A stretch of 64,000 nucleotides of DNA, from the NCBI GenBank assembly GCA_051294905.1, contig CM119371.1, forward strand, positions 62,001 through 126,000. The letters are read 5' to 3'. A program made the translations under genes and the position numbers. Positions 1 through 64,000 of this stretch are shown piece by piece. The DNA comes from Botryllus schlosseri (lineage: Eukaryota). Under the pieces are notes generated by a model that saw nothing but the letters and a program-made list of their open reading frames with translations, ran no database searches and was not told the origin of the DNA. The stretch's first letter is position 1. Every line of letters begins with the position of its first letter.

Positions 1-482
1 ATTGCGTTAGTCGCGACAATGTATCTTTCGATTTCGAAACTAACTTTCTACAATTAACTGCCAAAATTTTTGCGACCGATATATCCACTTTTTAAAACGA
101 AGTATCCAAGTACCTCACAAACATGTTGTGTTTTTGACATTCAGATGTTATCCACAGCAGCATAATAATCCTGTTGGCTTGGTTATTTTTATCCGAATGT
201 TTCCGTGTTTCTCACTGTGAGACTGTGCCGTTTGCACTAATCTGTTAGTTATACTATGACACCCTAGTGAGGCTGTCTGATTTCACATAATTCATGTCGT
301 TTCGACACCCTCCTATCTTTTCATTATAACAAAATTCTGTGGTGTATTGACATGATAAAATTGATAATAAACAGTAACGAATTTAACTGCGACAAAATCG
401 TATGATAGCCTATTCCAATATAACTGATAGTAACACCTATAATTTAATCAGCTATGTTACCTCGTTTCTAATTAATTTTCAG

Positions 483-627
483 ATTTTATTCGAAGGGGTG
501 GTCGGTCCGGGTTACGAGTCAGACATGGGACTAGATGACATTGTGCTATATCAAGGACTTTGTGTCGAAGATGAGCTGACAGAAAAGGCCTCTCTTGGAA
601 TGACATTAAAAGTCGACAAAGAATCAG
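483..627 (+). CDS. Integrin exon: MAM-domain C-terminus plus start of FG-GAP blade 2
   Basis: [27 protein letters not shown] (MAM end motif FEG..G....D.xxDDI....G.C), then [21 protein letters not shown]; phase-1 donor CAG/GTGAAA matches the next exon. Confidence 0.8.
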
Positions 628-3600
628 GTGAAAAAGCACCAAAATTTCTAAAGCTTGCCGATGGCCTTGACAACATATTTTTAAAACGGCCTACAAGCAC
701 AGTGAACACTGAACAGCGATAAATATAAGGTATACTCTCAGCGCAAATGGTGTGTATTCACACCCAAGAGCTGAAACGTGTGGAACACGAGAACAGACTT
801 AAACTCAGAATTATATAGCGGTCAAAAATTGCGCGCCCACGTGCATACATGATTGGATTTTTAATCGATTCATGGATCATGGATGTATATTCACACCTGT
901 ATATCAGGACTGGCACAAGGGTGGAAATACACACAGTTTTCGCTAAGAGGGTAAGTGGAATTTGAGGTTTGATAATGGTGATTAAAGCAGTCACTGTTGG
1001 TATCGAAATACAAGTGAAAGTACTGTCAGAATTTTCAACGCATTTACTAGTAGAGTAGGGATTTACACGAGATGCGATAATACATACAAAATACGTCAAA
1101 TGAAAGTTGCACGCGATAGTCTTGAAGGTTTTCGAATATAAGTAGGCCTTGTTCAGATTGTTGATTTGATCAAGCAGTTCAAGTGGTTACGCTCATGGAT
1201 AGTACCGGAATTGGAACGTATCCTCATGACTGACACATAATGATCAATGCCAACAGAAATAAAGGTGTATTTCTGCAACATATGTTCACTATTGTCCAGT
1301 TACCGTGATACAAAGGCTATACAAAGGCTATGGTTATATGCTACAAAACAAGAATACCAGAATATGTGGTGCAAGTGGACACAGCCAACTTGAGTACTCC
1401 AAATATGAACTGCTCCATTACAAGTTGACGTAGCGACTTCCAAGACATGCCAAAACTTCTGGAAGGGGCACTGGAAAACGGAAAGTGGAAAAGTACTCAA
1501 TGAAGTAGGTTCAAAAAGAAAATTTGGGTGGGGCCTGCATATAAGTAGGTAATCGAAGGTGGACACTTTCAAGGTGCAAGATATATCATCACCGCAACCG
1601 CAAAAATACTATTGAAATTGTCAATAGGTACCACTTTCGAAGATACACTCAGGTAACGTTAAACAGCGTCATCTCATGCGGTTCCTGTAACCATTTCACT
1701 CATAATCACATGCATACAAAGCACAGAACTACCTTCCAATTTTCAAAATCGAGAGGGGAAACTAAGTAGTTTTGCATGAACACCTGTCCAAGTAGGAGTG
1801 GAAGTGACTTATTAACACAGAACCACTTTACAACGTATCGCAAGTAAATGAAACCTGCTTGAGTACTCCGACAAAGTAAACATACTCAGCCACTCTTTGC
1901 CTCGGTGTATAGCATTGCTGTAATTCGCGTGACATATCAGTTGCATCGACTGATTTACATGAAAACTTTAGTTTTTAAGTTACAAAAGTCATCTCAATGA
2001 ATTGTATTCCAGGCAGCGTTCTCGCTTGCGCGCCGACTTGGACATATTCTTGCAAAGATCACAATCAGATGGCAGGTCTTTGTTACTTGCTAACTGGCGG
2101 TATGGAATCGACCAACATTACGATGATGTCTCCGTGTCGATACCCTGTAAGATACTAGAAGTATATTTTTTGAACTTCTGCAATATTGACAAAATGGATG
2201 TGTCTTAATTTTGTCATAATGAATGGGTATATACAGAGATTGGCAATATCGGTCGATCTGTAGCCTATACTTATGTCATCTTACGAGCGAAGTTTTCTAG
2301 ACGTTGAATAATGCCCCGCCGGGTAGTAGCCTATGTGATAGAAAATCTGAGAATCATTTATTAATCGCCATTGCAGAGACCTTGAAATATGCTTGAAATC
2401 TTCATTTTTTGACGATGATGCAAAGTTTTCGCATGGTGATGTGATGTCTTGACGATGTTTCAAATGTATTTTCTAAATTAAGGCCTTGGTGCTAGATGGA
2501 GTTGGGGCCGGCGAACACGACATACAACAGTCATGGAACCAATGCCAAAACAACTGTTTTATAGAAATGACTAGGCTATGCCTTTATGACCTAAATGCAT
2601 AATATTTCCGCCTGCAGACCAATGGTACTTAGCTTTTTCAGTTTTCGCACTGGTGAAATTTCAAATTAATATTTTGACCCAGTGAGATTCTACGATTCAA
2701 AATCATCTCAAAATACAACTACGACAAAACGTAGGCCTATGCAGCCCAAAACAAATAATAGGAGCTATAGTTTATTGGTCGACGTTCATAAGACCATGGA
2801 CCGGCAATTTAGAGTCACTGAGGTAAACAATAATCCCCCTTAGCCCGTGTGAATGCTGCAACAAGCTTGAGAATTACGATCACTGTCCTTTTTAGAGTTG
2901 CAATGACGAGAAAATGGACCTGGTGTTCCTAATCGACGGAAGTGACAGCATCCATATTCTGGATTTCAGAAAAATGATTCTGTCACTCAGCAATATTGTC
3001 AGTTCTTTGCCTATTGTGAAGAATCTAACGCAAGTAAGCCGGTTGTTGTATTTATTGTCAAGTGTAGTATAATTGCTATATATATCAGTGTTGGGATCAA
3101 GTCACCACGTTCGAGTCACGAGTCATTTCGAGTCATGACACATTTTGACTCGAGTCAAGTCAAGTCAATCGATTTTCGAAGGTGACTCGAGTCAAGTCAA
3201 GTCACTCGATTTTTGGAGGTGACTCGAGTCAAGTCGAGTCAAGTCAAGTCAAGTCACGAGTCAAGTCACAATTCAAGTCAAATTGCCTTTTCGAGGTATG
3301 AGGCGTGATTACCTCATTGTATTTTGCTAGCTGTCTGAAATACAGATTGAGTGGTCATTGATTTTGAACTGATGAAGGAATATAGAGTTAAATATACACG
3401 CATTTAAGGCGCTGTATCGCTCACATATAAGTAGAACTAATAAACTACGTTAGTAATTGCACAGCCTCAGTTTATAGTAACCAGCCAAAATAGAGAATAG
3501 AGAAAGAAATTAGTAAGTTGCAATACATTACCCTTTTGCAAATTGATATGATACAGTTCGAGCCTGCGTCAATGGTTGAGGACTATATAAACTATTTTCG

Positions 3601-6600
3601 AATTCAATTTCAATAAAACACGAGGTTTGGTTAAGTTAAGAACAAAGAACAGAAATAGACATTTTGCTATTAAACTACTTTACTAAAGTCTAGTTTATGA
3701 CATGTAGGCTGTAAGCTTCGATCACTTCGTTTGCGTTCAATATATTTGTGAGAGAACAATGGAGGATCAGTAAAACGCACGATCATTGAATGATTGGTCG
3801 CTCTCACGGGTTACACCGGCGTTGCGCGAACAATGCGAACATATGCCAGATACAGTGATTTCTATCGACACTGATTACTTGCATCATGATGACTTGAAAT
3901 TGACTCTTGAATTTTGCTCCGAGTCACGAGTCCTTCCACATTTCTGATACGCCGAGTCAAGTCAAGTCAAGTCATTTTAGCAAAGTGACTCGAGTCAAGT
4001 CAAGTCATACGAATAAGTGACTCGAGTCTGACTCGAGTCATGTCATGACTCGAGTCATCCCCACACTGATATATATTACTCAAGTGTATGACGCTTAGTT
4101 GGAATGAACGAATGATATATTGTAACATTTATTCTTCAATTTATAGTAATCGTCAAGAATCCAATAGCGAGGAATATATATTTATTTATCATTTCCCTCT
4201 TCAAGTTAATTTTACCGCCACTACAACGCAATACTGAGTTTTAGATACATTTTTGCGTACGATCGTAAATACGCCACATCCAAAATCTCGTGTGATTATA
4301 AATTTCAAAACCATTGTATATTTTGTAGGTGTAGTCAAGGTAGAAGATCCTAGCATATATTTCAAAGATGCTTACAAAACAACCTTATTCACTCTCATTT
4401 CTGAAACCTCCGTGAAACATTTTTACATTATCATAGAAAACCAAGTCAACTTAAAATCGATATGGCATGTTTCATTTCAATGGCCATAGCATCCTACGTG
4501 TTGCCTTGATCTTTATGGAGGCAAATTCATAGATTATGAAAGCTTGATTATTGATAACAAATAAATATTTATATTTTTATTTTATACAAATAAGATTGGA
4601 ATTGCACAATATTCATCCTCACCACGCACCGAATTCAAGCTCAATCAATATCACAAGCTCGACGATTTTCGCAAAGCCGTGAGAAACATATCGCACATGG
4701 GCGGCAGAACTGAAACTGGAAAAGGTAAATTCGACTCTTGCCAGAAAATGTTGAAGGTCTGTTATACTATGAAGCTTTTCAATTTTAATTTTGAATCAAT
4801 TCCGATTAAGCGGCATTGCGCTGGTATTGTCAAAATGCCATTTTATATTCAACTCGATATGAATTGTGAATAGAAATGTTTGAAATGTTTCAGGTAATAT
4901 CAGAGTGCACAGAACAGATTGGAGGTTTAACAGTTCTACCGCTTTCGGTCTCGCTGTCATTCGAGTTCTGAGCTCTTCCCCATGCTTTCAGCGTTGAACT
5001 ACGTAAACAGCGAAATGTTCAACGAAACAAACGGAATGCGTCCGGACGCCAAGCACGTGGCGGTTGTGATTACAGATGGAAAATCACAGGACATCGTCAT
5101 TGCGGCTGCAGATGAGTTGAAACGAAGAGGTATGCATAACAGAAACTGTATCGAGTACACAAAATGTTGTGATATGTGTCACGGTGGTTCTTTAATGCTA
5201 TTATCTCGCCACTATGGTCATGCTCGACTCGATCGCCTCATCGGACGGCAGACCACGTTTTCACTCCTTTTCTTTCGACGGCCGTGTAGTTTGCAGGGTC
5301 ATGAGCTGATCCTCGTTTGGTAGGGCATTGAAGTAATGTGTTTTTATTTTGCAGTATTGCAAGTATTTTTTAACGTCTTGTTACAACTTGGGTTAGTTGA
5401 TCCGTGCTCACTGTTCGTTAGGGATGGTGTGAACGTGAGGTTCACGTTCGCGTTCTGTGTGTGAACCTCGGAAATTTAGAGGTTCGCGTTCACAACAGAA
5501 CCTTGGTAGGTTCTGCACTGTGAACCTTTTTCATATATTACAATTTTCACTTCATTATAACATCTTTGGTTCATATTAATTGCATTTCAACTGCGGGCCA
5601 CTCTATGCATGGCGCTGGCAGCATTAAAAATTAACACTATAAACGAGCATGCACCTTAACAATCTCAAAAGTTTTACTTGCTTTGTAACAAATGTTTGCT
5701 CGAAATATTCAGCTTTCCGTTTGTGAATATTTAGTGTCTCTCTGCTGTGAGTTTGACGTGCGATCACACAACATCACGAGCGAAATACGTAGTCAGCGAA
5801 TGATGCTTATATTCAACCAATCAATGAGATTGATATCGTTTTTTGATGCAAAAAAGTTAGCAGGGGTACGGGGCAATCTTGACTTCATATCTTTACTGCA
5901 TCACGAGAACCAAATCCTTGTGATTGAGGTGTTGTCTACTGCAGTAAAACTTGTTAATGGGGTAATATCGGTAGCAAGTATAGAAACCAGTTTTACACTC
6001 TGCTCAATATCAATGTAGCGATAGGCTACTCAGACGCCGAACACATTGTCCGGTCTGGCCTAGACCGTTAAGGCGTAAGCTTATATTCCCTGGTAAGTCC
6101 TCGTCGAAATTGTTGGCAAAGCGACGGAAGATATTGATTTTATAGGAGTATTATATCCTTTGATTGCCTCAGTTGAAACATTTAGTGACGTTTAAAACGC
6201 CAACATGTACTTCTGCATTGTGACATGATGTGGCCCGAGTCGTCGCTAGGTATCGTGTACGTTAATATAGGCTATCACTTCATTGAAAGATAGGGTTGGA
6301 ATTAGCAATATGACGTCACGTGACGTCATGAGGTTCACGTTCGTGTTCACACAGAACCTTTCAAAAAGGTTCGCGTTCACACGAACCTGAACCTTTCAGA
6401 GGTTCACACCATCCCTACTGTTCGTCAATACGAAGTACCGGAAAGACACTGTCTCTGGAATAGCAAGCTAGTTAAGAATACCGGAAGTCAGTCATAGATA
6501 CTATCAGCCAGATACTCTCGTCCAGCTCGGTCAAAGAGCTGAAACTCGTCCCTCAGGACAATATGAACTGACTGATGTTGATGTAAACTGAGACGAACTG

Positions 6601-9600
6601 ACAACCACTCTTTGGAGTAGTGATTCTCAACAGCCGGTGCGTGTCAACTGTTCGGACAGGTCCTCAAATATGTTTCGATGTTATTCTCAATTGTAGAATG
6701 TAACATGTTGATGGCCGTGAGATACTAGCCTTAACGTGACCTGGGAATTGCCACTTCTTCTACTTGAGCAAAGATTCTTGTTTCACTTATATCGGTCGTT
6801 TGAGCAATATGAATAACTACCTTACTATTATCTAGCCGTGTGGACTTTGGACGTGGAAGTGTATTTGCAGAGGTGGTTAATGAAGTCGAAATTATGATTT
6901 TCGGAGGGTTTTGCTTAATTGCACCACATAATCAAGTGGGTATGTTTTTTTAGACTACTCCGTGACTTATGCTATACAGATTGTTACGCAAAACGATTGA
7001 GTTTTCGATTTGAGATTTTTAAAATCATAAAGCAGTTTAGGGACAGGTTTGTGTCACTATTAGGAATAGGACAGCCATAACATAGAGGCGAAAACAGCAT
7101 TTTATTACGGTATTTGAATGAAAGCTCAAAAAGTACAAGTACTTGTAATCTCATTATCATTAGTCGTTTCGCATCGCTCGCGAAGATGGACACTTCACTG
7201 CCCAAAACACCCACCTCCGCCAGGGGTTGGCAAACTTTTTGGGCTCTGGGGACGCAATCAACATCTGGATCCATTCGCGGGGGTAGGGAGCTTGACGGGG
7301 GCTAAATATTATTTCGTGAAATAGCATAAATCATAGAGTATTTTTTGTAATTTATGCAACTTTTTCGCGCTGGTTTCATGTAGTCGGATATCTTGAATAT
7401 TGGGTACCCTTCCCAAATAAAATATCATACATGATTTATAGAAATGAGCACTCAGATGTCGGCCATTACCGCACCGTGACTTACCAAGACACATGAAGTT
7501 ATAGGCCATGTAACATGCGACCCGAGAAGTGTGCCTGAACGATTAGCAGCGACGACCGCCCTTTTGCTGACGGAAAACGTCGATATATAGCCTATAGCTT
7601 ACATATAGGCCTATGTTTAATTGTCCATAGGCTCAAAAATGGCTGGCATCAAATGTTCCTGCCCTGGCGATATGATCGCTACAAGACAAATGCCATCCTG
7701 CAGGTCTTTTAGTTTAGTACAGTGGTTCCCAACCTTTTTCGACTCATCGCCCCCCAAATATTGGGAACCGAAAAATGGGCATACAGACTGAAATCACCGG
7801 CGAGTTGACTAAGAAAAAAGATCAACTTTTCGGCTCGACCTCAAAATTACACTTTTCCAGCTAGATTTTGGTGAGTTGACTAACAAAAAAGGTGATTTCT
7901 CCGACTTGATTCCCAAAGGACCATAACAGCACTTTGTCAGCCCTCCGCCCCAATACGTTGGTCTTGAGCTCCCTCCATAGGGCGATAAAGCAAACATATG
8001 CACCCCCGCAGATCAAACTCCCCCGGTACCTCTTTACCACTACTTCTCAGCACAAATTATTGGACTCCTTAGTCGCGAAGCGGGAATAATCTCTATCATC
8101 CATGATTGAATCGGTCAATATGATCGGGAATTGCATATATATTGCTGTCAATTTTTTATCCTCTCTCTCCTCACGTATTCAGATTTACCGGTAAAACTGA
8201 TTGAGGTGTCTCGGAAAATGTAGGGCCCGTAAATAATAATCGAACATATTCGGGCGGTCCCGTGCGTATAATGACTTCGTTACGTAATGACATTTCTTGG
8301 CCTGTCTGATGTCAAAAGATATTCAAATCGCCCATACGTTCTAGACTAAAAGCCGCACACGATTTCAAATTAGTATTTCTGCACTGGCAATTAATTTTTC
8401 TCTGCGAGATGACCTTATTTTTGTGGGGTTCTGATAGCCAGGACAGAAACATTTGGCGCCTGCCATTTAGGAGCCTTTGGACAATTAAATATCTATGTAT
8501 ATCGTATATTTATCGAATTCGGTCAGCATAAAGGCAGTCCTTTTCTGCCAAGGTTTTCTCGTTCTGGCACACTTCTCGGAGTCGCATGTTACATGGCCTG
8601 AAACTTCATATGTCTTGGTGCGTCATGGTGGGACAATGGCTGATGCCGATATGCCCATTTCTGTAACTCATGCGTATTATTTCTTGGAGGAAGGGTATCC
8701 AATAAGCAAGAAATATGTGATACGGAATGGCGCACAGGCCGAAACGTTTTGAAAAAGTTGCCTAAAAATACTCTATAATTATTGTTAATTCACCCAAAAA
8801 TTGTGGGCTCCCTTCAAGCTCGGGTCCCCCATCCCAATTGAGGGGTTTGGGTGTGGCAGTTACGGCCATGGACGCCAATATAGCCATCTCAACTCGCCAT
8901 CGCCCCCTTCGTCCGTTTTCGCCCCCTATTGCCCCCTTGGCTATTTTCGCCCCCCTGGACCGACAAATATCGCCCACGTTGGGAAACACTGGTTTAGTAC
9001 GTTTGGGCCGATTTCAATATCTTTTGACATATCGGATTGGCGGTCATGTGATAGCTTCATGTAACGGAATCATTATACCAACGGGCATACGCGCGAAGAT
9101 GTTTAGTTGTTATTTAGGTGCCCTACATTTTCCAAAACACCTCATCCAGCTCTACCGGCAAATCTGATTACGTGAGCAGAGAGAGGATAGAAATTGATGG
9201 CAATATATATGTAATTTCCGATCATATTGACCAATTCAATTATGAACCATAAAAAATTTACCGCAATTCTCGCGGCTAGGCCATACCAGCTCGCTCACCA
9301 ATCAGACAACAAATGTAGATGACAAAGAGCGGAAAAACGCACATGAGGGGCGGTGAATAACCCCCGAAATTTGGTTTAACCCCCTATTGAGGGCCCAGCA
9401 TCAACGTTTTAGGGGGCTGATGAAGTGCTGTTACGGTCCTGGGGACTGAAGAAATACGAAGATAATATATAATCTCCTCCTTCCCAGTAACCAGTTTGTA
9501 AAGAAAAACTCTCGTGGACCGAATATGTCATCTCCATTTCGAATTTCTGTGATATTTAGAAATTGTAAAATTGCGCCAGAAATGAATTAAAAATATGTTA

Positions 9601-12600
9601 TGGTCAGAATATAACATATAATTATCGTAGGGAAATACAACAGGAAAAAGTTTAATCGAGTCCGAGCAGTAATTAGAATTTGGTGCGCAATTTTCAATAT
9701 TTTAAATAAATTTCTTGAGCGTTTCGCGGGCCGTAGTTTGCCCACCTCTGCTTTGACCGATAAAAGTTCCTGACCCCTCAACTAAATCTACGTTTTAAAA
9801 ATACTTACTTACTGACCTTTTCCATCATTGAGTATAGAAGTTAACTGGTTTATATGTCTATACAAGGAGATTTATTGTGTTCGATTTCTAGGATAGAATA
9901 GGTGGTATCTTTCTGCCCTGATGTTTTTCGTGGCCTATACACCGACTCATGGGATACATACACACGATATGTGCAAATGCCCATCTGATATCACGACTAC
10001 TTGATGTGCATATACTGCTTGACAAGGAAGGTACAGATATAGCCTTGTAAGGCTTTTCAAGTCTTGCGCGTCACCCTCCATGCTATCCCAGCGATGCTGA
10101 GCATCGGGCACCAGCGTTACTAATCAGGTCTTTGGTGTGACCTGACTGAGAATGGAACCAACGAATTACCCTACCCGATCAAGAAGTCGGACGCTCCACA
10201 ATTGCGCCATCTTGTCGGTTTGATATGCCAACACAGTTTATACGGTTACAATTAATACTCATTTCAAATAATTATCGATGCAATCTAAATTGATTCCCCA
10301 TGTGCATTTGTGAGTTAAGTATTCATATCCCTAATCGCGATGCTATTCGATTTTACAGGAATAAAAATATTTGCCATCGGAGTCTCTTCTGCAGACGTGA
10401 TGGAACTAAACGACATATCCTCGGACCCAGACCACCAGTTTGTATTTTCCGTTTCGTCGTATAAAGCATTGGACGGTGTGCGCAGTCAGCTGAGTGAAAA
10501 ACTCATCGCCTTGGAGAGCCAGAGTGACAGTTGAGTGTGGATATTTATTCCGAATAATTCGGCGTGCGTTTTTGGAATTGTTGTACAACCTGATGGACGC
10601 ATGTTGGCCGAAACTTGTCCAGTGTCCGGGAACAGAACCCTCTGGTCATTGCGAACTAAGCCCCGCGGTACAAATGAGACCCGCAATACCTGTGATACAT
10701 GCCAGTAGCAATATTACTGACTAAAACTCATTCCGTTAACTTCGAAATATTTTCGAGCCTTATGCGGCTTGAACATGAAAGCACACTGAATCTTCATGGC
10801 ATAAATGCCAGCGACTTGAGTGCGTAGTAAAATAAGTCCTGCGTTCACCGTTGCCTAATCTATAGCTCTAATCAAAAATTCATCAATACCTAAGCGGCCC
10901 GCGCAACGGTTTGGGAAACGCATTGTGGTTCTTTGGCCAAAGACGTTGTCCACCCCCTGCTGTACTTGATAATATAATTTTGCTTAGACTCAACATTGGC
11001 GACAAGTCAGTGTCAGGCCGGCCTATCCGCCGGTTTTGTTGCGGGAAAACCGATGATTGGTGTTCCGGGCCTACGCGATTGGTCCGGAGGATTTATTTCG
11101 TTCTCTGCGAATCATCTACAACATCGCGAAATTGATCTGAAGGATATCTTAGGTAGGTATGTTTTGTACTATACGCTTGGTCGTCTCAAATAGGCAAATT
11201 GTGCCAAGGCATTGTACCGAAATTTGAGATATGACATGACAAGTCCATTTCATTGGAAATACTTTGGAAGATATGAAAAATAGATTGTGCTGAGCAATTT
11301 TCCCTCTACGCTGCGCGCGTGTGCAAATGCATAGTGATGAGTCGGTCTCTGCACACAGAAAATCTAAGTTGCGCACAAAATTCAGAAGCTATGACTTTTT
11401 TCTAAAGTCGTAAGCACTGTTGTCCTAGGGTCTGCGCAGTGACTTGGTAAGTGTGCGCACACTCGGCAAAATCAGAGGGAAAATTGGTGCTGAGGCAATA
11501 CTGATTCTTTATATAGTTGATTACCATTGACTTGTTCCTAAGCTGCAAGATGCACATGTGTAGAGCCAATACAAAACTGTATTCATGATGGACTTAAAAT
11601 GACCGAAATGCTACTGAAGACTCCCTTGAACATGACATCATTGAACGCTTAATTGACTTTTCAGCAAAATTTCTAAACAAAATCACCATTAAATTGAATT
11701 TACCATCCTTAAGAATTGGAGTAAGCCTACACAAAATCTATTTCAATAACCACCCTCTCCATTTGCTGTAAATACTCGATAGCTTGACATTCATCCTCAC
11801 AATACGCGGATTTTGATACTGAATATTTGTATTGAGCGGGGAATCTCATGTATTGGAAAGCTACTATCGCTATGTTCTTGACTAATTAATTCCACAGAAC
11901 TGGTATTACAATAAAATTCGCTGAATAGTAGTCTGTATTGAATGCAAGCTGGCAAATGACAGTGTAACTATTACCAGTGGTGGTTCCTGGTCTGGAAACA
12001 AGTACTACTACTTTTTCGTATTACTCAAGTGATTGTGTTTTAGACTACTTCAACTTCTACTAGAGCATATTAAGAAAAACTATTTACTTTTTACGCAATG
12101 GAGTTTGTAAAGTTCCGTCACATTCATGAATAAACTCGTCAGATTTACTGGGTGGAATTGTTTCTGTATCACAATAACTGACCAAGGTCAATGTAATATG
12201 TATGATGTATAGGCTATATACATCATTTGAATGTCGTCACCTCTGATTAACCGCTGAAAGTATACAACCACTCAACCAAATCTACTTTTTTCAAACTACT
12301 TGCTCGGCAACTTTCTATACCTTATCTACCTAGTCCAAGTTGAAGTGGTATTGATATGCCTTTAAAAGAGCTATTTACAACAGCCGATGTACAACCACCT
12401 ATGAGTATATTTCAGACCAGAATAATCAATGCACGATTTCGCAAAATGGATCCTGTTTCGCAGAAGACATACGTTCTCCAACTGCTTATTCATACTTCGG
12501 GTATAATGCCATAATATTTCCATTTTATTGTTGTCCTGCATTTCGATGGATACCGACATTATCCTTGTCTCATCACTTTGCAGATCCTCAATGTGCAGTG

Positions 12601-15600
12601 GATCATACACCGGTACAAGCGAAAGACAAATGGCTGTTGGTTCACCGAGACTGAAGAGTGTGGGCGGTGTTTTTATTATCGATGGTATGCAGAACTATTT
12701 ACTTTTTTACAACATGATATGTTAATGTTGCATCCAAAATCAAGTATCTTTGTGGCCGAGTTTACGTCTTTCTCTTTTCCGATCAGGGTATATAGGGTGT
12801 TAGCAAAAGATTAATTACGCCACTCAATACATAATTGGATGCATATCCACTAACATGAAAATCGGAAAGATGCAGTAGATATAAATAGGATTTAAAAATA
12901 TTGGTATTAACATAATTCTTTGGATTTGGTCTGTCATTTAGTGCTGTGTGTTCTTCATAACTGGTAGGTACTAACTAAAATATGTTATGATATATATGTT
13001 ACATAAAGCAGTTGATATAATGTTGCTTCACTTTTGCAAGAAGTATACTAACCTGGCCGAAACCATCCTACCCATTTTCACTTCGGATTTATGCCCAATT
13101 ATTGTCGCACCCCGAGAGACCAAAAATTTTGCTAAGACACTATCACAAGGCGCTACTTGAATTTCGTGTCAAACTCAACCAGCGAATGTTATATCATAAC
13201 ACCGACAAACATTTCTGGTAACGGTTATGCTCTATTAAAAGCATCTAAAACATAAGACAATGGCGTGCCTTTCTAGTTTCAGATTCAGAGAACCCGACGT
13301 TTCTCAAGTTGTTTCTGGGCGATCAAATCGGAAGCGACTTTGGATATTCCGTGTGTCTGACCGATATGAACGGCGATGGAATGGATGAGCTTTTAGTTGG
13401 ATCGCCTCTCTTTTTCGATAAGAATCCAGACGAAGGCCTTGTCACCGTATTTCTATCGGGTAAGTTCCATTTGGAGGACTCTATTATCGATGTACTTCAA
13501 ATTTCTAGTAGTAGGCTACTCAAGTAATTTTTTTATATCATCTTTAGTATTTTCAAAATTCGAAGTAAAAGAGTAAGTATATAGTCCAAAGTAATGATAA
13601 AAGAGGTGGAACTAGAAATAGTAAACAAACATACTCGCTGTAAAAAGAACTATATAGCACAGGCATGCAAAATCTCCTTGAATACTTTGTGGAATACCTT
13701 CGCTACTGAACCACGTGTGGCGATAACAGACATTTTGTGCAGCAGTTTGTCATTGACGCTTCAGTTGATAGAACAAAATAGTAGCGATTCAAATCGCCTG
13801 TTTCCTGATTATTTCCATGACATCTTTCTAGATTCAACTGGAGTGTCCGAAAATCGGCAAAAAGTCAATCTATTCGGATCGCGGGAATCCAGTGCCAGAT
13901 TTGGGCTCAGTATTGCTGCCACTGGTGATTTGAACGGAGATGGGTTTGGAGATATCGTTATAGGAGCCTCCGGTGGTTACAACGTAGAGGGTGAGATATT
14001 ATTCAATTTGCAATCTAGCTTATAGTATTCCAAAGTCATTTTAACGTTTGGCCCCATTGGAGTGCTGGCTATTTTCAAATCACCAACGCAATTGAAGTCG
14101 AACCGTTAACGACAAATATAAGCAAGAGCACACACATAAAAAGCAGATGTTGTCAGAGTAGTCAATGTTTTTAATGCAACATCCATAGCAATATAACATT
14201 TACTAAAACTCGAAGAGTTTTAGGGTGCCTCTGTTCGGGAGTTATAGGCACACTAACGGGATTTAAACAGATTCAAAAGCAAAAACAATAAGGTACAGTA
14301 TGGCGTAACAATCAAAATTACGCACCATGAAATTCGCATAGTAACTAGGGCTGGGCACAATGATTCGAGTAGTCGAATCTGAATCAAATAATAATTTGAT
14401 TAATTCGAGTCGAGTAGTAAAATACGATTTCGCGAGTGCTGAAATTATACGATCCTCAGCACTGAAAGTTAATTTACCAACGAGAATTATAGTTTCGATA
14501 CTAGTTTCCACTGTGGAAGCCTTAAAACCTTGATTAGCCGGATCGCAGCATACGAAACATAGTACAAAGCTACAAATATTACTAGAAATAACACACTTCT
14601 GAATGATCATCCCACATCATTGTCAATTATTAAAGTATCTTCGATGTGATGGATGAGATGCAATATATATTCTTTGTGGTGACATCAAAGGTACATATTT
14701 AAACTGTGACATATTACAGTATGTTATGACGTCATAGTGAGCAATACGCGAATACTCGACTCGAATCGAAGTATAATACGTGATTCATTCAGAATCGAAT
14801 CACTCAGGTACTCGATTTAGCCCAGCCCGAATTGTAACAATGTGTAGTCAATGTTGCTGGTCAGTTAGAACCAGAAGAAATAGTTTGAATTTTCGTTTAA
14901 TTACAAGTAGAAATATAAAATAATGACCAGAATAGTACTCGAGTACGTAGTTCTAAAACCGAAAAGTAGATTTTGCCGATGTGCCACGTACATTTAGAAG
15001 TTGATCGGAGCTCGCCATTTTGAAATTTCGTGGTACATCTTCACGACTGATACAAAATGACAAATTGTTTTCAGTTGTGGAAGATATACTCGGCTACCGC
15101 GATACAGTGGTTCTATCATCTAGTTTCCACAATGATGTTACTCATAAACGTTAGTTATCATATCCCGAAACTACTTTATAGTGTAAAAACGAAAGTAAGA
15201 GTGGAAGTATGCTAAAATATTAACTCTCGAGTAGTAGTAAAAGTTCCATAAACCTAATTGAGTACTTGTAGAAAGTAGAAGTACCTGTGTACCACCCCTG
15301 ATATACATATCAGAATATATACTCATGGCACACGAAATCAGAACCTATCTCAGACCTATACCTCCGGTGAATCGAGTACAACATTTTAATCCAAATTATG
15401 CATGCACGTAACGTAGGCACGTAGGATTTATGACCGCAATATAATTCTGAGTTATGTTTCAAAAATAACTCTCTGGATGGTTTCTGGGCAATCTGTGACT
15501 AACAAATTATTACTTTCACAATTTTTTAAAAAGGTGCCGTATACATTTACAACGGAAAGTCGAACCTCAACGTAAACCTGCAGCCTTCGCAAATGGTCAA

Positions 15601-18600
15601 GTCTAGTTCGTTCGAATCGAAGCCTGTCTATTTTGGATATTCCGTCAGTTCCGGAAATGACGTAGATCAAAATCAATATCCTGGTGAGTCCAAGTAACAT
15701 GCGAAACCTGAAATCAGCTATATGCCGATTGGACGGAAGTAGAGTCCCGTTCTGTTAAGTGGAGAGCTTGGAATCCTAAGATTGCCCCGGTTGAATATTT
15801 GGGACAGGCATTTGGAAATAGCACATCCTACGCTCTCTTGGCATTGAGCGAAATGTTGGCGACTTGAGATATTAGCTGCATAACAAGTCACTGTGTTAGG
15901 CAGACACATTTCATGTTAAAACCAGTTTCGAAAGAAACTTCTAGTAGTGAACCACTTCTATCTATTGTTCGAATGAATCGGATGTGGTTGGATCATCATT
16001 TTGCATGATATTATTGATTTGAAATATCTCACTGTCATGTTACCTAAGTATTTCATTTTCGCTAGATGTGGCTGTTGGAGCTCCGGGTAGCGGCGAGGCG
16101 TTTGTTCTGCTGACCAGACCCGTGATGCATGTGGTGGCCACCATACTGAGTATACCGGAAACAGTGAATATAAGTCGGTCTACCTGCTTTTTGCCGCAGA
16201 AATTCGTTACATCCTTCACGCCCAAAGCTTGCTCGTCGCTAAAGATATGCTTCGCTATACACGGGAGAAATTTACCTCGAGTAACTTGTAAGTCGGCCTA
16301 CCTGTCAAACATATGATTAGTAAATGAGGAAGTCCGTAACCAAGTCATTCTATGTTATTAGGGTACTCAAGTACGTTTTGGCTACCCGCGTACTGGTTAA
16401 CTACTACAAGCTCACCTATTCAAATTACGAAATATCTGATTCAACATCTCTTATTGATCATTTAGGATGAGAGCATCAATCACTAATAATTGTTCTGCTG
16501 CCATTACAAACACCAAAGAGTCCTCCTACGTAGAAAAGTCCTCGTTAATTAATACCTTTTGGTTGAATAATATTATTCCCACCATAATAAACTTTCTCAC
16601 TGAAGCGCTGGTGTTTCCATCTCTCATTTACCACTTCCAATTGAAGTAATTTTGACAAATATTAGACAATAGACATTGCTACTTTCATAGCTGGTTCGTG
16701 GTAGGCTACAGAACTTGAATATAGCTTTTAATACAACATCCATTTTAAAAGAATATTTATTGAGCTCGAAAAGAGGCACCCAAAAAGTCTTCGAGTTGAA
16801 TAAATATTCTTTTACAATGGATGATGTGTTTAAAGCTATATTGCTACTTTCGTTCGTAATCGATTAGAAAGATACGCCATTACTGCTTTTTCTACTTGAG
16901 TAGCACCATTGAGTACTTTTAACTCATCTGCATATAATAACTTCAAAGTGGTCACGCTTGCTGCCATTTGGTCTTACGTTGAGGTGAATCCAATGGCCAA
17001 AAATCCCAGTCATTGGCAAACAGACACACTTCAACCGGACACGTTTACACCAATCAGCAGAGATAGTCACGCGCACACTTACGACTATTATAGGTATTTA
17101 AAGTATGTAATAATGTCTGAAAATCTATACTAGATAGGAGTGGAAAAAATAGAATTACATAGCCACTCTACTAATATAGCCGGAGCTTGTAACAGAACTC
17201 CAAGAAGTCGAAGTACTGCCTTACTGACCACCTATGTCTTTGATCAATAACTGTGGTATTCATTGGGTTAAGTATTGAGTTTGAGAATGTCGCTGGACTT
17301 GGATTGCTGACTCGTTTAAGAATGTGCACTAGATTTGCCGTGGTCGTCAATTTGGTTTAATTGAATTATGTGCTGATCATCAGATAATTAGCTTATAAAA
17401 GCTAGTGATTCAACCAATTCTGGGTCCATCCCTATACAATCGACATTTGCTGCAGTGTTGGAGTACGAGCTGCTTGTGGATAAAGTCCATTCACGCGCGA
17501 CGTCTGTTAATCCAAGAAACGAAATTGTACCTTCCACGTCTGTGAGCTGTGTCACAGAGACTTTGGCCTTCAAGGTAAATATCCTTGTTCAGTGGTTCTC
17601 AACCTTTTTGTCTTCGCGGACCCCTTTGGGACCGCCACAAACCCCGCGGACCATCACGAAGTTTCAGTTCAAATTTAGCTCAATTATCATGCAATCTAGG
17701 GTTACCATATTTTTGTTATGGACACTCTGTAGCCCCGACTAGCGGATTTATAAATGAGGTATGACACACTGTCTGTCAATATGACGTCACACTATCAAAG
17801 CCGTGTCCATCGACCAGAGATAGTTACAGTCCGGATCAAGAGCACCTATAATGTTATGTCGGTGCATTTATGTTGTAACCAGGACCGAAACAGCATTTTT
17901 TCCGCCACCTTCCGTCTAAATAAATACTGATTTTGAGCCCACCATAGGGTAATCGATGCAACTTCTGCGGGGCTTACTATATAGCCTATATCTGTTTTTT
18001 TCTTTCTATCAGCATCTGGTCGATAAATTTTGTGAATGAAATCTGTCTATGATTTGGTTATTCCGTGTATTACTATAAAATTTTGATCATCTCACCACCC
18101 GCATGGTCATAGTTAGTGGAAAAGCTGGTGGAAAATGACGACTTAGAAAATGCAAGGAACGTAATCATACATAGAAAATTCATGTCATGTCGCACCGATA
18201 AAACTATTATTGAGCCTAATCGCCGCTCCGCTCCAGCAGGTTGCACACATAGGCCTACTAAAATCAATGAACGTGACATTAAATCGCGCCCAGCGCGAAA
18301 AAAATTTAAAGTGGCACAAATCTGCCCAAAAATAATGCCGTTTTGGTTGATTTATGGAAAAAAAATTATTATAATTCAAGCCTTCAAAATTCACGACATT
18401 TAGGCATATTATAGAATTTCCTTCCGGACGCAGTTTGAACGGTGAAATTACGGAAATATGGCAACCCTAGTGCAGTCTGTCTCATGCAAATGATAACTTT
18501 AGGCTTAGTGATAAACAGCAACAAAATGACTTTTCTTGAAAATAAGATCATACTATTCATATTATTCCTGTAGAAGTTGGGTTGACTTCTATTATTTCAA

Positions 18601-21600
18601 AGCGAATTCTGCAATTGCATTTACTAATATACGTGGTCTTGTCTTGAAAATCCGCTATATAGATTTGATATGAACAAGCGCCGAAAATCCATTTCCACAA
18701 ATCTAGATGATGACGAATGTAATAATAACGCGTAACGCTCCCGGCGACACAATTGGGTGTGATCGCAATAAATATGCCAACAAAATTGACAACAATATTT
18801 TTTGAATGAACAATGAACATATAGCGTCAACCCTGATAATTTCTATCTAGCAGCTTATCTTGAAATTATTATGTAAAACATGGTTATGTATATCACAGGA
18901 GAAGATGGATTTTTGTAAACATTTCGAAGTCAACTTGATTGAGCTTACTCATCCAACTTTTTTTCCACTAACCCCCCCCCCCAAAAAAAAGTCTCTATTC
19001 AGCAAAATGTTTGTATCAGTAGGCTGTTGATTATTTAGCAAGTAAAATCAGTCTGCACTGCACAGTAGGATAGTTCATCTCGGACGGTCATTCTGTTGAT
19101 GGCTCTGGAGTTTTACTGGAAATGAACCGAAACTGCCTCGTGATTTTCAAATCAACTCTTTTGAGGCTTCGCGGACCCCCTGAAAATGACTCGCGGATAC
19201 CCAGTTGAGAACCACTGTCCTAGTTGAATTGATTTGGCATGATTACGGTAAGATAGAATTTTATAGTTTTCGAGTATTCAAATGGCCTGTATCGCTACAT
19301 TGTACGCTCGAGTAAAAAATGGATCCACTTGAGTTGGTAGTGCAACTATATAGGCAACTTCTACTTGGACACACCAAAAAAGTACCTCATCTGTGCGTTG
19401 GCTATGGTGGCGCCTCTTGATATGTTGACCGTTGTGTCTTACGAATCACATATCGATTTTCAAATAATTCATTCCAACCCCTATCAACGCAAGTTGAAGC
19501 TTTTACGCAGTCACTCCATCTACTAAAATAAATTTAACCCGTCTTCAATATCGATCGATCATTCTGGTTCAGTGGTTTCCAACCTTTTTGTCTTCATTCT
19601 CCACTTCAGATTTATTCCGAGTCTTCATTCCCCCACTACCCAAAACTATCGTCGTATTTTGCTTCAACTTATGTCATTACGGAGCAGCTGTTTGCTTGTT
19701 TGAGCACAAAAGACACACAACCACATCAGTACGCCACCACGCCCTTAACTGCAACATAAATGTATTGTGAGCCGATACAGGTTACCCTCAAAATTTTGCG
19801 AAAGCAATATTCACGTCATACTGGTCTCGCTGGATGCGTTGGTGACGCCATCAATGGTTATCCAGGGTTAAAAATTGGTTTTTGTGAACAACACGCATTA
19901 TAATTTTCGATACATACATTCCAGAGCAGTTAACTGGTAACGGTAACCGCGCATGCGTCTTCGTAAATCCTGTATATAAGGTTTACCAAATGCGTCGATT
20001 CACCACCAGAAACCACCGAATTTCCCACCAGTGGGGTATTCCCCACCGGTTTGAACTAATGTTCTAGTTGTTCTCTAGTAAGGTCAATCCTACTTCAAAA
20101 TATAATATGACCTTTGACCACCTGTGAATGCATTCTCTATTCAGGAATCTATTCACGATTTCAGCGATGTGCAAGTCGGTGTTCGATACAGACTTTCGTC
20201 GAAATTGAATTACACGGAAGAAGCAGTTATGCTGGATGTATACGACGAGAATCCTGTCTATACGAAGGTGACAAATCATGTTCGCAATATTTCGTCATTT
20301 ATATGTTCGGTGTGACGAATTTCCAGTGATGCGATGGGACTGTTGCATTTAAAACAAACAGTCTTTCTATGACGCTTTGTTTAAAACAACTGTAACAAAT
20401 ACCTTTATCAAAACGTAACGTAACAAGTTTGTATTCAAATTTGTCATCAAGTAAACAATGTCAAAACATAGGAAATGACATCAAAGACCGTTTCTCTTTA
20501 CGCACTCTCGTCTCAGTCAATAAATTTCACCTGAAATGCATTCAAGAAAGCAATATAAATGTAATCGAGATAATTTATCGATTTGATCGTAATCCAATAT
20601 TTCCACACTTTGCTGTAACCATTATTGCAGGTTTCGGAAGTAATCATCATCTCAAGAGATCTTATTGATATAGTAGGCCTAATCGGCACACGTCTGGTAA
20701 CAACGCCGCATACATTGTATGTTTTCAGATCAAACTAAGCCGTTGGTGTAAGCGGCCGGGTTGCGAATCGAACTTGAAGTTGATCAGCGAGTTTGAAGGA
20801 TTGTCTCTCATGAACGGAGCGGAATCGTTGCTAATCGGCCAAAACAAAATCCTCACTCTCGGTGTTACATTGCAAAATAGCGAGGACATCGCGTTGGAGT
20901 CTGTGATTCGAATTTTCTACCACCGCGGACTTTACTTCAGTCACATAACGCAAGTGAGTTAGGACACTGAATAGCTATAGCTTTGCTATCACTTCTTTTA
21001 ACAAGCCGAGCGGGTTACCGTATATATAGCGTGTGTTAGAGGTGCCATATGTCCTCTTTTAAGAGGATATGTCCGCTTATAAATAAAAGTAACGTGTCAC
21101 CCGACAACGTCCAAGCGTCTTAATTTTGCGCATGATATTGTGCTTTCAACGAGAGTGTAAGGCGACGAGACCGTGAAGATTAAAAAGAGGTAATTCCGGC
21201 CCAATCTACTCGCGGACACCGTTTTTCCGGCCTTTTCACGATGTGTTGACTACGAAAAAGGGTCAAATCTTCCTCGATCCGAATTATCCGTATGAATTCT
21301 CCATTTTTATGTCTGCTACGGGCAGACATGGGGTGATTACTTCATGAATGTAATCGATTGCGATTACGATTACTTCCGAATGACGCGATTACGATTGCGA
21401 TTACGATTACAGAAAAATCAGGAAGTAGTCGATTACGATTACGATTACATTGGAAAAGTAATCACGATTACTCACGATTACATTTATTTTACATCTTATA
21501 AGCTATGCTGGAAGACAATATATGGATTGCGCTGAAAAGGCCTAATGAGATAACAAACTCCCTTTAAAAAAGATGCATCATTTGCTTGTTACGTCATAAT

Positions 21601-24600
21601 GTAACTATTGCCCATTTTATGGAGGTCAATTTTTCGCGGCCATCGATTTGCATTCTTGCCTGGGCCATAACTGCCGCACCCCAAATTTCCCAATAGGGTG
21701 GAGAGCGAGCTCGAAGGGGACTCAAAAAGTATTTCGTAAACCAAAATAGTTTTCGAGAGATCTAAGTAACTTGAAATCCTCTCTACATCAGTGATTCCCA
21801 ACCAGGGCTCCAAGCTAGCCTACTCGCAGCTCCCATTGACGTTGGAAAATCCAACAAAAATAATAAAAAATCATTTTATAACAAAAAAAAAATTGATATT
21901 AAAAATTACACTTGATTGGCTTCGAAATTAGAGTTTATAACTAAGGGTGGAGACCAATTCCTTTGCTGTCGAGTAACGATTCTCTACTCAGCAACGATTT
22001 CGTCAATCAACTCACGTCAGAAAGTATGCTCACACTCAAATGCGTTTGGATGGGCACTCAGATTTAAGTTTGCTTAACATCGGACTTAATTAAGAGCAAG
22101 TGGTGTTACAACACGTTTCACAAGGCTATCTGACCATCAAACCAATCGACTTGATTGTTAAGTTCAACGGCCGCATTGACGGAATGAATGCTTTTTTGCC
22201 AATGACGAAATTGTTTTCAAGTCCTATTGTAGTTAATGTGGCCACTGACCCTAGTAATTTACAACTTGAGTTGCTAGACATGCAGTCATGATATAAGACA
22301 TGACAATTTGTTTGTGCGTCTCACGAAAGTTTTTCTTTTAGTCTGCTACGTTTGAGCCAATACAATATCTTTTGATTATATAACAAATCGGAGGTCACGA
22401 ATTAACAACATACACTAAAGTAATTATAACAAGATAATGTGAATTATGAATTACGTGCCCCCAGCTCTACTGCTAGGTAATTGTGTGGCGAGATAGCGCA
22501 GTGGTATAATCCATGGCTGCAACACCAATGGTTCCTACCAAAGTGTTGGAGGTTTATCTAGGCTCCTTCTCGCCGCCTCATCCGCATAAGCGGTGTCTTA
22601 CAAAAAGCCTAGAAGTGGGCCGTGCTGCAAGTTGGCAGATACGGAATAAAAAATGTAGAAAATCGGCCTGGTGTATATAGGACCGTTAGTCGACAAACAC
22701 CATGATTACCTCAAACAAATAAACAAACTCTACAGGTAGATCTGACCATCGGGGGCTGAGAGAGGATTAAAAACTAAGAGTAATTTAATGCAATTACTAA
22801 TATTATTGACTTATCAACTTGAGATTGCCACCCTATGGGGCCAAAGACCAACGTTTGGACTGGGGGACGAATTGCTGTTTTGGTCCCGAATCCAGCTACA
22901 TCCCACGCTAACATGATGTATAAGCACATGGCCATGGCGGTAGATCCCAATGTTGAGTAAATAATTGTGAAATAACGATTGGCGCCCGTTTCAAGTAGAG
23001 TCATATGAGAATAAGAAGAAGCGAACATAAAATTCTGCCTTCAACTTAATCAACTTAATACTACAAGCTGCAGTTACGAGAAACGGCAAGAACGGCTCGG
23101 TTATGATATATATATGTATCATCAGCTGTTGATTTTACTGCTTCGTTGTGGAAACCCCAATGTTTTATTTGACGAGTACAAAATATCAAATCTTTGTCCG
23201 GTGTCCGTACGTACTAGATAGGCCTACTGCTCGCCAAGCACCAACGGTCAAACTGCGTTTAACTAAGCATAACCAAACATCAACACATAAGGTACTATTT
23301 TAAACTAGGCAGAGCGGAGACAAATTATACTGCTGCAAGGTAGTAGCGTGTGGAACGTTGGATAACCTCATATAAAGCACGGCAGGTGTTCTTACAATCA
23401 CACTAGTGTACGACGTATACGTAGGCCTACATCGAACATCTATTTCCTGTGGATACTTCTTACGCAATGACGTGCAAAGCTAACTGCGGCTTCTGACGTA
23501 ATAATGAGCAGTGGCGTTTTGAAAATCAGACGCTTGTGCTATCACGAACCTTGTATAATATCTCTTCCCTGTTCACAAATGTTCAGTTTATGTCATAGTC
23601 CTTGTACAAATAAAAAGTAATCGTTCTTTCATAGATAAATCGATTAGATATGGGAAGTAGTCGATTACGATTACGATTACTTCGGATTTTTTTCGAATGT
23701 AATCGATTGCGATTACGATTACTTGAAAATGCTGTAATCGTCGTAATCGATTACGATTACTAATCGCGATTACCCCATGTCTGCTACGGGCCTACCCCCA
23801 CCACTTTTTGGTCTGTAACCACCGGACTTCTTGCAATGAAAACAGTGCACTCTTTTTTAAGTAGAGGTGGTAAAAGTAAAATATTTCCTTAAAAAAATGA
23901 TGAGTGGAAGGGGATGTACTCTGGAATTTCAAACCCTATTTCCTTTAAATTAATTTCAAAGTCCCGGTAATTCTAGATATCTACGGACGTGAGTGCGTAT
24001 TGACAGAACGATCACTAAATCTATGGATATATCTACTTTTTGAATGATTTGCGGGACGACTAAGTGCTAGGAAACTAGGCCTACCCTCGAAATACCGATT
24101 TTCAAGAAATTTCAAAGCTAGGTGATAATTTATTGAAAACGAAGGTCTGAAATGTAGGATACTGATGTAAGTAGTTAAAAATGTAGAATACGTCTACAAG
24201 GGTCGCATACTTTTGACAATTTAACGAAAATGAATACTTTAGAAATTGCACGGTATACGTCCTTGCGACGCTATATGATTAATGACACTGTAGACAGGTG
24301 GAGTTTTCGAAAATAAATTCTGTTGCCGTGTAAAGGGTATATTTTAATGAGTTAGTAAGACAATTTCACGGGGAAAGAGTTCGGCTAACATAATCGCCCG
24401 CAATATCTCTTGTGAGTCCGCCGAAAAAGTAGAATTACTTTCCTGAACACCTCACTCAGAATGAGGAGAAAATCGTTCATGGACTCGAAAATGGGGCGCT
24501 AAAATGTGATTTGTCTCGCAGTTAGTATACTACTAAATATTATCTCATTTTTGAACACATATAAATGTACAACTCTTTGTTATCCGTTTAATATCAAGAA

Positions 24601-27600
24601 TTTGGGTCCCCTTTTTGCTATGGAATGCAAGATTTTTATCTTCCGTCTGATGCAGTGTTTCTTAAACTATTTAGGACTCGTAGCCCTTGAGATTTCAATA
24701 GAATATTCTGTACTCCCTGTCTCTTTTCAACAGAAACTCTGATGGTACCGATATTAAAATCAAAAATTCCATTATTGAAATAAATAAATTTGGCCAGAAA
24801 ACATTACACTTTTTGTTAGTTTGTAAAATAATTTTGGGCTAGATAGGCCTAATCCGACAATGCATCTCGTTCACACTGATGTAGTGCGTCGTACCCTAAA
24901 TGGGGTCATAAGACACCTGTGCTAATGAATCAATTTGATATGAGTCTGATTAGTGTATTCACGAGGTCGATTTCATTTTCAGGACGACGCAGCGTGTGTT
25001 ACCGTGGATAACACCCGCTCGTCTGAAACAAACACTTCAAACTTCCGCTGCTATGCCGCAAGTTGTATGGATGACGTGTCTTCTATGAAGCAAGTGTTGC
25101 TAAAAGTCATCAACCCGATCATGAAGCCAATGACGTCGTGCAAGTTTCGCGTCAAGGTGTTTTGATTTAGACCGGTTGTTTCTCTGTGATCGTCCCTGTA
25201 AATTATAAATGTTTCGCAAATAGTCATAAGATCGCGAAAGTTTGCTCAGGTACAGGAGCGAGCCATGCGTTCTCATATTTTATACGCAACAAGGTTTCAT
25301 TTCAAATCATAGTCAACAGAGTCGAAACATAACGAGGTCATGGGTCATGTTGTCTGGTAGTCCCTATTATAGTAACAATGACGTATCTATACTCATTGTA
25401 AGGTGTTAGCGTTCCCGATCATTCTTAGGTAACGGTAGATTTAGAGCCCTAGAACTGCTTACGACCTCTGAAATGTACGAAAATGCGCCTAAGTGAAAAT
25501 CCGGAGTATATAATTTTTGATAATACCGTATATATTCATTGAAATGTGAACGTATTACAACCCTAAGCTATAGCCATCTTGTCACTGTTTCCATCTTGAA
25601 CAAATGAACAATACTGGTGTATTGTGTAGTGGTAGCCTGAGGAGGCAACAGCTGTTGCGATATTTCACGCTGTATTAGAGCAATGTTGAAAAGTTAATAT
25701 GCTGTTTACTTGCTAATGCAAGAAAACTAAAATTCCTCTCTAAAGGTAGAAAATTTCGACACTTTTTCTTTTATTGCCTACATTGTGATCCAGAGGCTTG
25801 TTCTACCCGTGGGTTGATGCAAATATCACTTGGTACCGTAGGCCTACTCACATACATTGCTAAGTAAAAGTGAGGAATTTTGAAGCATGGCAATGCCTGT
25901 TGAATTATTAGAAAAGCATTTTAGCCTGGGATCTAAAAAAGACGATAAACATTTTTACTCAGCAATTCGGTACACCGGTTGCCTGATTTCGAGATGATAG
26001 GATATCGAGGTCAAACGTGGATTTAATTTCAGTTTGGCATCGCCGACGAAAGTGTATTCTACACGGAAAATTTGACAGTCTCACTGCAGTCTAGAAGTTC
26101 AAGCAAAGACCTCGACGAAAGCGACAATGACAATCATATTTCGCTTCCTCTTTATTTTCAAACAAAGACTTCATTGAAGGGGTATGTTCCTGATTATTTA
26201 AAGTAGGCCTATAATATGTTGTTAAACCATAAGCGTCAAACTCAATAGCATGGTACTCAAAGTAGTCGCGGAATTTATTACGAATTTGATTGCTGCTGTG
26301 AAGAGGTGGTGAAGTAGTTAGCGTTAGTAGTCAAGTAGAAGGGCAAGTAACACCGTAACCTTCTACTCAATACAGGTAAAAATAGCGATGTCAGGGACAA
26401 TATATACAATATAAAGCCTGTAAATGTCTTTAAGAGAGTAGTTTCAAAACGTAAATTTGATCGATCAGTCGCTCACTTTCATATGTTAATTGGAAGTGGC
26501 TTGCTTCAATTTTTACTCCACACATTGGCGGAAATCTCAACGAAATATTCAGTTACTACGAATTTGATCCATTCAACATATATTTGAGACCACATCATAC
26601 CCAGAGCTCGGTGCTTATTTAGCTTACATTTTTTGTCGGTTAAATAACAATTCGTTCAATCTTACGAAGCTATCCGAGCTTGCACAATGTACGACTGGCG
26701 TATCCCGGTAATGTCACCAACAATACCACGTCGTTAGCCGACGTCGGACCGAGTGTGGCAATCACATACTTTATCTCCAACGTTGGATTTTGGAAAATAC
26801 CCAAGTCATCGCTGCAGGTTTGTCAAGAAACGTGGTCAAATTTGTTGTTATCGTGATTATATGAACTTGATATCTTCTCTCAACTATAAGTTGTGATTTT
26901 AACACATTATGTGCTTATGGCTCATCAAACATAGGCCTATTATGCATTTGCATGGTATTCATTAGTTCTTGTGGTGGTCATACATTCCTGAAATGATAGA
27001 ATGGTCACAAAGGGCAACTAATAGGCATGGTTGAAAGAATACCAAATTGTCTACAGTGAAATATGTCGTGAAATAAGGGAACTAGAATTTGAGTTTGTAT
27101 TGGTTTTCCAACTGTGTGAATACATATCTTTTATTTCCCACTGGCTTTGCGCCTTAGAAAAGCCAATAGCCACTCCTGGAAACAATGTGACTATGATGAT
27201 GTTTTATCATTAAGGATCCGTGATTATTTCATTGTTTTGTTACGCAATACTTCGATGCTTTCCACAGTAAAACCGTTTTGAATTCTGTTTCCATCTATTA
27301 TATCTCGCTTTAAATTTCGATCAATAAAATAGCATGGAGAGTGGTGATTCGATTTTGCTGACCCCTACTCAAGATTACCCATTAAAAGTACAAGCAAGAT
27401 AAATCACTCTCCTGAACGGGTATAGAAATTTATTACATATCAACTCCTATTTTCGTGGTTGAAATTCGCGATGAGATCTTCCTCAAAGCAAATTATTCCT
27501 GGTCCTGAGCATTCACAAACGGTCACTTTTTCGCAGATCAAGTGGCCTAACTCCACAACGGACCATTTAGGAATCCTATATCCTGTCGGAATCGAATGCA

Positions 27601-30600
27601 CGCCAAGCGATAAATGCGAGGTAATGTGGATTTCCATTTCCAGGTCGATTAGTTAGTAACATAGGGTAAAGTTGTCATTTTAAATATCTCTTATAAGGCT
27701 GTACGCGTGTTAAGATCTTAGCAACGAAAGTAATTTGAGGCTTGGTATGTTAGATGTTTGTGTATGCACTACATGTGGCTGGTACTCTTTGCAGTCAAAA
27801 CATTATGAAATACATGGTGTCGTATAGTCGTTTGGCGAAACTTTAAACTGACATAAAAAGTACGTAAATCTCTAGTGTAAGGGTAGGCCTGATAGCTCAC
27901 TTCACTGACTGAGATGTTGGTTCTAGCAAATTAAATCGCAGCCTAAATCCACGGTTTCTAGATGACAGGTCGAATTCTTTGAATAATAAATAAGCTAAAA
28001 TCAGCTGTGGCAAGTTCTATTGTTTCTTCCTCGAATTTCAGCGTCATATATGTGCGAATACAAATCCCGCGGTCATGTAGTAACGGTTAAATTTCAGTAG
28101 GAATTGGCGAGGAAAGTAACAAGTTCATATCCAAATCCTGATTAATAAATATTTCAAAATTGAACTACCGGAAATATGATTACAAAACAATAATCTGGTT
28201 TCCAAAGATCACAAATCCATTTTATCTGCCCGTTCACGTATGCGATATGGTATCGGTACGTCGCCACCTATTATTTTCCATTACATTTTAGTGTCAACAG
28301 AAAAATAACGTCTTCAACCCCATGAACCTGACCGAACTTGAGGATTTCGAAATGAATTCCACAGAAAATGGCAACAACGTCTCCCTCAATTACAATGTGC
28401 ACAAAGAGGTCTTGCTGGATTGTGACCAAGGTATTGTTACTGTCTGCGAACAATCGCACTTTCTGAAGTGATTTATGTGCTAGGGCTGGGTAAAATCGAG
28501 TACCTGAGTTATTCGATTCTGAATCACGTATAACGGTTCAAGTCGAGTCGAGTATGCGAGCATCACTCATTATGACGCCACAACATAATGTACTATGTCA
28601 GATTTCAAATATGTACCTTTTATGCCAAGACAAAGAACATAATGCCTGTTTTCCGTCACATTGAAGATACTTTGGTATTTTTTGACTATACCGATTTCAT
28701 TGCACTCCTTGACAATGTTGTGGGATGATCATGACTTCGGAAAAATGTTATTTCCGGTGACGTTCGTAGCTTTGTATTATGTCTCATATGCTGCGACACG
28801 GCCAATCAAGGTTTCAAGGCTTCCCCGGTGGAAAATAGTATCAAAACTATAATACTCGTTAGCAAATTAACTTTCAGTTGCGAGGAGCGTACAATTTCAG
28901 TTCTCGAAAAAAATCGTATTTTACTACCCGACTCAAATCGTTAAAATTAATACTCATTGCAGATTCGAGTACTCGAATCATTGTGCCCAGCCCTATGTAT
29001 GACTCATAATCTTTCCAGGTACAGCGGAATGTTCTGAATCTACATGCGTCGTCTCGGATTTTTATCCACACGACGTTGTGCAAGTGGCCGTCCATTTTAG
29101 GGTGTGGGAGAGAACTATATTCGATGTAAGTGAAGGATATTTTTAGTTTGATCTTATCCTGGCGCCGGAATCATAACAAAATTGCGAATCCTAGAAATAG
29201 TGCTGGAAAGGCCAGAGTACGATTTGAGAGTTAATTTTACGAATCAGTATATTTCGTTCTTGTCTCCTCATTTCTCGGGCTGGAGACACAATCATTCGAG
29301 TCGGGTCGTGAGAGATGATATTTTCGAGTACTGGAACGATAAGACACATTCCTACTAAAATTCATATGAAAAAATACTCTACAAGAATTGCAGTTTCTAT
29401 ATCCTTATATCCTCACTTACGCTAGTGGAAATGACATTTCTGTGAAGTTGTGCCGAACCCACAGCCTATTGAAAAAGTGAATTGAAATATATATTGGCGA
29501 AAAATACATTACTGGTATTATTTTGTTTGTGGTCACACAAAAGGTATATATTTTCAGCTGAAAAATCAGGATAAGTCAACAATTTTCATACGATTGCCGG
29601 TTTGATCCTAGCATATGGCATCCTTGTTATCATTTATTTGAATGAAGTTAACGTTTTCCTTGATTATTGTTAACTAAATATGAGAACGAAATAATATTGG
29701 AATCAGATTATAACACCGTGCTCTAAACTGGAATTCATCCTACCAAATCTCCCGAACAAGCTCTAATTTACTTATTAGGCCATTTCAATATGATTTTATG
29801 CTACAACTGCAACAGCGTAAGACACTAACCTCATACAATGGATTTTGGTGTCCTTTCAAAATAAAAATACCTTAAAAGGATGGTCAATTACGCAAGGTGC
29901 TTTGACTTGAGTCATGGTATTGTCAACATGGCTTCTGATGTTCCTTGTATAGGCCTAGTTATATAGTTCGGATTACGGTTCGTTGGATCCCATCGGTTAA
30001 ATAGGAGAGTGCGTCATTTCTAATCGACGCTGCATATTTAGTTACAGGCCTGGAAAGCTAGCATTGTGACATACGCTCGTTTTACGGCTAAAAGTGACGA
30101 ATACCGGATATCGCAGCAGCCCTACTCTGTCGAGGTATTAAGGTCAATTTGATTTCGGAGTTACAGGCTTTTGCAATTGAATGAGGTTGATTCTAGGTTA
30201 CGTTCTCCGCGCTGACTTTGGACGAAGACCCGAACGACAATTCGGGAATCGTAATCCGATGGTGGATTATCATTGTGGCAGTTTGCGCCGGACTGCTATT
30301 GCTCGCTCTACTCATTCTTTTGCTTTACAAGGTTGGTATGTTTTAATATAGTTAAAAACTGAATAGAGTGACTTCTCATTACGCTGTTAATAATTCAAGT
30401 TCAGTAGGTGTTCATTTCACTTGAATGACAAATCGCGATGATAGGTTGGATTTAGGTGATGACAAATATGGTCATGGTCAGTTACAAAGTACATCTCGTA
30501 TTTTAGAGATCTCCGGTTGTTTTGAACTACTGGAATTGCTTACCCAGATGATATATTTTCAGATAGCCCCATTTGAACGACACATATTTTTCCGACAAAA

Positions 30601-33130
30601 CTACTTGGTTTCTACACTTTGGATATTGCGAAGTAGAAAGTAGCTTTGAGATTGAGAATTGCTGTGGTGTTGAGGGTTGAAGCCACTCATCCGTGAGATG
30701 GTCTACAATAGGGGTTGGCAGTTATTTTCCCTGCGGACCGAATGTGAAGCAGGATTACGTTTACCAGCCGGGACAGACGTTTACTCTATATTCTGCAGCG
30801 TGGTAGTTTTATTTCTATTAAACTAAAAGCAGGGAATTTCATTGCTAGCATATTCTATTAAGTGGCTGCGTCCGGAGCTCCGAGTGCCTTGGTAAAATAG
30901 CGTTGCTGTTATGCTGGCTTCGCTTACAGGTCTTCCTCGTTAGCCGAATGTATGTTCTTCGTTGCATGTTTTATCTCATATTGACGACTCAAATTTGATA
31001 CCTCAAACACGGAGACCTGGTCGGTAGCCATCATAAACTAAAGACATCGGTTCACGGTTGACTTCAGCAAACAAATATAAGACGCTTAACATCTTGTGGA
31101 AATGTGGGCCAACGACCGCACCTGTCATTGCTGGATATAACATCGTTCCTGAGAGAGAATGACCGCGAATCTGATGCAGTGATGACACTATACTACAATA
31201 TAGGATATGTAAACGTAGAAGTAACAGTTGAAGTACATCACTGACACGCGGTCCAATGAGGCAGATGAGGCAGTGCCTCACGTGTCGTCTGAGTGAGTAA
31301 GTGAAAATCGTGAAAACCCTCGATGAGACGATGATTATTGATGTTTTACATCGATGTTCATAAATAACTAAATTTGAACATTTTTTCACCCAACATCATC
31401 AATTTGCATACTTAATATTCAAAAATACAGCGCGGTATTATATAGAGGTGCAGCACAGGTGAGGCACGGGCGGGTCGTGCCTCACATGCGACAGTGCAAT
31501 TCATCATAAACCGCTTGGAATTCATAATAACTGGTATCAATCTAATGCTATCGCCTCACTGCTTCCGAAAATCCAAAGCTTGCCTCTCCTGCTATGAACC
31601 TCACCGCACGTCACTGAAGCACATATCTTGTATTTCCGAATGTGACAATGACAACAAACGAGATTTGACCTTTAATATGGAAACAGTGACACGTAACTTT
31701 AATTGTTACGACATTCTTTGTTATATTAGCTTCATTTTGGAGACGGATTACTCATGTGGCGTAGGCTACGTAACGACGGTACTTAAATAAACTAGACTCC
31801 GAAGTAAAAGCATTTCCGGTGCAGTTTATACAGCTGATATTATTGCATTGGATATTAATAAATACATATTATGGTATAAATCCCAAGTAACCGCATTTGA
31901 CCCGCGAGCCGTCCAATGCCGAGGCCTGGTCTACAAGAACCTCTGTTATGGTAAGATTGCTGCTATTTGCAGTGTCATTAATTGCAAAGATACATCAGTC
32001 AATTTCGAGAGTATGGACATTGGACAACTGTAATTAACTGCCAAAATCATGCGACTCTTCGACATAATCTACTTTTCGAAACCACTGAATTCGGTATACT
32101 TTCCATAGCTTTCACTGTTGGTTGTTGTTTGTGGTATGTTTGTGGCTTGTTTATGGTTTGTTGGTTGTGGTATGTTTGTGGTTTGTTGTTAGTGGTATGT
32201 GGTACTATGGTCATTTACACCAGGCCAATTTTCCTTATTTTTATTGCGTAGATACCGGCATGTAGCACGACCCTCTTCTAGGCTTTTATAAGACATCGCT
32301 TACACGGATGAGATGGCACGGAGGAGCCTATATAAACCTCAAACACTTAAATAGGGATTCTGGAGTCGACCTCGGTCGGACTTCGAACCCGTCACCCGTT
32401 GTTGTTGCTACTGTGGATTTTACCACCACCCTATCTCGCCACCCCCATAGTTTCCATCTTCTACTGCCATTAGAAATGGTTATTTTGGTATCGCTATTTC
32501 TACTTGAATATGAGTAGAAACTCGCACCTAATGTTTTACCTCTACTCGAGTAGCGATGCTGACGACTTTGACCACCTATGCACTTTAACCCCTAAATTCC
32601 CATCATATTTCATACAAATCGAATAGAAATTAAAATCGTTGCTGGTATGTAGAAGCACCAGTAACTTATTGAATACAGTTCGACTTCACTAAATAGACAC
32701 CTATTCTGAGGGACGCCCAACCAATGTTCCCTCTATACTGTACAAGTGCGCAAATGCGCAGTGCTAACACGGTCTGTGTGCACAGAAAATCTAAGTCACG
32801 CACAAAAAACTGTAGTGATTAGTTTTTTTTAGTCGCTACGCACTGTCTTCCAAGGGTCTGCGAAGTGAGTTGGTGAGTGTGCGCAGACTCGTCACAAAAT
32901 TAGAGGGAATATTGCACCCAACGAATATCATGTAATCTCGCTGACTGCGATGTTTCTCTCGAATGCAGGCAAAGTTTTTCGAAAGCAAATACAGACAGAA
33001 AAAAGAAGAGAGTTTGACGTTTCGTGATTACAAGTACGCCACTTTTCAAGAGGGAAGAATTAAAGTTCAACTGAAAGCTGAAGCTGGCAAGGAAACCGTC
33101 ATTACGAGAATGTCAACCTTTCAGAGATGA
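483..33130 (+). CDS. Integrin alpha chain with alpha-I (vWA) domain and a MAM-like domain before propeller blade 2; 25 exons, 5'-partial
   Basis: Exons 483-627, 2013-2146, 2896-3033, 4595-4724, 4992-5129, 10359-10529, 10988-11152, 12416-12500, 12584-12684, 13283-13459, 13832-13990, 15534-15683, 16066-16287, 17456-17574, 20145-20267, 20729-20953, 24983-25156, 26033-26181, 26670-26817, 27537-27620, 28292-28430, 29019-29125, 30042-30134, 30197-30331, 32969-33130. All have AG/GT borders and compatible phases; total 3573 nt. MIDAS DGSDS..T..TDG; Ca-binding FG-GAP motifs [53 protein letters not shown] followed by AKFFES. Confidence 0.93.
2013..2146 (+). CDS. Integrin exon: FG-GAP blade 2
   Basis: [45 protein letters not shown]; ttccag / gtaag borders. 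Confidence 0.9.
2896..3033 (+). CDS. Integrin exon: alpha-I domain start (MIDAS DxSxS)
   Basis: [46 protein letters not shown]; tttag / gtaagc. Confidence 0.93.
3086..4068. mobile_element. Non-autonomous hAT-type element with GAGTC/AAGTC subterminal repeats
   Basis: TIR CAGTGTTGGGAT / ATCCCCACACTG; 8-bp TSD ATATATAT; pentamer arrays near both ends. Confidence 0.8.
4595..4724 (+). CDS. Integrin exon: alpha-I domain
   Basis: [43 protein letters not shown] (MIDAS Thr). Confidence 0.92.
4992..5129 (+). CDS. Integrin exon: alpha-I domain
   Basis: [46 protein letters not shown] (TDG motif). Confidence 0.93.
5419..6417. mobile_element. Non-autonomous hAT-type element
   Basis: TIR TAGGGATGGTGTGAAC / GTTCACACCATCCCTA; perfect 8-bp TSD CTGTTCGT. 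Confidence 0.9.
7221..9750. mobile_element. Older hAT/Charlie-like element hosting a nested relative
   Basis: Ends CAGGGGTTGGCAAACT / AGTTTGCCCACCTCTG; internal sequence homologous to the 7720-8991 and 57610-58897 elements; no clear TSD. Confidence 0.5.
7720..8991 (+). mobile_element. Non-autonomous hAT (Charlie-like) element, copy 1
   Basis: TIR CAGTGGTTCCCAAC / GTTGGGAAACACTG; 8-bp TSD GTTTAGTA; same family as 57610-58897. Confidence 0.88.
10020..10219 (-). mobile_element. Degenerate tRNA-derived SINE
   Basis: Minus strand: A-box-like TGGCGCAATTGTGG, B-box-like GGTTCCATTC, then GGTCACACCAAAGAC...GCTCAGCAT, which resembles a SINE central domain. Confidence 0.55.
10359..10529 (+). CDS. Integrin exon: alpha-I domain end
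   Basis: [55 protein letters not shown]; donor at 10523 or 10529 (both phase 1, both weak). Confidence 0.88.
10988..11152 (+). CDS. Integrin exon: FG-GAP blade 3
   Basis: [54 protein letters not shown]. Confidence 0.88.
11295..11486. mobile_element. hAT-type MITE, copy 1
   Basis: TIR CAATTTTCCCTCT / AGAGGGAAAATTG; TSD GTGCTGAG; second copy at 32722-32914. Confidence 0.85.
12416..12500 (+). CDS. Integrin exon: blade 3-4 linker
   Basis: [29 protein letters not shown]; phase 1 to 2. Confidence 0.8.
12584..12684 (+). CDS. Integrin exon: FG-GAP blade 4
   Basis: [33 protein letters not shown]. Confidence 0.87.
13283..13459 (+). CDS. Integrin exon: FG-GAP blade 5 (Ca-binding)
   Basis: [45 protein letters not shown]. 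Confidence 0.95.
13832..13990 (+). CDS. Integrin exon: FG-GAP blade 6 (Ca-binding)
   Basis: [33 protein letters not shown]. Confidence 0.95.
14346..14830. mobile_element. hAT-type MITE (TAGGGCTGGG termini), copy 1
   Basis: TIR TAGGGCTGGG / CCCAGCCCGA; near-TSD ATAGTAAC/ATTGTAAC; inverted homolog at 28481-28995. Confidence 0.75.
15534..15683 (+). CDS. Integrin exon: FG-GAP blades 6-7
   Basis: [50 protein letters not shown]. Confidence 0.94.
16066..16287 (+). CDS. Integrin exon: blade 7 end / thigh
   Basis: [20 protein letters not shown]...[12 protein letters not shown]. Confidence 0.92.
16718..16842. repeat. Small imperfect hairpin (~125 bp), probable MITE
   Basis: AATATAGCTTT...AAAAGAATATTTATT..CTCGAA mirrored by TTCGAG..AATAAATATTCTTTT...AAAGCTATATT. 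Confidence 0.6.
17456..17574 (+). CDS. Integrin exon: thigh
   Basis: [14 protein letters not shown]...CVTETLAFK; tgcag / gtaaat. Confidence 0.85.
17590..19217. mobile_element. hAT/Charlie-type non-autonomous element
   Basis: TIR CAGTGGTTCTCAAC / GTTGAGAACCACTG; TSD TCCTTGTT/TCCTAGTT. Confidence 0.85.
17697..18469. mobile_element. Nested hAT-type element
   Basis: TIR TAGGGTTACCATATTT / AAATATGGCAACCCTA; degenerate TSD ATGCAATC/GTGCAGTC. Confidence 0.7.
19570..20061. mobile_element. Degenerate hAT/Charlie-type MITE
   Basis: 5' CAGTGGTTTCCAACC; decayed 3' TIR; TSD TTCTGGTT/TTCTAGTT. Confidence 0.6.
20145..20267 (+). CDS. Integrin exon: thigh
   Basis: [41 protein letters not shown]. Confidence 0.83.
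20729..20953 (+). CDS. Integrin exon: genu / calf-1
   Basis: [18 protein letters not shown]...[25 protein letters not shown]...GLYFSHITQ. Confidence 0.9.
21323..23783. mobile_element. Non-autonomous TIR element with (GATTAC)n subterminal repeats
   Basis: TIR CAGACATGGGGT / ACCCCATGTCTG; direct repeat CTACGGG (or GCTACGGGC if the terminal C/G are counted as flank). Confidence 0.8.
22486..22730 (+). mobile_element. Degenerate SINE related to the 37978 SINE
   Basis: Shares GGAGGTTT.TCT.GGCTCCT...TCGCCG.CCTCA and GCCGTGCT.CAAGT.GGCAG with 37978-38352. Confidence 0.55.
24983..25156 (+). CDS. Integrin exon: calf-1
   Basis: DDAACVTV...[17 protein letters not shown]. Confidence 0.8.
26033..26181 (+). 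CDS. Integrin exon: calf-1
   Basis: [50 protein letters not shown]. Confidence 0.85.
26670..26817 (+). CDS. Integrin exon: calf-2
   Basis: [49 protein letters not shown]. Confidence 0.87.
27537..27620 (+). CDS. Integrin exon: calf-2
   Basis: [28 protein letters not shown]. Confidence 0.87.
28292..28430 (+). CDS. Integrin exon: calf-2
   Basis: [13 protein letters not shown]...EVLLDCDQ. Confidence 0.85.
28481..28995. mobile_element. hAT-type MITE (TAGGGCTGGG termini), copy 2
   Basis: TIR TAGGGCTGGG / CCCAGCCCTA; reverse-complement homolog of 14346-14830. Confidence 0.75.
29019..29125 (+). CDS. Integrin exon: calf-2
   Basis: [36 protein letters not shown]. Confidence 0.87.
30042..30134 (+). 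CDS. Integrin exon: calf-2
   Basis: [31 protein letters not shown] (alternative in-frame acceptor at 30048). Confidence 0.75.
30197..30331 (+). CDS. Integrin exon: transmembrane helix
   Basis: [45 protein letters not shown]. Confidence 0.93.
30709..31928. mobile_element. hAT/Charlie-type non-autonomous element
   Basis: Degenerate TIRs TAGGGGTTGGCA / TGCCGAGGCCTG; perfect 8-bp TSD GTCTACAA. Confidence 0.7.
32722..32914. mobile_element. hAT-type MITE, copy 2
   Basis: TIR CAATGTTCCCTCT / AGAGGGAATATTG; TSD CGCCCAAC/CACCCAAC; homolog of 11295-11486. Confidence 0.8.
32969..33130 (+). CDS. Integrin terminal exon: cytoplasmic tail
   Basis: [57 protein letters not shown]; FF sits at the GFFKR position. 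Confidence 0.85.
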   Translation, partial: AKFFESKYRQKKEESLTFRDYKYATFQEGRIKVQLKAEAGKETVITRMSTFQR

Positions 33131-35174
33131 AATACATTATAACATTACCTACATCGGTGATTCTCAACCGCTGGTATAGGTCCGTGTCAAATTCCCTTGT
33201 CGGCCCGGATAATATATTCGAATTTTATATCGTAGCCTACTTGCAAATGCAAATTGATTTCCTGTCCACAGGTGAAATTGAACATAAATGTTTTCATTGA
33301 TTAATAAATTCGGATGGTATTTTTCCACACCTTGTTGTGATAACTTAACGTGCGCCACGATGCTGCAAGGGTTGTACCAGATTATTCAGAAGGAACCTAC
33401 AACTCGTTTAAGAGACCAGTTATGGAGATTTGTATGGAAGCTAGGAAGGCTTTTTCCTGGAAATTCTTTAATTTCAATCGTATAATTTAGCGATAAGTTG
33501 CACTTCTTTTAAAAGAAACTAAGCAGTCAAAATCCAGTTATATGCTTGTTCTATCAATTATAAAGAGGTCACATAGCTTATGACTTTTGTGAGAGTTTGC
33601 AAATGTACCCCTAGCAAACTAAATTTCTTGCCCACGTTTTCCGAAATATAACGCTAGCATACTTTGGAATATTCGACTTTGAAACGAAGTCATCATAGTC
33701 ATGAAATATAAAATGATTACTTCCTACAGTGGTTTGAAATATGGTGGATGACAAACGCCGCATGCGAATCAAATTAAATATACCTTTTCACCTTCCTTTC
33801 TGTAGTGTTCTCCCATCCCCGTTCTGATGCTCAGGTTTTACAAATGCAATGATAGACTTGAAAAGGGTAATTTGAGATGAGTAAATGAGTAAAACTAATG
33901 TGGCAGCGCGCTGTTAGCGGTAACGTCGAGATATCATCTATAAAAAATTACACAAAACAAATTTATTGTTAGAATATATTTTAGAATAAAATTTGACTTC
34001 GATGCAACCATCAGGGGTATTGCGACAGCAGCTCAACTGTCCGATTCCTCCGCCAATGTGTGGGTCAAACTCATTAGCTTCATTAGCCAACACCAAAGTG
34101 TCCTTTGCCAATTCTTTCAGAAGAGATAATTAGATATAATGTAGTTACAATTCGTCTTGGAGGCCGGCCTGGCGGGATGTTGCTGCGAGACAAGCTACGT
34201 ATTTTGAATTACAAGGATCTTTTGTCAAATAGATGTTGTGTGATGATCATCCAAAAATTGATATTAATATTCCTGTAACCGCTACATTCACAAAGTCTAC
34301 AATTTTAAAGCTCTTCTTGGTAGTTTACAGAGTTACTTTAAGCAAAATATAAGCTGTAACGCTACAGCGGTCGAATATCATTAGTTTTTATATCAGATTG
34401 GAATAATTATTATAAATAGTATTTTGCTTCATATGCCAGTTGCACAACTTTTTTTGTCTTAAATTAGATATTTACTAGGGTGGCAGAGTCTGATTCTCAC
34501 TTTGAGATTTGAACATAGACCTGTCAGTGAACGATTTTCGGCGTATGCAATCGATTTGACATCTTGAAAACTGCATCATTGTCATGGTTCCGGAAAAAAC
34601 TACCAAAGCATGAAATGTATGGAAAACAATTCCATACAATACTTGGAAAAATCCATACCATACCATATTCGCACATTTCCATATTCCATACCGACATTTT
34701 GTTGCAAACCATACCACACTTCCATACCACGCCCTGATTGTATATATAAATAAACCTACAGGCATCGTACCTCCACGCGCGACATTGACTGTAACAATAT
34801 ACTTGCTTGAGGACCTTGTTGACAGGTCACATTTAGATTGGAGAAATTTCCGCGCAGTTAACAATGTCGAGTACCAATGCACCTTGGAAAAGCAGCACAA
34901 CACGTGGTTTGTCAGAAAGTGTATTTCTAGTGTCACTAGGATCAACTGTATGAGTGGATTCGTCAACAAAATGAGAACGTGCATTTCTTCATCAATGTAA
35001 TGGCTTGATGTATCAATGGGTCTGACACAAATAATGACTGAGCCGCAAAAAACAACGACGTTATGACTTTTTTCTTATAGGTATGCGATATTCAAAAGCA
35101 CTGGTGACAACGATTCGAGAACTCTAATCTAGATTCTAAGAATACGAGAGTAGTTAAGTAGATCGGTCGTGACG

Positions 35175-35450
35175 GGCTATCGGGTTCTTATGGGCGGGGT
35201 GGCACGGTGCCGAGAAACCGGGGGTGGCACGGTGACCCTTATCTCTTATGGCGGGGGTGGCACGGTGCCATTGTGTCTTATGGCGGGGGTCGCATGGTTA
35301 CCTTTTCGGGTATACGCGCGGCGGCACGGTGCCGTGAAAACTCGTGGTGGTATGGTTACCTTTTCAGGTATAGGCGCGGTGACATGGTGACCTTTCAGGA
35401 GAGATGATTTGACTAACGTTGTGGGTATAGGCGCGGCGGCACGGTGTTGA
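35175..35450. repeat. GC-rich subterminal tandem repeats (~30 bp) of the outer element
   Basis: Repeated TTATGGCGGGGGTGGCACGGTG-like units just inside the terminus. Confidence 0.75.
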
Positions 35451-35946
35451 ATATGTATCAAGTAAATAGTCATGTGATTGGTCCTTAGGTAATGTGTATA
35501 TTCCAAATTACGGCGAGTACGACAATGATATATCGTTATTCTTATGGACGCGGCGATGATTCGTACTTTCGAGTATCTCTCGCATGGTGTTGAATATGTA
35601 CGAGTCACCAACAATAACCACGCGGACGGAAACGTGGCTTGTTGCGAGGATTAAGCAGTGCGACCTATATTTCGAATGACCTGTGCGGTGAATTGTTTCC
35701 CATGCAGCTGTGTGCTACTATCGCTTATTACACTATTCCATTCAGTGCGAAATAGTTTGATCGTAAATTATGATATATGATGTCGTAGTTTAGTCGTGTC
35801 AAATGACCGATCGTGTTCTCTTTCCTCGCTATTGATTGCTACCTGAATAATACTTTCGGCTTATTCGCTGTTTCACACCTACAGAATAGTCCACTGTTCA
35901 CAGTTGCAACAAGAATCACAAGTATACACATTTACACATTCGTTTA

Positions 35947-36317
35947 TTACTCTGAAATCAAACTCTTCACAAAAGCACGTACAATCGTATCATTCACTTT
36001 TTGATCATCGCCAAAATTATCCAAGTATTCCTCGGCTGAAAACCCTTGAGCTCTTTTTATCAAGAATGCAATAGCATGATCTCCACACACATCCGAAGTT
36101 TTACTCTGTAACTGTTTCCCAGTCACAGAAAATTCATCCGGCTCCAGGAATTCGATTATCTGAGGTTTTAGTGGTCCGAAGCCTAGTGAATCATGAAAAT
36201 GAGTATCGCCATCTCTGTATATACACACACCCAGCGAGACCCAGGCAAACTCGACTCGTCGTAATTAATGATGATAGCGAATTTTCCGTTAGTTGGTTTC
36301 TTCGGTATCTGGTCTAG
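35947..36317 (-). pseudogene. Adenain-type (Polinton/adintovirus) cysteine protease, 5'-truncated and frameshifted
   Basis: LDQIPKKPTNGKFAIIINYDESSLPGSRW / VCIYRDGDTHFHDSLGFGP...QLQSKTSDVCGDHAIAFL. Matches the N.D....G.HW...DS.G...Q.....CG pattern. The catalytic His position reads CGC (Arg) and there is a 2-nt frameshift in the GT run at ~36223-36230. Confidence 0.82.
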
Positions 36318-37788
36318 ATTTAATAATTAACGAATAACAGAACCGTCGCAGACGGTGATTCGAATACCGACAAATTCTCACTTATTTCTGATCCAACCCT
36401 AATCCTTTGCGAAGTGGATGCTTATTCAAAAACGTGTGAAATAATTGTAAAACCCTACGGTCGCTGACAGGATAATGCATCAGACATAGCGATCTAGTTA
36501 TAGTACGGTGTCGGAATCCATTCGCGAGATGTTCTAGAGGTAAATTGAGATAATCCGAAACCGAATATTTTGACTTTGGCGTAGTGTGAATTGAAATAGG
36601 ATTGACAAACATGACTACCAACTTTCCCACAGGCCCGTTTCGATATTATACACACATTGATTTGAAACAAGTAATGTAACATTGCAACTCTATTCACGGC
36701 CCCGCTTTCCGTTTGTCAAAGAGATATTTTAACATCTTACCATACTGAAAAGAATTATTCACAACAATAACAATTGTTAAAAATCTAGTTTTCACTTACT
36801 TGATTATATCACTACAACTCATAAATTTGAATTAATTCATCCTGGTTGTATTCGTATGATCGGTCTTTCTTTTTTTCATTCGATTGTAAAGCTCGTTACT
36901 ATTCTGAAGACAAAGTATTTACTAATCGGTGCATACACGATTCGACTTGAACATATTATATTTTGAGTATACGAGATTTGAATGTCTGAACAATAACTGA
37001 GAAATAATTTATCACAATTAAATCCGTAAAAGATATTTGAATGTCAGCAACTCGGTAAGGTCGTAGTTACTACCACATTACCTAATTTACCCGACCAACT
37101 CGTCATGATCATTCCCGAAATCAACACAAACATGACTACTGACTTGAGTCAACCACAAAACAGCATCAAGTTTTAAATCCGCTTGTAGCTTACGGCTTAT
37201 TTGAATGCGGGTTATGTTTTGTTGTAATTGAGTGTACGGAAATAGTATTACGCCTCGACATCTCACCATCTTGCCATCAACAAAAGAGTAAAATACACAA
37301 ACCTTGTCAAGTCAATCCGTTTGTAACTCACCGAACCAAAGCAAAAAGTGTCCATACGAAAAGTAGACAAGACTACGCAAGTAATCACTACAACCCACAA
37401 ACATATCAAGTTCGGTTTTAGCCATATACCACCAACTCGTCTTTTTTGTTCAACTGTAAAAGTCGTTACTATTTTTCAAGACAAAGTAATTACTACTCGA
37501 TAGATTTTGTAAGACAAAAGTAATTACTACTCGATGCAGACGCCTTGAGATTAACCTAACATGTTTGAGTATACAAGATTTGAAAGTCTGGCCATCGTAG
37601 TTGAGAATTCATTTCTTACAATCGAACGTAGGTGTTATATCGAAAATTACCAGGATTGTCACATCGATTTGACATATGGGGTTTTGTAATGGTCTATCAT
37701 GACTTGATTACTAATTTATTTGTGTTAATTAGACTCACCGATGTGGTGAAGGTTATTACGACAGCAACAAACTTTTCACTATCATGGC

Positions 37789-38467
37789 TATTAACATATT
37801 GAGTTGTAAAACTATACGTGTCTGAAATGTTCTTGATTGACAAATCATTCCACCTTGGTACAAATCACTCTGGGTATCGCGGATATCAGAAAATACTTTA
37901 CAAATGTAATCGTTTAAGTTACCAAGACATTAACATTATTATTAACATATTGAGTTGTAAAACTATACGTGTCTGAAGGGGAAGCGAGTGGCGCAGTTGG
38001 TTAAACACTGCGGTCACGACACCAATGGACGTGGGTTCGAATCACGGTTCTGACCCACTTCTACGTGTCGGAGGTTTCTCTGGGCTCCTCATCGCCGACC
38101 TCACTGCAACTGCAGTGCATTGAAAAGCCCAGACTGAAAGTGAGCCGTGCTACAAGTCGGCAGCAACGACCGCGATGGGAACGCTTGGGAGCGAGAGAGA
38201 ATGAAGAATGACTGCGAGAGAGATTGAAAGACGTTCCCAAGAATACTAAAAGCAAAGACCTCTGAACATTATGAAATTCGTGTCGTGGAGCACAAGGCCT
38301 AACCGGCGATAAGCTCCAACTGTGTTGTACCCATTAATACATACATACATACATACGTGTCTGAAATGTTCTTGATTGACAAATCATTCCACCTTGGTAC
38401 AAATCACTCTGGGTATCGCGGATATCAGAAAATACTTTACAAATGTAATCGTTTAAGTTACCAAGAC
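37789..38467 (+). repeat. ~140-bp tandem duplication, second copy interrupted by a SINE
   Basis: TATTAACATATTGAGTTGTAAAACTATACGTGTCTGAA...GTTACCAAGAC occurs at 37789-37928 and again at 37940-38467. Confidence 0.8.
37978..38352 (+). mobile_element. Full-length tRNA-derived SINE
   Basis: A box TGGCGCAGTTGG, B box GGTTCGAATCAC, (CATA)n tail, 13-bp TSD ATACGTGTCTGAA. Confidence 0.9.
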
Positions 38468-39516
38468 TAAAGATGAAACAACAATTCCGTTTGCTGGCTA
38501 ACAACCGGGTAATACTTTATTGTCAGAATCTGTGACGGTGAATTGAAACATACTCATCTTACGCAGTACGAGTAAATCACTTTGGACTCCGGGCGGCGTC
38601 GTTTAATCCGTGTTAAACTCTGTTCACACTCTCTGTCGAATGTGTGAAATGTAAAACATTACGAGGTTACACTCTAAGACTTTGATCAACAGAGAAACAA
38701 TTTTGAATATCTTTACTGGATGGATCCTATTCAACCGACCTTGGTTAATACAAAACTCATAACAATAATAAAATCGAAGTATGTGCTACACTGAAATCTA
38801 GAAAAATGTGTTTGTATTGTTGTTCATAGTAGTGATATCGATTTGAACCTGCGGAATAATTGTCATCATCTAACCAAACTAATGAAAGTCGTTGTCACAT
38901 TGTATGATGTTCACTGAATGCATACTAGTACTATTTGTGCAACACACACGAGCAGAGAAATTGGAAATTTTCCCATTGCCATTTGTCAAAGTAAATGTCG
39001 TCACAATACTCAGTCACTAAAAGACCATATACTTGTATGTGATTGAATCACCAACAATTAACTCGCTAAATCAAATCGTAAGGCAATTTCACGCACTCAG
39101 CGGATATTATACAACGTCGCTTTATCGGTGTGGGTCGTTTTTTCTAAATACAAATCATATCTGTCCAGTAGAAAACAATTTTCACTCACTTGGGTAACGA
39201 AACCAGTGTGCAATATCAACACAAGATATTTTCGTGACACAAAAAATAATCAACTTTACTCAATATTCTCGTAAAACGAAACTGTACAATGGTTTCATAT
39301 TTTTTGTATGACATGGAATTAATACCGATCGAAGTAGCCGCATTGGAAATGATTTTTAAACAAACACACTCTACGTGGTTAACATTCTCATCGATTCTAT
39401 TGTGACCAATGTATACTTCATGTGCTCTGGATTCATTTCGATATGGTTAAGCATTCAGCCTCGACAGTAGTTAAGTAGATCGGTCACGATTCGTACATTT
39501 TTGCATGGGGTAGTAT

Positions 39517-39760
39517 AGGCGGGGTCGCATGCTAACGCGAAAACCGGGGTGGCATGCTAACGTTTTCGTCTTATGGTGGGGTGGCATGCTAACGTTTTCG
39601 TCTTACGGCGGGGGTGGCATGCTAACGTTTTCGTCTTATGGCGGGGGTGACATGCTAACGTTTCGTCTTATGGGTGCGGTCGCATGATAACGCGAAACTC
39701 GTGGTGGCATGCTAATGTTTTTAGGTATACGTGCGGCGACATGCTAACGACGATAAATGT
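39517..39760. repeat. GC-rich subterminal tandem repeats (~32-33 bp), inner element left end
   Basis: GCATGCTAACGTTTTCGTCTTATGGCGGGGGTG units; mirrored at ~55270-55512. Confidence 0.85.
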
Positions 39761-40248
39761 GTCTGTCGTGTATTCTTACGGGATCTGTGGTGATTCACCA
39801 TGTGTTCTTATGGGTGCGGTCGTGATTCGCACTTTCAGACATCTCTCGCGTGGTGTTGAATATGTACGAGTCACCAACAATAACCGCGCAAACGGAAACG
39901 TGGTTTGTTGTGAGGATTACGCGTGCGACCTATATTTCGAATGACCTGTGCGCTGAATTATTTCTCGTCCAGCCGCTACTATCGATTATTACACTATGTC
40001 ATTCAGTGCGAAATAGTTTGCTAAATCTAGGAATCAGTCGCATGGTGTTACTTTAGTAATTAGTTTACCACAGAGCCGGCGTAGCCGGTGATTCGAATAC
40101 CGACAAATTTTCACTTATTTCTGACCCAACCCTAATCCTCTGTGAAGTCGACGCTTATTCAAAAAGGTGTGAAATAATTGTAAAATCCTAATCCGAAACC
40201 GCTTATTTCGACTTTGGCGCAGTGCGCATTGAAATAGGATTGACAAAC

Positions 40249-40560
40249 ATGACTACCAACTTCCCCACAGTCCCGTTTCGATATTATACACACATTGATT
40301 TGAAACAAGTAATGAAACATTACAACTCTATTCACGGTCTGGCTTTTCGTTTGTCAAAGAGATATTTTTACATCTTACCATACTCAAAAGAATTATTCAC
40401 AACATTACCAATTGTTAAAAATCTAGTATTCAATTACTTGATTATATCACTGCAACTCATGAATTTTAAATTAATTCATCCTGGTTGTATTCGTGAAAAC
40501 CAAAAATTTGTCACTAGCCCGCGATCGCTATATGTTTCACACCTCGCGAAAAGTGGCTGA
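40249..40560 (+). CDS. Hypothetical element ORF (103 aa, MTTNFPTVPFRYY...); mirror copy on the minus strand at 54468-54779
   Basis: Open in very AT-rich DNA, with CAAACATG start context; the outer-element homolog (36611-36850) shows synonymous changes plus stops. Confidence 0.4.
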   Translation: MTTNFPTVPFRYYTHIDLKQVMKHYNSIHGLAFRLSKRYFYILPYSKELFTTLPIVKNLVFNYLIISLQLMNFKLIHPGCIRENQKFVTSPRSLYVSHLAKSG

Positions 40561-43500
40561 CTTTAGTTGCGTGATAAGATCCATGAAAATATTCAATCGA
40601 TGTGTTAGTTTGTCAACTTGAAATGTAACTCACTACACAAATCAAGTTGAATCGTATTTGAATGTATTGATTCGACCCAACTCAAATCCTTTGACAAATC
40701 CTATTAACGCGATCTGTCGAATCGAGCGTAACCCGAATATTACTGACGCCGACTTTCAGCCACATTGAATTATTCGCACACCCACGCCGCTGTTTTCACA
40801 ACTATAACTCTACAAGAATCAAGAATCACAAGTACGTGCATTACACAGTTATTGTCTTCATCAACTTGAAATCAAACCCTTAACAAAAACACGCATCTTA
40901 TCACTTGTCAACTCTATCATGAAAATCCTCGAACCCGTATTATTAAGAATGTTATAGTACGGTATCGGAATCCATTCGCGAGAAAGGTGAATCCAAATAA
41001 TCCAGAATGAAATATTTGGACTTGACATAGTGTGAATAGAAATAGGTTTGACAAACATGACTACCAACTTTGATCCAGTCACATTTCAAGATTACACTTT
41101 GAAACAATCCTTGAAACTTACAACTGTATTCACGACTGAGTTTTCCATTTGTCAAATAGAGTTTCAGTAAATACTATCGCGATATTTTAATGTGTTACTA
41201 CACACAATAGAATCAATCAATGAAATAACACCTGTTGTAAATATTTCTAACTTGACAAACACTTGTACATACCGCGATCGACTTGTGACGCGATGAGTTA
41301 AATCGGAATATTTCAATCTATTTGTCGAAACCTTGAACAAACTATCGGGTTATTTTTTGTTGCAATCGAGTGAACGGAAATAGTATTACGTCTCAACATT
41401 TCAACATCTTCCCATACACAAAAGAGTAAAATACAAAAAAACCTTGTCAAGTCAATCCGTTTGTAACTTACCCAACCAAAACAAAAAGTATCCTTACGAA
41501 AAGTAGACAAGACTACGCAAGTAATCACTACAACCAACAAACATATCAAGTTCTGTTTTAGGCATATACCACCAACTCGTCTTATTGGAATGTCAGCAAC
41601 TCTTTACGGTCGTAGTTACAACCACGTAAACTAATTTACCCTACCCACACGTCATGATCATCCCTGAAATCAACACAAACTCGACTACTGACTTGAGTTA
41701 ACCACAAAAACGGCATCAAGTTTTTTAATCCACTTATAGCTGACAGATTATTCGAATACATCGATGGAGAATATTATTGAACTCGTCGGTATTGTTACTT
41801 CAACAAATTACACCGACTGCGAAAGTTAATATCGAATGGTAAGACTTGATCACATATTTGTTGAACACAGAAATGACAAAGAACATGATCGGAATTTTAT
41901 AAACTAGTCATATTACTTTTCACATCTATCAATATCAGAATACAAGTCATCAAACTTTTTGTTAAATGTAACATAGCACTTTTGGAATCGGATTCGTTAT
42001 AGTCGTACAAATTGTATTAAACACAACATCAAAACAAAAGGACTTTTTTAGTTTATTGAAATCAAATCATTCGTCTTCGACTTGTGCTTTTTTAGATTGC
42101 CAGCGACAATTCGTTTCGAGTGAGTTGTAACCAAAGTCAAGATATCTTTGTGTCCACAGATATGGAAGATGAATATAGCTAACACAATCACGAATCGACG
42201 TTTCAGATTATTTCACGGATGTAATAAACTTGTTAGTGTCACCTATCTAAAAGTACGCACGCGCTCGATTTCCATGCCGACTGTTGCGATGTTTAGGATT
42301 CACTTACAATAACCACGGATGAGGATTTAACATCAACGTCGTTACTGGTAGTATTCACAACAGAGAATCCAAACATTACACAGTGTGAAAATATATCTTT
42401 GATATCAAAGCATTATCCCAAGTATACGATTAATAGTCAACTCCGTTCACACTTTCTATAGAACGTGCTAAATGTAAAATATCACGAGGTTGCACTCTAA
42501 GACTTTGATCATTACAAAAAGTAAATTGGAATATGTTTGCTGGATGCATTCAATTCAGCTAGAAATGTCTAGTGCACAACAATCGTAATATCAAGGAAGT
42601 ACTTGCTATCACTAAACGTGTTTTGTATCGTTGTTCATTTGTAGTATTGATTGAAATTGTTTTTGAACACTCAAATAATAATTCCCGACATGAAACCAAG
42701 CCGCTGAAAGTCGTTACCATAACAAAGAAACAATTTGTACGATGTTTGGCAAATGTACCCTATAGTTAGGTGTACTAGAATTATTTGTGTAACACATACA
42801 CCGACAATGCAATCGAAATTTTTTCCGTTGTCATTCGCTAAAGTAAATGTCATCACAATACTCTGTCACTAAAAGACGTTACTCGGGCGTGCTTGAATTC
42901 TAGGCATAGTTCTGATTTACCCAACACAAGACCCAAGGACAACCCTAGTTTCAGTCGAACACAGATATCCAAAATATCGCACACTCCGCTATTCCTAAAG
43001 TACAAACACCCGATACAAAATATTACTTGTTGTGTTGTTGCGGTATCATCTTCACAATATCACCATTTTGTTTGTGTCAATTAGTTACTTTGTATGTTAC
43101 CCCACAACTCTTATAAAAGTACGAAGGATATTAACATCGCACTAAGTAATTAACTTTACTCGATATTCTCGCATTACGAAACTAAAGAATGGTTGGTTAG
43201 ACTCTACAAACTGTTTCGATATCACGAGACCTTTATTGTATCTTAATAATCAAATAGTTCAACACAGAACTAGTACTAACAGAAACACCAGAGTTGTTTA
43301 CACAAAAGTTTGTATATGTGCACAGTATGCGAATACCATGTGTAAGTCCAGCACAATTGCGGTATCCATCCGAGTTTAGTTAACACAAATTTATTACAAC
43401 GGAGTCACGTAAACTTTCGTGAAAGGAAAGCATACTCACTCCCAGAGGGTTATGTCAATGCCATAGCAGTTCCCCAACAACAAAGTACATATGTTTTCTA

Positions 43501-44404
43501 GTCACGGTCCTTACATCTTTCACATAGATCAATCTACTTTGCTAACGAAAAGTGCTAAGTCATCACATGATCGCTCTCACAACAAAACAGCTAGTAGATA
43601 TTATCATTCAAAATATTCCTAACCCTTTACATACCAGTAACAAATCATACAACGAATATGTTTTGTGGGTCGAATTGTTGTTCAGTGTCAAGTCTACCTG
43701 TTGAAACGTACATTAAAACAACACAGTCACAATCAAATTAAAACCACGAATCTATTTTCATTTCCTCGCAAACTGTCACATACAGAAAAATAAATTTAAT
43801 TTCCCAAAACATACTTGTAACCAATCGCTTTCATTAAACACACAACACCATAATAGTATTTACTTTCTACAACATAGACATTCCGGTGTAGTCAAGAAAT
43901 ATTTTTAATAATCAAAATCATCGACTTCTGTTTACGGTGTTAGTGTGTGCATGTCATACATGTGGGCCCGTATTAAAATGGACACGACAGGACTGACTGT
44001 AAGGAGATAGAAGTCTATCGCATAGATTTACATGTGGTCTTCGCTACGGTTTCAAAAAACGAATCATCTCTTTTGCATTGATCTAGACCGAGCAAGTTAG
44101 TTAATGACCATGATTGTGTTTGTCATATGCGAATGATAGGGTTACTGTCAAATCTACATACAACAATCTTCTGACGATCATAATAGCAATTTCATTTTCC
44201 GCCCCTTCATAATTGTACAACTCGGTAACTACGTTTAACAAGACCAATCACACTACCAGCGTTGAACACAAGATACCTACCCAAGTAAAAATATCATTCT
44301 GGTTTGGACAACTGACGTTTACCTGTGTAAAATTATCATTTTCACTTGGAGGTCCACCGTCACCTAACTAAAATACCATTGTCCTTTGGAGATTTATCGT
44401 TTAC

Positions 44405-44885
44405 CCAGTGTAACAATCCCCTTTTCACTTGGAAATATATTTTTGCCCTGGATAACAAACCCCTTTTCCCTTGGAAATCTATTTTTGTCCTGGATAACAA
44501 ACCTTTTTCACTTGGAAATATATTTTTTCTCTTGGTAACAAACCTTTTTCACTTGGAAATCTATTTTTGTCCTGGATAACAAACCTTTTTCACTTGGAAA
44601 TATATTTTTTCTCTTGGTAACAAACCTTTTTCACTTGGAAATATATTTTTTCTCTTGGTAACAAACCTTTTTCACTTGGAAATATATTTTTTTCTTGGTA
44701 ACAAACCTTTTTCACTTGGAAATATATTTTTTCTCTGGGTAACAAACCTTTTTCACTTGGAAATATATTTTTTCTCTGGGTAGCAAACCTTTTTCACTTG
44801 GAAATATATTTTTTCTCTGGGTAACAAACCTTTTTCACTTGGAAATATATTTTTTCCCTGAGCAACAAACCATTTTCACTTGGCG
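44405..44885. repeat. ~41-bp minisatellite in the inner left arm
   Basis: AACAAACCTTTTTCACTTGGAAATATATTTTTTCTCTTGGT units; the mirror array at ~47595-47950 has ~3 fewer units (122-bp offset). Confidence 0.9.
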
Positions 44886-46323
44886 GGTCGTCGTTTACCT
44901 TAGTAAAAATATCATTTTCCTTTGGAGATCCGGCGTTTACCTAGTGTAACAATAAATTTTCTCTTGGTCATCTAGCTTTTCCTAGAGTAACAAAACCATT
45001 TTCATTTTGAAATCTGACAAACACACCTAACAATTTGGTATTTGTTGTATTGACGATACTTTGAAATAGATTACAACGAACAGTGACGGAAATATACACG
45101 GACTTCCGGTTTCAGAGTATACCCTCATCAGTCGTATCACATCAATATCATTGGTTAACCACATACAATATGCTCTTGTACACCGAAATGCATGTTTTGG
45201 AAAATTGGACAATAGGCTTCGATAGTCCTGTGATGTCCGGGTTCGTGCTTTGGATTTTCCAGAGTCAAAATGTCTGAATAAAACACCTCCTCGACGATGG
45301 TTGGTATGTGGATAACGGTGTTCGGAAAACGGTTGGATTTATGTCACCCATCGCGATAACAATTCCAGGTCGAGTTTTCCCCCACGCATGTTTACTATAT
45401 TGTGTCTTTATTGGTCAATGTATGTCTCGACATTCAGTTTGAAATCGGAAACCCTGATAAAGTATGTAACCGGATCCGGATATCAATTCTGAATCGATAA
45501 ACCAATGAACGATATTCAAAGTAAACATGTTACATCCTGTGTTTCCACGAAAAAATACCATCCAGACATACGTCGCGCTTGTTTACCCACAACAGTATAC
45601 GCGTAAATGGAGGTGTGTGACATTGCATGCAATGTGTTGGTATACAAACATCGGGCAGTAAGCCTTCGATCCACAGACATTATCATAGCCGGTAGTTTTG
45701 ATGTAGATCGAATGTCATCACACCCGATAACAATGTCATACCAATAAACCACATTACAATGACTCTGAGTCAATCTGAAGCAGAACATACAGACACCGTT
45801 CACTGATTTACTCGATGGTTTTATCGCGTTGTAACATTACAAGATAGTCATGACCCTATCTCCGGACAGACGTCCCAGATCAATTGGATACATGGGTCAA
45901 TATCCATCGTGTTGTCGAGACCGAAGTTTTCTGCTGAGACTGCAGCGTTTCACCAATGTGAACTATCGAAGTACGGTGCTCGAAATGATTGTGATCAGTC
46001 TTTCAGTCACGATGCAAGGATGTCGCTACTCCCACATAACGACTCCAGATAAATATCGTGAACAGTGATTCTGAAAATCTCGGACTGATACTGTGATCCA
46101 ATAAGGTATGTTTCTGTGGAATGAAGACTGCAATCGTACACCACAATAGAACACTACCTCGCTATTTCACACGCAATCATAAAACACATCATCGTAAGGG
46201 TCCAGTTCGTCCGGCAACATTTCGAAACGGTCATCGCCACAAGAGATCGGGTTGGTCTCGTCGTATCGGTAGCATTTTGAAACTGTCATCACCACAAGGC
46301 TATTGACGTCGTTTCGGTTGGTC

Positions 46324-46599
46324 ATGTCAATCCGTTTTACAATTTACCGTTTTTCAACTCCTCGCACCATACTGTTACGACACAGACAAGAAGCGTCGGT
46401 GGAAATGATAAAACACGGAAGGCACACTTTGGTGTTATTTGATATGGATTTTACACCAGACGAACCTCACATTCGAGCGATGCATTTGAATGGTGATTGT
46501 ATTATTGATGTCCAAGGAAAAGAAATGTATCGATTTATCGGTTTCGTACATATCCAACAAAAACCTGGGTATATGATTGTGCACGGTTCGCATATTTGA
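46324..46599 (+). CDS. Hypothetical 91-aa protein in the central spacer
   Basis: MSIRFTIYRFSTPRTILLRHRQEASVEMIKHGRH...VQGKEMYRFIGFVHIQQKPGYMIVHGSHI; the last 29 codons differ from the outer copy (60277-60366) only by 4 synonymous changes. Confidence 0.55.
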   Translation: MSIRFTIYRFSTPRTILLRHRQEASVEMIKHGRHTLVLFDMDFTPDEPHIRAMHLNGDCIIDVQGKEMYRFIGFVHIQQKPGYMIVHGSHI

Positions 46600-47594
46600 C
46601 TGTGATCACAATATTGGTATGTACTGTACAGTTCACTTTCACCGTTGTGCGAATAACCCATGTTACGGTTCCATGTTTGTGTGTCTGTATGTCCAGCTTC
46701 AGATTGACTCAGAGTCATTGTAATGTGGTTTATTGGTATGACATTGTTATCGGGTGTGATGACATTCGATCTACATCAAAACTACCAGCTATGATAATGG
46801 CTGTGGATCGAAGGCTTACTGCCCGATGTTTGTATACCAACACATTGCATGCAATGTCACACACCTCCATTTACGCGTATACTGTTGTGGGTAAACAAGC
46901 GCGACGTATGTCTGGATGGTATTTTTTCGTGGAAACACAGGATGTAACATGTTTACTTTGAATATCGTTCATTGGTTTATCGATTCAGAATTGATATCCG
47001 GATCCGGTTACATACTTTATCAGGGTTTCCGATTTCAAACTGAATGTCGAGACATACATTGACCAATAAAGACACAATATAGTAAACATGCGTGGGGGAA
47101 AACTCGACCTGGAATTGTTATCGCGATGGGTGACATAAATCCAACCGTTTTCCGAACACCGTTATCCACATACCAACCATCGTCGAGGAGGTGTTTTATT
47201 CAGACATTTTGACTCTGGAAAATCCAAAGCACGAACCCGGACATCACAGGACTATCGAAGCCTATTGTCCAATTTTCCAAAACATGCATTTCGGTGTACA
47301 AGAGCATATTGTATGTGGTTAACCAATGATATTGATGTGATACGACTGATGAGGGTATACTCTGAAACCGGAAGTCCGTGTATATTTCCGTCACTGTTCG
47401 TTGTAATCTATTTCAAAGTATCGTCAATACAACAAATACCAAATTGTTAGGTGTGTTTGTCAGATTTCAAAATGAAAATGGTTTTGTTACTCTAGGAAAA
47501 GCTAGATGACCAAGAGAAAATTTATTGTTACACTAGGTAAACGCCGGATCTCCAAAGGAAAATGATATTTTTACTAAGGTAAACGACGACCCGC

Positions 47595-47950
47595 CAAGTG
47601 AAAATGGTTTGTTGCTCAGGGAAAAAATATATTTCCAAGTGAAAAAGGTTTGTTACCCAGAGAAAAAATATATTTCCAAGTGAAAAAGGTTTGCTACCCA
47701 GAGAAAAAATATATTTCCAAGTGAAAAAGGTTTGTTACCAAGAGAAAAAATATATTTCCAAGTGAAAAAGGTTTGTTATCCAGGACAAAAATAGATTTCC
47801 AAGTGAAAAAGGTTTGTTACCAAGAGAAAAAATATATTTCCAAGTGAAAAAGGTTTGTTATCCAGGACAAAAATAGATTTCCAAGGGAAAAGGGGTTTGT
47901 TATCCAGGGCAAAAATATATTTCCAAGTGAAAAGGGGATTGTTACACTGG
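47595..47950. repeat. ~41-bp minisatellite in the inner right arm
   Basis: Reverse complement of the 44405-44885 array. Confidence 0.88.
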
Positions 47951-50004
47951 GTAAACGATAAATCTCCAAAGGACAATGGTATTTTAGTTAGGTGACAGTG
48001 GACCTCCAAGTGAAAATGATAATTTTACACAGGTAAACGTCAGTTGTCCAAACCAGAATGATATTTTTACTTGGGTAGGTATCTTGTGTTCAACGCTGGT
48101 AGTGTGATTGGTCTTGTTAAACGTAGTTACCGAGTTGTACAATTATGAAGGGGCGGAAAATGAAATTGCTATTATGATCGTCAGAAGATTGTTGTATGTA
48201 GATTTGACAGTAACCCTATCATTCGCATATGACAAACACAATCATGGTCATTAACTAACTTGCTCGGTCTAGATCAATGCAAAAGAGATGATTCGTTTTT
48301 TGAAACCGTAGCGAAGACCACATGTAAATCTATGCGATAGACTTCTATCTCCTTACAGTCAGTCCTGTCGTGTCCATTTTAATACGGGCCCACATGTATG
48401 ACATGCACACACTAACACCGTAAACAGAAGTCGATGATTTTGATTATTAAAAATATTTCTTGACTACACCGGAATGTCTATGTTGTAGAAAGTAAATACT
48501 ATTATGGTGTTGTGTGTTTAATGAAAGCGATTGGTTACAAGTATGTTTTGGGAAATTAAATTTATTTTTCTGTATGTGACAGTTTGCGAGGAAATGAAAA
48601 TAGATTCGTGGTTTTAATTTGATTGTGACTGTGTTGTTTTAATGTACGTTTCAACAGGTAGACTTGACACTGAACAACAATTCGACCCACAAAACATATT
48701 CGTTGTATGATTTGTTACTGGTGTGTAAAGGGTTAGGAATATTTTGAATGATAATATCTACTAGCTGTTTTGTTGTGAGAGCGATCATGTGATGACTCAG
48801 CACTTTTCGTTAGCAAAGTAGATTGATCAATGTGAAAGATGTAAGGACCGTGACTAGAAAACATATGTACTTTGTTGTTGGGGAACTGCTATGGCATTGA
48901 CATAACCCTCTGGGAGTGAGTATGCTTTCCTTTCACGAAAGTTTACGTGACTCCGTTGTAATAAATTTGTGTTAACTAAACTCGGATGGATACCGCAATT
49001 GTGCTGGACTTACACATGGTATTCGCATACTGTGCACATATACAAACTTTTGTGTAAACAACTCTGGTGTTTCTGTTAGTACTAGTTCTGTGTTGAACTA
49101 TTTGATTATTAAGATACAATAAAGGTCTCGTGATATCGAAACAGTTTGTAGAGTCTAACCAACCATTCTTTAGTTTCGTAATGCGAGAATATCGAGTAAA
49201 GTTAATTACTTAGTGCGATGTTAATATCCTTCGTACTTTTATAAGAGTTGTGGGGTAACATACAAAGTAACTAATTGACACAAACAAAATGGTGATATTG
49301 TGAAGATGATACCGCAACAACACAACAAGTAATATTTTGTATCGGGTGTTTGTACTTTAGGAATAGCGGAGTGTGCGATATTTTGGATATCTGTGTTCGA
49401 CTGAAACTAGGGTTGTCCTTGGGTCTTGTGTTGGGTAAATCAGAACTATGCCTAGAATTCAAGCACGCCCGAGTAACGTCTTTTAGTGACAGAGTATTGT
49501 GATGACATTTACTTTAGCGAATGACAACGGAAAAAATTTCGATTGCATTGTCGGTGTATGTGTTACACAAATAATTCTAGTACACCTAACTATAGGGTAC
49601 ATTTGCCAAACATCGTACAAATTGTTTCTTTGTTATGGTAACGACTTTCAGCGGCTTGGTTTCATGTCGGGAATTATTATTTGAGTGTTCAAAAACAATT
49701 TCAATCAATACTACAAATGAACAACGATACAAAACACGTTTAGTGATAGCAAGTACTTCCTTGATATTACGATTGTTGTGCACTAGACATTTCTAGCTGA
49801 ATTGAATGCATCCAGCAAACATATTCCAATTTACTTTTTGTAATGATCAAAGTCTTAGAGTGCAACCTCGTGATATTTTACATTTAGCACGTTCTATAGA
49901 AAGTGTGAACGGAGTTGACTATTAATCGTATACTTGGGATAATGCTTTGATATCAAAGATATATTTTCACACTGTGTAATGTTTGGATTCTCTGTTGTGA
50001 ATAC

Positions 50005-52669
50005 CAAAGTCACTCAACTATGACAAGTCGTCCGAACGTATTTTCATGGAGCGAGAAATGTTGCACAACTTGATGTTACGTAGTATGGCGCCTTACGGCG
50101 AACGTCGTTGTAGGTTGGATTATTTGGAGTTCGCGGCGCAAATATGGCTGGATGTGCTGTGAAAGGTCAAGAAAATGACGCATAAAGGAAGGGTAGCTCA
50201 AGAAGGAAGCAAAATAGTGTCTGACAGAGATTGTCCTGTTCTATTTCGCTTCCCAAGAAATCCAATCCTCAACGTCGTCACTTCAGAAGAAGTGGGATCA
50301 AAGGTACAGTACCGTAGTATTAGTAGTAAGTCTACTGTAGTACATGTAGTGTTCGTAAAAGTCAAATATAGAGACCTTTAGCTTTCACATACGGTACACA
50401 ATGAAATGTGGACTGTTAATTTCTCAAAACTAATATGGTGTGAAGTTAACTTGATACAGTCCATTGTTGTTATGAGTGTATACCAATTGAGTAATAAAAA
50501 TACTGAAATACAAATTTGATGTGTCTCAGGTGACCATCAGCATTGATCATTGCCTAGTGATATGACACGTTCATGGTTCATCCTCAGTGTCTTTATATTA
50601 TCCTAATCATGGGTTATATTTTATGCAGCATATGATTTCACTGGAAGAATTCCACCAATAGAGAGAAGACTTTGTAGTCTTGAAATTATTTTTCGCTTGC
50701 TAACAAACCGGTCAAGGTGGTACATGTTGTTTCGGATGAGTCTTCGTGCGGATGTGGAAAGCGGCTGGCTGGTAAGATTCAATTGTATACTGCTGAAGAG
50801 TACCATTGCTTAGCATTGTATAATACCGTTTGCAGATAGGAATGAAATACCATCTGCTGATAATCTAAGATCAGCCCTGAGTTACCCGTCAAGCATATTC
50901 AACCATCCGTCACTAATCACGATACCATATGATTTTGCGAGAACAGCTGCACACTGGAAACCTTATCCCTCGGTTATGGAACAGTGTCGGGGGTTCTCAC
51001 AAACCCTGAATTTCTTAAAGTGGCAATATCATTTTCATCGTATTGTTGTGCTTTGTCATTATCAGTGACCTTGAGCATTTTTCAAATGATTACATCTGTC
51101 ACTAAATGAAATTTCCAATAATAGCCTACATGGAAACCAGTTGAAGCCGGCATTTGACTATCGAGCATACTTTGTAATGTAGCCATACGCAGTTGGTGTT
51201 GTCTGCAAAACGCATCCTTGATTTTCTCTGGTTTGGGCAGTCCACAAAGGGTGCACTCGCAAATTTATTTAGTTTGGTACGAGATCAATTTTAGTGTATT
51301 TATTCATTTAGTATGTTATATTTTTATTCAGGTCTGCATGCGGGAAATTATCATGCAACATCAACGGAATTCATTGCTTCTTGTGAAAATGATGACGGTA
51401 CCTCAATTCCATATTCCATGCGAACCCCAAATTGATGACTCGGAATATGAATGCATGGAATCGCTCTCAGACGTATCTTATACTATCTGGCCCTGGTGGG
51501 TTGGACATTCACCAATCGTTCATTTTTTCGTGGTGCACTGGACGATGTTCGTGCAGCCAGCCCACTATGAACCGGTCCTATACCAATACCGAGAAAACCA
51601 TTGCCGAGAATGCTATTACCGAGAATGGACATTACCGGCAGTCGTCAAGCATGTCTAAGTCTACATGCAAGCTGTTTCTACTGAATGAATACAATTCGGC
51701 CTGCAGGACTGTGATATGATATGTCGACATTTTTATTGCTAGTCCTTTTTATGTTTTCTTTTCCTGGAGTGTATATGCCTCTTATTTACATGCTCTTGGT
51801 CAAGGTGCGGGAATGATTAAAATGACCGATCCAAATCATTTAGACACCGTTCAATTGTTTTCCTTATATTGCCACCTTGAGGTGTTTTGATCTGATGGAA
51901 ATTTCAATAAATGGCTGGGACTACCTATATTTCGTGTCATCCAAATACATGGATCTATCACAGAAAGCACCCGTAAATTTGTTGTCAGATTTAGAATTGT
52001 TGAAGAGAAACGAAGAATCGTACGAGGGAGAAACCAGTATGCTTGGAAATGTGCTGCAAGGTCAGGTATAAGACGAAAAATAATGAAAAACTTATTTTTA
52101 CATCTGAGGACTTTGAGGATAAGGTTTCTACATGTTAGTTCTCATCTATTGCATAAAAGTTGCTGCAGACATGTGTTTAGAAGCGGAGGCTAGTCAGAAA
52201 TCCCGGTGTGAAGGGTGGTAGTTGTCTGCTTGCAGGTTGGTTGTCTAGTCAGTGAGTACTCCAGTTCCATTGGGCAGTGATACCAGGTCATGGAATTCGT
52301 GCGGCTATGGTGGAATGTAAAACTGGACGGTCATGACCAGCAATAATCCTGCATCCCGACTAGTAATATTTTCGGTCTACGCCAAGATTGATATTGCAGC
52401 ATATATAAGGTATATTTCGTTTGAAGGTCAACCATACAGAAATATTTCGTTTTAATATCGTTGAAATACATACTGCAATCCTTGAAATCCCACACAGCCA
52501 AATAATTCTCGAGAAATAACCGTTAAAAGTCGAAATATAAGGTCGGCAAGCACGGATTTCCATTACCGCAGGTTAGCGCCGACGGACTTTTGTGCAACAT
52601 TTTGCGCTCCAGTACTCTCATAACATTGCGCTTATTAGTCGGACGACTTGTCATAGTTGAGTGACTTTG
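50005..52669 (+). mobile_element. P-element-like TIR DNA transposon with a decayed THAP-like start
   Basis: Perfect 31-bp TIR CAAAGTCACTCAACTATGACAAGTCGTCCGA; 8-bp TSD GTGAATAC; absent from the left arm. Remnant MAGCAVKG..N / VLFRFPRNP at 50144-50300. Confidence 0.8.
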
Positions 52670-55600
52670 GTGAATACTACCAGTAACGACGTTGATGTTA
52701 AATCCTCATCCGTGGTTATTGTAAGTGAATCCTAAACATCGCAACAGTCGGTATGGAAATCGAGCGCGTGCGTACTTTTAGATAGGTGACACTAACAAGT
52801 TTATTACATCCGTGAAATAATCTGAAACGTCGATTCGTGATTGTGTTAGCTATATTCATCTTCCATATCTGTGGACACAAAGATATCTTGACTTTGGTTA
52901 CAACTCACTCGAAACGAATTGTCGCGGGCAATCTAAAAAAGCACAAGTCGAAGACGAATGATTTGATTTCAATAAACTAAAAAAGTCCTTTTGTTTTGAT
53001 GTTGTGTTTAATACAATTTGTACGACTATAACGAATCCGATTCCAAATGTGCTATGTTACATTTAACAAAAAGTTTGATGACTTGTATTCTGATATTGAT
53101 AGATGTGAAAAGTAATATGACTAGTTTATAAAATTCCGATCATGTTCTTTGTCATGTCTGTGTTCAACAAATATGTGATCAAATCTTACCATTCGATATT
53201 AACTTTCGCAGTCGGTGTAATTTGTTGAAGTAACAATACCGACGAGTTCAATAATATTCTCCATCGATGTATTCGAATAATCTGTCAGCTATAAGTGGAT
53301 TAAAAAACTTGATGCCGTTTTTGTGGTTAACTCAAGTCAGTAGTCGAGTTTGTGTTGATTTCAGGGATGATCATGACGTGTGGGTAGGGTAAATTAGTTT
53401 ATGTGGTTGTAACTACGACCGTAAAGAGTTGCTGACATTCCAATAAGACGAGTTGGTGGTATATGCCTAAAACAGAACTTGATATGTTTGTTGGTTGTAG
53501 TGATTACTTGCGTAGTCTTGTCTACTTTTCGTAAGGATACTTTTTGTTTTGGTTGGGTAAGTTACAAACGGATTGACTTGACAAGGTTTTTTTGTATTTT
53601 ACTCTTTTGTGTATGGGAAGATGTTGAAATGTTGAGACGTAATACTATTTCCGTTCACTCGATTGCAACAAAAAATAACCCGATAGTTTGTTCAAGGTTT
53701 CGACAAATAGATTGAAATATTCCGATTTAACTCATCGCGTCACAAGTCGATCGCGGTATGTACAAGTGTTTGTCAAGTTAGAAATATTTACAACAGGTGT
53801 TATTTCATTGATTGATTCTATTGTGTGTAGTAACACATTAAAATATCGCGATAGTATTTACTGAAACTCTATTTGACAAATGGAAAACTCAGTCGTGAAT
53901 ACAGTTGTAAGTTTCAAGGATTGTTTCAAAGTGTAATCTTGAAATGTGACTGGATCAAATTTGGTAGTCATGTTTGTCAAACCTATTTCTATTCACACTA
54001 TGTCAAGTCCAAATATTTCATTCTGGATTATTTGGATTCACCTTTCTCGCGAATGGATTCCGATACCGTACTATAACATTCTTAATAATACGGGTTCGAG
54101 GATTTTCATGATAGAGTTGACAAGTGATAAGATGCGTGTTTTTGTTAAGGGTTTGATTTCAAGTTGATAAAGACAATAACTGTGTAATGCACGTACTTGT
54201 GATTCTTGATTCTTGTAGAGTTATAGTTGTGAAAACAGCGGCGTGGGTGTGCGAATAATTCAATGTGGCTGAAAGTCGGCGTCAGTAATATTCGGGTTAC
54301 GCTCGATTCGACAGATCGCGTTAATAGGATTTGTCAAAGGATTTGAGTTGGGTCGAATCAATACATTCAAATACGATTCAACTTGATTTGTGTAGTGAGT
54401 TACATTTCAAGTTGACAAACTAACACATCGATTGAATATTTTCATGGATCTTATCACGCAACGAAAGTCAGCCACTTTTCGCGAGGTGTGAAACATATAG
54501 CGATCGCGGGCTAGTGACAAATTTTTGGTTTTCACGAATACAACCAGGATGAATTAATTTAAAATTCATGAGTTGCAGTGATATAATCAAGTAATTGAAT
54601 ACTAGATTTTTAACAATTGGTAATGTTGTGAATAATTCTTTTGAGTATGGTAAGATGTAAAAATATCTCTTTGACAAACGAAAAGCCAGACCGTGAATAG
54701 AGTTGTAATGTTTCATTACTTGTTTCAAATCAATGTGTGTATAATATCGAAACGGGACTGTGGGGAAGTTGGTAGTCATGTTTGTCAATCCTATTTCAAT
54801 GCGCACTACGCCAAAGTCGAAATAAGCGGTTTCGGATTAGGATTTTACAATTATTTCACACCTTTTTGAATAAGCGTCGACTTCACAGAGGATTAGGGTT
54901 GGGTCAGAAATAAGTGAAAATTTGTCGGTATTCGAATCACCGGCTACGCCGGCTCTGTGGTAAACTAATTACTAAAGTAACACCATGCGACTGATTCTTA
55001 GATTTAGCAAACTATTTCGCACTGAATGACATAGTGTAATAATCGATAGTAGCGGCTGGACGAGAAATAATTCAGCGCACAGGTCATTCGAAATATAGGT
55101 CGCACGCGTAATCCTCACAACAAACCACGTTTCCGTTTGCGCGGTTATTGTTGGTGACTCGTACATATTCAACACCACGCGAGAGATGTCTGAAAGTGCG
55201 AATCTCGACCGCACCCATAAGAACACATGGTGAATCACCACAGATCCCGTAAGAATACACGACAGACACGTTTATCGTCGTTAGCATGTCGCCGCACGTA
55301 TACCTAAAAACATTAGCATGCCACCACGAGTTTCGCGTTATCATGCGACCGCACCCATAAGACGAAACGTTAGCATGTCACCCCCGCCATAAGACGAAAA
55401 CGTTAGCATGCCACCCCCGCCGTAAGACGAAAACGTTAGCATGCCACCCCGCCATAAGACGAAAACGTTAGCATGCCACCCCCGGTTTTCGCGTTACCAT
55501 GCGACCCCGCCTATACTACCCCATGCAAAAATGTACGAATCGCGACCGATCTACTTAACTATTCTCGACAGATACGAATTGTCACACACTCAACTAATAT

Positions 55601-57039
55601 CATACCAAATAGTTATATACAACAACCAAGACACAGAAAATTTGTTTTGGCCGTTTCGATTTTACTACTGGAGGTACTCATCACTTCGCTTAATACAATC
55701 TAGATTTAAACCCCATCGAACCTTTGGTGTCTATCGTTTTGCTGGATACGAATTATGTTAGTCTAACAGTAAACAATTTTCACAATCTTGGGTTATGAAT
55801 TCAATGTGTTGGCGGTCGTTCATTATTTTGTTTGTATCAACTAGTTACTTTGTAGGGTATGAATGAGCACCCTCCCACAACTCTTACAAAAGTACGAAGG
55901 ATATTTACATCACACAAGTAGTCGACTTTACTTCATATCCTCACACTACGAAACCAAATGGTTGTTTAGACTCTACAAACTTTTTTACACGAATGGTCAC
56001 ACATCTAAATATTCAAATAATCCAACACACAACAATAATACTTACAGAAATATCATAGTTCTTGTAACAAAGGTGTTTATCGTAAGTCCTACACAGTCAT
56101 GATAACCGTCCGAGTTTGACTTTTAGAAAATATTATATCGATACATCTTTCAAAAACAAAACCGTGGTCACTGCTTGAGAGACCTGCCAATGATATCACA
56201 ATAATACAGTTACTTCCACAAAAAAAAAATATGTATTCGACTTACTTTCCACAAATCTAACACACAAAACAATTTACTTTGCTAGCGAAAAGTGCTGAGT
56301 CATCATATGATTGTCCTCACAACAATACAACTAAAACATACTATCATACAAAATGGTCGTTATAGTTTGCACCCCAACGATACATCGTAAAAGTAACAAG
56401 TTTCAAGAATCGAGTTATTGAAAAACGTGAAAGTGTTTCTCCTGTGTCAAGTCGTTATGTTGATGAAAGTGTATATTGTAATATCATGATCAATTTGCAT
56501 TCGTTGGTCACAAACTGTCACTACTCTAAATAATTATTTTTCACTCAAACACAACAGCATACTTGTCGCCATTCGTTTTCATCAAGCACGAGGTCAAGAA
56601 ACTTACTTACTACGACATGAATTGGTATTTTTATGTTGTGTAAATACGTAATAATTAATTTTAGTAACACTATATCAACATCATCGAGTTGTGCGAATAG
56701 ATTTTCATGTGGTCTTGCGGTTTTAATCGAAGCACACATCATGATCTAATGTAGAGTCGTCTCTATTGTATAGCAACTCGGTAATCGAAATGCATGCATT
56801 AACATTTAAACAGCGATCGTGTTTCGTCACGCGAAAAATATGTTCACTACCGCGATACTCTGCACAGGGCGTGCAAATCCTTTTCACACTCGTAATAGTA
56901 TACCAACGGCTACCGGCGACAACGTTTAACAATACCAACGACACTAAACATACGATACCTACCCAAGTAAAATTTCCATTTTCACCTGGAGGTCAGCCGT
57001 TACCTGACTAAAAATACCATTGTCCTTTGGAGATCTTTG

Positions 57040-57600
57040 GTTTACCTAGAGTGACAATACATTTCACTTGGCGATCTACCTTTTCCTACAGTAGCAATAA
57101 CCTTTCCGTTTGGAAATATATTTTTCCCTGAGTAGCAAACCATTTTCACTTGGCAATCTATATTTTCCCTGAGCAACAAACCATTTTCACTCGGCGATCC
57201 ATCGTTTACCTGATTAAAAATATCATTTTCCTTTGGAGATCTGACGTTTACCCAGAGTAAGAAACCATTTTCACTTGTAAATATATTTTTTCCTTGGCTA
57301 ACAAACCTTTTTTCACTTGGAAATATATTTTTTCCTTGGCTAACAAACCTTTTTCACTTGGAAATATATTTTTTCTCTGGTTAACAAACCTTTTTCACTT
57401 GGAAATATATTTTTTCTCTGGTTAACAAACCTTTTTCACTTGGAAATATATTTTTCCCTGGGTAACAAACCTTTTTTCCCTGAGCAACAAACCATTCTCA
57501 CTTGGTGGTCCGTCGTTTAGCCGAGTAAAAATATCATTTTCCTTTGGAGATCCGGCGTTTACCCAGTGTAACAAAACATTTTCACCTGGAAAAATACTTT
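57040..57600. repeat. ~41-bp minisatellite in the outer left arm
   Basis: Same unit as in the inner element; mirrored at ~61300-61860. Confidence 0.85.
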
Positions 57601-57609
57601 TACCTAGAG

Positions 57610-58897
57610 CAGTGGGTCCCAACGTGGGCGATATCGCCCCCCAGGGGGCGATTTGTCGGTCCTGGGGGGCGAAAATAGCCAAGGGGGCGATAGGGGGGCG
57701 AAAACGGACGAAGGGGGCGATTGGGGGGCGATGGCGCGTTGAAATGGCTATATTGGCGTCCATGGCCGTAACTGTCACACCCAAGCCCCCAATTGAGATG
57801 GGGGGCCCACAATTCTTTCGTGAATTAACATTAATTATAGAGTATTATTTTGGAAATTTAGGCAACTTTTTCAAAAAATTTTCGCGCTGCGCGCCATTTC
57901 GTGGACGCATATTTCTTGCCTATTGGATACCCTTCCTCCTAGAAATAATACGCATGAAGTATAGAAATGGGCATCTCGGCGTCAGCCATTATCACACCAT
58001 GACGCACCAAGACATATGAAGTTTCAGGCCATGTAACATGCGACTCCGAGAAAACCTTGGCGGAAAAAGACTGCCTTTATGCTGACCGACTTCGATATAT
58101 AGACATATATATTTAATTGTCCATAGGCGCCTAAATGGCTGGCGCCAAATGCTCCTGTTCTGTCCAATCAGAACCTCACAAATAAATGCCATACCGCAGA
58201 GAAAAATTAGTTACCAGTGCAGAAATGCCAGTTTGAAATCGAAATCGTGTGCGACTTTTAGTTTAGTACGTATGGGCGATTTGAATATCTTTTGACATAG
58301 CAGACTGGCCACGAAATGTCATGTCATATGTTCAATTATTATTTATGGGCCCTACATTTTCCAAGACACCTCACTCAGCTTTAACGGTAAATCTGAATAC
58401 ATGAGCAGAGAGAAGATAAAAAATTGACAGCAATATTTATGCAATTCCCGAGCATATTGACCGATTCAATCATGAATAATAGAAATTTTTCGCGCTTCGC
58501 GCGAATTAGGCCGACTAACTAAAGAGTCCAACAATTTGTGCTGAGAAGTAGCGGTAAAGAGGTATCGGGGGAGTTGGGTCTGCGGGGCGCAGAAGTTTGC
58601 TTTATAGCGCTATGGAGGGGGTCAAGACCAACGTATTGAGGGGGGCTGACGAAGTGCTGTTACGGTCCTTTGGGAATCAAGTCAGAGAAATCACCTTTTC
58701 TGTTAGTCAACTCACCAAAATTTAGCTGGAAAAGTGTAATTTCGAGGTCGAGCCGAAAAGTTGACCTTTTTTTCTTAGTCAACTCGCCGGTGATTTCAGT
58801 GTGTATGCCCATTTTTGTGTTCCCAATATTTGGGGGGCGATTATCGGTGTGGAGTTTGAAAAGGGGGCGATGAGTCGAAAAAGGTTGGGAACCACTG
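57610..58897 (-). mobile_element. Non-autonomous hAT (Charlie-like) element, copy 2
   Basis: TIR CAGTGGGTCCCAAC / GTTGGGAACCACTG; TSD ACCTAGAG; single-copy empty site in the right arm at ~61287; homolog of 7720-8991. Confidence 0.92.
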
Positions 58898-61299
58898 ACC
58901 TAGAGTAACTAATCATTTTCTCCTGGGTAACAATCCCTTTTCGTCTGGAAACTATCATTTAACTGAGTACCAATACCGTTTTCACTTGGAAATACATTTT
59001 TTCCCTGGGTAACAATACCATTTTCGTTTTGAAAACTGACAACCACGCCGGTCAATTTGATATTTTTGTATATTGTTACAACAAACAGTGACGGAAATAC
59101 ACACAGACAACCGGTTTCAGAGTATACCACATCGGTCGTATCACATCAATATCATCGGTTAACCACATACAACATGCTCTTGTACACTGAAATGCATGTT
59201 TTGGAAACTTGGACAATAGGCCTCAATAGTTCTGTGATGTCTGGGTTCGTGCTTTTGATTTTCCAGAGTCAAAATGTCTGAATAAAACACCTCCTCGACG
59301 ACGGTTGGTATGTGGATAACGGTGTTCGGAAAACGGTTGGATTTATGTCACCCATCGCGATAACAATTCCTGGTCGAGTTTTCCTCCGGCATGTTTGCTA
59401 TATTGTGTCTTTATTGGTCAATGTATGTCTCGACATTCAGTTTGAAATCGGAAATGATAAAGTATGTAACCGGATCCGGATATCAACTCTGAATCGATAA
59501 ACCAATGAACAATATTCAAAGTAAACATGTCACACCCTGTGTTTCCACGAAAAAAATACCATCCAGACATACGTCGCGCTTGTTTGCCCACACCAGTATA
59601 CGCGCAAATGGAGGTGTGTGACATTGCATGCAGTGTGTTGGTATACAAACATCGATCCACAGACATTATCATAGTCGGTAGTTTTGATGTAGATCGAATG
59701 TCACCCGATAACAATACCAATAAGCCACATTGCAATGACTCTGAGTCTGCGCTATTACATCGATATTTCGACACCGTTCACTGATTTATTCGATGGTGTT
59801 ATCGTGTTGTAACATTACAAGATAGTCATGACCCTATCTCCGGACAGACCACCCAGATCTATTGGATACATCGGTCAATATCCAGCGTGTTGTCGAGACC
59901 GAAGTTTTCTGCTGAGGCTACAGCGTTTGACCAATGTGAACTATCGAAGTACGGTGCTCGAAATGATTGCGATCAGTCTTTCACTAAATCACGATGCATG
60001 GATGTCGCTACTCCCACATAACGACTCCAGATAAATATCGCGAACAGTGATTCTGCAAATCTCGGACTGATACTGTGATCCAATAAGGTGTGTTTCTGTG
60101 AAGACTGCAATCGTACATCACAAATAGAACACTACCTCGTGATTTCACACACAATCATTAAACACGCCACCTTGAGGGTCCCATTCGTCCGGCCACATTT
60201 CGAAACGGTCATCGCCGCAAGAGATCGAGGTTGCGCTCGTCATATCGGTAACATTTTGAAACGACATCGTCACAAGGTCCAGGGAAAAGAAATGTATCGA
60301 TTTATCGGATTTGTACATATCCAACAAAAACCTGGGTATATGATTGTACACGGTTCGCATATTTGACTGTGATCACAATATTGGTATGTACTGTACATTT
60401 CACTTTCATCGCCGTGCGAATAACCCATGTTACGGTTCCGTGTTTGTGTGTCTGTATGTCATGCTTCAGATTGACTCAGAGTCATTGCAATGTGGCTTAT
60501 TGGTATTGTTATCGGGTGACATTCGATCTACATCAAAACTACCGACTATGATAATGTCTGTGGATCGATGTTTGTATACCAACACACTGCATGCAATGTC
60601 ACACACCTCCATTTGCGCGTATACTGGTGTGGGCAAACAAGCGCGACGTATGTCTGGATGGTATTTTTTCGTGGAAACACAGGGTGTGACATGTTTACTT
60701 ACTAGTTGATATCCGGATCCGGTTACATACTTTATCATTTCCGATTTCAAACTGAATGTCGAGACATACATTGACCAATAAAGACACAATATAGCAAACA
60801 TGCCGGAGGAAAACTCGACCAGGAATTGTTATCGCGATGGGTGACATAAATCCAACCGTTTTCCGAACACCGTTATCCACATACCAACCGTCGTCGAGGA
60901 GGTGTTTTATTCAGACATTTTGACTCTGGAAAATCCAAAGCACGAACCCAGACATCACAGAACTATTGAGGCCTATTGTCCAAGTTTCCAAAACATGCAT
61001 TTCAGTGTACAAGAGCATGTTGTATGTGGTTAACCGATGATATTGATGTGATACGACCGATGTGGTATACTCTGAAACCGGTTGTCTGTGTGTATTTCCG
61101 TCACTGTTTGTTGTAACAATATACAAAAATATCAAATTGACCGGCGTGGTTGTCAGTTTTCAAAACGAAAATGGTATTGTTACCCAGGGAAAAAATGTAT
61201 TTCCAAGTGAAAACGGTATTGGTACTCAGTTAAATGATAGTTTCCAGACGAAAAGGGATTGTTACCCAGGAGAAAATGATTAGTTACTCTAGGTAAAAG

Positions 61300-61860
61300 T
61301 ATTTTTCCAGGTGAAAATGTTTTGTTACACTGGGTAAACGCCGGATCTCCAAAGGAAAATGATATTTTTACTCGGCTAAACGACGGACCACCAAGTGAGA
61401 ATGGTTTGTTGCTCAGGGAAAAAAGGTTTGTTACCCAGGGAAAAATATATTTCCAAGTGAAAAAGGTTTGTTAACCAGAGAAAAAATATATTTCCAAGTG
61501 AAAAAGGTTTGTTAACCAGAGAAAAAATATATTTCCAAGTGAAAAAGGTTTGTTAGCCAAGGAAAAAATATATTTCCAAGTGAAAAAAGGTTTGTTAGCC
61601 AAGGAAAAAATATATTTACAAGTGAAAATGGTTTCTTACTCTGGGTAAACGTCAGATCTCCAAAGGAAAATGATATTTTTAATCAGGTAAACGATGGATC
61701 GCCGAGTGAAAATGGTTTGTTGCTCAGGGAAAATATAGATTGCCAAGTGAAAATGGTTTGCTACTCAGGGAAAAATATATTTCCAAACGGAAAGGTTATT
61801 GCTACTGTAGGAAAAGGTAGATCGCCAAGTGAAATGTATTGTCACTCTAGGTAAACCAAA
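61300..61860. repeat. ~41-bp minisatellite in the outer right arm
   Basis: Reverse complement of 57040-57600. Confidence 0.85.
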
Positions 61861-64000
61861 GATCTCCAAAGGACAATGGTATTTTTAGTCAGGTAACGGC
61901 TGACCTCCAGGTGAAAATGGAAATTTTACTTGGGTAGGTATCGTATGTTTAGTGTCGTTGGTATTGTTAAACGTTGTCGCCGGTAGCCGTTGGTATACTA
62001 TTACGAGTGTGAAAAGGATTTGCACGCCCTGTGCAGAGTATCGCGGTAGTGAACATATTTTTCGCGTGACGAAACACGATCGCTGTTTAAATGTTAATGC
62101 ATGCATTTCGATTACCGAGTTGCTATACAATAGAGACGACTCTACATTAGATCATGATGTGTGCTTCGATTAAAACCGCAAGACCACATGAAAATCTATT
62201 CGCACAACTCGATGATGTTGATATAGTGTTACTAAAATTAATTATTACGTATTTACACAACATAAAAATACCAATTCATGTCGTAGTAAGTAAGTTTCTT
62301 GACCTCGTGCTTGATGAAAACGAATGGCGACAAGTATGCTGTTGTGTTTGAGTGAAAAATAATTATTTAGAGTAGTGACAGTTTGTGACCAACGAATGCA
62401 AATTGATCATGATATTACAATATACACTTTCATCAACATAACGACTTGACACAGGAGAAACACTTTCACGTTTTTCAATAACTCGATTCTTGAAACTTGT
62501 TACTTTTACGATGTATCGTTGGGGTGCAAACTATAACGACCATTTTGTATGATAGTATGTTTTAGTTGTATTGTTGTGAGGACAATCATATGATGACTCA
62601 GCACTTTTCGCTAGCAAAGTAAATTGTTTTGTGTGTTAGATTTGTGGAAAGTAAGTCGAATACATATTTTTTTTTGTGGAAGTAACTGTATTATTGTGAT
62701 ATCATTGGCAGGTCTCTCAAGCAGTGACCATGGTTTTGTTTTTGAAAGATGTATCGATATAATATTTTCTAAAAGTCAAACTCGGACGGTTATCATGACT
62801 GTGTGGGACTTACGATAAACACCTTTGTTACAAGAACTATGATATTTCTGTAAGTATTATAGTTGTGTGTTGGATTATTTGAATATTTAGATGTGTGACC
62901 ATTCGTGTAAAAAAGTTTGTAGAGTCTAAACAACCATTTGGTTTCGTAGTGTAAGGATATGAAGTAAAGTCGACTACTTTGTGTGATGTAAATATCCTTC
63001 GTACTTTTGTAAGAGTTGTGGGAGGGTGCTCATTCATACCCTACAAAGTAACTAGTTGATACAAACAAAATAATGAATGACCGCCAACACATTGAATTCA
63101 TAACCCAAGATTGTGAAAATTGTTTACTGTTAGACTAACATAATTCGTATCCAGCAAAACGATAGACACCAAAGGTTCGATGGGGTTTAAATCTAGATTG
63201 TATTAAGCGAAGTGATGAGTACCTCCAGTAATAAAATCGAAACGGCCAAAACAAATTTTCTGTGTCTTGGTTGTTGTAAATAACTATTTGGTATGATATT
63301 AGTTGAGTGTGTGACAATTCGTATCTGTCGAGGCTGAATGCTTAACCATATCGAAATGAATCCAGAGCACATGAAGTATACATTGGTCACAATAGAATCG
63401 ATGAGAATGTTAACCACGTAGAGTGTGTTTGTTTAAAAATCATTTCCAATGCGGCTACTTCGATCGGTATTAATTCCATGTCATACAAAAAATATGAAAC
63501 CATTGTACAGTTTCGTTTTACGAGAATATTGAGTAAAGTTGATTATTTTTTGTGTCACGAAAATATCTTGTGTTGATATTGCACACTGGTTTCGTTACCC
63601 AAGTGAGTGAAAATTGTTTTCTACTGGACAGATATGATTTGTATTTAGAAAAAACGACCCACACCGATAAAGCGACGTTGTATAATATCCACTGAGTGCG
63701 TGAAATTGCCTTACGATTTGATTTAGCGAGTTAATTGTTGGTGATTCAATCACATACAAGTATATGGTCTTTTAGTGACTGAGTATTGTGACGACATTTA
63801 CTTTGACAAATGGCAATGGGAAAATTTCCAATTTCTCTGCTCGTGTGTGTTGCACAAATAGTACTAGTATGCATTCAGTGAACATCATACAAATTGACAA
63901 CGACTTTCATTAGTTTGGTTAGATGATGACAATTATTCCGCAGGTTCAAATCGATATCACTACTATGAACAACAATACAAACACATTTTTCTAGATTTCA

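Follow-up and report, generated by a model that had tools for sequence, protein, structure and literature searches.

It is a long-standing question why the inverted ends of foldback-type transposons are identical within a copy while the copies themselves diverge. Sex-chromosome palindromes and plastid inverted repeats retain matching arms through gene conversion from arm to arm. Long palindromes that are close to perfect may also give rise to fragility, inversions and hairpin RNA. Among foldback elements, the majority have been placed in Mutator (PMC4079207, in excerpt). The same excerpt describes foldback transposons such as Drosophila FB, Tetris, sea-urchin TU and Chironomus TFB1 as made up almost entirely of two long inverted arms that enclose a unique middle domain, with tandem repeats in the arms, no ORF, a target-site duplication (TSD) and rearranged mosaic copies, and the locus described here resembles them in these features. 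In this animal genome, it most probably holds one copy nested inside another, both from a single high-copy family of DNA transposons that are foldback-structured and non-coding, and it is an unusually large example of this known kind of transposon.

Geometry and abundance of the nested palindromes

The window (the whole 64-kb stretch of DNA that was analysed) contains an inner palindrome of 16,098 bp (39466-55563) that lies over its whole length within the left arm of an outer palindrome (Table 1). An earlier note on this DNA had given both palindromes the same axis. This was wrong, because the loop centres lie apart, at ~46.24 kb in the inner and ~60.11 kb in the outer element. The same note had the loop spacers in the same orientation, and this was seen; however, it says no more than that the two insertions point the same way, which has a chance of one in two.

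Table 1. Positions of the two elements, their parts and later insertions in the window
Feature	Coordinates	Strand	Remarks
TACGAG, outer left flank, putative half of 6-bp TSD	35143..35148	.	
Outer element, distal left arm	35149..39465	+	38792-39467 pairs with 64000-63325, 99.6%
20-bp terminus in outer distal left arm	35149-35168		
7 subterminal GGTGGCACGG-type motifs, outer left arm	35198-35445		
SINE-like insert, outer distal left arm	37977-38353		
CTCGAC, left TSD copy of inner element	39460..39465	.	
Inner element, left arm, 6331 bp	39466..45796	+	terminus at 39466-39485; 8 subterminal GGTGGCATGC-type motifs; minisatellite 11.5 copies, 44410-44883
Inner unique loop, 884 bp	45797..46680	+	46300-46509 (210 bp) missing from outer loop
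Inner right arm, loop-proximal	46681..50004	-	minisatellite 8.5 copies, 47594-47945
hAT-like non-autonomous insertion, inner right arm only	50005..52669	.	TIR start CAAAGTCACTC (CAAAG...)
8-bp TSD GTGAATAC of inner-arm hAT-like insertion	49997-50004, 52670-52677		mirrored left-arm site uninterrupted
Inner right arm, distal	52670..55563	-	terminus 55544-55563 (AATAGTTAAG..., 1 mismatch)
CTCGAC, right TSD copy of inner element	55564..55569	.	
Outer left arm, middle	55570..57609	+	pairs with 63332-61287, 99.56%; minisatellite 57110-57476
hAT-like insertion, outer left arm only	57610..58897	.	TIR start CAGTGGGTCCC (CAGTG...)
8-bp TSD ACCTAGAG of outer-arm hAT-like insertion	57602-57609, 58898-58905		
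Outer left arm, loop-proximal	58898..59747	+	pairs with 61294-60473, 96.6% counting 27-bp indel
Outer unique loop, 725 bp	59748..60472	+	homologous to inner loop, same direction
Outer right arm, ends at window edge	60473..64000	-	intact target site of inner element at ~63325-63332

The 6-bp sequence CTCGAC is duplicated on either side of the inner element, and the outer right arm reads cagcCTCGACagatac without a break, which is the intact target site of the inner element. A joint from 39459 to 55564, with 16,104 bases skipped, was carried by two contigs in each of three DNA runs (X1, X5 and X6). The inner element is thus a clean insertion into the outer left arm. Because the inner copy has the terminus at both ends and one 6-bp TSD around the whole, the entire palindrome was inserted in one piece.

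If later insertions are disregarded, each copy consists of two inverted arms of 6.2-7.2 kb with a unique loop of 0.7-0.9 kb between them (in the inner copy, arms of 6331 and 6210 bp and a loop of 884 bp; in the outer, a left arm of ~7.2 kb and a loop of 725 bp). The element therefore consists mostly of long inverted arms on either side of a unique middle domain, as in foldback transposons. The TSD and defined termini that also characterize these transposons were found in the inner copy. The outer copy shows its left end within the window, where the flank TACGAG was confirmed at 35143-35148; for 3643 bp of its left arm (35149-38791), the window, which stops at 64000, contains no partner.

Contigs with a match of at least 90% to a 20-kb stretch numbered 183,447 in X1, 10,044 in X5 and 12,240 in X6, of which 105,164, 5,433 and 6,454, respectively, fitted two places; these counts, like the summed depths, are not copy numbers. 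The summed depth in X5 varied ~30-fold between bins, and some portions of the arms may be sub-repeats in their own right. The 6-bp TSD, the common terminus and the great number of related contigs from three independent runs argue for a mobile family rather than a one-off inverted duplication, as the earlier note had proposed. Judged from sequence, these data support a very high-copy family of mobile elements, with the palindromic form seen in the two copies here.

Termini, repeats and coding capacity

The 20-bp terminus AGTAGTTAAGTAGATCGGTC occurs at 35149(+), 39466(+) and 55544-55563 (-, one mismatch) and nowhere else in the window (three occurrences versus 0 expected by chance). The first two positions open the outer and the inner element, which were rightly said to start alike. 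GC-rich subterminal repeats of ~32 bp are located at 35219-35302, 39546-39692 and 55336-55484, and GGGGTGGCA-type motifs number 7, 8 and 8 at the three visible ends; these motifs are putative binding sites for a mobilising enzyme. A 41-bp minisatellite lies at 44410-44883, 47594-47945, 57110-57476 and 61420-61786. Both kinds of repeat had been described as common to the two elements, and we located them in all visible arms. Such tandem repeats within the arms are again a foldback feature.

Two hAT-like insertions are each present in one arm only. An 8-bp TSD is the rule for hAT; each insertion has a perfect one, and both have short TIRs starting with CA. No transposase was found in either. A relative of the outer-arm insertion is located at 7746-8975.

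We compared 183 stop-to-stop ORFs of at least 42 aa inside the elements (52 of the 140 in one set, plus 131 in a second set) with Pfam and found no match above noise. Three matches (RING-finger, thymosin and DUF7499) were all below cut-offs. There was no match in Rfam, no tRNA was found, and the largest ORF of the loop had no homologue. Synonymous changes were not in excess in the loop. Neither copy contains a transposase gene, which is also typical of foldback elements, and from these searches the elements appear to be non-coding, with no credible coding capacity found.

Because they encode nothing recognisable, the elements would be moved in trans by an autonomous partner making 6-bp staggered cuts. 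Integration duplicated 6 bp of the target in the inner copy, the one copy with a complete TSD pair in view. Since an ORF profile search found no polymerase, integrase or autonomous partner anywhere in the 64-kb window, the elements are assigned only provisionally, as presumably non-autonomous members of a superfamily with a 6-bp TSD. The ends are AGTAG...CTACT, and the target of the inner copy is CTCGAC. Kapitonov and Jurka are said to have given Polinton ends as 5'-AG...CT-3' in 2006. On account of TSD length and this end rule, and of nothing else, a Maverick/Polinton-type integrase is the best candidate for the mover.

Concerted evolution of the arms

The inner arms differ by 25 substitutions over 6209 aligned bases and the visible part of the outer arms by 14 differences over 3527, which is 99.60% identity in each case. 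By contrast, homologous blocks of the inner and outer elements are 74-95% identical, and 4150 of the 7215 bp of the inner left arm and loop have a counterpart in the outer element. The elements are thus diverged and their arms near-identical, as the earlier note had it. Its claim of a homologous spacer also held, with direct homology across the loop and centre in two blocks (45071-46299 versus 59076-60277, 89.7%; 46510-47406 versus 60277-61116, 88.9%). The sequence GGGCAGTAAGCCTTC is found at 45653(+) and 46810-46824(-) only and is absent elsewhere, even at two mismatches; it had correctly been called absent from the outer arms, but with coordinates one base off.

In four blocks aligned across all four arms, 924 sites were invariant, 109 grouped by element, 0 by side and 0 were crossed, with 9 singletons. 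Another 68 gap columns grouped by element. Two element-specific 5-bp indels are each mirrored in both arms. An inner-specific block (43615-44264) and an outer-specific block (56355-56946) both lie inside gapless arm pairs, and differences of more than 500 bp between the elements are thus mirrored in both arms. The 109 versus 0 sites, together with the mirrored indels and blocks, show at the level of sequence that evolution is concerted between the arms of a copy, and the expected clustering of arms by element rather than by side was seen in the four arms here.

The junction of right arm and loop is homologous in both elements, and the inner palindrome is ~25 bp longer on the left; the outer-type left junction is carried by 18 X1 contigs. 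The common right junction indicates that the palindromic layout is older than the split of the two elements and is an inherited design. Such inheritance implies that the arms were copied from one another along each lineage, an idea of the earlier note with which the grouping by element also agrees.

Since the last homogenisation at this locus, each arm pair has accumulated 0.40% substitutions. In addition, minisatellite length differs by three units (122 bp) between the inner arms, and three insertions are confined to one arm. Divergence is equal in host and guest (14/3527 versus 25/6209, Fisher p = 1.0). Differences between the inner arms number 17 in the 2885 bp distal of the hAT insertion and 8 in the 3324 bp on the loop side (p = 0.043). 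No such gradient toward the loop was seen in the outer arms.

Homogenisation and relation to known systems

Long-read chimeras, such as fold-back reads, can make palindromes, and X1-X4 may be the source sample; it is nevertheless extremely improbable that the palindromes were produced by faulty assembly. There are 25 and 14 differences between the arms, the inner minisatellites are of unequal length, the unique loops of 0.7-0.9 kb are homologous to each other, the nested insertion has its 6-bp TSD, and the sequences are also present in runs from other studies. Because the one-arm hAT-like insertions each have a perfect 8-bp TSD, the structure is genuinely genomic. It is also very improbable that the two palindromes have separate origins, in which a non-palindromic progenitor underwent local inverted duplication or fold-back repair, with arms alike only because each duplication is young. 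The high and about equal arm identities fit this, and Galileo is known to have extended its inverted ends with recruited internal sequence (PMC3573991, in excerpt), but the right junctions are at homologous positions, the loops are homologous, and the inner palindrome was inserted as a unit. We favour homogenisation in which one arm serves as the intramolecular template for the other, and see about an even chance that this would occur mainly in the DNA synthesis of transposition or gap repair, by template switching in a folded-back intermediate. Homogenisation solely at transposition predicts that host divergence is at least that of the guest, so the equality seen would need the two insertions to be close in time. 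Ordinary in-place gene conversion between close inverted repeats, independent of mobility, is somewhat unlikely; yet at equilibrium it directly predicts this equality, even though the host insertion is older. The shift of ~25 bp in the palindrome boundary between elements also suits in-place conversion, and the inner-arm gradient weakly hints that conversion spreads from the centre, but the outer element lacks the gradient and with n = 2 the statistics are weak. In-place conversion also has to accommodate the persistence of the three large one-arm insertions and the 122-bp minisatellite difference, and short conversion tracts transfer poorly blocks of the size that is mirrored here.

We consider it doubtful that the elements are self-replicating, Maverick/Polinton-like palindromic replicons, in which the displaced strand snaps back (panhandle or hairpin) and an arm is re-synthesised in each cycle of protein-primed strand displacement before an integrase acts. 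The 6-bp TSD is the length quoted for Polinton/Maverick (PMC8969392 and PMC10045372, both in excerpt). The size of 13-15 kb and the long inverted ends also fit, the AG...CT ends would agree with the rule reported for Polinton, and mirroring of blocks over 500 bp across whole arms is expected from arm re-synthesis. However, neither copy has a gene for a protein-primed polymerase, integrase, capsid or anything else, the terminus is missing from 2.9 million viral contigs, a panhandle alone restores ends and leaves internal mismatches, and the same data are accounted for by in-place gene conversion or by template switching coupled to repair. The one-arm insertions and the 0.40% divergence indicate no re-copying since integration, which every model allows. 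With a similarly low probability, the family may represent 'snap-back' (copy-back) defective genomes of an endogenous Maverick/Polinton-like self-synthesising element. Each palindrome would then consist of one genome end plus a loop and be replicated by the protein-primed polymerase of a helper; each cycle would re-make the second arm with the first as template, and the integrase of the helper would insert the product with a 6-bp duplication. If true, a defective-interfering-type molecule would have turned into a high-copy transposon.

The locus offers a very abundant family with exceptionally long arms of 6-7 kb. Host and guest form a natural, time-ordered pair with one-arm insertions as markers. 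The family could help to separate in-place from transposition-coupled homogenisation and to reveal the enzyme that moves non-coding palindromes of 13-15 kb. If it is already in the repeat library of the organism, the finding is a well-documented example.

As a comparison, Maverick/Polinton elements and polinton-like viruses have 6-bp TSDs and long inverted ends and form a 15-40 kb class (PMC8969392, PMC10045372 and PMC12220804, in excerpt). The 6-bp TSD and long terminal inverted repeats are found here too, with the difference that the inverted ends amount to the whole element. By definition, Maverick/Polinton elements encode a protein-primed family B polymerase and an rve integrase, usually with capsid, ATPase and protease. 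The ORFs of at least 42 aa gave no such Pfam match, so that the copies are at most non-autonomous derivatives; our literature search found no description of non-coding palindromic derivatives of this group. IS3EU/GingerRoot elements also have 6-bp TSDs, but their ends are TA..TA, occasionally TG..CA (PMC10045372, in excerpt), versus AG..CT here, and this assignment was rejected. Ginger2 prefers a 6-bp target that is AT-rich (RTATAY) and has TGTNR ends, unlike the target and ends here.

Mutator/Foldback, whose members are mobilised by a MULE-type transposase, was rejected because its TSDs are 8-10 bp (PMC4079207, in excerpt). In addition, foldback arms are arrays of short repeats, whereas those here are mostly unique sequence and the terminus is different. 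Galileo (P superfamily) is similar in that subfamilies diverge but the inverted ends within a copy remain 98-100% identical, tandem-repeat number is unequal between ends, as in the three-unit minisatellite difference here, and ends grow by recruiting internal sequence, which may be compared with the ~25-bp boundary shift (PMC3573991, in excerpt). Galileo has a TSD of 7 bp according to the same excerpt, its inverted ends reach ~1.2 kb and complete copies have a transposase gene, and the P superfamily, with TSDs of 7-8 bp, was rejected for the 6-bp, gene-less elements with 6-7 kb arms found here. A TSD of this length thus does not suit the superfamilies in which foldback elements have been placed. 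Gene-converted palindromes share with this locus kb-scale arms that are over 99% identical, a unique spacer and concerted evolution of the arms; unlike the elements here, they are immobile, have neither TSD nor defined termini and do not form a dispersed family.

Layout, ends and insertion of the nested elements

The region from 35149 to 64000 consists of two palindromic elements, one nested in the other. The inner element was inserted into the left arm of the outer one, which is split both by it and by a 1,288-bp insertion, and the loops are centred at approximately 46.24 kb (inner) and 60.11 kb (outer). The earlier note had described two diverged giant palindromes sharing an axis. This description is largely right, but the two loop centres show that the shared axis is mistaken. 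The counterpart of 35149-38791 (3,643 bp) has to be located past 64000, in line with the position of the right end estimated in that note. We predict that the outer right end is at approximately 67.3-67.7 kb, reading ...GACCGATCTACTTAACTACT and then TACGAG. Where exactly it falls depends on mirroring of the SINE-like insert of the left arm and of the 115-bp duplication around it.

Coordinates of the nested palindromes and of features within them
Feature	Position	Strand	Remarks
Inner element	39466-55563		16,098 bp
Inner left arm	39466-45796
Inner loop	45797-46680		centre ~46.24 kb
Inner right arm	46681-55563		split by the 2,665-bp insertion 50005-52669
Outer left arm (three pieces)	35149-39465, 55570-57609, 58898-59747
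Outer loop	59748-60472		centre ~60.11 kb
Outer right arm	60473 to window end (64000)
hAT-like non-autonomous element	50005-52669		TSD GTGAATAC at 49997-50004 and 52670-52677
Second hAT-like element	57610-58897		TSD ACCTAGAG at 57602-57609 and 58898-58905; ends CAGTGG...CCACTG
Half-RING-like motif C-x-H-x3-C-x2-C-x8-C-x2-C	46470-46775 and 60273-60458	-	loop translations

The 20-bp terminus of the elements, AGTAGTTAAGTAGATCGGTC, occurs at 35149 and 39466 and, with one mismatch, on the minus strand at 55544-55563. Allowing up to three mismatches, the window contains no other copy, against a chance expectation of zero. All visible arms contain subterminal GC-rich repeats of approximately 32 bp and a 41-bp minisatellite (Tandem Repeats Finder), and the subterminal repeat motif of both elements is GGGGTGGCA. 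A motif scan counted seven GGTGGCA-type units in the terminal ~300 bp of the outer end that is visible, and eight at each inner end. There were no further family fragments in positions 1-35142 of the window, no matches to the terminus in viral and metagenome contigs, and no matches to a 38-base loop motif in metagenome and prokaryote genome contigs. Queries of the searchable literature with the terminal motifs yielded nothing but one unrelated paper and a chance 13-mer from a beetle construct.

The hexamer CTCGAC is present on both sides of the inner element (39460-39465 and 55564-55569) as a 6-bp target-site duplication (TSD). The outer right arm reads ...cagcCTCGACagatac... uninterrupted, with a single copy of this hexamer, and is a built-in empty site for the inner insertion. 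Two contigs each in X1, X5 and X6, which are DNA sequencing runs from three studies, join 39459 directly to 55564 and skip 16,104 bases (16,098 + 6). Because this joint also occurs in the outer right arm, where the site is uninterrupted, these contigs confirm the boundaries of the inner element and do not establish an insertion polymorphism.

Contigs aligned at 90% likeness or more to the 20 kb between 36500 and 56499 numbered 183,447 in X1, 10,044 in X5 and 12,240 in X6, and the majority of them aligned at two places. Summed depth in X5, which by the tool's own warning is not equal to copy number, peaks in the subterminal bins (39168-40501 and 54509-55842) and at the centre (45171-46504), with some mid-arm bins approximately 30-fold below the peak. 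Joints in X6 connect outer-type to inner-type blocks (for example 37028 to 41583 and 38553 to 42374), and three short ENA contigs yield translations that share 82-88% identity with the inner loop region. In our reading, the family is mosaic and very abundant, and its conserved core comprises the ends and the centre. That the palindromes belong to a family, here one of mobile elements, and are not a one-off inverted duplication, as the earlier note proposed, is supported by the 6-bp TSD, the shared terminus and the contigs in the three DNA runs.

An assembly artefact was rejected as the source of the palindromes, since in each element just one of the two arms carries a hAT-like insertion, which has a perfect 8-bp TSD and inverted ends starting CA, and the arms differ at 25 (inner) and 14 (outer) sites. 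We found no convincing nested elements with terminal inverted repeats and TSDs that were mirrored in both arms.

Coding capacity, transcription and neighbouring features

For the Pfam scan we used 271 stop-to-stop open reading frames (ORFs) of at least 42 aa, comprising 140 from the whole window and 131 more within the elements. Matches inside the elements were at noise level, nothing was found there with Rfam or ARAGORN, the largest loop ORF (46509-46958) had no homologue, and there was no synonymous excess among the substitutions between the two loops. Pfam also gave a weak half-RING match (zf-C3HC4_3) in each loop, on the minus strand, with E values of 0.003 and 0.0015 that did not reach the cut-off. 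Small RING proteins came up as atlas look-alikes at 0.85-0.90, a lead and no more. The motif lacks the first Cys pair, other copies do not retain two of the zinc ligands, and by our arithmetic approximately 0.8 such matches are expected by chance among the 271 ORFs. The motif is probably a product of chance or a decayed relic and was rejected as a gene.

Two predicted proteins, P0046 (290 aa) and P0047 (247 aa), were also rejected as loop genes. They are read-throughs of the loops of other copies, on ENA contigs of 1067 and 1906 bp, with W where the window copies mostly have TGA, and they are not ORFs in the standard code. They appear to result from gene prediction that applied a TGA=W code to short contigs of eukaryotic repeat DNA, and show only that more copies of the element exist in public assemblies. 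We conclude that the inner and outer elements are non-coding, and therefore that they were moved in trans. None of the runs listed as containing these sequences is registered as RNA. In the RNA run X23, of which approximately 6% was read, the arm bins had depths of 0-1.6, which says nothing for or against silencing.

The inverted ends of the hAT-like element in the inner right arm are identical over at least 31 bases. X23 reads covered this element on both strands at approximately 11-62 per bin; many of them show no other difference, so members of this hAT-like family are transcribed. In the outer left arm, a tRNA-derived SINE-like insert (37977-38353) has A- and B-box-like motifs and an (ATAC)n tail, with the copies of a perfect 115-bp direct duplication on either side (37814-37928 and 38353-38467, 539 bp apart). 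ARAGORN made no tRNA call on this insert. RNA reads pile up here (about 500 per strand), 96% of them matching only in part.

A related inverted copy of the second hAT-like element, 81-88% identical, is at 7746-8975 in an integrin gene region. Exon-like ORFs in that region (4565-20959, plus strand) have two matches each to VWA and to FG-GAP and one each to integrin alpha Ig-like domains 1 and 2, both Ig-like matches being slightly below their cut-offs. The matches follow the order of an intron-containing I-domain integrin alpha gene, and on this basis the window is taken as animal-type DNA, although a search with an integrin exon brought up bacterial FG-GAP proteins only. There is a weak MAM match at 387-719. 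An inverted-repeat pair of approximately 285 bp (14346-14626 and 28709-28995, 82% identical), unrelated to the palindromes, probably represents two copies of another small repeat.

Concerted arms and their possible origin

The inner arms differ by 25 substitutions over 6209 aligned positions, with gaps of 1 bp and of 122 bp, the latter being three minisatellite units. The visible outer arms differ by 14 substitutions over 3527 positions, with gaps of 1, 1, 27 and 1 bp; two apparent 8-bp gaps in the arm alignments are produced by the TSDs that flank the hAT-like insertions. Thus, both arm pairs are at 0.40% substitutions (Fisher p = 1.0). Homologous blocks of the two elements are 74-95% identical and partly reordered, and an outer counterpart is detectable for only 4150 of the 7215 bp of the inner left arm and loop. 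These identities agree with the near-identical arms and diverged elements noted before.

Four blocks could be aligned across all four arms (1,042 ungapped columns). Invariant columns number 924, and 109 sort by element, none left with left and none crossed, with nine singletons; a further 68 gap columns also sort by element. Arms therefore pair within the element and not by side, as the earlier note had proposed, and the 15-mer that it assigned to the inner arms occurs only there, at 45653 (plus strand) and 46810-46824 (minus strand). Two 5-bp indels close to the centre are mirrored in both arms. So too are the element-specific blocks 43615-44264 (inner) and 56355-56946 (outer), because they lie inside gapless arm pairs.

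Since the junction of right arm and loop is homologous between the two elements, the palindromic layout is older than the split of the two lineages. On the left side the inner palindrome extends approximately 25 bp further, with 45772-45796 the reverse complement of 46681-46705 at two mismatches. The matching left position in the outer element is occupied by 25 bp of unrelated sequence, and the same outer-type sequence was seen in 18 X1 contigs. Repeated overwriting of one arm from its partner follows from these alignments, and the boundary of the palindrome can move. Arm re-copying and an inherited palindromic design are the sound part of the earlier inference.

The outer insertion must be older than the inner one, and three one-arm insertions and the difference in minisatellite length are still present. 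In the inner arms there are 17 differences in 2885 bp distal to the hAT insertion and 8 in 3324 bp on the loop side (p = 0.043). This gradient (39466-42350 versus 42351-45796) is unexplained and possibly due to chance; no gradient was seen in the outer element.

Together, these data establish insertion as a unit with a 6-bp TSD, conserved ends with repeated subterminal motifs, concerted arms and an inherited palindromic layout. A mobilising enzyme would bind the subterminal repeats, an autonomous partner of the elements probably exists elsewhere, and an intramolecular templated process would copy one arm from the other. Candidate routes for this copying are gene conversion and, within a folded-back intermediate, template switching or repair. 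We think the chances are about even that it is coupled to the synthesis accompanying transposition or gap repair.

The divergence between arms does not decide between homogenisation during transposition and homogenisation in place. That host and guest arms are equally diverged leans toward an in-place equilibrium or closely timed insertions. However, the persistence of large heterologies and the mirroring of blocks longer than 500 bp lean toward occasional whole-arm copying, and we regard in-place conversion as a rather unlikely cause of the likeness of the arms. The protein-primed panhandle cycle put forward in the earlier note is a special case of copying coupled to transposition or repair; as every defining Maverick gene is absent from these copies, we consider it improbable.

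Comparison with known transposon families

Structurally, each palindrome is a foldback element: its long arms contain tandem repeats and enclose a middle domain, it has no ORF, and the copies of the family are mosaic. Such a structure is described as one that may arise independently across transposon lineages by transposase loss and elongation of the inverted ends, with most foldback elements being Mutator-like with TSDs of 8-10 bp (Tetris; PMC4079207). The two ends of one Galileo copy are reported as 98-100% identical with unequal numbers of tandem repeats, and Galileo ends grow by recruiting internal sequence, with a 7-bp TSD (PMC3573991). Membership in Mutator/Foldback, P or hAT is excluded by the 6-bp TSD found here. 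Two families for which 6 bp is quoted are IS3EU/GingerRoot, with TA..TA ends (PMC10045372), and Ginger2, with TGTNR ends and AT-rich targets (PMC2836005); given these ends and targets, neither fits.

Polinton/Maverick elements are described with 6-bp TSDs and long inverted ends (PMC8969392; PMC10045372; PMC12220804). Both features are also seen in the elements here, but all of the defining Maverick genes are missing. An end rule of AG...CT is said to have been given for Polinton/Maverick by Kapitonov and Jurka in 2006. At most, the elements are candidate non-autonomous Maverick derivatives; a search for papers on non-autonomous or derived Polinton/Maverick elements, PMC5499653 among them, turned up no description of non-coding palindromic forms. 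The nested pair is real and well defined: two giant foldback-type transposons whose family is very abundant and whose arms clearly evolve in concert. As compared with described foldback elements, what is probably new is the 6-bp TSD, the arms of 6-7 kb that are mostly non-repetitive, and the non-coding size of 13-15 kb.

Follow-up and report, generated by a model that had tools for sequence, protein, structure and literature searches.

Nested giant palindromes in Botryllus schlosseri are very probably non-autonomous Maverick/Polinton derivatives

This locus holds two giant palindromes, one inside the other, and raises the question of what kind of element they represent and how the two arms of each come to be nearly identical. 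The outer element spans positions 35149 to 67104 of the window, that is, of the whole 64,000-nt stretch that was analysed, and its right end lies 3,104 bp outside the window, where an earlier note on this DNA had predicted it (~3.1–3.7 kb beyond the window, with TACGAG adjoining). The mirrored right terminus is located at G000:C1:129104 (window 67104) and reads ...TTAACTACT, then TACGAG, the last letters of the element being ...CTACTTAACTACT (closing AACTACT). The left end opens with AGTAGTTAAGTAGATCGGTC at 35149, and the same 20-mer opens the inner element at 39466, such that the two elements do start alike, as had been proposed. The outer element is made up as follows:

35143..35148, unstranded: left TSD TACGAG of the outer element, with its mate at window-equivalent 67105–67110, outside the window
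35149..39465, + strand: left arm of the outer element, distal part, with the (AGT)2 terminus and 32-bp G-rich repeats at 35219–35302
55570..59747, + strand: left arm of the outer element, proximal part, with minisatellite at 56976–57476 and a one-arm insertion at 57610–58897
57610..58897, unstranded: hAT-like non-autonomous transposon of 1288 bp, TIR CAGTGG.., 8-bp TSD ACCTAGAG
59748..60472, + strand: unique spacer of the outer element, 725 bp, with the core motif at 60007–60026 and a truncated small ORF
60473..64000, continuing to window-equivalent 67104, − strand: right arm of the outer element, intact and unoccupied at the inner element's target site near 63325

The distal part of the left arm pairs with 63327–67104, and the axis of the outer element lies at ~60110, within its own spacer. 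The two arms differ by 0.28% (19 of 6754), and the 1288-bp hAT-like insertion is found in the left arm only.

The inner element occupies 39466–55563, entirely within the left arm of the outer element, and is an ordinary nested insertion in that one arm: the right arm of the outer element, near 63325, keeps the uninterrupted target (...CAGC CTCGAC AGATACG...). Its axis is at ~46238, so the earlier view that both palindromes have the same axis does not hold. The features of the inner element are:

39460..39465, unstranded: left TSD CTCGAC
39466..45796, + strand: left arm, 6.3 kb; carries the terminus, the 32-bp repeats (39546–39692) and the minisatellite (44410–44883)
45797..46680, + strand: unique spacer, 884 bp, with homology to the spacer of every other copy examined
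46018..46071, + strand: 54-bp block, the best-conserved non-coding part of the spacer
46324..46599, + strand: orphan ORF of 91 codons, MSIRFT...GSHI then stop
46681..55563, − strand: right arm, split by foreign DNA inserted at 50005–52669
50005..52669, unstranded: hAT-like non-autonomous transposon of 2665 bp, 31-bp TIRs, 8-bp TSD GTGAATAC
55564..55569, unstranded: right TSD CTCGAC

The right terminus, ...AACTATT, has one mismatch to the canonical end, and the 2665-bp insertion is present in the right arm only, the left arm having an intact empty site. The inner arms differ by 0.41% (24 of 5830), and the inner palindrome reaches 25 nt into sequence that is spacer in two relatives.

Much of the kinship between the two elements that had been described earlier is borne out. 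The subterminal G-rich repeats are common to both, with 32-bp units at 35219–35302 in the outer element and at 39546–39692 and 55336–55484 in the left and right arms of the inner, as is a 41-bp minisatellite that lies in both arms of each (44410–44883 and 47594–47945 in the inner, 56976–57476 and 61420–61828 in the outer). The spacers are homologous in the same orientation, with 45071–46299 matching 59076–60277 at 89.7% and 46510–47406 matching 60277–61116 at 88.9%. Arms from different elements are 82–90% identical across 45–80% of their length, while the two arms of each element are near-identical. The earlier note had also given GGGCAGTAAGCCTTC as present in both inner arms and absent from the outer ones; this stands, although the coordinates were 1 nt off, the sites being at 45653 (+) and 46810–46824 (−) only, with 2 mismatches allowed.

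The core of the 54-bp block in the spacer, GCTACTCCCACATAACGACT at 46025–46044, has 655 matches across the 495-Mb genome. The 91-aa ORF is conserved in the family and has no detectable relatives; in the outer element it is truncated, such that the last ~30 codons remain and the stop ends at 60366. The palindrome arms are otherwise non-coding.

These 655 spacer-motif matches, together with 593 matches to the terminus (296 + 297; controls 0 and 0), support the proposal that this is a heritable family of palindromic mobile elements and no one-off inverted duplication. Among 100 terminus matches listed, there are 43 +/− pairs, 20 of them 13.0–14.0 kb apart, and 14 unpaired termini. A typical member is ~13.5 kb long, with ~6.2-kb arms and 0.7–1.0 kb of unique spacer, and each of the five complete copies examined is a palindrome over its whole length, with a homologous spacer. 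The family would make up roughly 1–2% of the genome, provided that full-length copies predominate. Member ends have the form 5'-(AGT)2...(ACT)2-3' with subterminal G-rich repeats; AGTAGT starts all 16 elements with both ends read, both window elements included, and perfect 6-bp TSDs flank 15 of these, the remaining one having a single mismatch. TIRs are thus present in extreme form, entire arms being inverted repeats. The sampled copies are biased to the best matches of the window's termini.

It is very improbable that the palindromes are assembly artefacts, for example from fold-back chimeric long reads. Two 'double-spacer' copies do each hold a 100-N gap, and in C2, the one copy checked for direct repeats, a 7.2-kb direct repeat with 100% identity lies on either side of the gap, which indicates that the assembler struggled with this palindrome family. 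Nevertheless, an artefact would not be expected to yield hundreds of loci with both termini and a unique coding spacer, perfect 6-bp TSDs in 15/16 elements, or independent single-arm TE insertions whose counterpart site in the opposite arm is empty and intact, and there is no gap within the structure seen in the window. Large palindromes of this kind break assemblers, and repeat annotation could misread them as segmental inverted duplications.

The same genome harbours autonomous Mavericks of 16–22 kb that have termini in common with the palindromes. The autonomous copies encode an integrase with rve (E 2.9e-16) and chromo (E 4.3e-8) domains, the motif of which occurs 93 times in the genome, giving a ratio of palindromes to integrase-bearing copies of ~7 to 1 (motif counts, 655 vs 93). 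Their 1089–1300-aa ORF is homologous to protein-primed PolB (623 hits), with PF03175 detected in 101 of the best 120 of these hits (E<=5.8e-158). One autonomous lineage has canonical Exo and Pol motifs; the polymerase catalytic columns are altered in another (copies C5 and C1b), and thus not every terminus-sharing Maverick can be a replicative helper. For an ATPase, the only matches were sub-threshold ones to P-loop and Pox_A32, the other ORFs of the autonomous copies gave no Pfam or PDB sequence match, and the AF2 model of a 301-aa ORF has a pLDDT of 34, such that capsid and protease genes of the helpers are at most putative. In the palindromic elements, tblastn and ORF scans detected no polymerase-like coding, and rve integrase is likewise absent from them. 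The palindromes are therefore non-autonomous derivatives and not Mavericks in the strict sense. The earlier note had overlooked the Maverick/Polinton descent, the autonomous partners in the genome and the conserved small spacer ORF.

The termini are shared over considerable lengths. TIRs measure 613–782 bp in three autonomous copies, and the first 1168 bp of the outer element's arms show 95% identity to one end of an autonomous copy 16.5 kb in size, a match that comprises the 763-bp TIR and 404 bp beyond it. The arms of another palindrome, C2a, match the opposite end at 94.7% identity across 1142 bp. We have high confidence that the nested pair consists of non-autonomous, whole-element palindromic Maverick/Polinton derivatives, one inserted in the other. 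Literature searches found no such palindromic Maverick derivative, and the family indicates that Mavericks can give rise to abundant non-autonomous derivatives with their own conserved orphan gene.

How the arms remain alike is addressed by comparing elements. As had been anticipated, in all 13 palindromic elements among the 17 tested each arm groups with its partner in the same element and not by side; the four that cluster by side are all non-palindromic and autonomous, with the integrase motif present. Additional copies match the arm probes as +/− pairs with equal scores. Arm identity in unique sequence is 99.6–100% in every sampled copy, the sampled copies with near-identical arms come from lineages 5–18% apart, and no decayed pair occurs among them. 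Some decayed pairs would be expected if divergence simply accumulated once an element had integrated and old copies were retained; gene conversion in the chromosome, or a rapid disappearance of old palindromes, accounts for this pattern just as well.

Intrachromosomal arm-to-arm gene conversion keeps the arms of large sex-chromosome palindromes alike. That it does the same in this Maverick-derived family, with the life cycle adding nothing, is a possible but rather unlikely alternative, which would account for near-identical arms in all sampled copies whatever their lineage. It would also accommodate the younger inner element being no less diverged between its arms than the older outer one (0.41% vs 0.28%, a difference that is not significant, Fisher p=0.22), and the 25-nt shift of the inner arm/spacer boundary could be a conversion tract. 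However, single-arm insertions of 1.3, 2.7 and 16 kb have been neither erased nor copied to the other arm, and arms with otherwise 100% identity over 3.5 kb are unlike in their tandem-repeat zones. In addition, blocks of 1.2–1.5 kb from opposite autonomous ends are mirrored exactly to the termini, which leaves no outer homology to resolve chromosomal conversion.

These mirrored blocks differ between subfamilies. On both of its arms, the outer element has the 'left' end of the autonomous element together with the 404 bp that follow the TIR, and C2a mirrors the 'right' end, with 768 bp beyond the TIR and a whole 217-aa ORF, again in both arms. Terminal modules have been taken repeatedly from either autonomous end and then mirrored. 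Outside each terminus lies unrelated host DNA, and mirroring a heterologous block exactly to the end would consequently be easier on a free-ended molecule. Together, the pairing of arms within elements and the mirroring of opposite autonomous ends by subfamily support copying between the arms, for which a free linear molecule is the simplest setting, and the 25-nt reach of the inner palindrome into spacer sequence also speaks for copying between arms. From these sequence comparisons, we lean towards copying during the life cycle as what keeps the arms identical.

The outer element integrated first, at TACGAG, and the inner element later into its left arm, at CTCGAC, after which the two hAT-like elements inserted into single arms. 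Since the palindromes lack polymerase and integrase but share termini with autonomous Mavericks, we infer that the resident autonomous 16–22-kb Mavericks, whose rve-chromo integrase would explain the 6-bp duplications, mobilise them in trans. One arm would serve as template for the other during a stage in which the element exists as a free linear molecule and replicates from its ends. A possible route is that a displaced strand undergoes hairpin or panhandle pairing, followed by repair or extension; alternatively, replication may switch template between the arms. The mechanism proposed to restore ITR homology in adenovirus and PRD1 would thereby be extended to 6-kb arms. As a whole, this explanation, namely palindromic Maverick derivatives that are trans-mobilised and whose arms are copied on a free linear molecule, is the best available and appears likely.

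A stricter variant, with arms identical by construction at each insertion, is that what transposes is a half-element (terminus, arm and spacer) or a hairpin, from which snap-back synthesis rebuilds the palindrome every round. The mirrored terminal modules and the 99.6–100% arm identity in unique sequence in every copy are compatible with this, and AAV has been described as producing defective genomes of the snap-back type (PMC8235507). We nevertheless consider it improbable, given that the 0.7–1.0 kb spacer is conserved and coding, unlike a simple turnaround, and that the inner arms show 24 differences, present on arrival or acquired later.

Returning to trans-mobilised palindromes with arms copied on a free molecule, a more speculative extension, which we regard as doubtful, is that the palindromes are satellites (hyperparasites) of Mavericks, with the protein-primed polymerase of a helper replicating them from their ends, a helper integrase inserting them and perhaps a helper capsid packaging them, the mirrored modules recording end-to-end homology restoration. 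If so, the narrow modal size of ~13.5 kb, roughly 80% of a 16.5-kb helper, would reflect a packaging constraint, and either the helper or the host would be the target of the conserved 91-aa loop protein. Such mirrored modules would then constitute the first genome-scale record from nature of homology restoration between the ends of Mavericks, and also of an extrachromosomal linear replication stage; free linear, protein-primed replication of Mavericks/Polintons has so far been inferred from gene content. With hundreds of 13.5-kb palindromes and co-evolving arms, the family constitutes a natural experiment on Maverick replication.

In the account of vertebrate Mavericks by Barreat & Katzourakis 2021 (PMC8097293), the end motif 5'-(AGT)2//(ACT)2-3' (or 5'-AG...CT-3') with 6-bp TSDs is a hallmark, TIRs are 46–1,447 bp long and element sizes are 12.7–24.6 kb. 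The palindromes have the same end motif, 6-bp TSDs, TIRs and a size within this range. They differ in that their 'TIRs' are whole 6.2-kb arms, that polymerase and integrase are absent and that an orphan ORF lies in the central loop. Foldback-type transposons fall within the P and MuDR-type superfamilies, with TSDs of other lengths. Those described in Drosophila (FB, Galileo; PMC3573991) resemble the palindromes in their very long inverted arms, which consist partly of tandem repeats, and in having many non-coding copies. A Foldback-type identity was rejected, as the palindromes have 6-bp TSDs, Maverick-type ends and Maverick helper genes.

Palindromic or dimeric defective adenovirus genomes exist. 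Panhandles are the homology-restoring model for the ITRs of adenovirus and PRD1, although direct evidence for the intermediate is described as lacking (PMC11886824). Like these viruses, the palindromes are proposed to be linear replicons that initiate at their ends and can use one end as template for the opposite one, which would explain the same terminal module in both arms; in contrast, viral ITRs are ~100 bp rather than 6 kb per arm, and the palindromes are host-integrated and known here from sequence alone. AAV snap-back genomes (PMC8235507) are similarly subgenomic, self-complementary and helper-dependent, with one end type kept, but they use parvovirus rolling-hairpin replication and are not known to form a heritable integrated family or to have a conserved loop gene. 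Transpovirons and Tlr1 encode helicase-type proteins and, in the account of PMC5499653, are not whole-element palindromes; like the palindromes, however, they are small linear TIR-bearing derivatives or satellites of the Polinton world without a full morphogenetic or replication module.

Self-comparison of positions 34000–69000, for which the window was lengthened by the 6 kb of contig that follow it, resolves two palindromic elements, here termed outer (35149–67104, ending beyond the window) and inner (39466–55563), each composed of two mirror-image arms separated by a unique spacer.

Features of the outer and inner elements (window numbering, continued past 64000; arm pairs from the self-comparison)
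35149–37928 versus 64325–67104: outer arm pair, 99.7% identical
38353–39467 versus 63325–64439: outer arm pair
55564–57609 versus 61287–63332: outer arm pair
58898–59747 versus 60473–61294: outer arm pair
59748–60472: outer spacer, its own and distinct from the inner spacer
39461–42358 versus 52670–55568: inner arm pair
42351–44760 versus 47594–50004: inner arm pair
44535–45796 versus 46681–47945: inner arm pair
45797–46680: inner spacer
46324–46599: 91-codon ORF in the inner spacer
50005–52669: hAT-like non-autonomous transposon in one inner arm (2,665 bp, 31-bp TIRs, 8-bp TSD GTGAATAC)
57610–58897: hAT-like non-autonomous transposon in one outer arm (1,288 bp, ~14-bp TIRs, 8-bp TSD ACCTAGAG)

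Inner (16,098 bp) resides wholly inside the left arm of outer, where it is flanked on both sides by its own 6-bp duplication, CTCGAC, and its target sequence is still undisturbed at the mirror position of the outer right arm. The arrangement is a nested transposition rather than a concentric palindrome, and the common axis proposed in an earlier note on this DNA is refuted by the separate spacers and by the location of inner within a single outer arm. The shared features listed in that note are borne out: the same terminal 20-mer is found in both elements (at 35149 and 39466), as are the 32-bp G-rich subterminal repeats and the 41-bp minisatellite, the spacers are homologous in the same orientation (89–90% identity), and a diagnostic 15-mer is confined to the two inner arms. 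In addition, the right end that it predicted past the window proved exact, with the mirrored terminus ending at window-equivalent 67104, 3,104 bp past the window, where ...CTACTTAACTACT is followed by TACGAG, the hexamer present at 35143–35148.

Approximately 0.4–0.5 kb of the outer left arm (37929–38352) is missing from the right arm, reflecting an indel or rearrangement, and beside this difference a 115-bp stretch (64325–64439) is used twice in the outer arm alignment. A 306-bp block, 92% common to the outer and inner arms (36551–36855, 40189–40494 and 54534–54839), lies at differing distances from the termini and exemplifies the reshuffling of blocks between subfamilies already remarked upon from the sequence. 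No Rfam family reaches its gathering score within 35000–64000, and Pfam and PDB sequence searches with the ORFs at 34475–34984 and 51218–51658 returned nothing usable.

Within the assembly (495 Mb, 219 contigs, with the window at C1:62001–126000), the terminal 20-mer, allowing up to two mismatches, has 296 forward and 297 reverse matches (reversed control, 0 and 0), an invariant spacer 20-mer has 655 (controls, 0 and 3), and a conserved 20-mer from the integrase gene of the autonomous copies, that is, gene-bearing, non-palindromic Mavericks with the same termini, has 93 (controls, 1 and 0). Among the 100 terminus matches listed there are 43 plus/minus pairs, 20 of them spaced 13.0–14.0 kb apart. 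All three further copies of ~13.5 kb that were fetched are whole-element palindromes with perfect 6-mer TSDs, arms of ~6.2 kb that are 96.4–99.95% identical, and spacers of 0.93–0.98 kb. In the small set of copies sampled, which is biased to good matches to the ends of the window elements, perfect 6-bp TSDs flank 15 of the 16 elements with both ends read, and all 16 start with AGTAGT. The centre of the TSD is CG in nine of 16 hexamers and a pyrimidine–purine step in 15 of 16, which suggests that the integration target is non-random and that the integrase may have a symmetric NN-CG-NN preference.

The two hAT-like insertions, which postdate the nesting, are mutually unrelated, and each is confined to a single arm, the opposite arm retaining an intact empty site. 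These one-arm insertions and empty sites, together with the TSDs, exclude for the family that the palindromes are themselves an artefact of assembly. Natural multimers were considered for two loci with two spacers each, C11:22.19 Mb (L041–L043) and C2:28.39 Mb (L052–L054), and rejected: each contains a 100-N gap, which at C2:28.39 Mb lies between 7.2-kb direct repeats of 100% identity, and both loci are assembly artefacts caused by palindromes.

Copies that are longer but share these termini are non-palindromic, have TIRs of 613–782 bp and contain many ORFs, one of which encodes an rve integrase whose C-terminal part is a chromodomain. The polymerase was identified through homologues of a 1089–1300-aa ORF, of which there are 623; the protein-primed polymerase family PF03175 is present in 101 of the 120 top-ranking ones (E 3.5e-240 to 5.8e-158); the named homologues are from sea cucumbers and a sea anemone, and a language-model search agrees. 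The genome family search with PF03175 was empty, as were its controls, and Pfam and PDB sequence searches with the 1089-aa ORF itself gave nothing usable. A P-loop ATPase is represented by sub-threshold matches only, and a 432-aa ORF is a putative capsid gene. ORFs of 188, 217, 225, 297 and 301 aa have no usable match in Pfam and PDB sequence searches (AlphaFold model of the 301-aa ORF unusable, pLDDT 34). Integrase, polymerase and ATPase genes of this kind, 6-bp TSDs, TIRs, a length of 16–22 kb and 5'-(AGT)2//(ACT)2-3' ends are given as Maverick/Polinton hallmarks (PMC8097293). Because outer and inner contain none of these Maverick genes and have only terminal sequence in common with the autonomous copies, we class them as non-autonomous Maverick derivatives. 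All that the palindromes retain of the helper is the pair of ends that serve Mavericks in replication and integration, so that mobilisation in trans by resident Mavericks would be the simplest reading. We infer only tentatively that the size difference, 13.5 kb versus 16.5 kb, may be related to packaging.

Two autonomous Maverick lineages are present in the genome, one represented by C5 (L033:321–3587) and C1b (C1:34868426–34884932) and the other by L055 and L057. The polymerase-like ORF of C5 and C1b has changed catalytic columns in Exo I (FDxE to FSxE), motif A (Asp to Thr), motif B (YG to YD) and motif C (DTD to DIN), and it evolves under purifying constraint (dN/dS 0.15 at dS 0.29). For the other lineage, 31 of 35 ORF matches are without stops, and the canonical motifs are found in two of the three copies read.

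The spacers align across all copies examined and contain the 91-codon ORF, whose start codon is kept in five of six complete copies and which has zero indels across deeply diverged copies, with a dN/dS of 0.2–0.45 at dS 0.6–0.8. A coding scan of the arms revealed no conserved open frame, leaving the spacer ORF as the sole exception in the element. In a six-frame genome search, 150 of 1,179 candidates were scored, all of which are essentially full-length matches (86–100% aa identity), 143 being stop-free; in the outer spacer, the N-terminal two-thirds of the ORF is deleted. The 91-aa protein was not found in the autonomous copies, has no match in Pfam and gave no usable result in the PDB sequence search. 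Its one relative among 1.84 billion representatives is P0121, an unnamed three-member cluster; there are none in viral or metagenome contigs, and the ESM Atlas yields only scores of up to 0.88, to unnamed bacterial clusters (AlphaFold model unusable, pLDDT 42). Few RNA reads fall on 45000–46700 (4 runs, at least 90% likeness), and each of the 57 reads from the bulk RNA run overlaps this region only in part, with a depth of 1–4 over the ORF.

A maximum-likelihood tree built on ~2 kb at the terminal part of the arms of 17 elements (34 arms) shows the two arms as sisters in 13 elements, in line with the expectation that arms pair by element; one of these pairs is weakly supported (63) owing to an aberrant arm. 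The remaining four elements split by side, and all four carry the integrase motif and are therefore of the non-palindromic, autonomous type, with ends that differ beyond the TIR. Across full arms, differences within an element amount to 0.02–0.4% in unique sequence, and identity between elements is 82–90% over 45–80% of the arm. When the arms of inner and outer are used as probes, other copies are matched as plus/minus pairs with near-equal scores, in lineages 86–97% identical to the probe. The palindromic copy C2a (C2:16138245–16151807; L044/L045), with arms 96.4% identical, was considered as an old, decayed copy and rejected as such, since all arm differences lie in tandem-repeat zones; 3.5 kb of its unique arm sequence is 100% identical between arms.

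Chromosomal arm-to-arm gene conversion, the main rival explanation for this identity, is favoured by the finding of no copy with decayed arms in any lineage sampled, as well as by the inner arms being no cleaner than those of the older outer (relative-age test of arm divergence, non-significant, p=0.22). We nevertheless judge it rather unlikely, as the one-arm insertions were left uncopied and terminal modules are mirrored. The first 1,168 bp of both outer arms correspond at 95% to an autonomous copy of 16.5 kb at one of its ends, encompassing its 763-bp TIR and 404 bp specific to that end. In C2a, both arms match the opposite end over 1,142 bp (94.7%), reaching 768 bp beyond the TIR. Thus, at least two exchanges of terminal modules with autonomous elements took place and were mirrored each time. 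These modules are the strongest argument for copying on a free linear molecule: because the flanks are unrelated host DNA, a chromosomal conversion tract would lack any homologous sequence on its outer side that could let it stop precisely at the terminus. In addition, the inner palindrome reaches 25 nt further centrally (45772–45796 and 46681–46705) than that of outer and the palindromic copy C1a, replacing a 27-nt spacer segment kept in both (59748–59774 in outer), a boundary shift that is probably a local trace of arm-to-arm copying. The end segment mirrored in C2a includes, in both arms, a complete 217-aa Maverick ORF (96–97% aa identity to the autonomous copy), so that some palindromic subfamilies hold two inverted copies of one helper gene.

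We therefore lean, with modest confidence, towards inter-arm copying on a free linear molecule as the source of arm identity. A displaced palindrome strand could fold into a 6-kb hairpin, within which a mismatched or heterologous end could be cut back and resynthesised with the other arm as template; the polymerase might instead switch between the two identical arm templates, or a half-molecule could snap back. No palindromic, foldback, non-autonomous, snap-back or satellite derivative of a Maverick/Polinton is described in the full-text literature searched, with most subscription journals and Repbase outside its coverage. The family provides a natural setting in which to test whether Mavericks restore homology from end to end and, by extension, whether they pass through a linear replicative stage. 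A homology-restoring role has been proposed for the panhandles of adenovirus and PRD1 (PMC11886824), and the arm copying suggested here would fulfil that same role.

Follow-up and report, generated by a model that had tools for sequence, protein, structure and literature searches.

The window analysed here (the whole stretch of DNA, 64,000 nucleotides) contains two long palindromes of one family, one nested in the other. A single transposon of 16,098 bp, which we call the inner element (39466-55563), has inserted into the left arm of another foldback, the outer element, which has diverged from it and whose right end lies beyond the window. The features are as follows.

35143-35148: predicted target-site duplication (TSD) TACGAG of the outer element, left flank only
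35149..39465, plus strand: outer left arm, part 1, which opens with the identical terminal 18-mer
39460..39465, no strand: left TSD CTCGAC of the inner element, same hexamer at the right flank
39466..45796, plus strand: inner left arm, 6,331 bp, aligned against the right arm
39466..39483, plus strand: terminal 18-mer AGTAGTTAAGTAGATCGG, exact, beginning with the (AGT)2 end motif
39513..39749, plus strand: subterminal array, 8 copies of a ~25-nt motif (...GGGGTGGCATGCTAACG) spaced 25-33 bp
44380..44992, plus strand: 41-bp tandem repeat array of the left arm, 11 copies
45797..46680, no strand: inner spacer (hairpin loop), asymmetric, 884 bp
46681..55563, minus strand: inner right arm, interrupted by hAT1
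47594-47945: mirror 41-bp array of the right arm, three units fewer than the left
50005..52669, no strand: hAT1, 2,665 bp, inner right arm only, 8-bp TSD GTGAATAC at 49997-50004 and 52670-52677
55564..55569, no strand: right TSD CTCGAC of the inner element, same hexamer at the left flank
55570..59747, plus strand: outer left arm, part 2, containing hAT2
57610..58897, no strand: hAT2, 1,288 bp, outer left arm only, 8-bp TSD ACCTAGAG
59748..60472, no strand: outer spacer, 725 bp, with homology to the inner spacer, which it matches in orientation
60473..64000, minus strand: outer right arm, ending at the window edge with ~3.6 kb missing
63327..63332, no strand: empty target site, a single CTCGAC in reverse orientation, within the outer right arm

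Two nested palindromes and their insertions

For the arm alignment of the inner element the insertion was removed, and 39466-45796 was set against 46681-50004 and 52678-55563, joined and reverse-complemented (6,210 bp). We found 25 mismatches in 6,209 aligned positions (0.40%) and, besides these, an indel of 1 bp and, in the tandem array, a length difference of 122 bp (3 x 41 bp). An initial sequence-only reading had described a near-perfect inverted repeat around an 884-bp spacer, with terminal inverted repeats (TIRs) of ~6.3 kb, and the alignment bears out both points. Three pairs of segments within the arms are each 99% complementary (39540-42363 with 52665-55488, 42351-44712 with 47643-50004, and 44687-45796 with 46681-47790). 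Without hAT1 the inner element has a clean size of 13,425 bp, ~94% of which is inverted repeat, and there is no decayed palindrome inside the spacer at 45797-46680. At four of the 25 mismatches (40220, 41872, 42102 and 43632) the family majority base in independent sequencing runs is the right-arm base, which indicates that each arm is accumulating its own changes in place. Along the arm strand that runs inward from the terminus, the GC skew is -0.106; by our own reasoning, this sign is opposite to that expected from deamination of a displaced strand.

The 2.67-kb interruption of the right arm had also been noted before. Because it is flanked by an 8-bp duplication and has inverted ends CAAAGTCAC..., we assign it to a hAT-type element (hAT1). 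The ends of hAT2 are CAGTGGGTCCCAAC.../...GTTGGGAACCACTG, and a related copy lies at 7746-8968. Both have the 8-bp duplication of hAT elements, whereas the foldback itself, with 6 bp, does not belong with them. Each of the three insertions at the locus (hAT1, hAT2 and the 16-kb nested element) is confined to one arm.

The ends of the palindromes are specific sequences. AGTAGTTAAGTAGATCGG is found exactly at 39466 and again at the start of the outer copy (35149), and it recurs on the minus strand at 55546-55563 with one mismatch; shuffled sequences gave an expectation of 0.01 matches to the 18-mer. AGTAGT thus stands at two of the three visible termini (39466 and 35149), while the remaining one (55563, reverse strand) reads AATAGT, in agreement with the AG-starting ends, one mismatch at the right, first reported for the element. 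The family end is also given as AGTAGTTAAGTAG.... A match with three mismatches at 26326 is attributable to chance. Inside the palindromes the 18-mer does not recur, not even at the inner ends of the arms. Each palindrome must therefore be a single element, and a composite of two placed head to head is ruled out.

Because the sequence from 35149 to beyond 64000 is itself a foldback copy of the same family, its other arm preserves the target of the inner element as an empty site. When the flanks are rejoined across the CTCGAC pair, 133 of 134 bases match this site, so that the duplication and the empty site near 63327 proposed earlier both hold. The inner element, a mobile and non-coding unit flanked by its TSD, transposed as one palindrome.

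Behind the terminus, the subterminal array is mirrored at ~55336-55484 in the inner right arm, a related array occupies 35180-35400 in the outer copy, and the motif is also written as the GGGGTGGCA type. Its copies are candidate protein-binding sites. Subterminal arrays and internal tandem repeats of this sort are also typical of cut-and-paste foldbacks.

The outer copy repeats this architecture. Its arms differ at 14 of 3,527 aligned positions (0.40%); one arm measures 7,199 bp, and the whole copy is predicted to be ~15,123 bp when clean. The two copies are collinear over the whole half-element, and the position of the axis agrees to within ~25 bp. Between them, 67.9% of positions are identical overall; values range over 42-79% within the arm interiors and 90-96% in the centre (45166-46680), the spacer being the best-conserved part. 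For most of the arm length the copies are 20-55% different, yet the arms within each copy are 99.6% alike, and lineage-specific segments of hundreds of bp stand in the left and right arms alike of the copy that has them. No further family fragments were found in window positions 1-35100. As to the expectation of other copies with independent 6-bp TSDs and the same axis, the window provides a second copy with its own insertion site and a matching axis, but only one complete TSD pair is visible.

Coding capacity and abundance of the family

Against Pfam we scanned 150 ORFs of at least 58 aa between 34478 and 63771, out of 151 identified (the one at 34087-34275 was left out), and from 39466-46700 a further 102 ORFs with lengths of 33-57 aa. 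Only sub-threshold matches were obtained, and none of the scanned ORFs contained a pPolB, integrase, capsid, packaging ATPase or protease domain, in keeping with the earlier statement that pPolB, integrase, ATPase and capsid are not recognisable here. RING-finger matches in the two spacers fell below the cut-off (E 0.003 and 0.0015) and were treated as noise, since the frames differ between the copies. Nor did the scanned ORFs reveal recognisable remnants of Maverick genes in the arms; the termini and the integration footprint are the sole link to Mavericks.

Other searches gave a similar picture. Scanning the window with Rfam and for tRNAs gave 0 matches, and protein searches with the ORF at 34478-35074 and with an integrin exon found no match. 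Among viral contigs, the terminal 20-mer and the subterminal 17-mer each had 0 loci, and a second subterminal 18-mer had three, all seed-only and ascribed to chance. The eight metagenome loci of the 18-mer all belonged to one unrelated conserved gene, with at most 21 matching nt, and were likewise set aside as chance. A literature search for the terminus string returned unrelated papers only.

The family is highly repeated in public sequencing runs of the same organism. Part of the centre is present in 20 of the 24 runs listed, which come from nine studies. In one run (X1), 150,568 contig pieces fall on 7.6 kb at an identity of at least 90%, 44,361 of them at 99% or above; two others (X4 and X10) have 7,719 and 847 pieces. 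Mavericks do not usually show such repeat depth. In three runs, each from a different study, contigs cover the centre continuously, both arm-spacer borders included; no single contig among those listed spans the whole stretch. A deletion derivative with the joint 40391>41437 was found in three contig runs. There are no RNA runs among those listed as carrying the centre; in the raw RNA run X23, of which ~6% was sampled, 192 reads could be placed, 190 of them only partly on the stretch.

Comparison with Mavericks, other foldbacks and viral genomes

We compared the family with the hallmarks of Mavericks (Polintons). The published model describes Polintons as having a terminal tandem repeat of 1-3 bp and a 6-bp TSD and as passing through a single-stranded intermediate shaped like a racket (PMC4196379). 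One survey of vertebrate Mavericks gives (AGT)2//(ACT)2 as the commonest end motif, ties the repeat to jump-back priming, and lists TIRs of 46-1,447 bp and intact sizes of 12.7-24.6 kb (PMC8097293); for Mavericks in general, TIRs of 100-1,500 bp are reported (PMC10748475). The foldbacks resemble autonomous Mavericks in their 6-bp TSD (the CTCGAC pair and the empty site of the inner element), in a 5'-AG end with the terminal tandem repeat (AGT)2, in having TIRs, and in a unit of 13-15 kb that falls inside the vertebrate size range for both the inner copy and, as predicted, the outer one. The (AGT)2 statistic is a vertebrate one, and the host shows no CpG depletion (observed/expected 1.04) and looks non-vertebrate. 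Unlike autonomous elements, the foldbacks are gene-less and very highly repeated, and their arms of 6.3-7.2 kb far exceed reported Maverick TIRs, the inner arm being ~4 times the longest vertebrate value. The ends, the TSD and the clean size fit the Maverick hallmarks.

By one definition, what makes a Polinton is the possession of genes for a protein-primed PolB and an integrase of retrovirus-like type (PMC5499653). Neither these nor a capsid, packaging ATPase or protease were recognised in either copy. As PolB and integrase were not found, the family can be at most a non-autonomous dependant, and not a Polinton in the strict sense. The sequence-only reading had seen a mobile non-autonomous Polinton derivative: its mobility, its non-coding state and its hallmarks stand, but descent from a Maverick gains nothing from arms in which no Maverick sequence is recognisable.

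Long TIRs are known from butterfly polintons, where, by one preprint's account, repeats of ~2 kb carry hexon and protease genes, growth of the TIR by internal duplication is possible, and copies that lack polB keep spreading (bioRxiv 10.1101/2025.02.07.637071). Most virus genes are still encoded in the butterfly elements as that account describes them, whereas the foldback codes nothing and its TIRs are three times longer.

Foldback architecture itself is also familiar from elements such as Drosophila FB, Galileo (P superfamily) and the Mutator/Foldback element Tm1, which have TSDs of 7-10 bp. Like the family described here, these consist mostly of inverted repeat, contain tandem repeats in their arms, are non-coding in the majority, and have arms that are more similar within one copy than across copies. 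They differ in that their ends are not AGTAGT and their TSDs are longer than 6 bp; the arms here are also longer, and the unit size is virus-like.

Defective viral genomes provide a third comparison. In adenovirus, defective genomes reportedly carry the left end in long inverted duplications. Defective genomes are products of an infection and still carry parental sequence, unlike the foldback, which is germline-integrated and long-evolving, with any parental genes gone. One description of a snap-back defective genome is of a near full-length palindrome in which one end has been copied back on itself (PMC13506859). The suggestion that the element is comparable to a copy-back defective genome found no direct support here, the arms being without recognisable Maverick-derived sequence. 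In adenovirus, a relative of Mavericks, replication is described as protein-primed from the inverted terminal repeats, with repeated packaging motifs adjoining the terminal repeat (PMC5033970).

Origin of the family and of its symmetry

Given the structure, the movement as a unit, the non-coding state, the abundance and the match to Maverick hallmarks described above, we think it probable that these nested non-coding foldback transposons belong to a family that depends on Mavericks for its mobility, and that their arms are re-symmetrised at propagation. The high repeat depth, the sign of the arm GC skew, the foldback-like arrays and the lack of recognisable Maverick genes or gene remnants weigh against this reading. 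A unit runs from the terminus through ~240 bp of subterminal motif repeats and a 6-7-kb arm to a unique loop of 0.7-0.9 kb, and back along the mirror arm. At this locus, the inner copy jumped whole into the outer left arm, after which two hAT elements entered single arms. From the TSD and termini, it is likely that both AGTAGT... ends are joined to a staggered 6-bp cut by an integrase of the retrovirus-like kind that a Maverick provides in trans. By extension from the published model, copying would take place outside the chromosome by a helper's protein-primed polymerase, with the terminal AGT-AGT used for jump-back priming, and the single strand may snap back into a hairpin that is then repaired or copied arm-on-arm. 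This last step would bear on the symmetry: because the copies have diverged while the arms within each are alike, and because later insertions are one-armed, the arms may be re-made symmetric during propagation. We advance this part tentatively; in-place gene conversion fits less well.

A more specific version, which we consider possible if somewhat doubtful, is that an endogenous Maverick virus has in this family a hairpin satellite, in which one arm is regenerated in each round, which is held to virus-genome length (13-15 kb) by packaging in helper capsids, and which in an animal germline outnumbers its helper by orders of magnitude. The gene-less genome would have kept the virus ends, the binding-site array and the conserved centre. 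A single strand folded on itself would let one arm be copied from the other, with the terminal protein and polymerase of the helper providing the priming.

Alternatively, the family could belong to another, possibly undescribed, superfamily of cut-and-paste foldbacks whose transposase makes a 6-bp TSD, with AGTAGT arising by chance or convergence. We regard this as unlikely, although several observations agree with it. No Maverick gene or remnant was detected in the window; arrays of ~25-nt motifs and 41-bp repeats are, in accounts of Galileo, classic features of transposase-bound foldbacks; and the high copy number and deletion derivatives (40391>41437) resemble MITE-like amplification. There are also other DNA transposons with a 6-bp TSD: GingerRoot and Ginger2 combine it with integrase-type chemistry, TIRs of 100-150 bp and ends of TA..TA or TG..CA, which are the ends of the other 6-bp-TSD superfamilies too (PMC6839031). 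The ends found here are AG.../...CT, with arms of 6.3 kb. The known cut-and-paste families with this TSD therefore do not share the AG end, whereas the first six bases are the commonest Maverick end motif (for one fixed hexamer the odds by chance are 1 in 4,096) and the unit sizes lie inside the Maverick genome range.

It is distinctly unlikely that the elements integrated in Maverick fashion as double-stranded DNA, moved by the integrase alone, and owe the likeness of their arms to chromosomal gene conversion, with no replicative meaning for the long arms. Gene conversion between arms can keep large palindromes in a chromosome homogeneous, and the arm divergence of 0.40% in both the older outer and the younger inner copy could reflect a balance of mutation and conversion. 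On the other hand, hAT1, hAT2 and the 16-kb inner element remain one-armed with clean TSDs, and one arm has a private change at four of the 25 mismatches, so no conversion is visible since insertion. The symmetric lineage-specific segments point the same way, as conversion does poorly across heterology of hundreds of bp.

Finally, long-read assemblers can create false inverted duplications, here by a fold-back chimeric read or mis-joined haplotypes, and the lack of a listed contig over the whole stretch would suit such an error, but this is very hard to credit when the arms differ by substitutions, repeat number and transposon insertions with perfect 8-bp TSDs, when a perfect 6-bp TSD has its empty site, when two diverged copies share an identical architecture, and when runs of three studies yielded the centre with both borders unbroken.

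The literature searched, for the most part by titles and abstracts, contained no non-coding Maverick-type element with multi-kb arms, and the family may already bear a Repbase or Dfam name. Replication of Mavericks has never been tested, and the model of protein priming on a racket-shaped strand rests on bioinformatics (PMC4196379). An abundant, recently active, gene-less hairpin family with cis-acting parts only would be a natural substrate for tests of that model. It could also help to define the minimal ends, and whether the Maverick viruses of animals have satellites or defective-interfering parasites. Long near-perfect palindromes are, moreover, fragile sites and possible sources of hairpin RNA, so that a high-copy family of them matters for genome stability and silencing.

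Structure and content of the foldback copies

As the sequence-only reading had claimed, the inner element (39466-55563) is a near-perfect inverted repeat around an 884-bp spacer (45797-46680). A repeat search of 38000-57000 gave three inverted blocks in collinear order, with 99% complementarity in each:

39540-42363/52665-55488, inverted block 1
42351-44712/47643-50004, inverted block 2
44687-45796/46681-47790, inverted block 3

The 2.67-kb insertion noticed earlier is hAT1 (50005-52669, 2,665 bp), which interrupts the right arm between blocks 1 and 2, in that arm only. Its ends are inverted (CAAAGTCAC...) and an 8-bp duplication, GTGAATAC, flanks it without mismatch, so we regard it as a hAT-type transposon that landed in a single arm. 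Without it, the left arm measures 6,331 bp and the right 6,210 bp. Of 6,209 aligned positions, 25 are substituted (0.40%), 15 of them by transitions; the arms further differ by a 1-bp indel and by three copies of a 41-bp tandem repeat. The left terminus (39466-39483) is AGTAGTTAAGTAGATCGG and the right (55546-55563, reverse strand) is AATAGTTAAGTAGATCGG, with the one mismatch previously described. CTCGAC is present at both flanks. Joined around a single CTCGAC, the flanks agree at 133 of 134 bases with 63263-63396 read on the opposite strand, in line with the 6-bp duplication and the empty site placed near 63327. Arms, termini, flanks and empty site together make the earlier observation right to the base. 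The inner element inserted as a single unit, 16,098 bp long now and 13,425 bp before hAT1 arrived.

An empty site is there because the inner element lies within a second foldback of its own family, the outer copy. The 18-mer terminus is found again without mismatch at 35149-35166, where chance would give 0.01 matches, and from there the outer copy is collinear with half of the inner element, from the subterminal repeats through the arm and the 41-bp array to the centre and spacer. The parts are as follows:

39466-39483 (inner) and 35149-35166 (outer), terminus, shared exact 18-mer
bases 48-284 from the end of the inner element, subterminal array, 8 copies of a ~25-nt motif (...GGGGTGGCATGCTAACG)
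in the arms, 41-bp tandem array, a structured part of the family
35149-39465 + 55570-57609 + 58906-59747, outer left arm, 7,199 bp clean
57610-58897, hAT2, in the outer left arm only, TSD ACCTAGAG
59748-60472, outer spacer, 725 bp
60473 to the window end, outer right arm

The outer copy has a subterminal array related to the inner one. Where its arms are visible on both sides, 14 of 3,527 positions differ (0.40%); its left arm alone holds hAT2 and the entire inner element, and its predicted full length is ~15.1 kb. No further family fragments were found in 1-35100, nor any palindromic remnant within the inner spacer. The terminus motif is absent from the inner ends of the arms, so each palindrome is a single element, which rules out two head-to-head copies per palindrome. 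The 18-mer TAGTTAAGTAGATCGGTC has matches in marine metagenome contigs (L001-L008), which we reject as chance: identity extends over no more than 21 nt, all of it in a single conserved gene, and the contigs are otherwise unrelated to the element.

As far as ORF/Pfam, Rfam and tRNA scans can see, the family is non-coding. None of 150 of the 151 ORFs of at least 58 aa in both copies reached the Pfam cut-off, and neither did any of 102 ORFs of 33-57 aa from the inner left arm and spacer; the reported lack of recognisable pPolB, integrase, ATPase and capsid therefore holds. Rfam and tRNA scans of the window were empty. Matches at E <=0.01, all below the cut-off, were limited to mirror-image DUF7499, thymosin, and a RING-finger (zf-C3HC4_3) once per spacer, at 46470-46775 (-; E 0.003) and 60273-60458 (-; E 0.0015). 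Reading frames of spacer ORFs, including those around both RING-finger matches, are not conserved between copies, and these matches are probably noise, though they lie in the family's most conserved part.

Base composition was also recorded. Both copies are poor in GpC (observed/expected 0.55-0.78), with CpG at 1.07-1.35; host DNA at 1-35148 has 1.03 and 1.04, respectively, and this absence of CpG depletion suggests a host other than a vertebrate. GC skew read inward from the terminus is -0.106 in the inner element and -0.149 in the second part of the outer left arm, mirrored in the opposite arm (39466-45796, 46681-55563, 55570-59747, 60473-64000), and its sign is the reverse of what simple deamination of a displaced strand would predict.

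Exons of an integrin alpha chain lie in the left half of the window, which identifies the host as an animal:

4565-26853, +, integrin alpha exons overall
4565-4870, 4931-5320, 10319-10531, +, VWA (I) domain
13249-14022, +, FG-GAP repeats
16023-16313, 20669-20959, 26644-26853, +, Ig-like domains 1-3

Among solved structures, the human integrin alpha-L I domain is nearest to one of the VWA exons (E 1e-5). An intron-like part of this locus holds a relative of hAT2 (7746-8968, 81-88% identical); both are non-autonomous hAT-type copies with ends CAGTGGGTCCCAAC....

Probable relationship to Mavericks

Few of the described DNA-transposon groups have a 6-bp duplication. Mavericks/Polintons do, and so do Ginger2/TDD and GingerRoot, whose termini are TG..CA or TA..TA (PMC6839031). 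According to PMC4196379, a 6-bp TSD, ends that begin 5'-AG, and short tandem repeats at the termini, which would permit jump-back protein priming, are hallmarks of Mavericks. Among vertebrate Mavericks, 5'-(AGT)2//(ACT)2-3' is the end motif seen most often, TIRs span 46-1,447 bp and intact elements measure 12.7-24.6 kb (PMC8097293); for Mavericks generally, PMC10748475 puts the size at 13-25 kb and the TIRs at 100-1,500 bp. Like Mavericks, the foldbacks start with AGTAGT at two of three visible ends (the third is one change off), the (AGT)2 statistic being a vertebrate one, and they share the 6-bp TSD (inner copy) and clean sizes of 13.4 and ~15.1 kb. Unlike Polintons, they fall outside the gene-content definition as worded in PMC5499653, and can thus only be non-autonomous dependants.

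We consider it fairly probable that the family depends on Maverick machinery. The proposed non-autonomous Polinton derivative is favoured by TSD, ends and size; an unrelated foldback superfamily with a 6-bp TSD is unlikely. In form the family resembles snap-back defective genomes (PMC13506859), but its arms hold no parental sequence demonstrating descent from a Maverick genome. From the two unit sizes, it is conceivable that packaging accounts for their virus-like length.

Among the papers, titles and abstracts searched, we found no gene-less Maverick-type element with multi-kb arms, although an abundant family of a much-sequenced animal may already have a catalogue name, for instance in Repbase or Dfam. 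One paper notes in passing that Tlr1 was at times termed a non-autonomous polinton, and another names Polinton-N1A_NV, which carries a capsid gene. The closest published case, from a 2026 preprint on butterflies (bioRxiv 10.1101/2025.02.07.637071), has ~2-kb TIRs with hexon and protease genes, whereas our inner arm is 6,331 bp and non-coding; polB-less derivatives there stayed active.

How the arms stay alike

The unit moves as a complete palindrome, with the same axis in two diverged lineages, so the foldback form is inherited rather than made on the spot. Within one copy the arms are 99.6% alike, whereas between copies most of the arm differs by 20-55%, including lineage-specific segments that are symmetric within their own copy. 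Between copies, arm interiors have 42-79% identity (global alignment) and the centre, comprising the spacer and the ~630 bp of each arm next to it, 90-96%. After insertion, the arms diverge from each other: hAT1, hAT2 and the inner element are each confined to a single arm, and at four of the 25 inner-arm mismatches the left arm alone departs from the base found in most independent contigs.

We tentatively suggest that symmetry is restored in propagation, not in the chromosome. In the Polinton model, as sketched in PMC4196379, the TIRs of a single strand pair with each other. For a strand of the inner element, this would give a 6.3-kb hairpin closed by an 884-nt loop, and the blunt end of the hairpin would be a normal origin; stem repair or fill-in could equalise the arms before a polymerase copies the hairpin into duplex, which integrase would then insert. 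In-place gene conversion, which would keep the arms alike within the chromosome, seems improbable.

Abundance and variants

Of 24 public runs listed for the family centre, 20 contain part of it; they come from nine studies and are all labelled as one organism.

Matches of 39300-46900 in four runs (contig pieces or reads at >=90% identity; depth figures are not copy numbers)
X1, contigs, 150,568 at >=90%, 44,361 at >=99%
X4, contigs, 7,719 at >=90%
X10, contigs, 847 at >=90%
X23, raw RNA reads (~6% of run), 192 at >=90%, 190 of them overlapping the stretch in part only

X1, X4 and X10 each cover all 30 bins, both arm-spacer borders included. That the palindromes are an assembly artefact is scarcely credible, given arms that differ in substitutions and in transposon insertions with perfect TSDs, a unit with TSD and empty site, a common design in two diverged copies, and a centre covered by three runs, each of a separate study.

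High copy number is evident, and the family also has shorter deletion derivatives. A deletion joint (40391>41437) occurs in all three contig runs, variants skipping the 41-bp array (44417-44958) occur in X1 contigs, and depth in X4 varies ~100-fold among bins. Possibly, these derivatives far outnumber the full form.

Follow-up and report, generated by a model that had tools for sequence, protein, structure and literature searches.

The question raised by this locus is what kind of element could consist almost entirely of inverted repeat, and how its two long arms could remain nearly identical. We analyzed a 64,000-nucleotide window of a Botryllus schlosseri contig (positions below refer to this window unless another contig is named), in which 39466-55563 form a foldback composed of two arms (39466-45796 and 46681-55563) with an 884-bp spacer between them. 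Our analysis indicated, at a probability of roughly 0.8, that this stretch is a copy of an abundant, gene-less foldback family derived from Polinton/Maverick transposons, whose mobilization would occur in trans and whose arms would be templated through a hairpin. The features of this foldback, hereafter the inner one, were as follows.

39460-39465, forward strand: left target-site duplication (TSD), CTCGAC
39466-45796, forward strand: left arm, 6331 bp, without a conserved ORF or a Pfam, Rfam or tRNA match
39466-39483, forward strand: terminal 18-mer AGTAGTTAAGTAGATCGG with the (AGT)2 end motif, mirrored at 55546-55563 with one mismatch
39546-39692, forward strand: subterminal iterated repeats of ~32/33 bp with the core CATGCTAACG, mirrored at 55336-55484
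44410-44883, forward strand: 41-bp tandem array of 11.5 copies, with a mirror array of 8.5 copies at 47594-47945
45797-46680, no strand: unique 884-bp spacer (axis)
46681-55563, reverse strand: right arm, broken by a hAT-like insertion
50005-52669, no strand: nested 2665-bp hAT-like non-autonomous transposon in the right arm
55564-55569, forward strand: right TSD, CTCGAC

The first-pass annotation had described a near-perfect inverted repeat around the 884-bp spacer, and this was borne out by global alignment of the inner arms with the interruption excised, which gave 6184 matches and 25 mismatches over 6209 aligned bases. Of the three gap events in this alignment, one was a copy-number difference in the 41-bp array, the main source of the length difference between the arms (11.5 versus 8.5 copies), and another was a 5-base artefact of splicing out the interruption. 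A repeat search recovered three collinear inverted blocks with 99% complementarity (39540-42363/52665-55488, 42351-44712/47643-50004 and 44687-45796/46681-47790), the outermost of which lengthened to 39461-42358/55568-52670 under BLAST. The inverted repeat thus makes up ~94% of the uninterrupted inner foldback, at 6.3 kb per arm. Reading both ends confirmed the termini previously proposed, AGTAGTTAAGTAGATCGG on the left and AATAGTTAAGTAGATCGG on the right with a single mismatch between them, as well as the CTCGAC that abuts the foldback on both sides as a 6-bp TSD; the terminal 18-mer AGTAGTTAAGTAGATCGG would be expected 0.01 times in the window by chance. Six exact CATGCTAACG cores lie within the first 280 bp of the arm. 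The 2.67-kb insertion that had been noted in the right arm proved to be a 2665-bp transposon with perfect 31-bp terminal inverted repeats (TIRs) starting CAAAG and an 8-bp TSD, GTGAATAC, at 49997-50004 and 52670-52677; the uninterrupted arm carries a single GTGAATAC. This insertion had no Pfam match, and we take it to be hAT-like from its 8-bp TSD and the YARNG end rule.

The inner foldback itself sits inside a second foldback copy of the same family, which extends from 35149 to 3.1 kb beyond the window, with TACGAG as its TSD.

35143-35148, forward strand: left TSD, TACGAG, of the outer foldback (right TSD at window-equivalent 67105-67110, just outside the window)
35149-39459, forward strand: outer left arm, part 1, beginning with an exact AGTAGTTAAGTAGATCGG
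55570-59747, forward strand: outer left arm, part 2, holding the 1288-bp insertion
57610-58897, no strand: second nested hAT-like element, 1288 bp, in part 2 of the outer left arm
59748-60472, no strand: outer spacer (axis), homologous to the inner spacer
60473-64000, reverse strand: outer right arm, running on to window-equivalent 67104, 3104 bp outside the window
63327-63332, reverse strand: GTCGAG (CTCGAC when reverse-complemented), an unoccupied target within the right arm of the outer foldback

The outer arm pair differed by 22 mismatches over 6631 aligned bases, and the two axis regions were related, with 45071-46299 aligning to 59076-60277 at 89.7%. The 1288-bp element, with ends CAGTGG.../...CCACTG and the 8-bp TSD ACCTAGAG, is missing from the opposite outer arm. 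An "empty site" had been placed at ~63327 by the first-pass annotation; the unoccupied target sequence there is real, but it belongs to the opposite arm of the enclosing foldback and not to an independent locus.

The prediction that further copies would share the axis and have 6-bp TSDs of their own held across the genome. Perfect and mutually different 6-bp TSDs flanked 13 of 13 elements (12 foldbacks and one autonomous element), all with AGTAGT termini apart from a lone deviating end, the right end of the window element (AATAGT), and the host flanks outside the TSDs were unrelated. Foldback arms measured 4.4-7.2 kb (4453-7207 bp in the six copies read end to end, which were sampled by best BLAST matches), with an overall size of 13-16 kb. 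Ten copies have a homologous inner arm and spacer, that is, a common axis, indicating that the foldback form is inherited. Of 42 scored matches to the inner spacer, 39 were full-length homologues, with identities of 91-100% and the window copy included in the count; 11 of 12 terminal pairs were inverted-repeat through all of the ~1.8 kb available (99.27-100%), and 13 additional convergent +/- pairs of arm interiors were found among 38 long matches. One locus, C8:19.36 Mb, was considered as a sister for dating the window copy, given its 99% identical spacer, and was rejected as a mosaic with arms at only 86-94%; it is asymmetric near the axis, with 2.3 kb of inner arm absent on the side that was read.

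An autonomous Polinton with the same terminus, which the first-pass annotation had suggested looking for, was found at C9:25683228-25698890. This helper is 15.7 kb long with a TIR of just 750 bp, and matched pPolB (PF03175, 33.2 bits against a cut-off of 25.8) and the rve integrase domain (PF00665, 60 bits, together with Chromo), along with weak AAA/A32-like ATPase matches under the Pfam cut-off. A likely candidate for a capsid gene is its 432-aa ORF, which is similar to double-jelly-roll capsid clusters (score 0.98); a 217-aa ORF at the left end gave noise alone in a PDB sequence search. The genome contains no fewer than 38 copies of pPolB with 92-100% identity (38 scored of 427 candidates), 32 of these 38 without a stop. 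The terminal 400-650 bp are common to the helper and the foldbacks at 90-98% identity: the window arm matched the helper TIR at 90% over arm positions 1-401 and 340-555, and foldback C10_10M matched it at 97.9% with an identical terminal 18-mer. The spacing of the CATGCTAACG cores in the helper was also that of 12 of 13 foldback ends, and the pattern AGTAGTDWRGTMGATCGS occurred genome-wide 347 times in the forward and 356 times in the reverse orientation, against 0/0 for a reversed control.

Polintons by definition encode a protein-primed PolB and a retroviral-type integrase (PMC5499653), and the hallmarks of Mavericks given in the cited part of PMC8097293 are the (AGT)2...(ACT)2 end motif and 6-bp TSDs. 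The foldbacks resemble autonomous Polintons/Mavericks in their (AGT)2 ends, perfect 6-bp TSDs, TIRs, size of 13-16 kb and ends 90-98% identical to Polintons of the same genome, but carry no gene for pPolB, integrase, ATPase, protease or capsid. Strictly speaking, the window element is thus no Polinton but a non-autonomous derivative of one, whereas its helper, with its pPolB and integrase, does fall under the definition. The Polinton affiliation proposed at the outset is supported by the 13 perfect TSDs, the AGTAGT ends and the termini in common with a gene-bearing helper, and we are highly confident that these copies form a non-autonomous, Polinton-derived foldback family. TIR lengths in the cited parts of the literature are 46-1447 bp (mean, 402) for vertebrate Mavericks (PMC8097293), 100-1500 bp for nematode Polintons (bioRxiv 10.1101/2023.08.22.554363) and ~2 kb for butterfly Polintons, in which TIRs with hexon and adenain genes surround a full coding core (bioRxiv 10.1101/2025.02.07.637071), so that a previously assumed ceiling of ~1.5 kb was slightly outdated. 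Arms of 6331 bp in the window element and 4453-7207 bp in six copies exceed the described maximum of ~2 kb in these passages. As in the butterfly elements described there, the inverted repeat has spread far past the usual few hundred bp and internal sequence is doubled symmetrically; unlike in them, the arms are non-coding and 4.4-7.2 kb long, around a unique center of just ~0.9 kb.

The absence of a recognizable pPolB, integrase, ATPase or capsid from the arms, noted from the first, was supported by three lines of evidence. A tblastn search for Polinton genes in the window element with 33 helper ORFs matched the TIR region alone; none of its 25 ORFs had a Pfam match above cut-off (the sub-threshold noise comprising MRP-S34 with an E-value of 0.045, and a RING finger with an E-value of 0.003 and 17.8 bits, where 27 bits would be required); and no conserved ORF was found in the arms across five copies, as cross-copy tblastn with 31 ORFs returned stops, or overlapping frames that were conserved equally. 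Searches for RNA genes in the window element gave no Rfam match and no tRNA (ARAGORN). In a raw RNA run, 60 reads fell over the element, each a partial match. The remaining ~5.8 kb of each window arm had no nucleotide or protein match to the helper, and no arm-interior match lay within 20 kb of any of the 38 scored pPolB genes (0/38). In the 40 matches scored of 2845 candidates, the arm interior occurred in convergent pairs or unpaired copies, and no progenitor lacking the foldback form was seen among them. Because most of each window arm shows no detectable relation to the helper, simple copy-back from a Polinton genome does not describe the foldback. The idea of a Polinton TIR grown to ~6.3 kb accordingly stands for the ends, which are Polinton, and not for the arms as a whole, in which Polinton sequence is limited to the first ~0.55 kb; what characterizes the family as a whole is the snap-back of a non-coding unit with Polinton ends as its caps, not simply an enlarged TIR.

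To understand how the arms stay alike, we compared arms within and between nine copies. The inner arms of the same copy were sister rows in the tree in all nine, with an identity of 99.4-100% within copies and 90.3-99.9% (median, 93.3%) between copies. Given a single inherited axis, arms evolving independently should have diverged no less than the lineages themselves. The ends proved to be modular: helper left-end sequence reached position ~1620 in 4 of 15 ends, helper right-end sequence reached position ~14446 in two, and the other nine carried TIR sequence alone, with left-type and right-type ends each present in both major inner-arm clades. These helper-derived modules were symmetric on both arms, which matched to the exact terminus. 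Arm divergence was highest in the two copies with nested insertions (0.40% in the inner foldback, 0.33% in the outer) and 0-0.27% in four uninterrupted copies. The value of the inner foldback was not below that of the older outer one, contrary to a strict model of arms identical when inserted and then decaying in a clock-like manner, with the counts of 25 and 22 mismatches being statistically indistinguishable.

Judging from these sequence comparisons, we lean towards a replication-coupled process as the means by which the arms were symmetrized. The protein-primed polymerase of the helper would copy the foldback in trans, and the helper integrase would insert it in trans; the displaced single strand could self-anneal into a hairpin or panhandle, in which one arm would serve as the template for filling in the other as far as its exact terminus, and stem mismatches would be repaired. 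Panhandle end repair in adenovirus follows the same logic. It is possible, though we propose it more tentatively, that an endogenous Polinton virus is accompanied by the foldbacks as its true snap-back satellites, in which the second arm would be resynthesized from the first at each round of protein-primed replication, the left or right end of the evolving helper would be repeatedly recaptured and copy number would be of the same order as that of the helper.

Alternatively, the arms of a Polinton-derived foldback might have been homogenized on the chromosome by intrachromosomal gene conversion, without a replication intermediate, which we regard as unlikely but as the most serious competing explanation. 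Arm-to-arm conversion keeps large palindromes identical, those of the human Y chromosome for example, and it could account for the homogeneity in point substitutions, with arm identities of 99.3-100% inside each examined copy and a median of 93.3% between copies; the similar divergence of inner and outer arms (0.40%, 0.33%) is also as compatible with an equilibrium as with age. However, the most diverged arms belong to copies with nested insertions, and the 16-kb, 2.7-kb and 1.3-kb insertions each persist in a single arm. In addition, helper modules of 0.46-0.87 kb are symmetric to the last base next to unrelated host flanks, whereas two-sided conversion requires homology outside the heterology and one-ended copying would enter the flank. 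Modules symmetric to the last base between unrelated flanks thus make two-sided gene conversion insufficient, and hairpin fill-in fits them.

The other explanations were far less probable. A hairpin-RNA locus retained by the host, producing double-stranded RNA and from it small RNAs against Polintons, might be suspected from ends homologous to Polinton TIRs and from a 6.3-kb inverted repeat with a short loop, which would give double-stranded RNA if transcribed; this is very improbable for a multi-copy mobile family with TSDs, as opposed to one conserved locus, in which the Polinton match is limited to ~0.55 kb of each 6.3-kb arm. Still less credit can be given to an assembly artefact, either a long-read foldback chimera or a collapsed or duplicated repeat. 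The palindromes are known from one assembly, and public k-mer contigs over the repeat are mostly <100 bp, none crossing the axis; against this, the element lies within a 41.8-Mb contig with a 6-bp TSD, carries a private transposon with its own 8-bp TSD in one arm, shows 25 scattered arm differences and unequal tandem-repeat copy number, and is matched in architecture by at least ten other loci on nine contigs that differ in TSD, in arm length and in sequence. An unrelated foldback transposon family of the Drosophila FB/Galileo type with Polinton-like ends, which would share long arms with internal tandem arrays, is just as hard to credit, given the 90-98% identity over 400-1600 bp to the ends of Polintons that carry genes in this genome, the lack of a transposase in any of the six fully read copies, and a TSD of 6 bp, compared with 9 bp in Foldback and 7 bp in Galileo, both of which have arms of ~1 kb. 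Foldback and Galileo have long, internally repetitive inverted arms and many copies without a transposase, that of Galileo being P-like (PMC3573991), and the family described here is similarly dominated by long inverted arms with internal repeats. It differs from them in its superfamily, 6-bp TSD, arm length and Polinton-homologous ends; the Drosophila elements are not known to be linked to a protein-primed polymerase.

New in these Polinton-derived foldbacks are the inherited axis, the co-evolution of arms within copies and the symmetric modules of left or right helper ends; no foldback, palindromic or non-autonomous Polinton was found in the literature searched, with Repbase outside that search. 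Terminal-protein-capped linear replicons with giant TIRs that are expanded or replaced by arm-to-arm copying occur among Streptomyces chromosomes and plasmids ("invertrons"), and the foldbacks may be analogous to these in having protein-primed ends and in TIR growth by copying one arm onto the other, although invertrons are bacterial, free, gene-carrying replicons and are not integrated with TSDs. Incomplete genomes of adenovirus likewise have long inverted repeats and undergo panhandle end repair. Compared with snap-back and copy-back defective viral genomes as defined in the cited part of PMC13506859, the foldbacks share a near-full-length palindrome formed from one replicon end and without coding capacity, retained replication ends and a presumed dependence on a helper. 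They differ from those genomes, as described there, in being integrated, heritable and diversified into lineages, where the viral forms are transient products of infection, and in being helper-derived only in the terminal 0.5-1.6 kb, where the viral forms consist entirely of parental sequence.

To our knowledge, Polinton replication has never been observed directly, and the protein-primed, adenovirus-like model for it rests on gene content alone. Arm co-evolution, helper-end exchange and symmetry to the last base together constitute sequence-level evidence for a self-annealing replication intermediate. If the foldbacks are indeed snap-back satellites, they would provide the first natural read-out of Polinton replication and would be a counterpart, at the DNA level and fixed in the germ line, of defective interfering genomes. 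The family also offers a simple, cis-only substrate on which to test the need for individual helper proteins and end repeats. An animal-sized genome can apparently sustain near-perfect palindromes of 13-16 kb at tens of loci, perhaps at hundreds, which is relevant to genome stability and to the pipelines used in assembly and annotation, in which TIR length is usually capped. Collectively, our findings show that virus-like transposons can give rise to heritable, diversifying "defective genome" parasites.

The near-perfect inverted repeat that the first-pass annotation had claimed at 39466-55563 is real and exact. A repeat search of the window paired 39540-45796 with 46681-55488 in three collinear arm blocks, each 99% complementary, with the innermost arms 884 nt apart, and BLAST extended the outer block to 39461/55568. 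Alignment of the arms with an interruption removed gave 6184 matches against 25 mismatches (0.40%), together with three gap events, of which one was a 41-bp tandem array (11.5 versus 8.5 copies) and another a 5-base artefact of splicing out the interruption. The termini read AGTAGTTAAGTAGATCGG on the left and AATAGTTAAGTAGATCGG on the right, the chance expectation of the terminal 18-mer being 0.01 occurrences per window, and the claimed 6-bp duplication, CTCGAC, was found at both flanks. The surrounding region is repeat-rich and gene-poor: the whole 64-kb window holds only two stop-to-stop ORFs of at least 180 aa, at 34475-35074 (-) and 57426-58019 (+), and its Rfam and tRNA scans returned no matches. 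The sequence at 26326-26343 (AGTAGTCAAGTAGAAGGG) differs from the Polinton terminal 18-mer at three positions and may mark the terminus of an older, separate element.

Two hAT-like insertions interrupt foldback arms in the window.

hAT-like insertions
50005-52669: 2665 bp, interruption of the inner right arm; non-coding; perfect 31-bp TIRs from CAAAG (CAAAGTCAC...)
57610-58897: 1288 bp, second insertion, in the outer left arm only; CAGTGG.../...CCACTG ends; 8-bp target site duplication (TSD) ACCTAGAG

The hAT transposons are marked by 8-bp TSDs and YARNG ends, and by these rules we take 50005-52669 to be a hAT-like non-autonomous transposon; it is flanked by the 8-bp duplication GTGAATAC, of which the intact arm has a single copy. 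Relatives of the 1288-bp element lie at 7388-9259, with copies of 81-88% identity at 7746-8975 in the window self-comparison.

The flagged element is itself nested in another foldback of its family, within that copy's left arm, as follows from the self-comparison together with mirrored terminal 18-mers, one an exact copy at 35149 and the other 3104 bp beyond the window end, both flanked by TACGAG.

Window self-comparison
38792-39467: inverted match to 64000-63325, 99.56%
55564-57609: inverted match to 63332-61287, 99.56%
58898-59747: inverted match to 61294-60473, 96.6%
45071-46299 (the flagged element's inner arm plus spacer): matches 59076-60277, 89.7%

This outer copy extends from 35149 to window-equivalent 67104 around an axis at 59748-60472, and its arms show 22 mismatches over 6631 aligned bases (0.33%). 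The "empty site" noted earlier at ~63327 is indeed an unoccupied target (63327-63332), but it belongs to the uninterrupted paralogous arm of the outer copy. The outer arms are unequal in length by ~310 bp (37929-38352 versus 64325-64439, where the BLAST blocks break). At the outer copy's end (35149-36050), the terminal 18-mer is exact, yet the first 900 bp contain no exact CATGCTAACG core, and the first 270 bp are merely 73-76% alike to the TIR of the helper Polinton described below. Elsewhere in the assembly (G000), C1:16772825-16801530 carries two + and then two - termini, among which two 18-mer variants are represented; this looks like another nested family pair resembling that of the window; self-nesting may be common in this family.

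The foldbacks constitute a family of independent insertions. In the 495-Mb assembly (219 contigs), the terminal 300 bp gave 59 matches or more (scoring covered 40 of 800 candidates), arranged as +/- pairs 11-16 kb apart, and the degenerate terminal 18-mer occurred 347 times forward and 356 times in reverse, whereas its reversed control had 0 occurrences. All 13 elements for which both ends were available begin with AGTAGT and have perfect 6-bp TSDs, each different (CTCGAC, TACGAG, AAGGAA, AACGGG, AGAGTC, CATGCG, TACAAT, AGTCAC, ACTGTA, GGCGCC, CACACA, GTCGGC, and AACCTT); AGTAGT-type ends and 6-bp TSDs are given as Maverick hallmarks in PMC8097293. The inverted repeat ran through all ~1.8 kb available in 11 of 12 terminal pairs (99.27-100%), and end-to-end reading of another five copies showed four to be foldbacks.

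Foldback copies read end to end
C1_33M: arm 6652 bp, arm identity 100%, spacer 820 bp
C10_10M: arm 6633 bp, arm identity 99.93%, spacer 856 bp
C2_20M: arm 5474 bp, arm identity 99.98%, spacer 908 bp
C5_16M: arm 4453 bp, arm identity 99.73%, spacer 2333 bp (long because one inner arm is internally deleted)

Two right ends 83 kb apart, at loci L006 (C2:20716951) and L007 (C2:20633598) of G000, share an identical terminal 18-mer and 10-bp flank, suggesting a segmental duplication that took in a foldback end. A sequencing run labelled with a second organism contained one in three of the words sampled from the axis region, and a near-identical foldback family may exist in a related species.

The twelfth terminal pair, C9:25683228-25698890, whose inverted repeat ends at 750 bp, is the autonomous Polinton sharing the terminus that the first-pass annotation had proposed to look for. 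Its coding content comprises a 1205-aa ORF matching Pfam DNA_pol_B_2, an rve integrase that carries a chromodomain, an ORF whose AAA/A32-like ATPase matches are weak and below cut-off, and a 432-aa ORF whose likeness to double-jelly-roll capsid clusters is a lead only. At least 38 pPolB copies (92-100% identity) were scored in the genome, 32 of the 38 being stop-free. The window arm matched this helper only at arm positions 1-555 (~90%); other foldbacks reached 97.9% identity to its TIR, one with an identical 18-mer, and iterated CATGCTAACG cores were spaced alike in the helper and 12 of 13 foldback ends, the exception being the outer window copy. The claim of a TIR grown to ~6.3 kb therefore stands for arm length but not for helper-derived content; ~5.8 kb per arm has no nucleotide or protein match to the C9 element.

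The reported lack of Polinton genes was borne out: tblastn of 33 helper ORFs gave no match to the window element beyond the TIR, none of its 25 ORFs had a Pfam match above cut-off, no ORF conservation was found over five foldback copies, and Rfam and tRNA scans of the foldback were empty. The arm interior recurs many times in the genome (40 scored of 2845 first-look candidates), 26 of 38 long matches forming 13 convergent pairs arranged as in the window, and none of the 38 had a scored pPolB gene within 20 kb. With no helper genes in the arms and the match confined to the TIR, the element is, on sequence grounds, non-autonomous. It falls outside the strict Polinton definition, encoding neither pPolB nor integrase, and qualifies as a non-autonomous Polinton derivative, a reading that, with the corrections made here, is supported by shared termini, 6-bp TSDs, and the helper on C9. 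Polinton TIRs are put at 46-1447 bp in vertebrates (PMC8097293), 100-1500 bp in nematodes (bioRxiv 10.1101/2023.08.22.554363), and ~2 kb in gene-bearing butterfly elements (bioRxiv 10.1101/2025.02.07.637071). Full-text searches of the published literature turned up no foldback or palindromic non-autonomous Polinton.

Ten copies, distributed over nine contigs, have a homologous inner arm and spacer (the window pair, four fully read, and four sampled at midpoints), and the spacer had full-length matches in 39 of 42 scored (91-100% identity). Copies with distinct TSDs and the same axis, as anticipated by the first-pass annotation, thus exist, and this single homologous axis indicates that the foldback was inherited rather than re-formed locus by locus. 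One copy on C8, L046 (C8:19353100-19360600), is a mosaic: its spacer is 97.6-99% identical to that of the window, its arm segments only 86-94%, and on the side read it lacks ~2.3 kb of spacer-proximal inner arm, the 41-bp array included. A tree built from the 700 bp adjoining the spacer placed both arms as sisters in 9/9 copies, with inner-arm identity of 99.4-100% within copies versus 90.3-99.9% (median, 93.3%) between them. Arms independent since founding would diverge at least as lineages do; therefore, something keeps them alike.

Helper left-end sequence to position ~1620 (~870 bp past the helper TIR) was found in 4 of 15 ends, right-end sequence to ~14446 (~460 bp past the TIR) in two, including the outer window copy, and TIR sequence alone in nine, including the flagged element. 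Left-type and right-type modules each occur in both major inner-arm clades (split support, 100/99), so the ends have been swapped among lineages or taken up anew from helpers. Each time, the same module was on both arms to the last base, and the host flanks past the TSD were unrelated.

The main rival holds that arms are kept alike by gene conversion in situ, and the inner copy's arms (0.40%) are indeed no less diverged than the outer copy's (0.33%). However, terminal heterology without outer homology is not easily copied in this way, three nested insertions remain unerased, and the most diverged arms are those of the two copies with nested insertions (0.33-0.40% versus 0-0.27% elsewhere, in a small sample). 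The simplest account is instead replication and integration in trans by a helper, with fold-back copying. The proposed mechanism mirrors adenovirus panhandle repair, in which replication ends are repaired by a self-annealed strand, as well as snap-back defective genomes. To the latter (as defined in PMC13506859) the likeness would be one of working, but the window element is not made of helper sequence. Helper polymerase and terminal protein would replicate foldback molecules from the common ends. The (AGT)2 end is also compatible with jumping-back initiation. The displaced strand would fold on itself, and its 3′ end, extended on the 5′ arm, would copy a new or longer end across, with stem mismatches being repaired; helper integrase would then insert the duplex, producing the 6-bp TSD.
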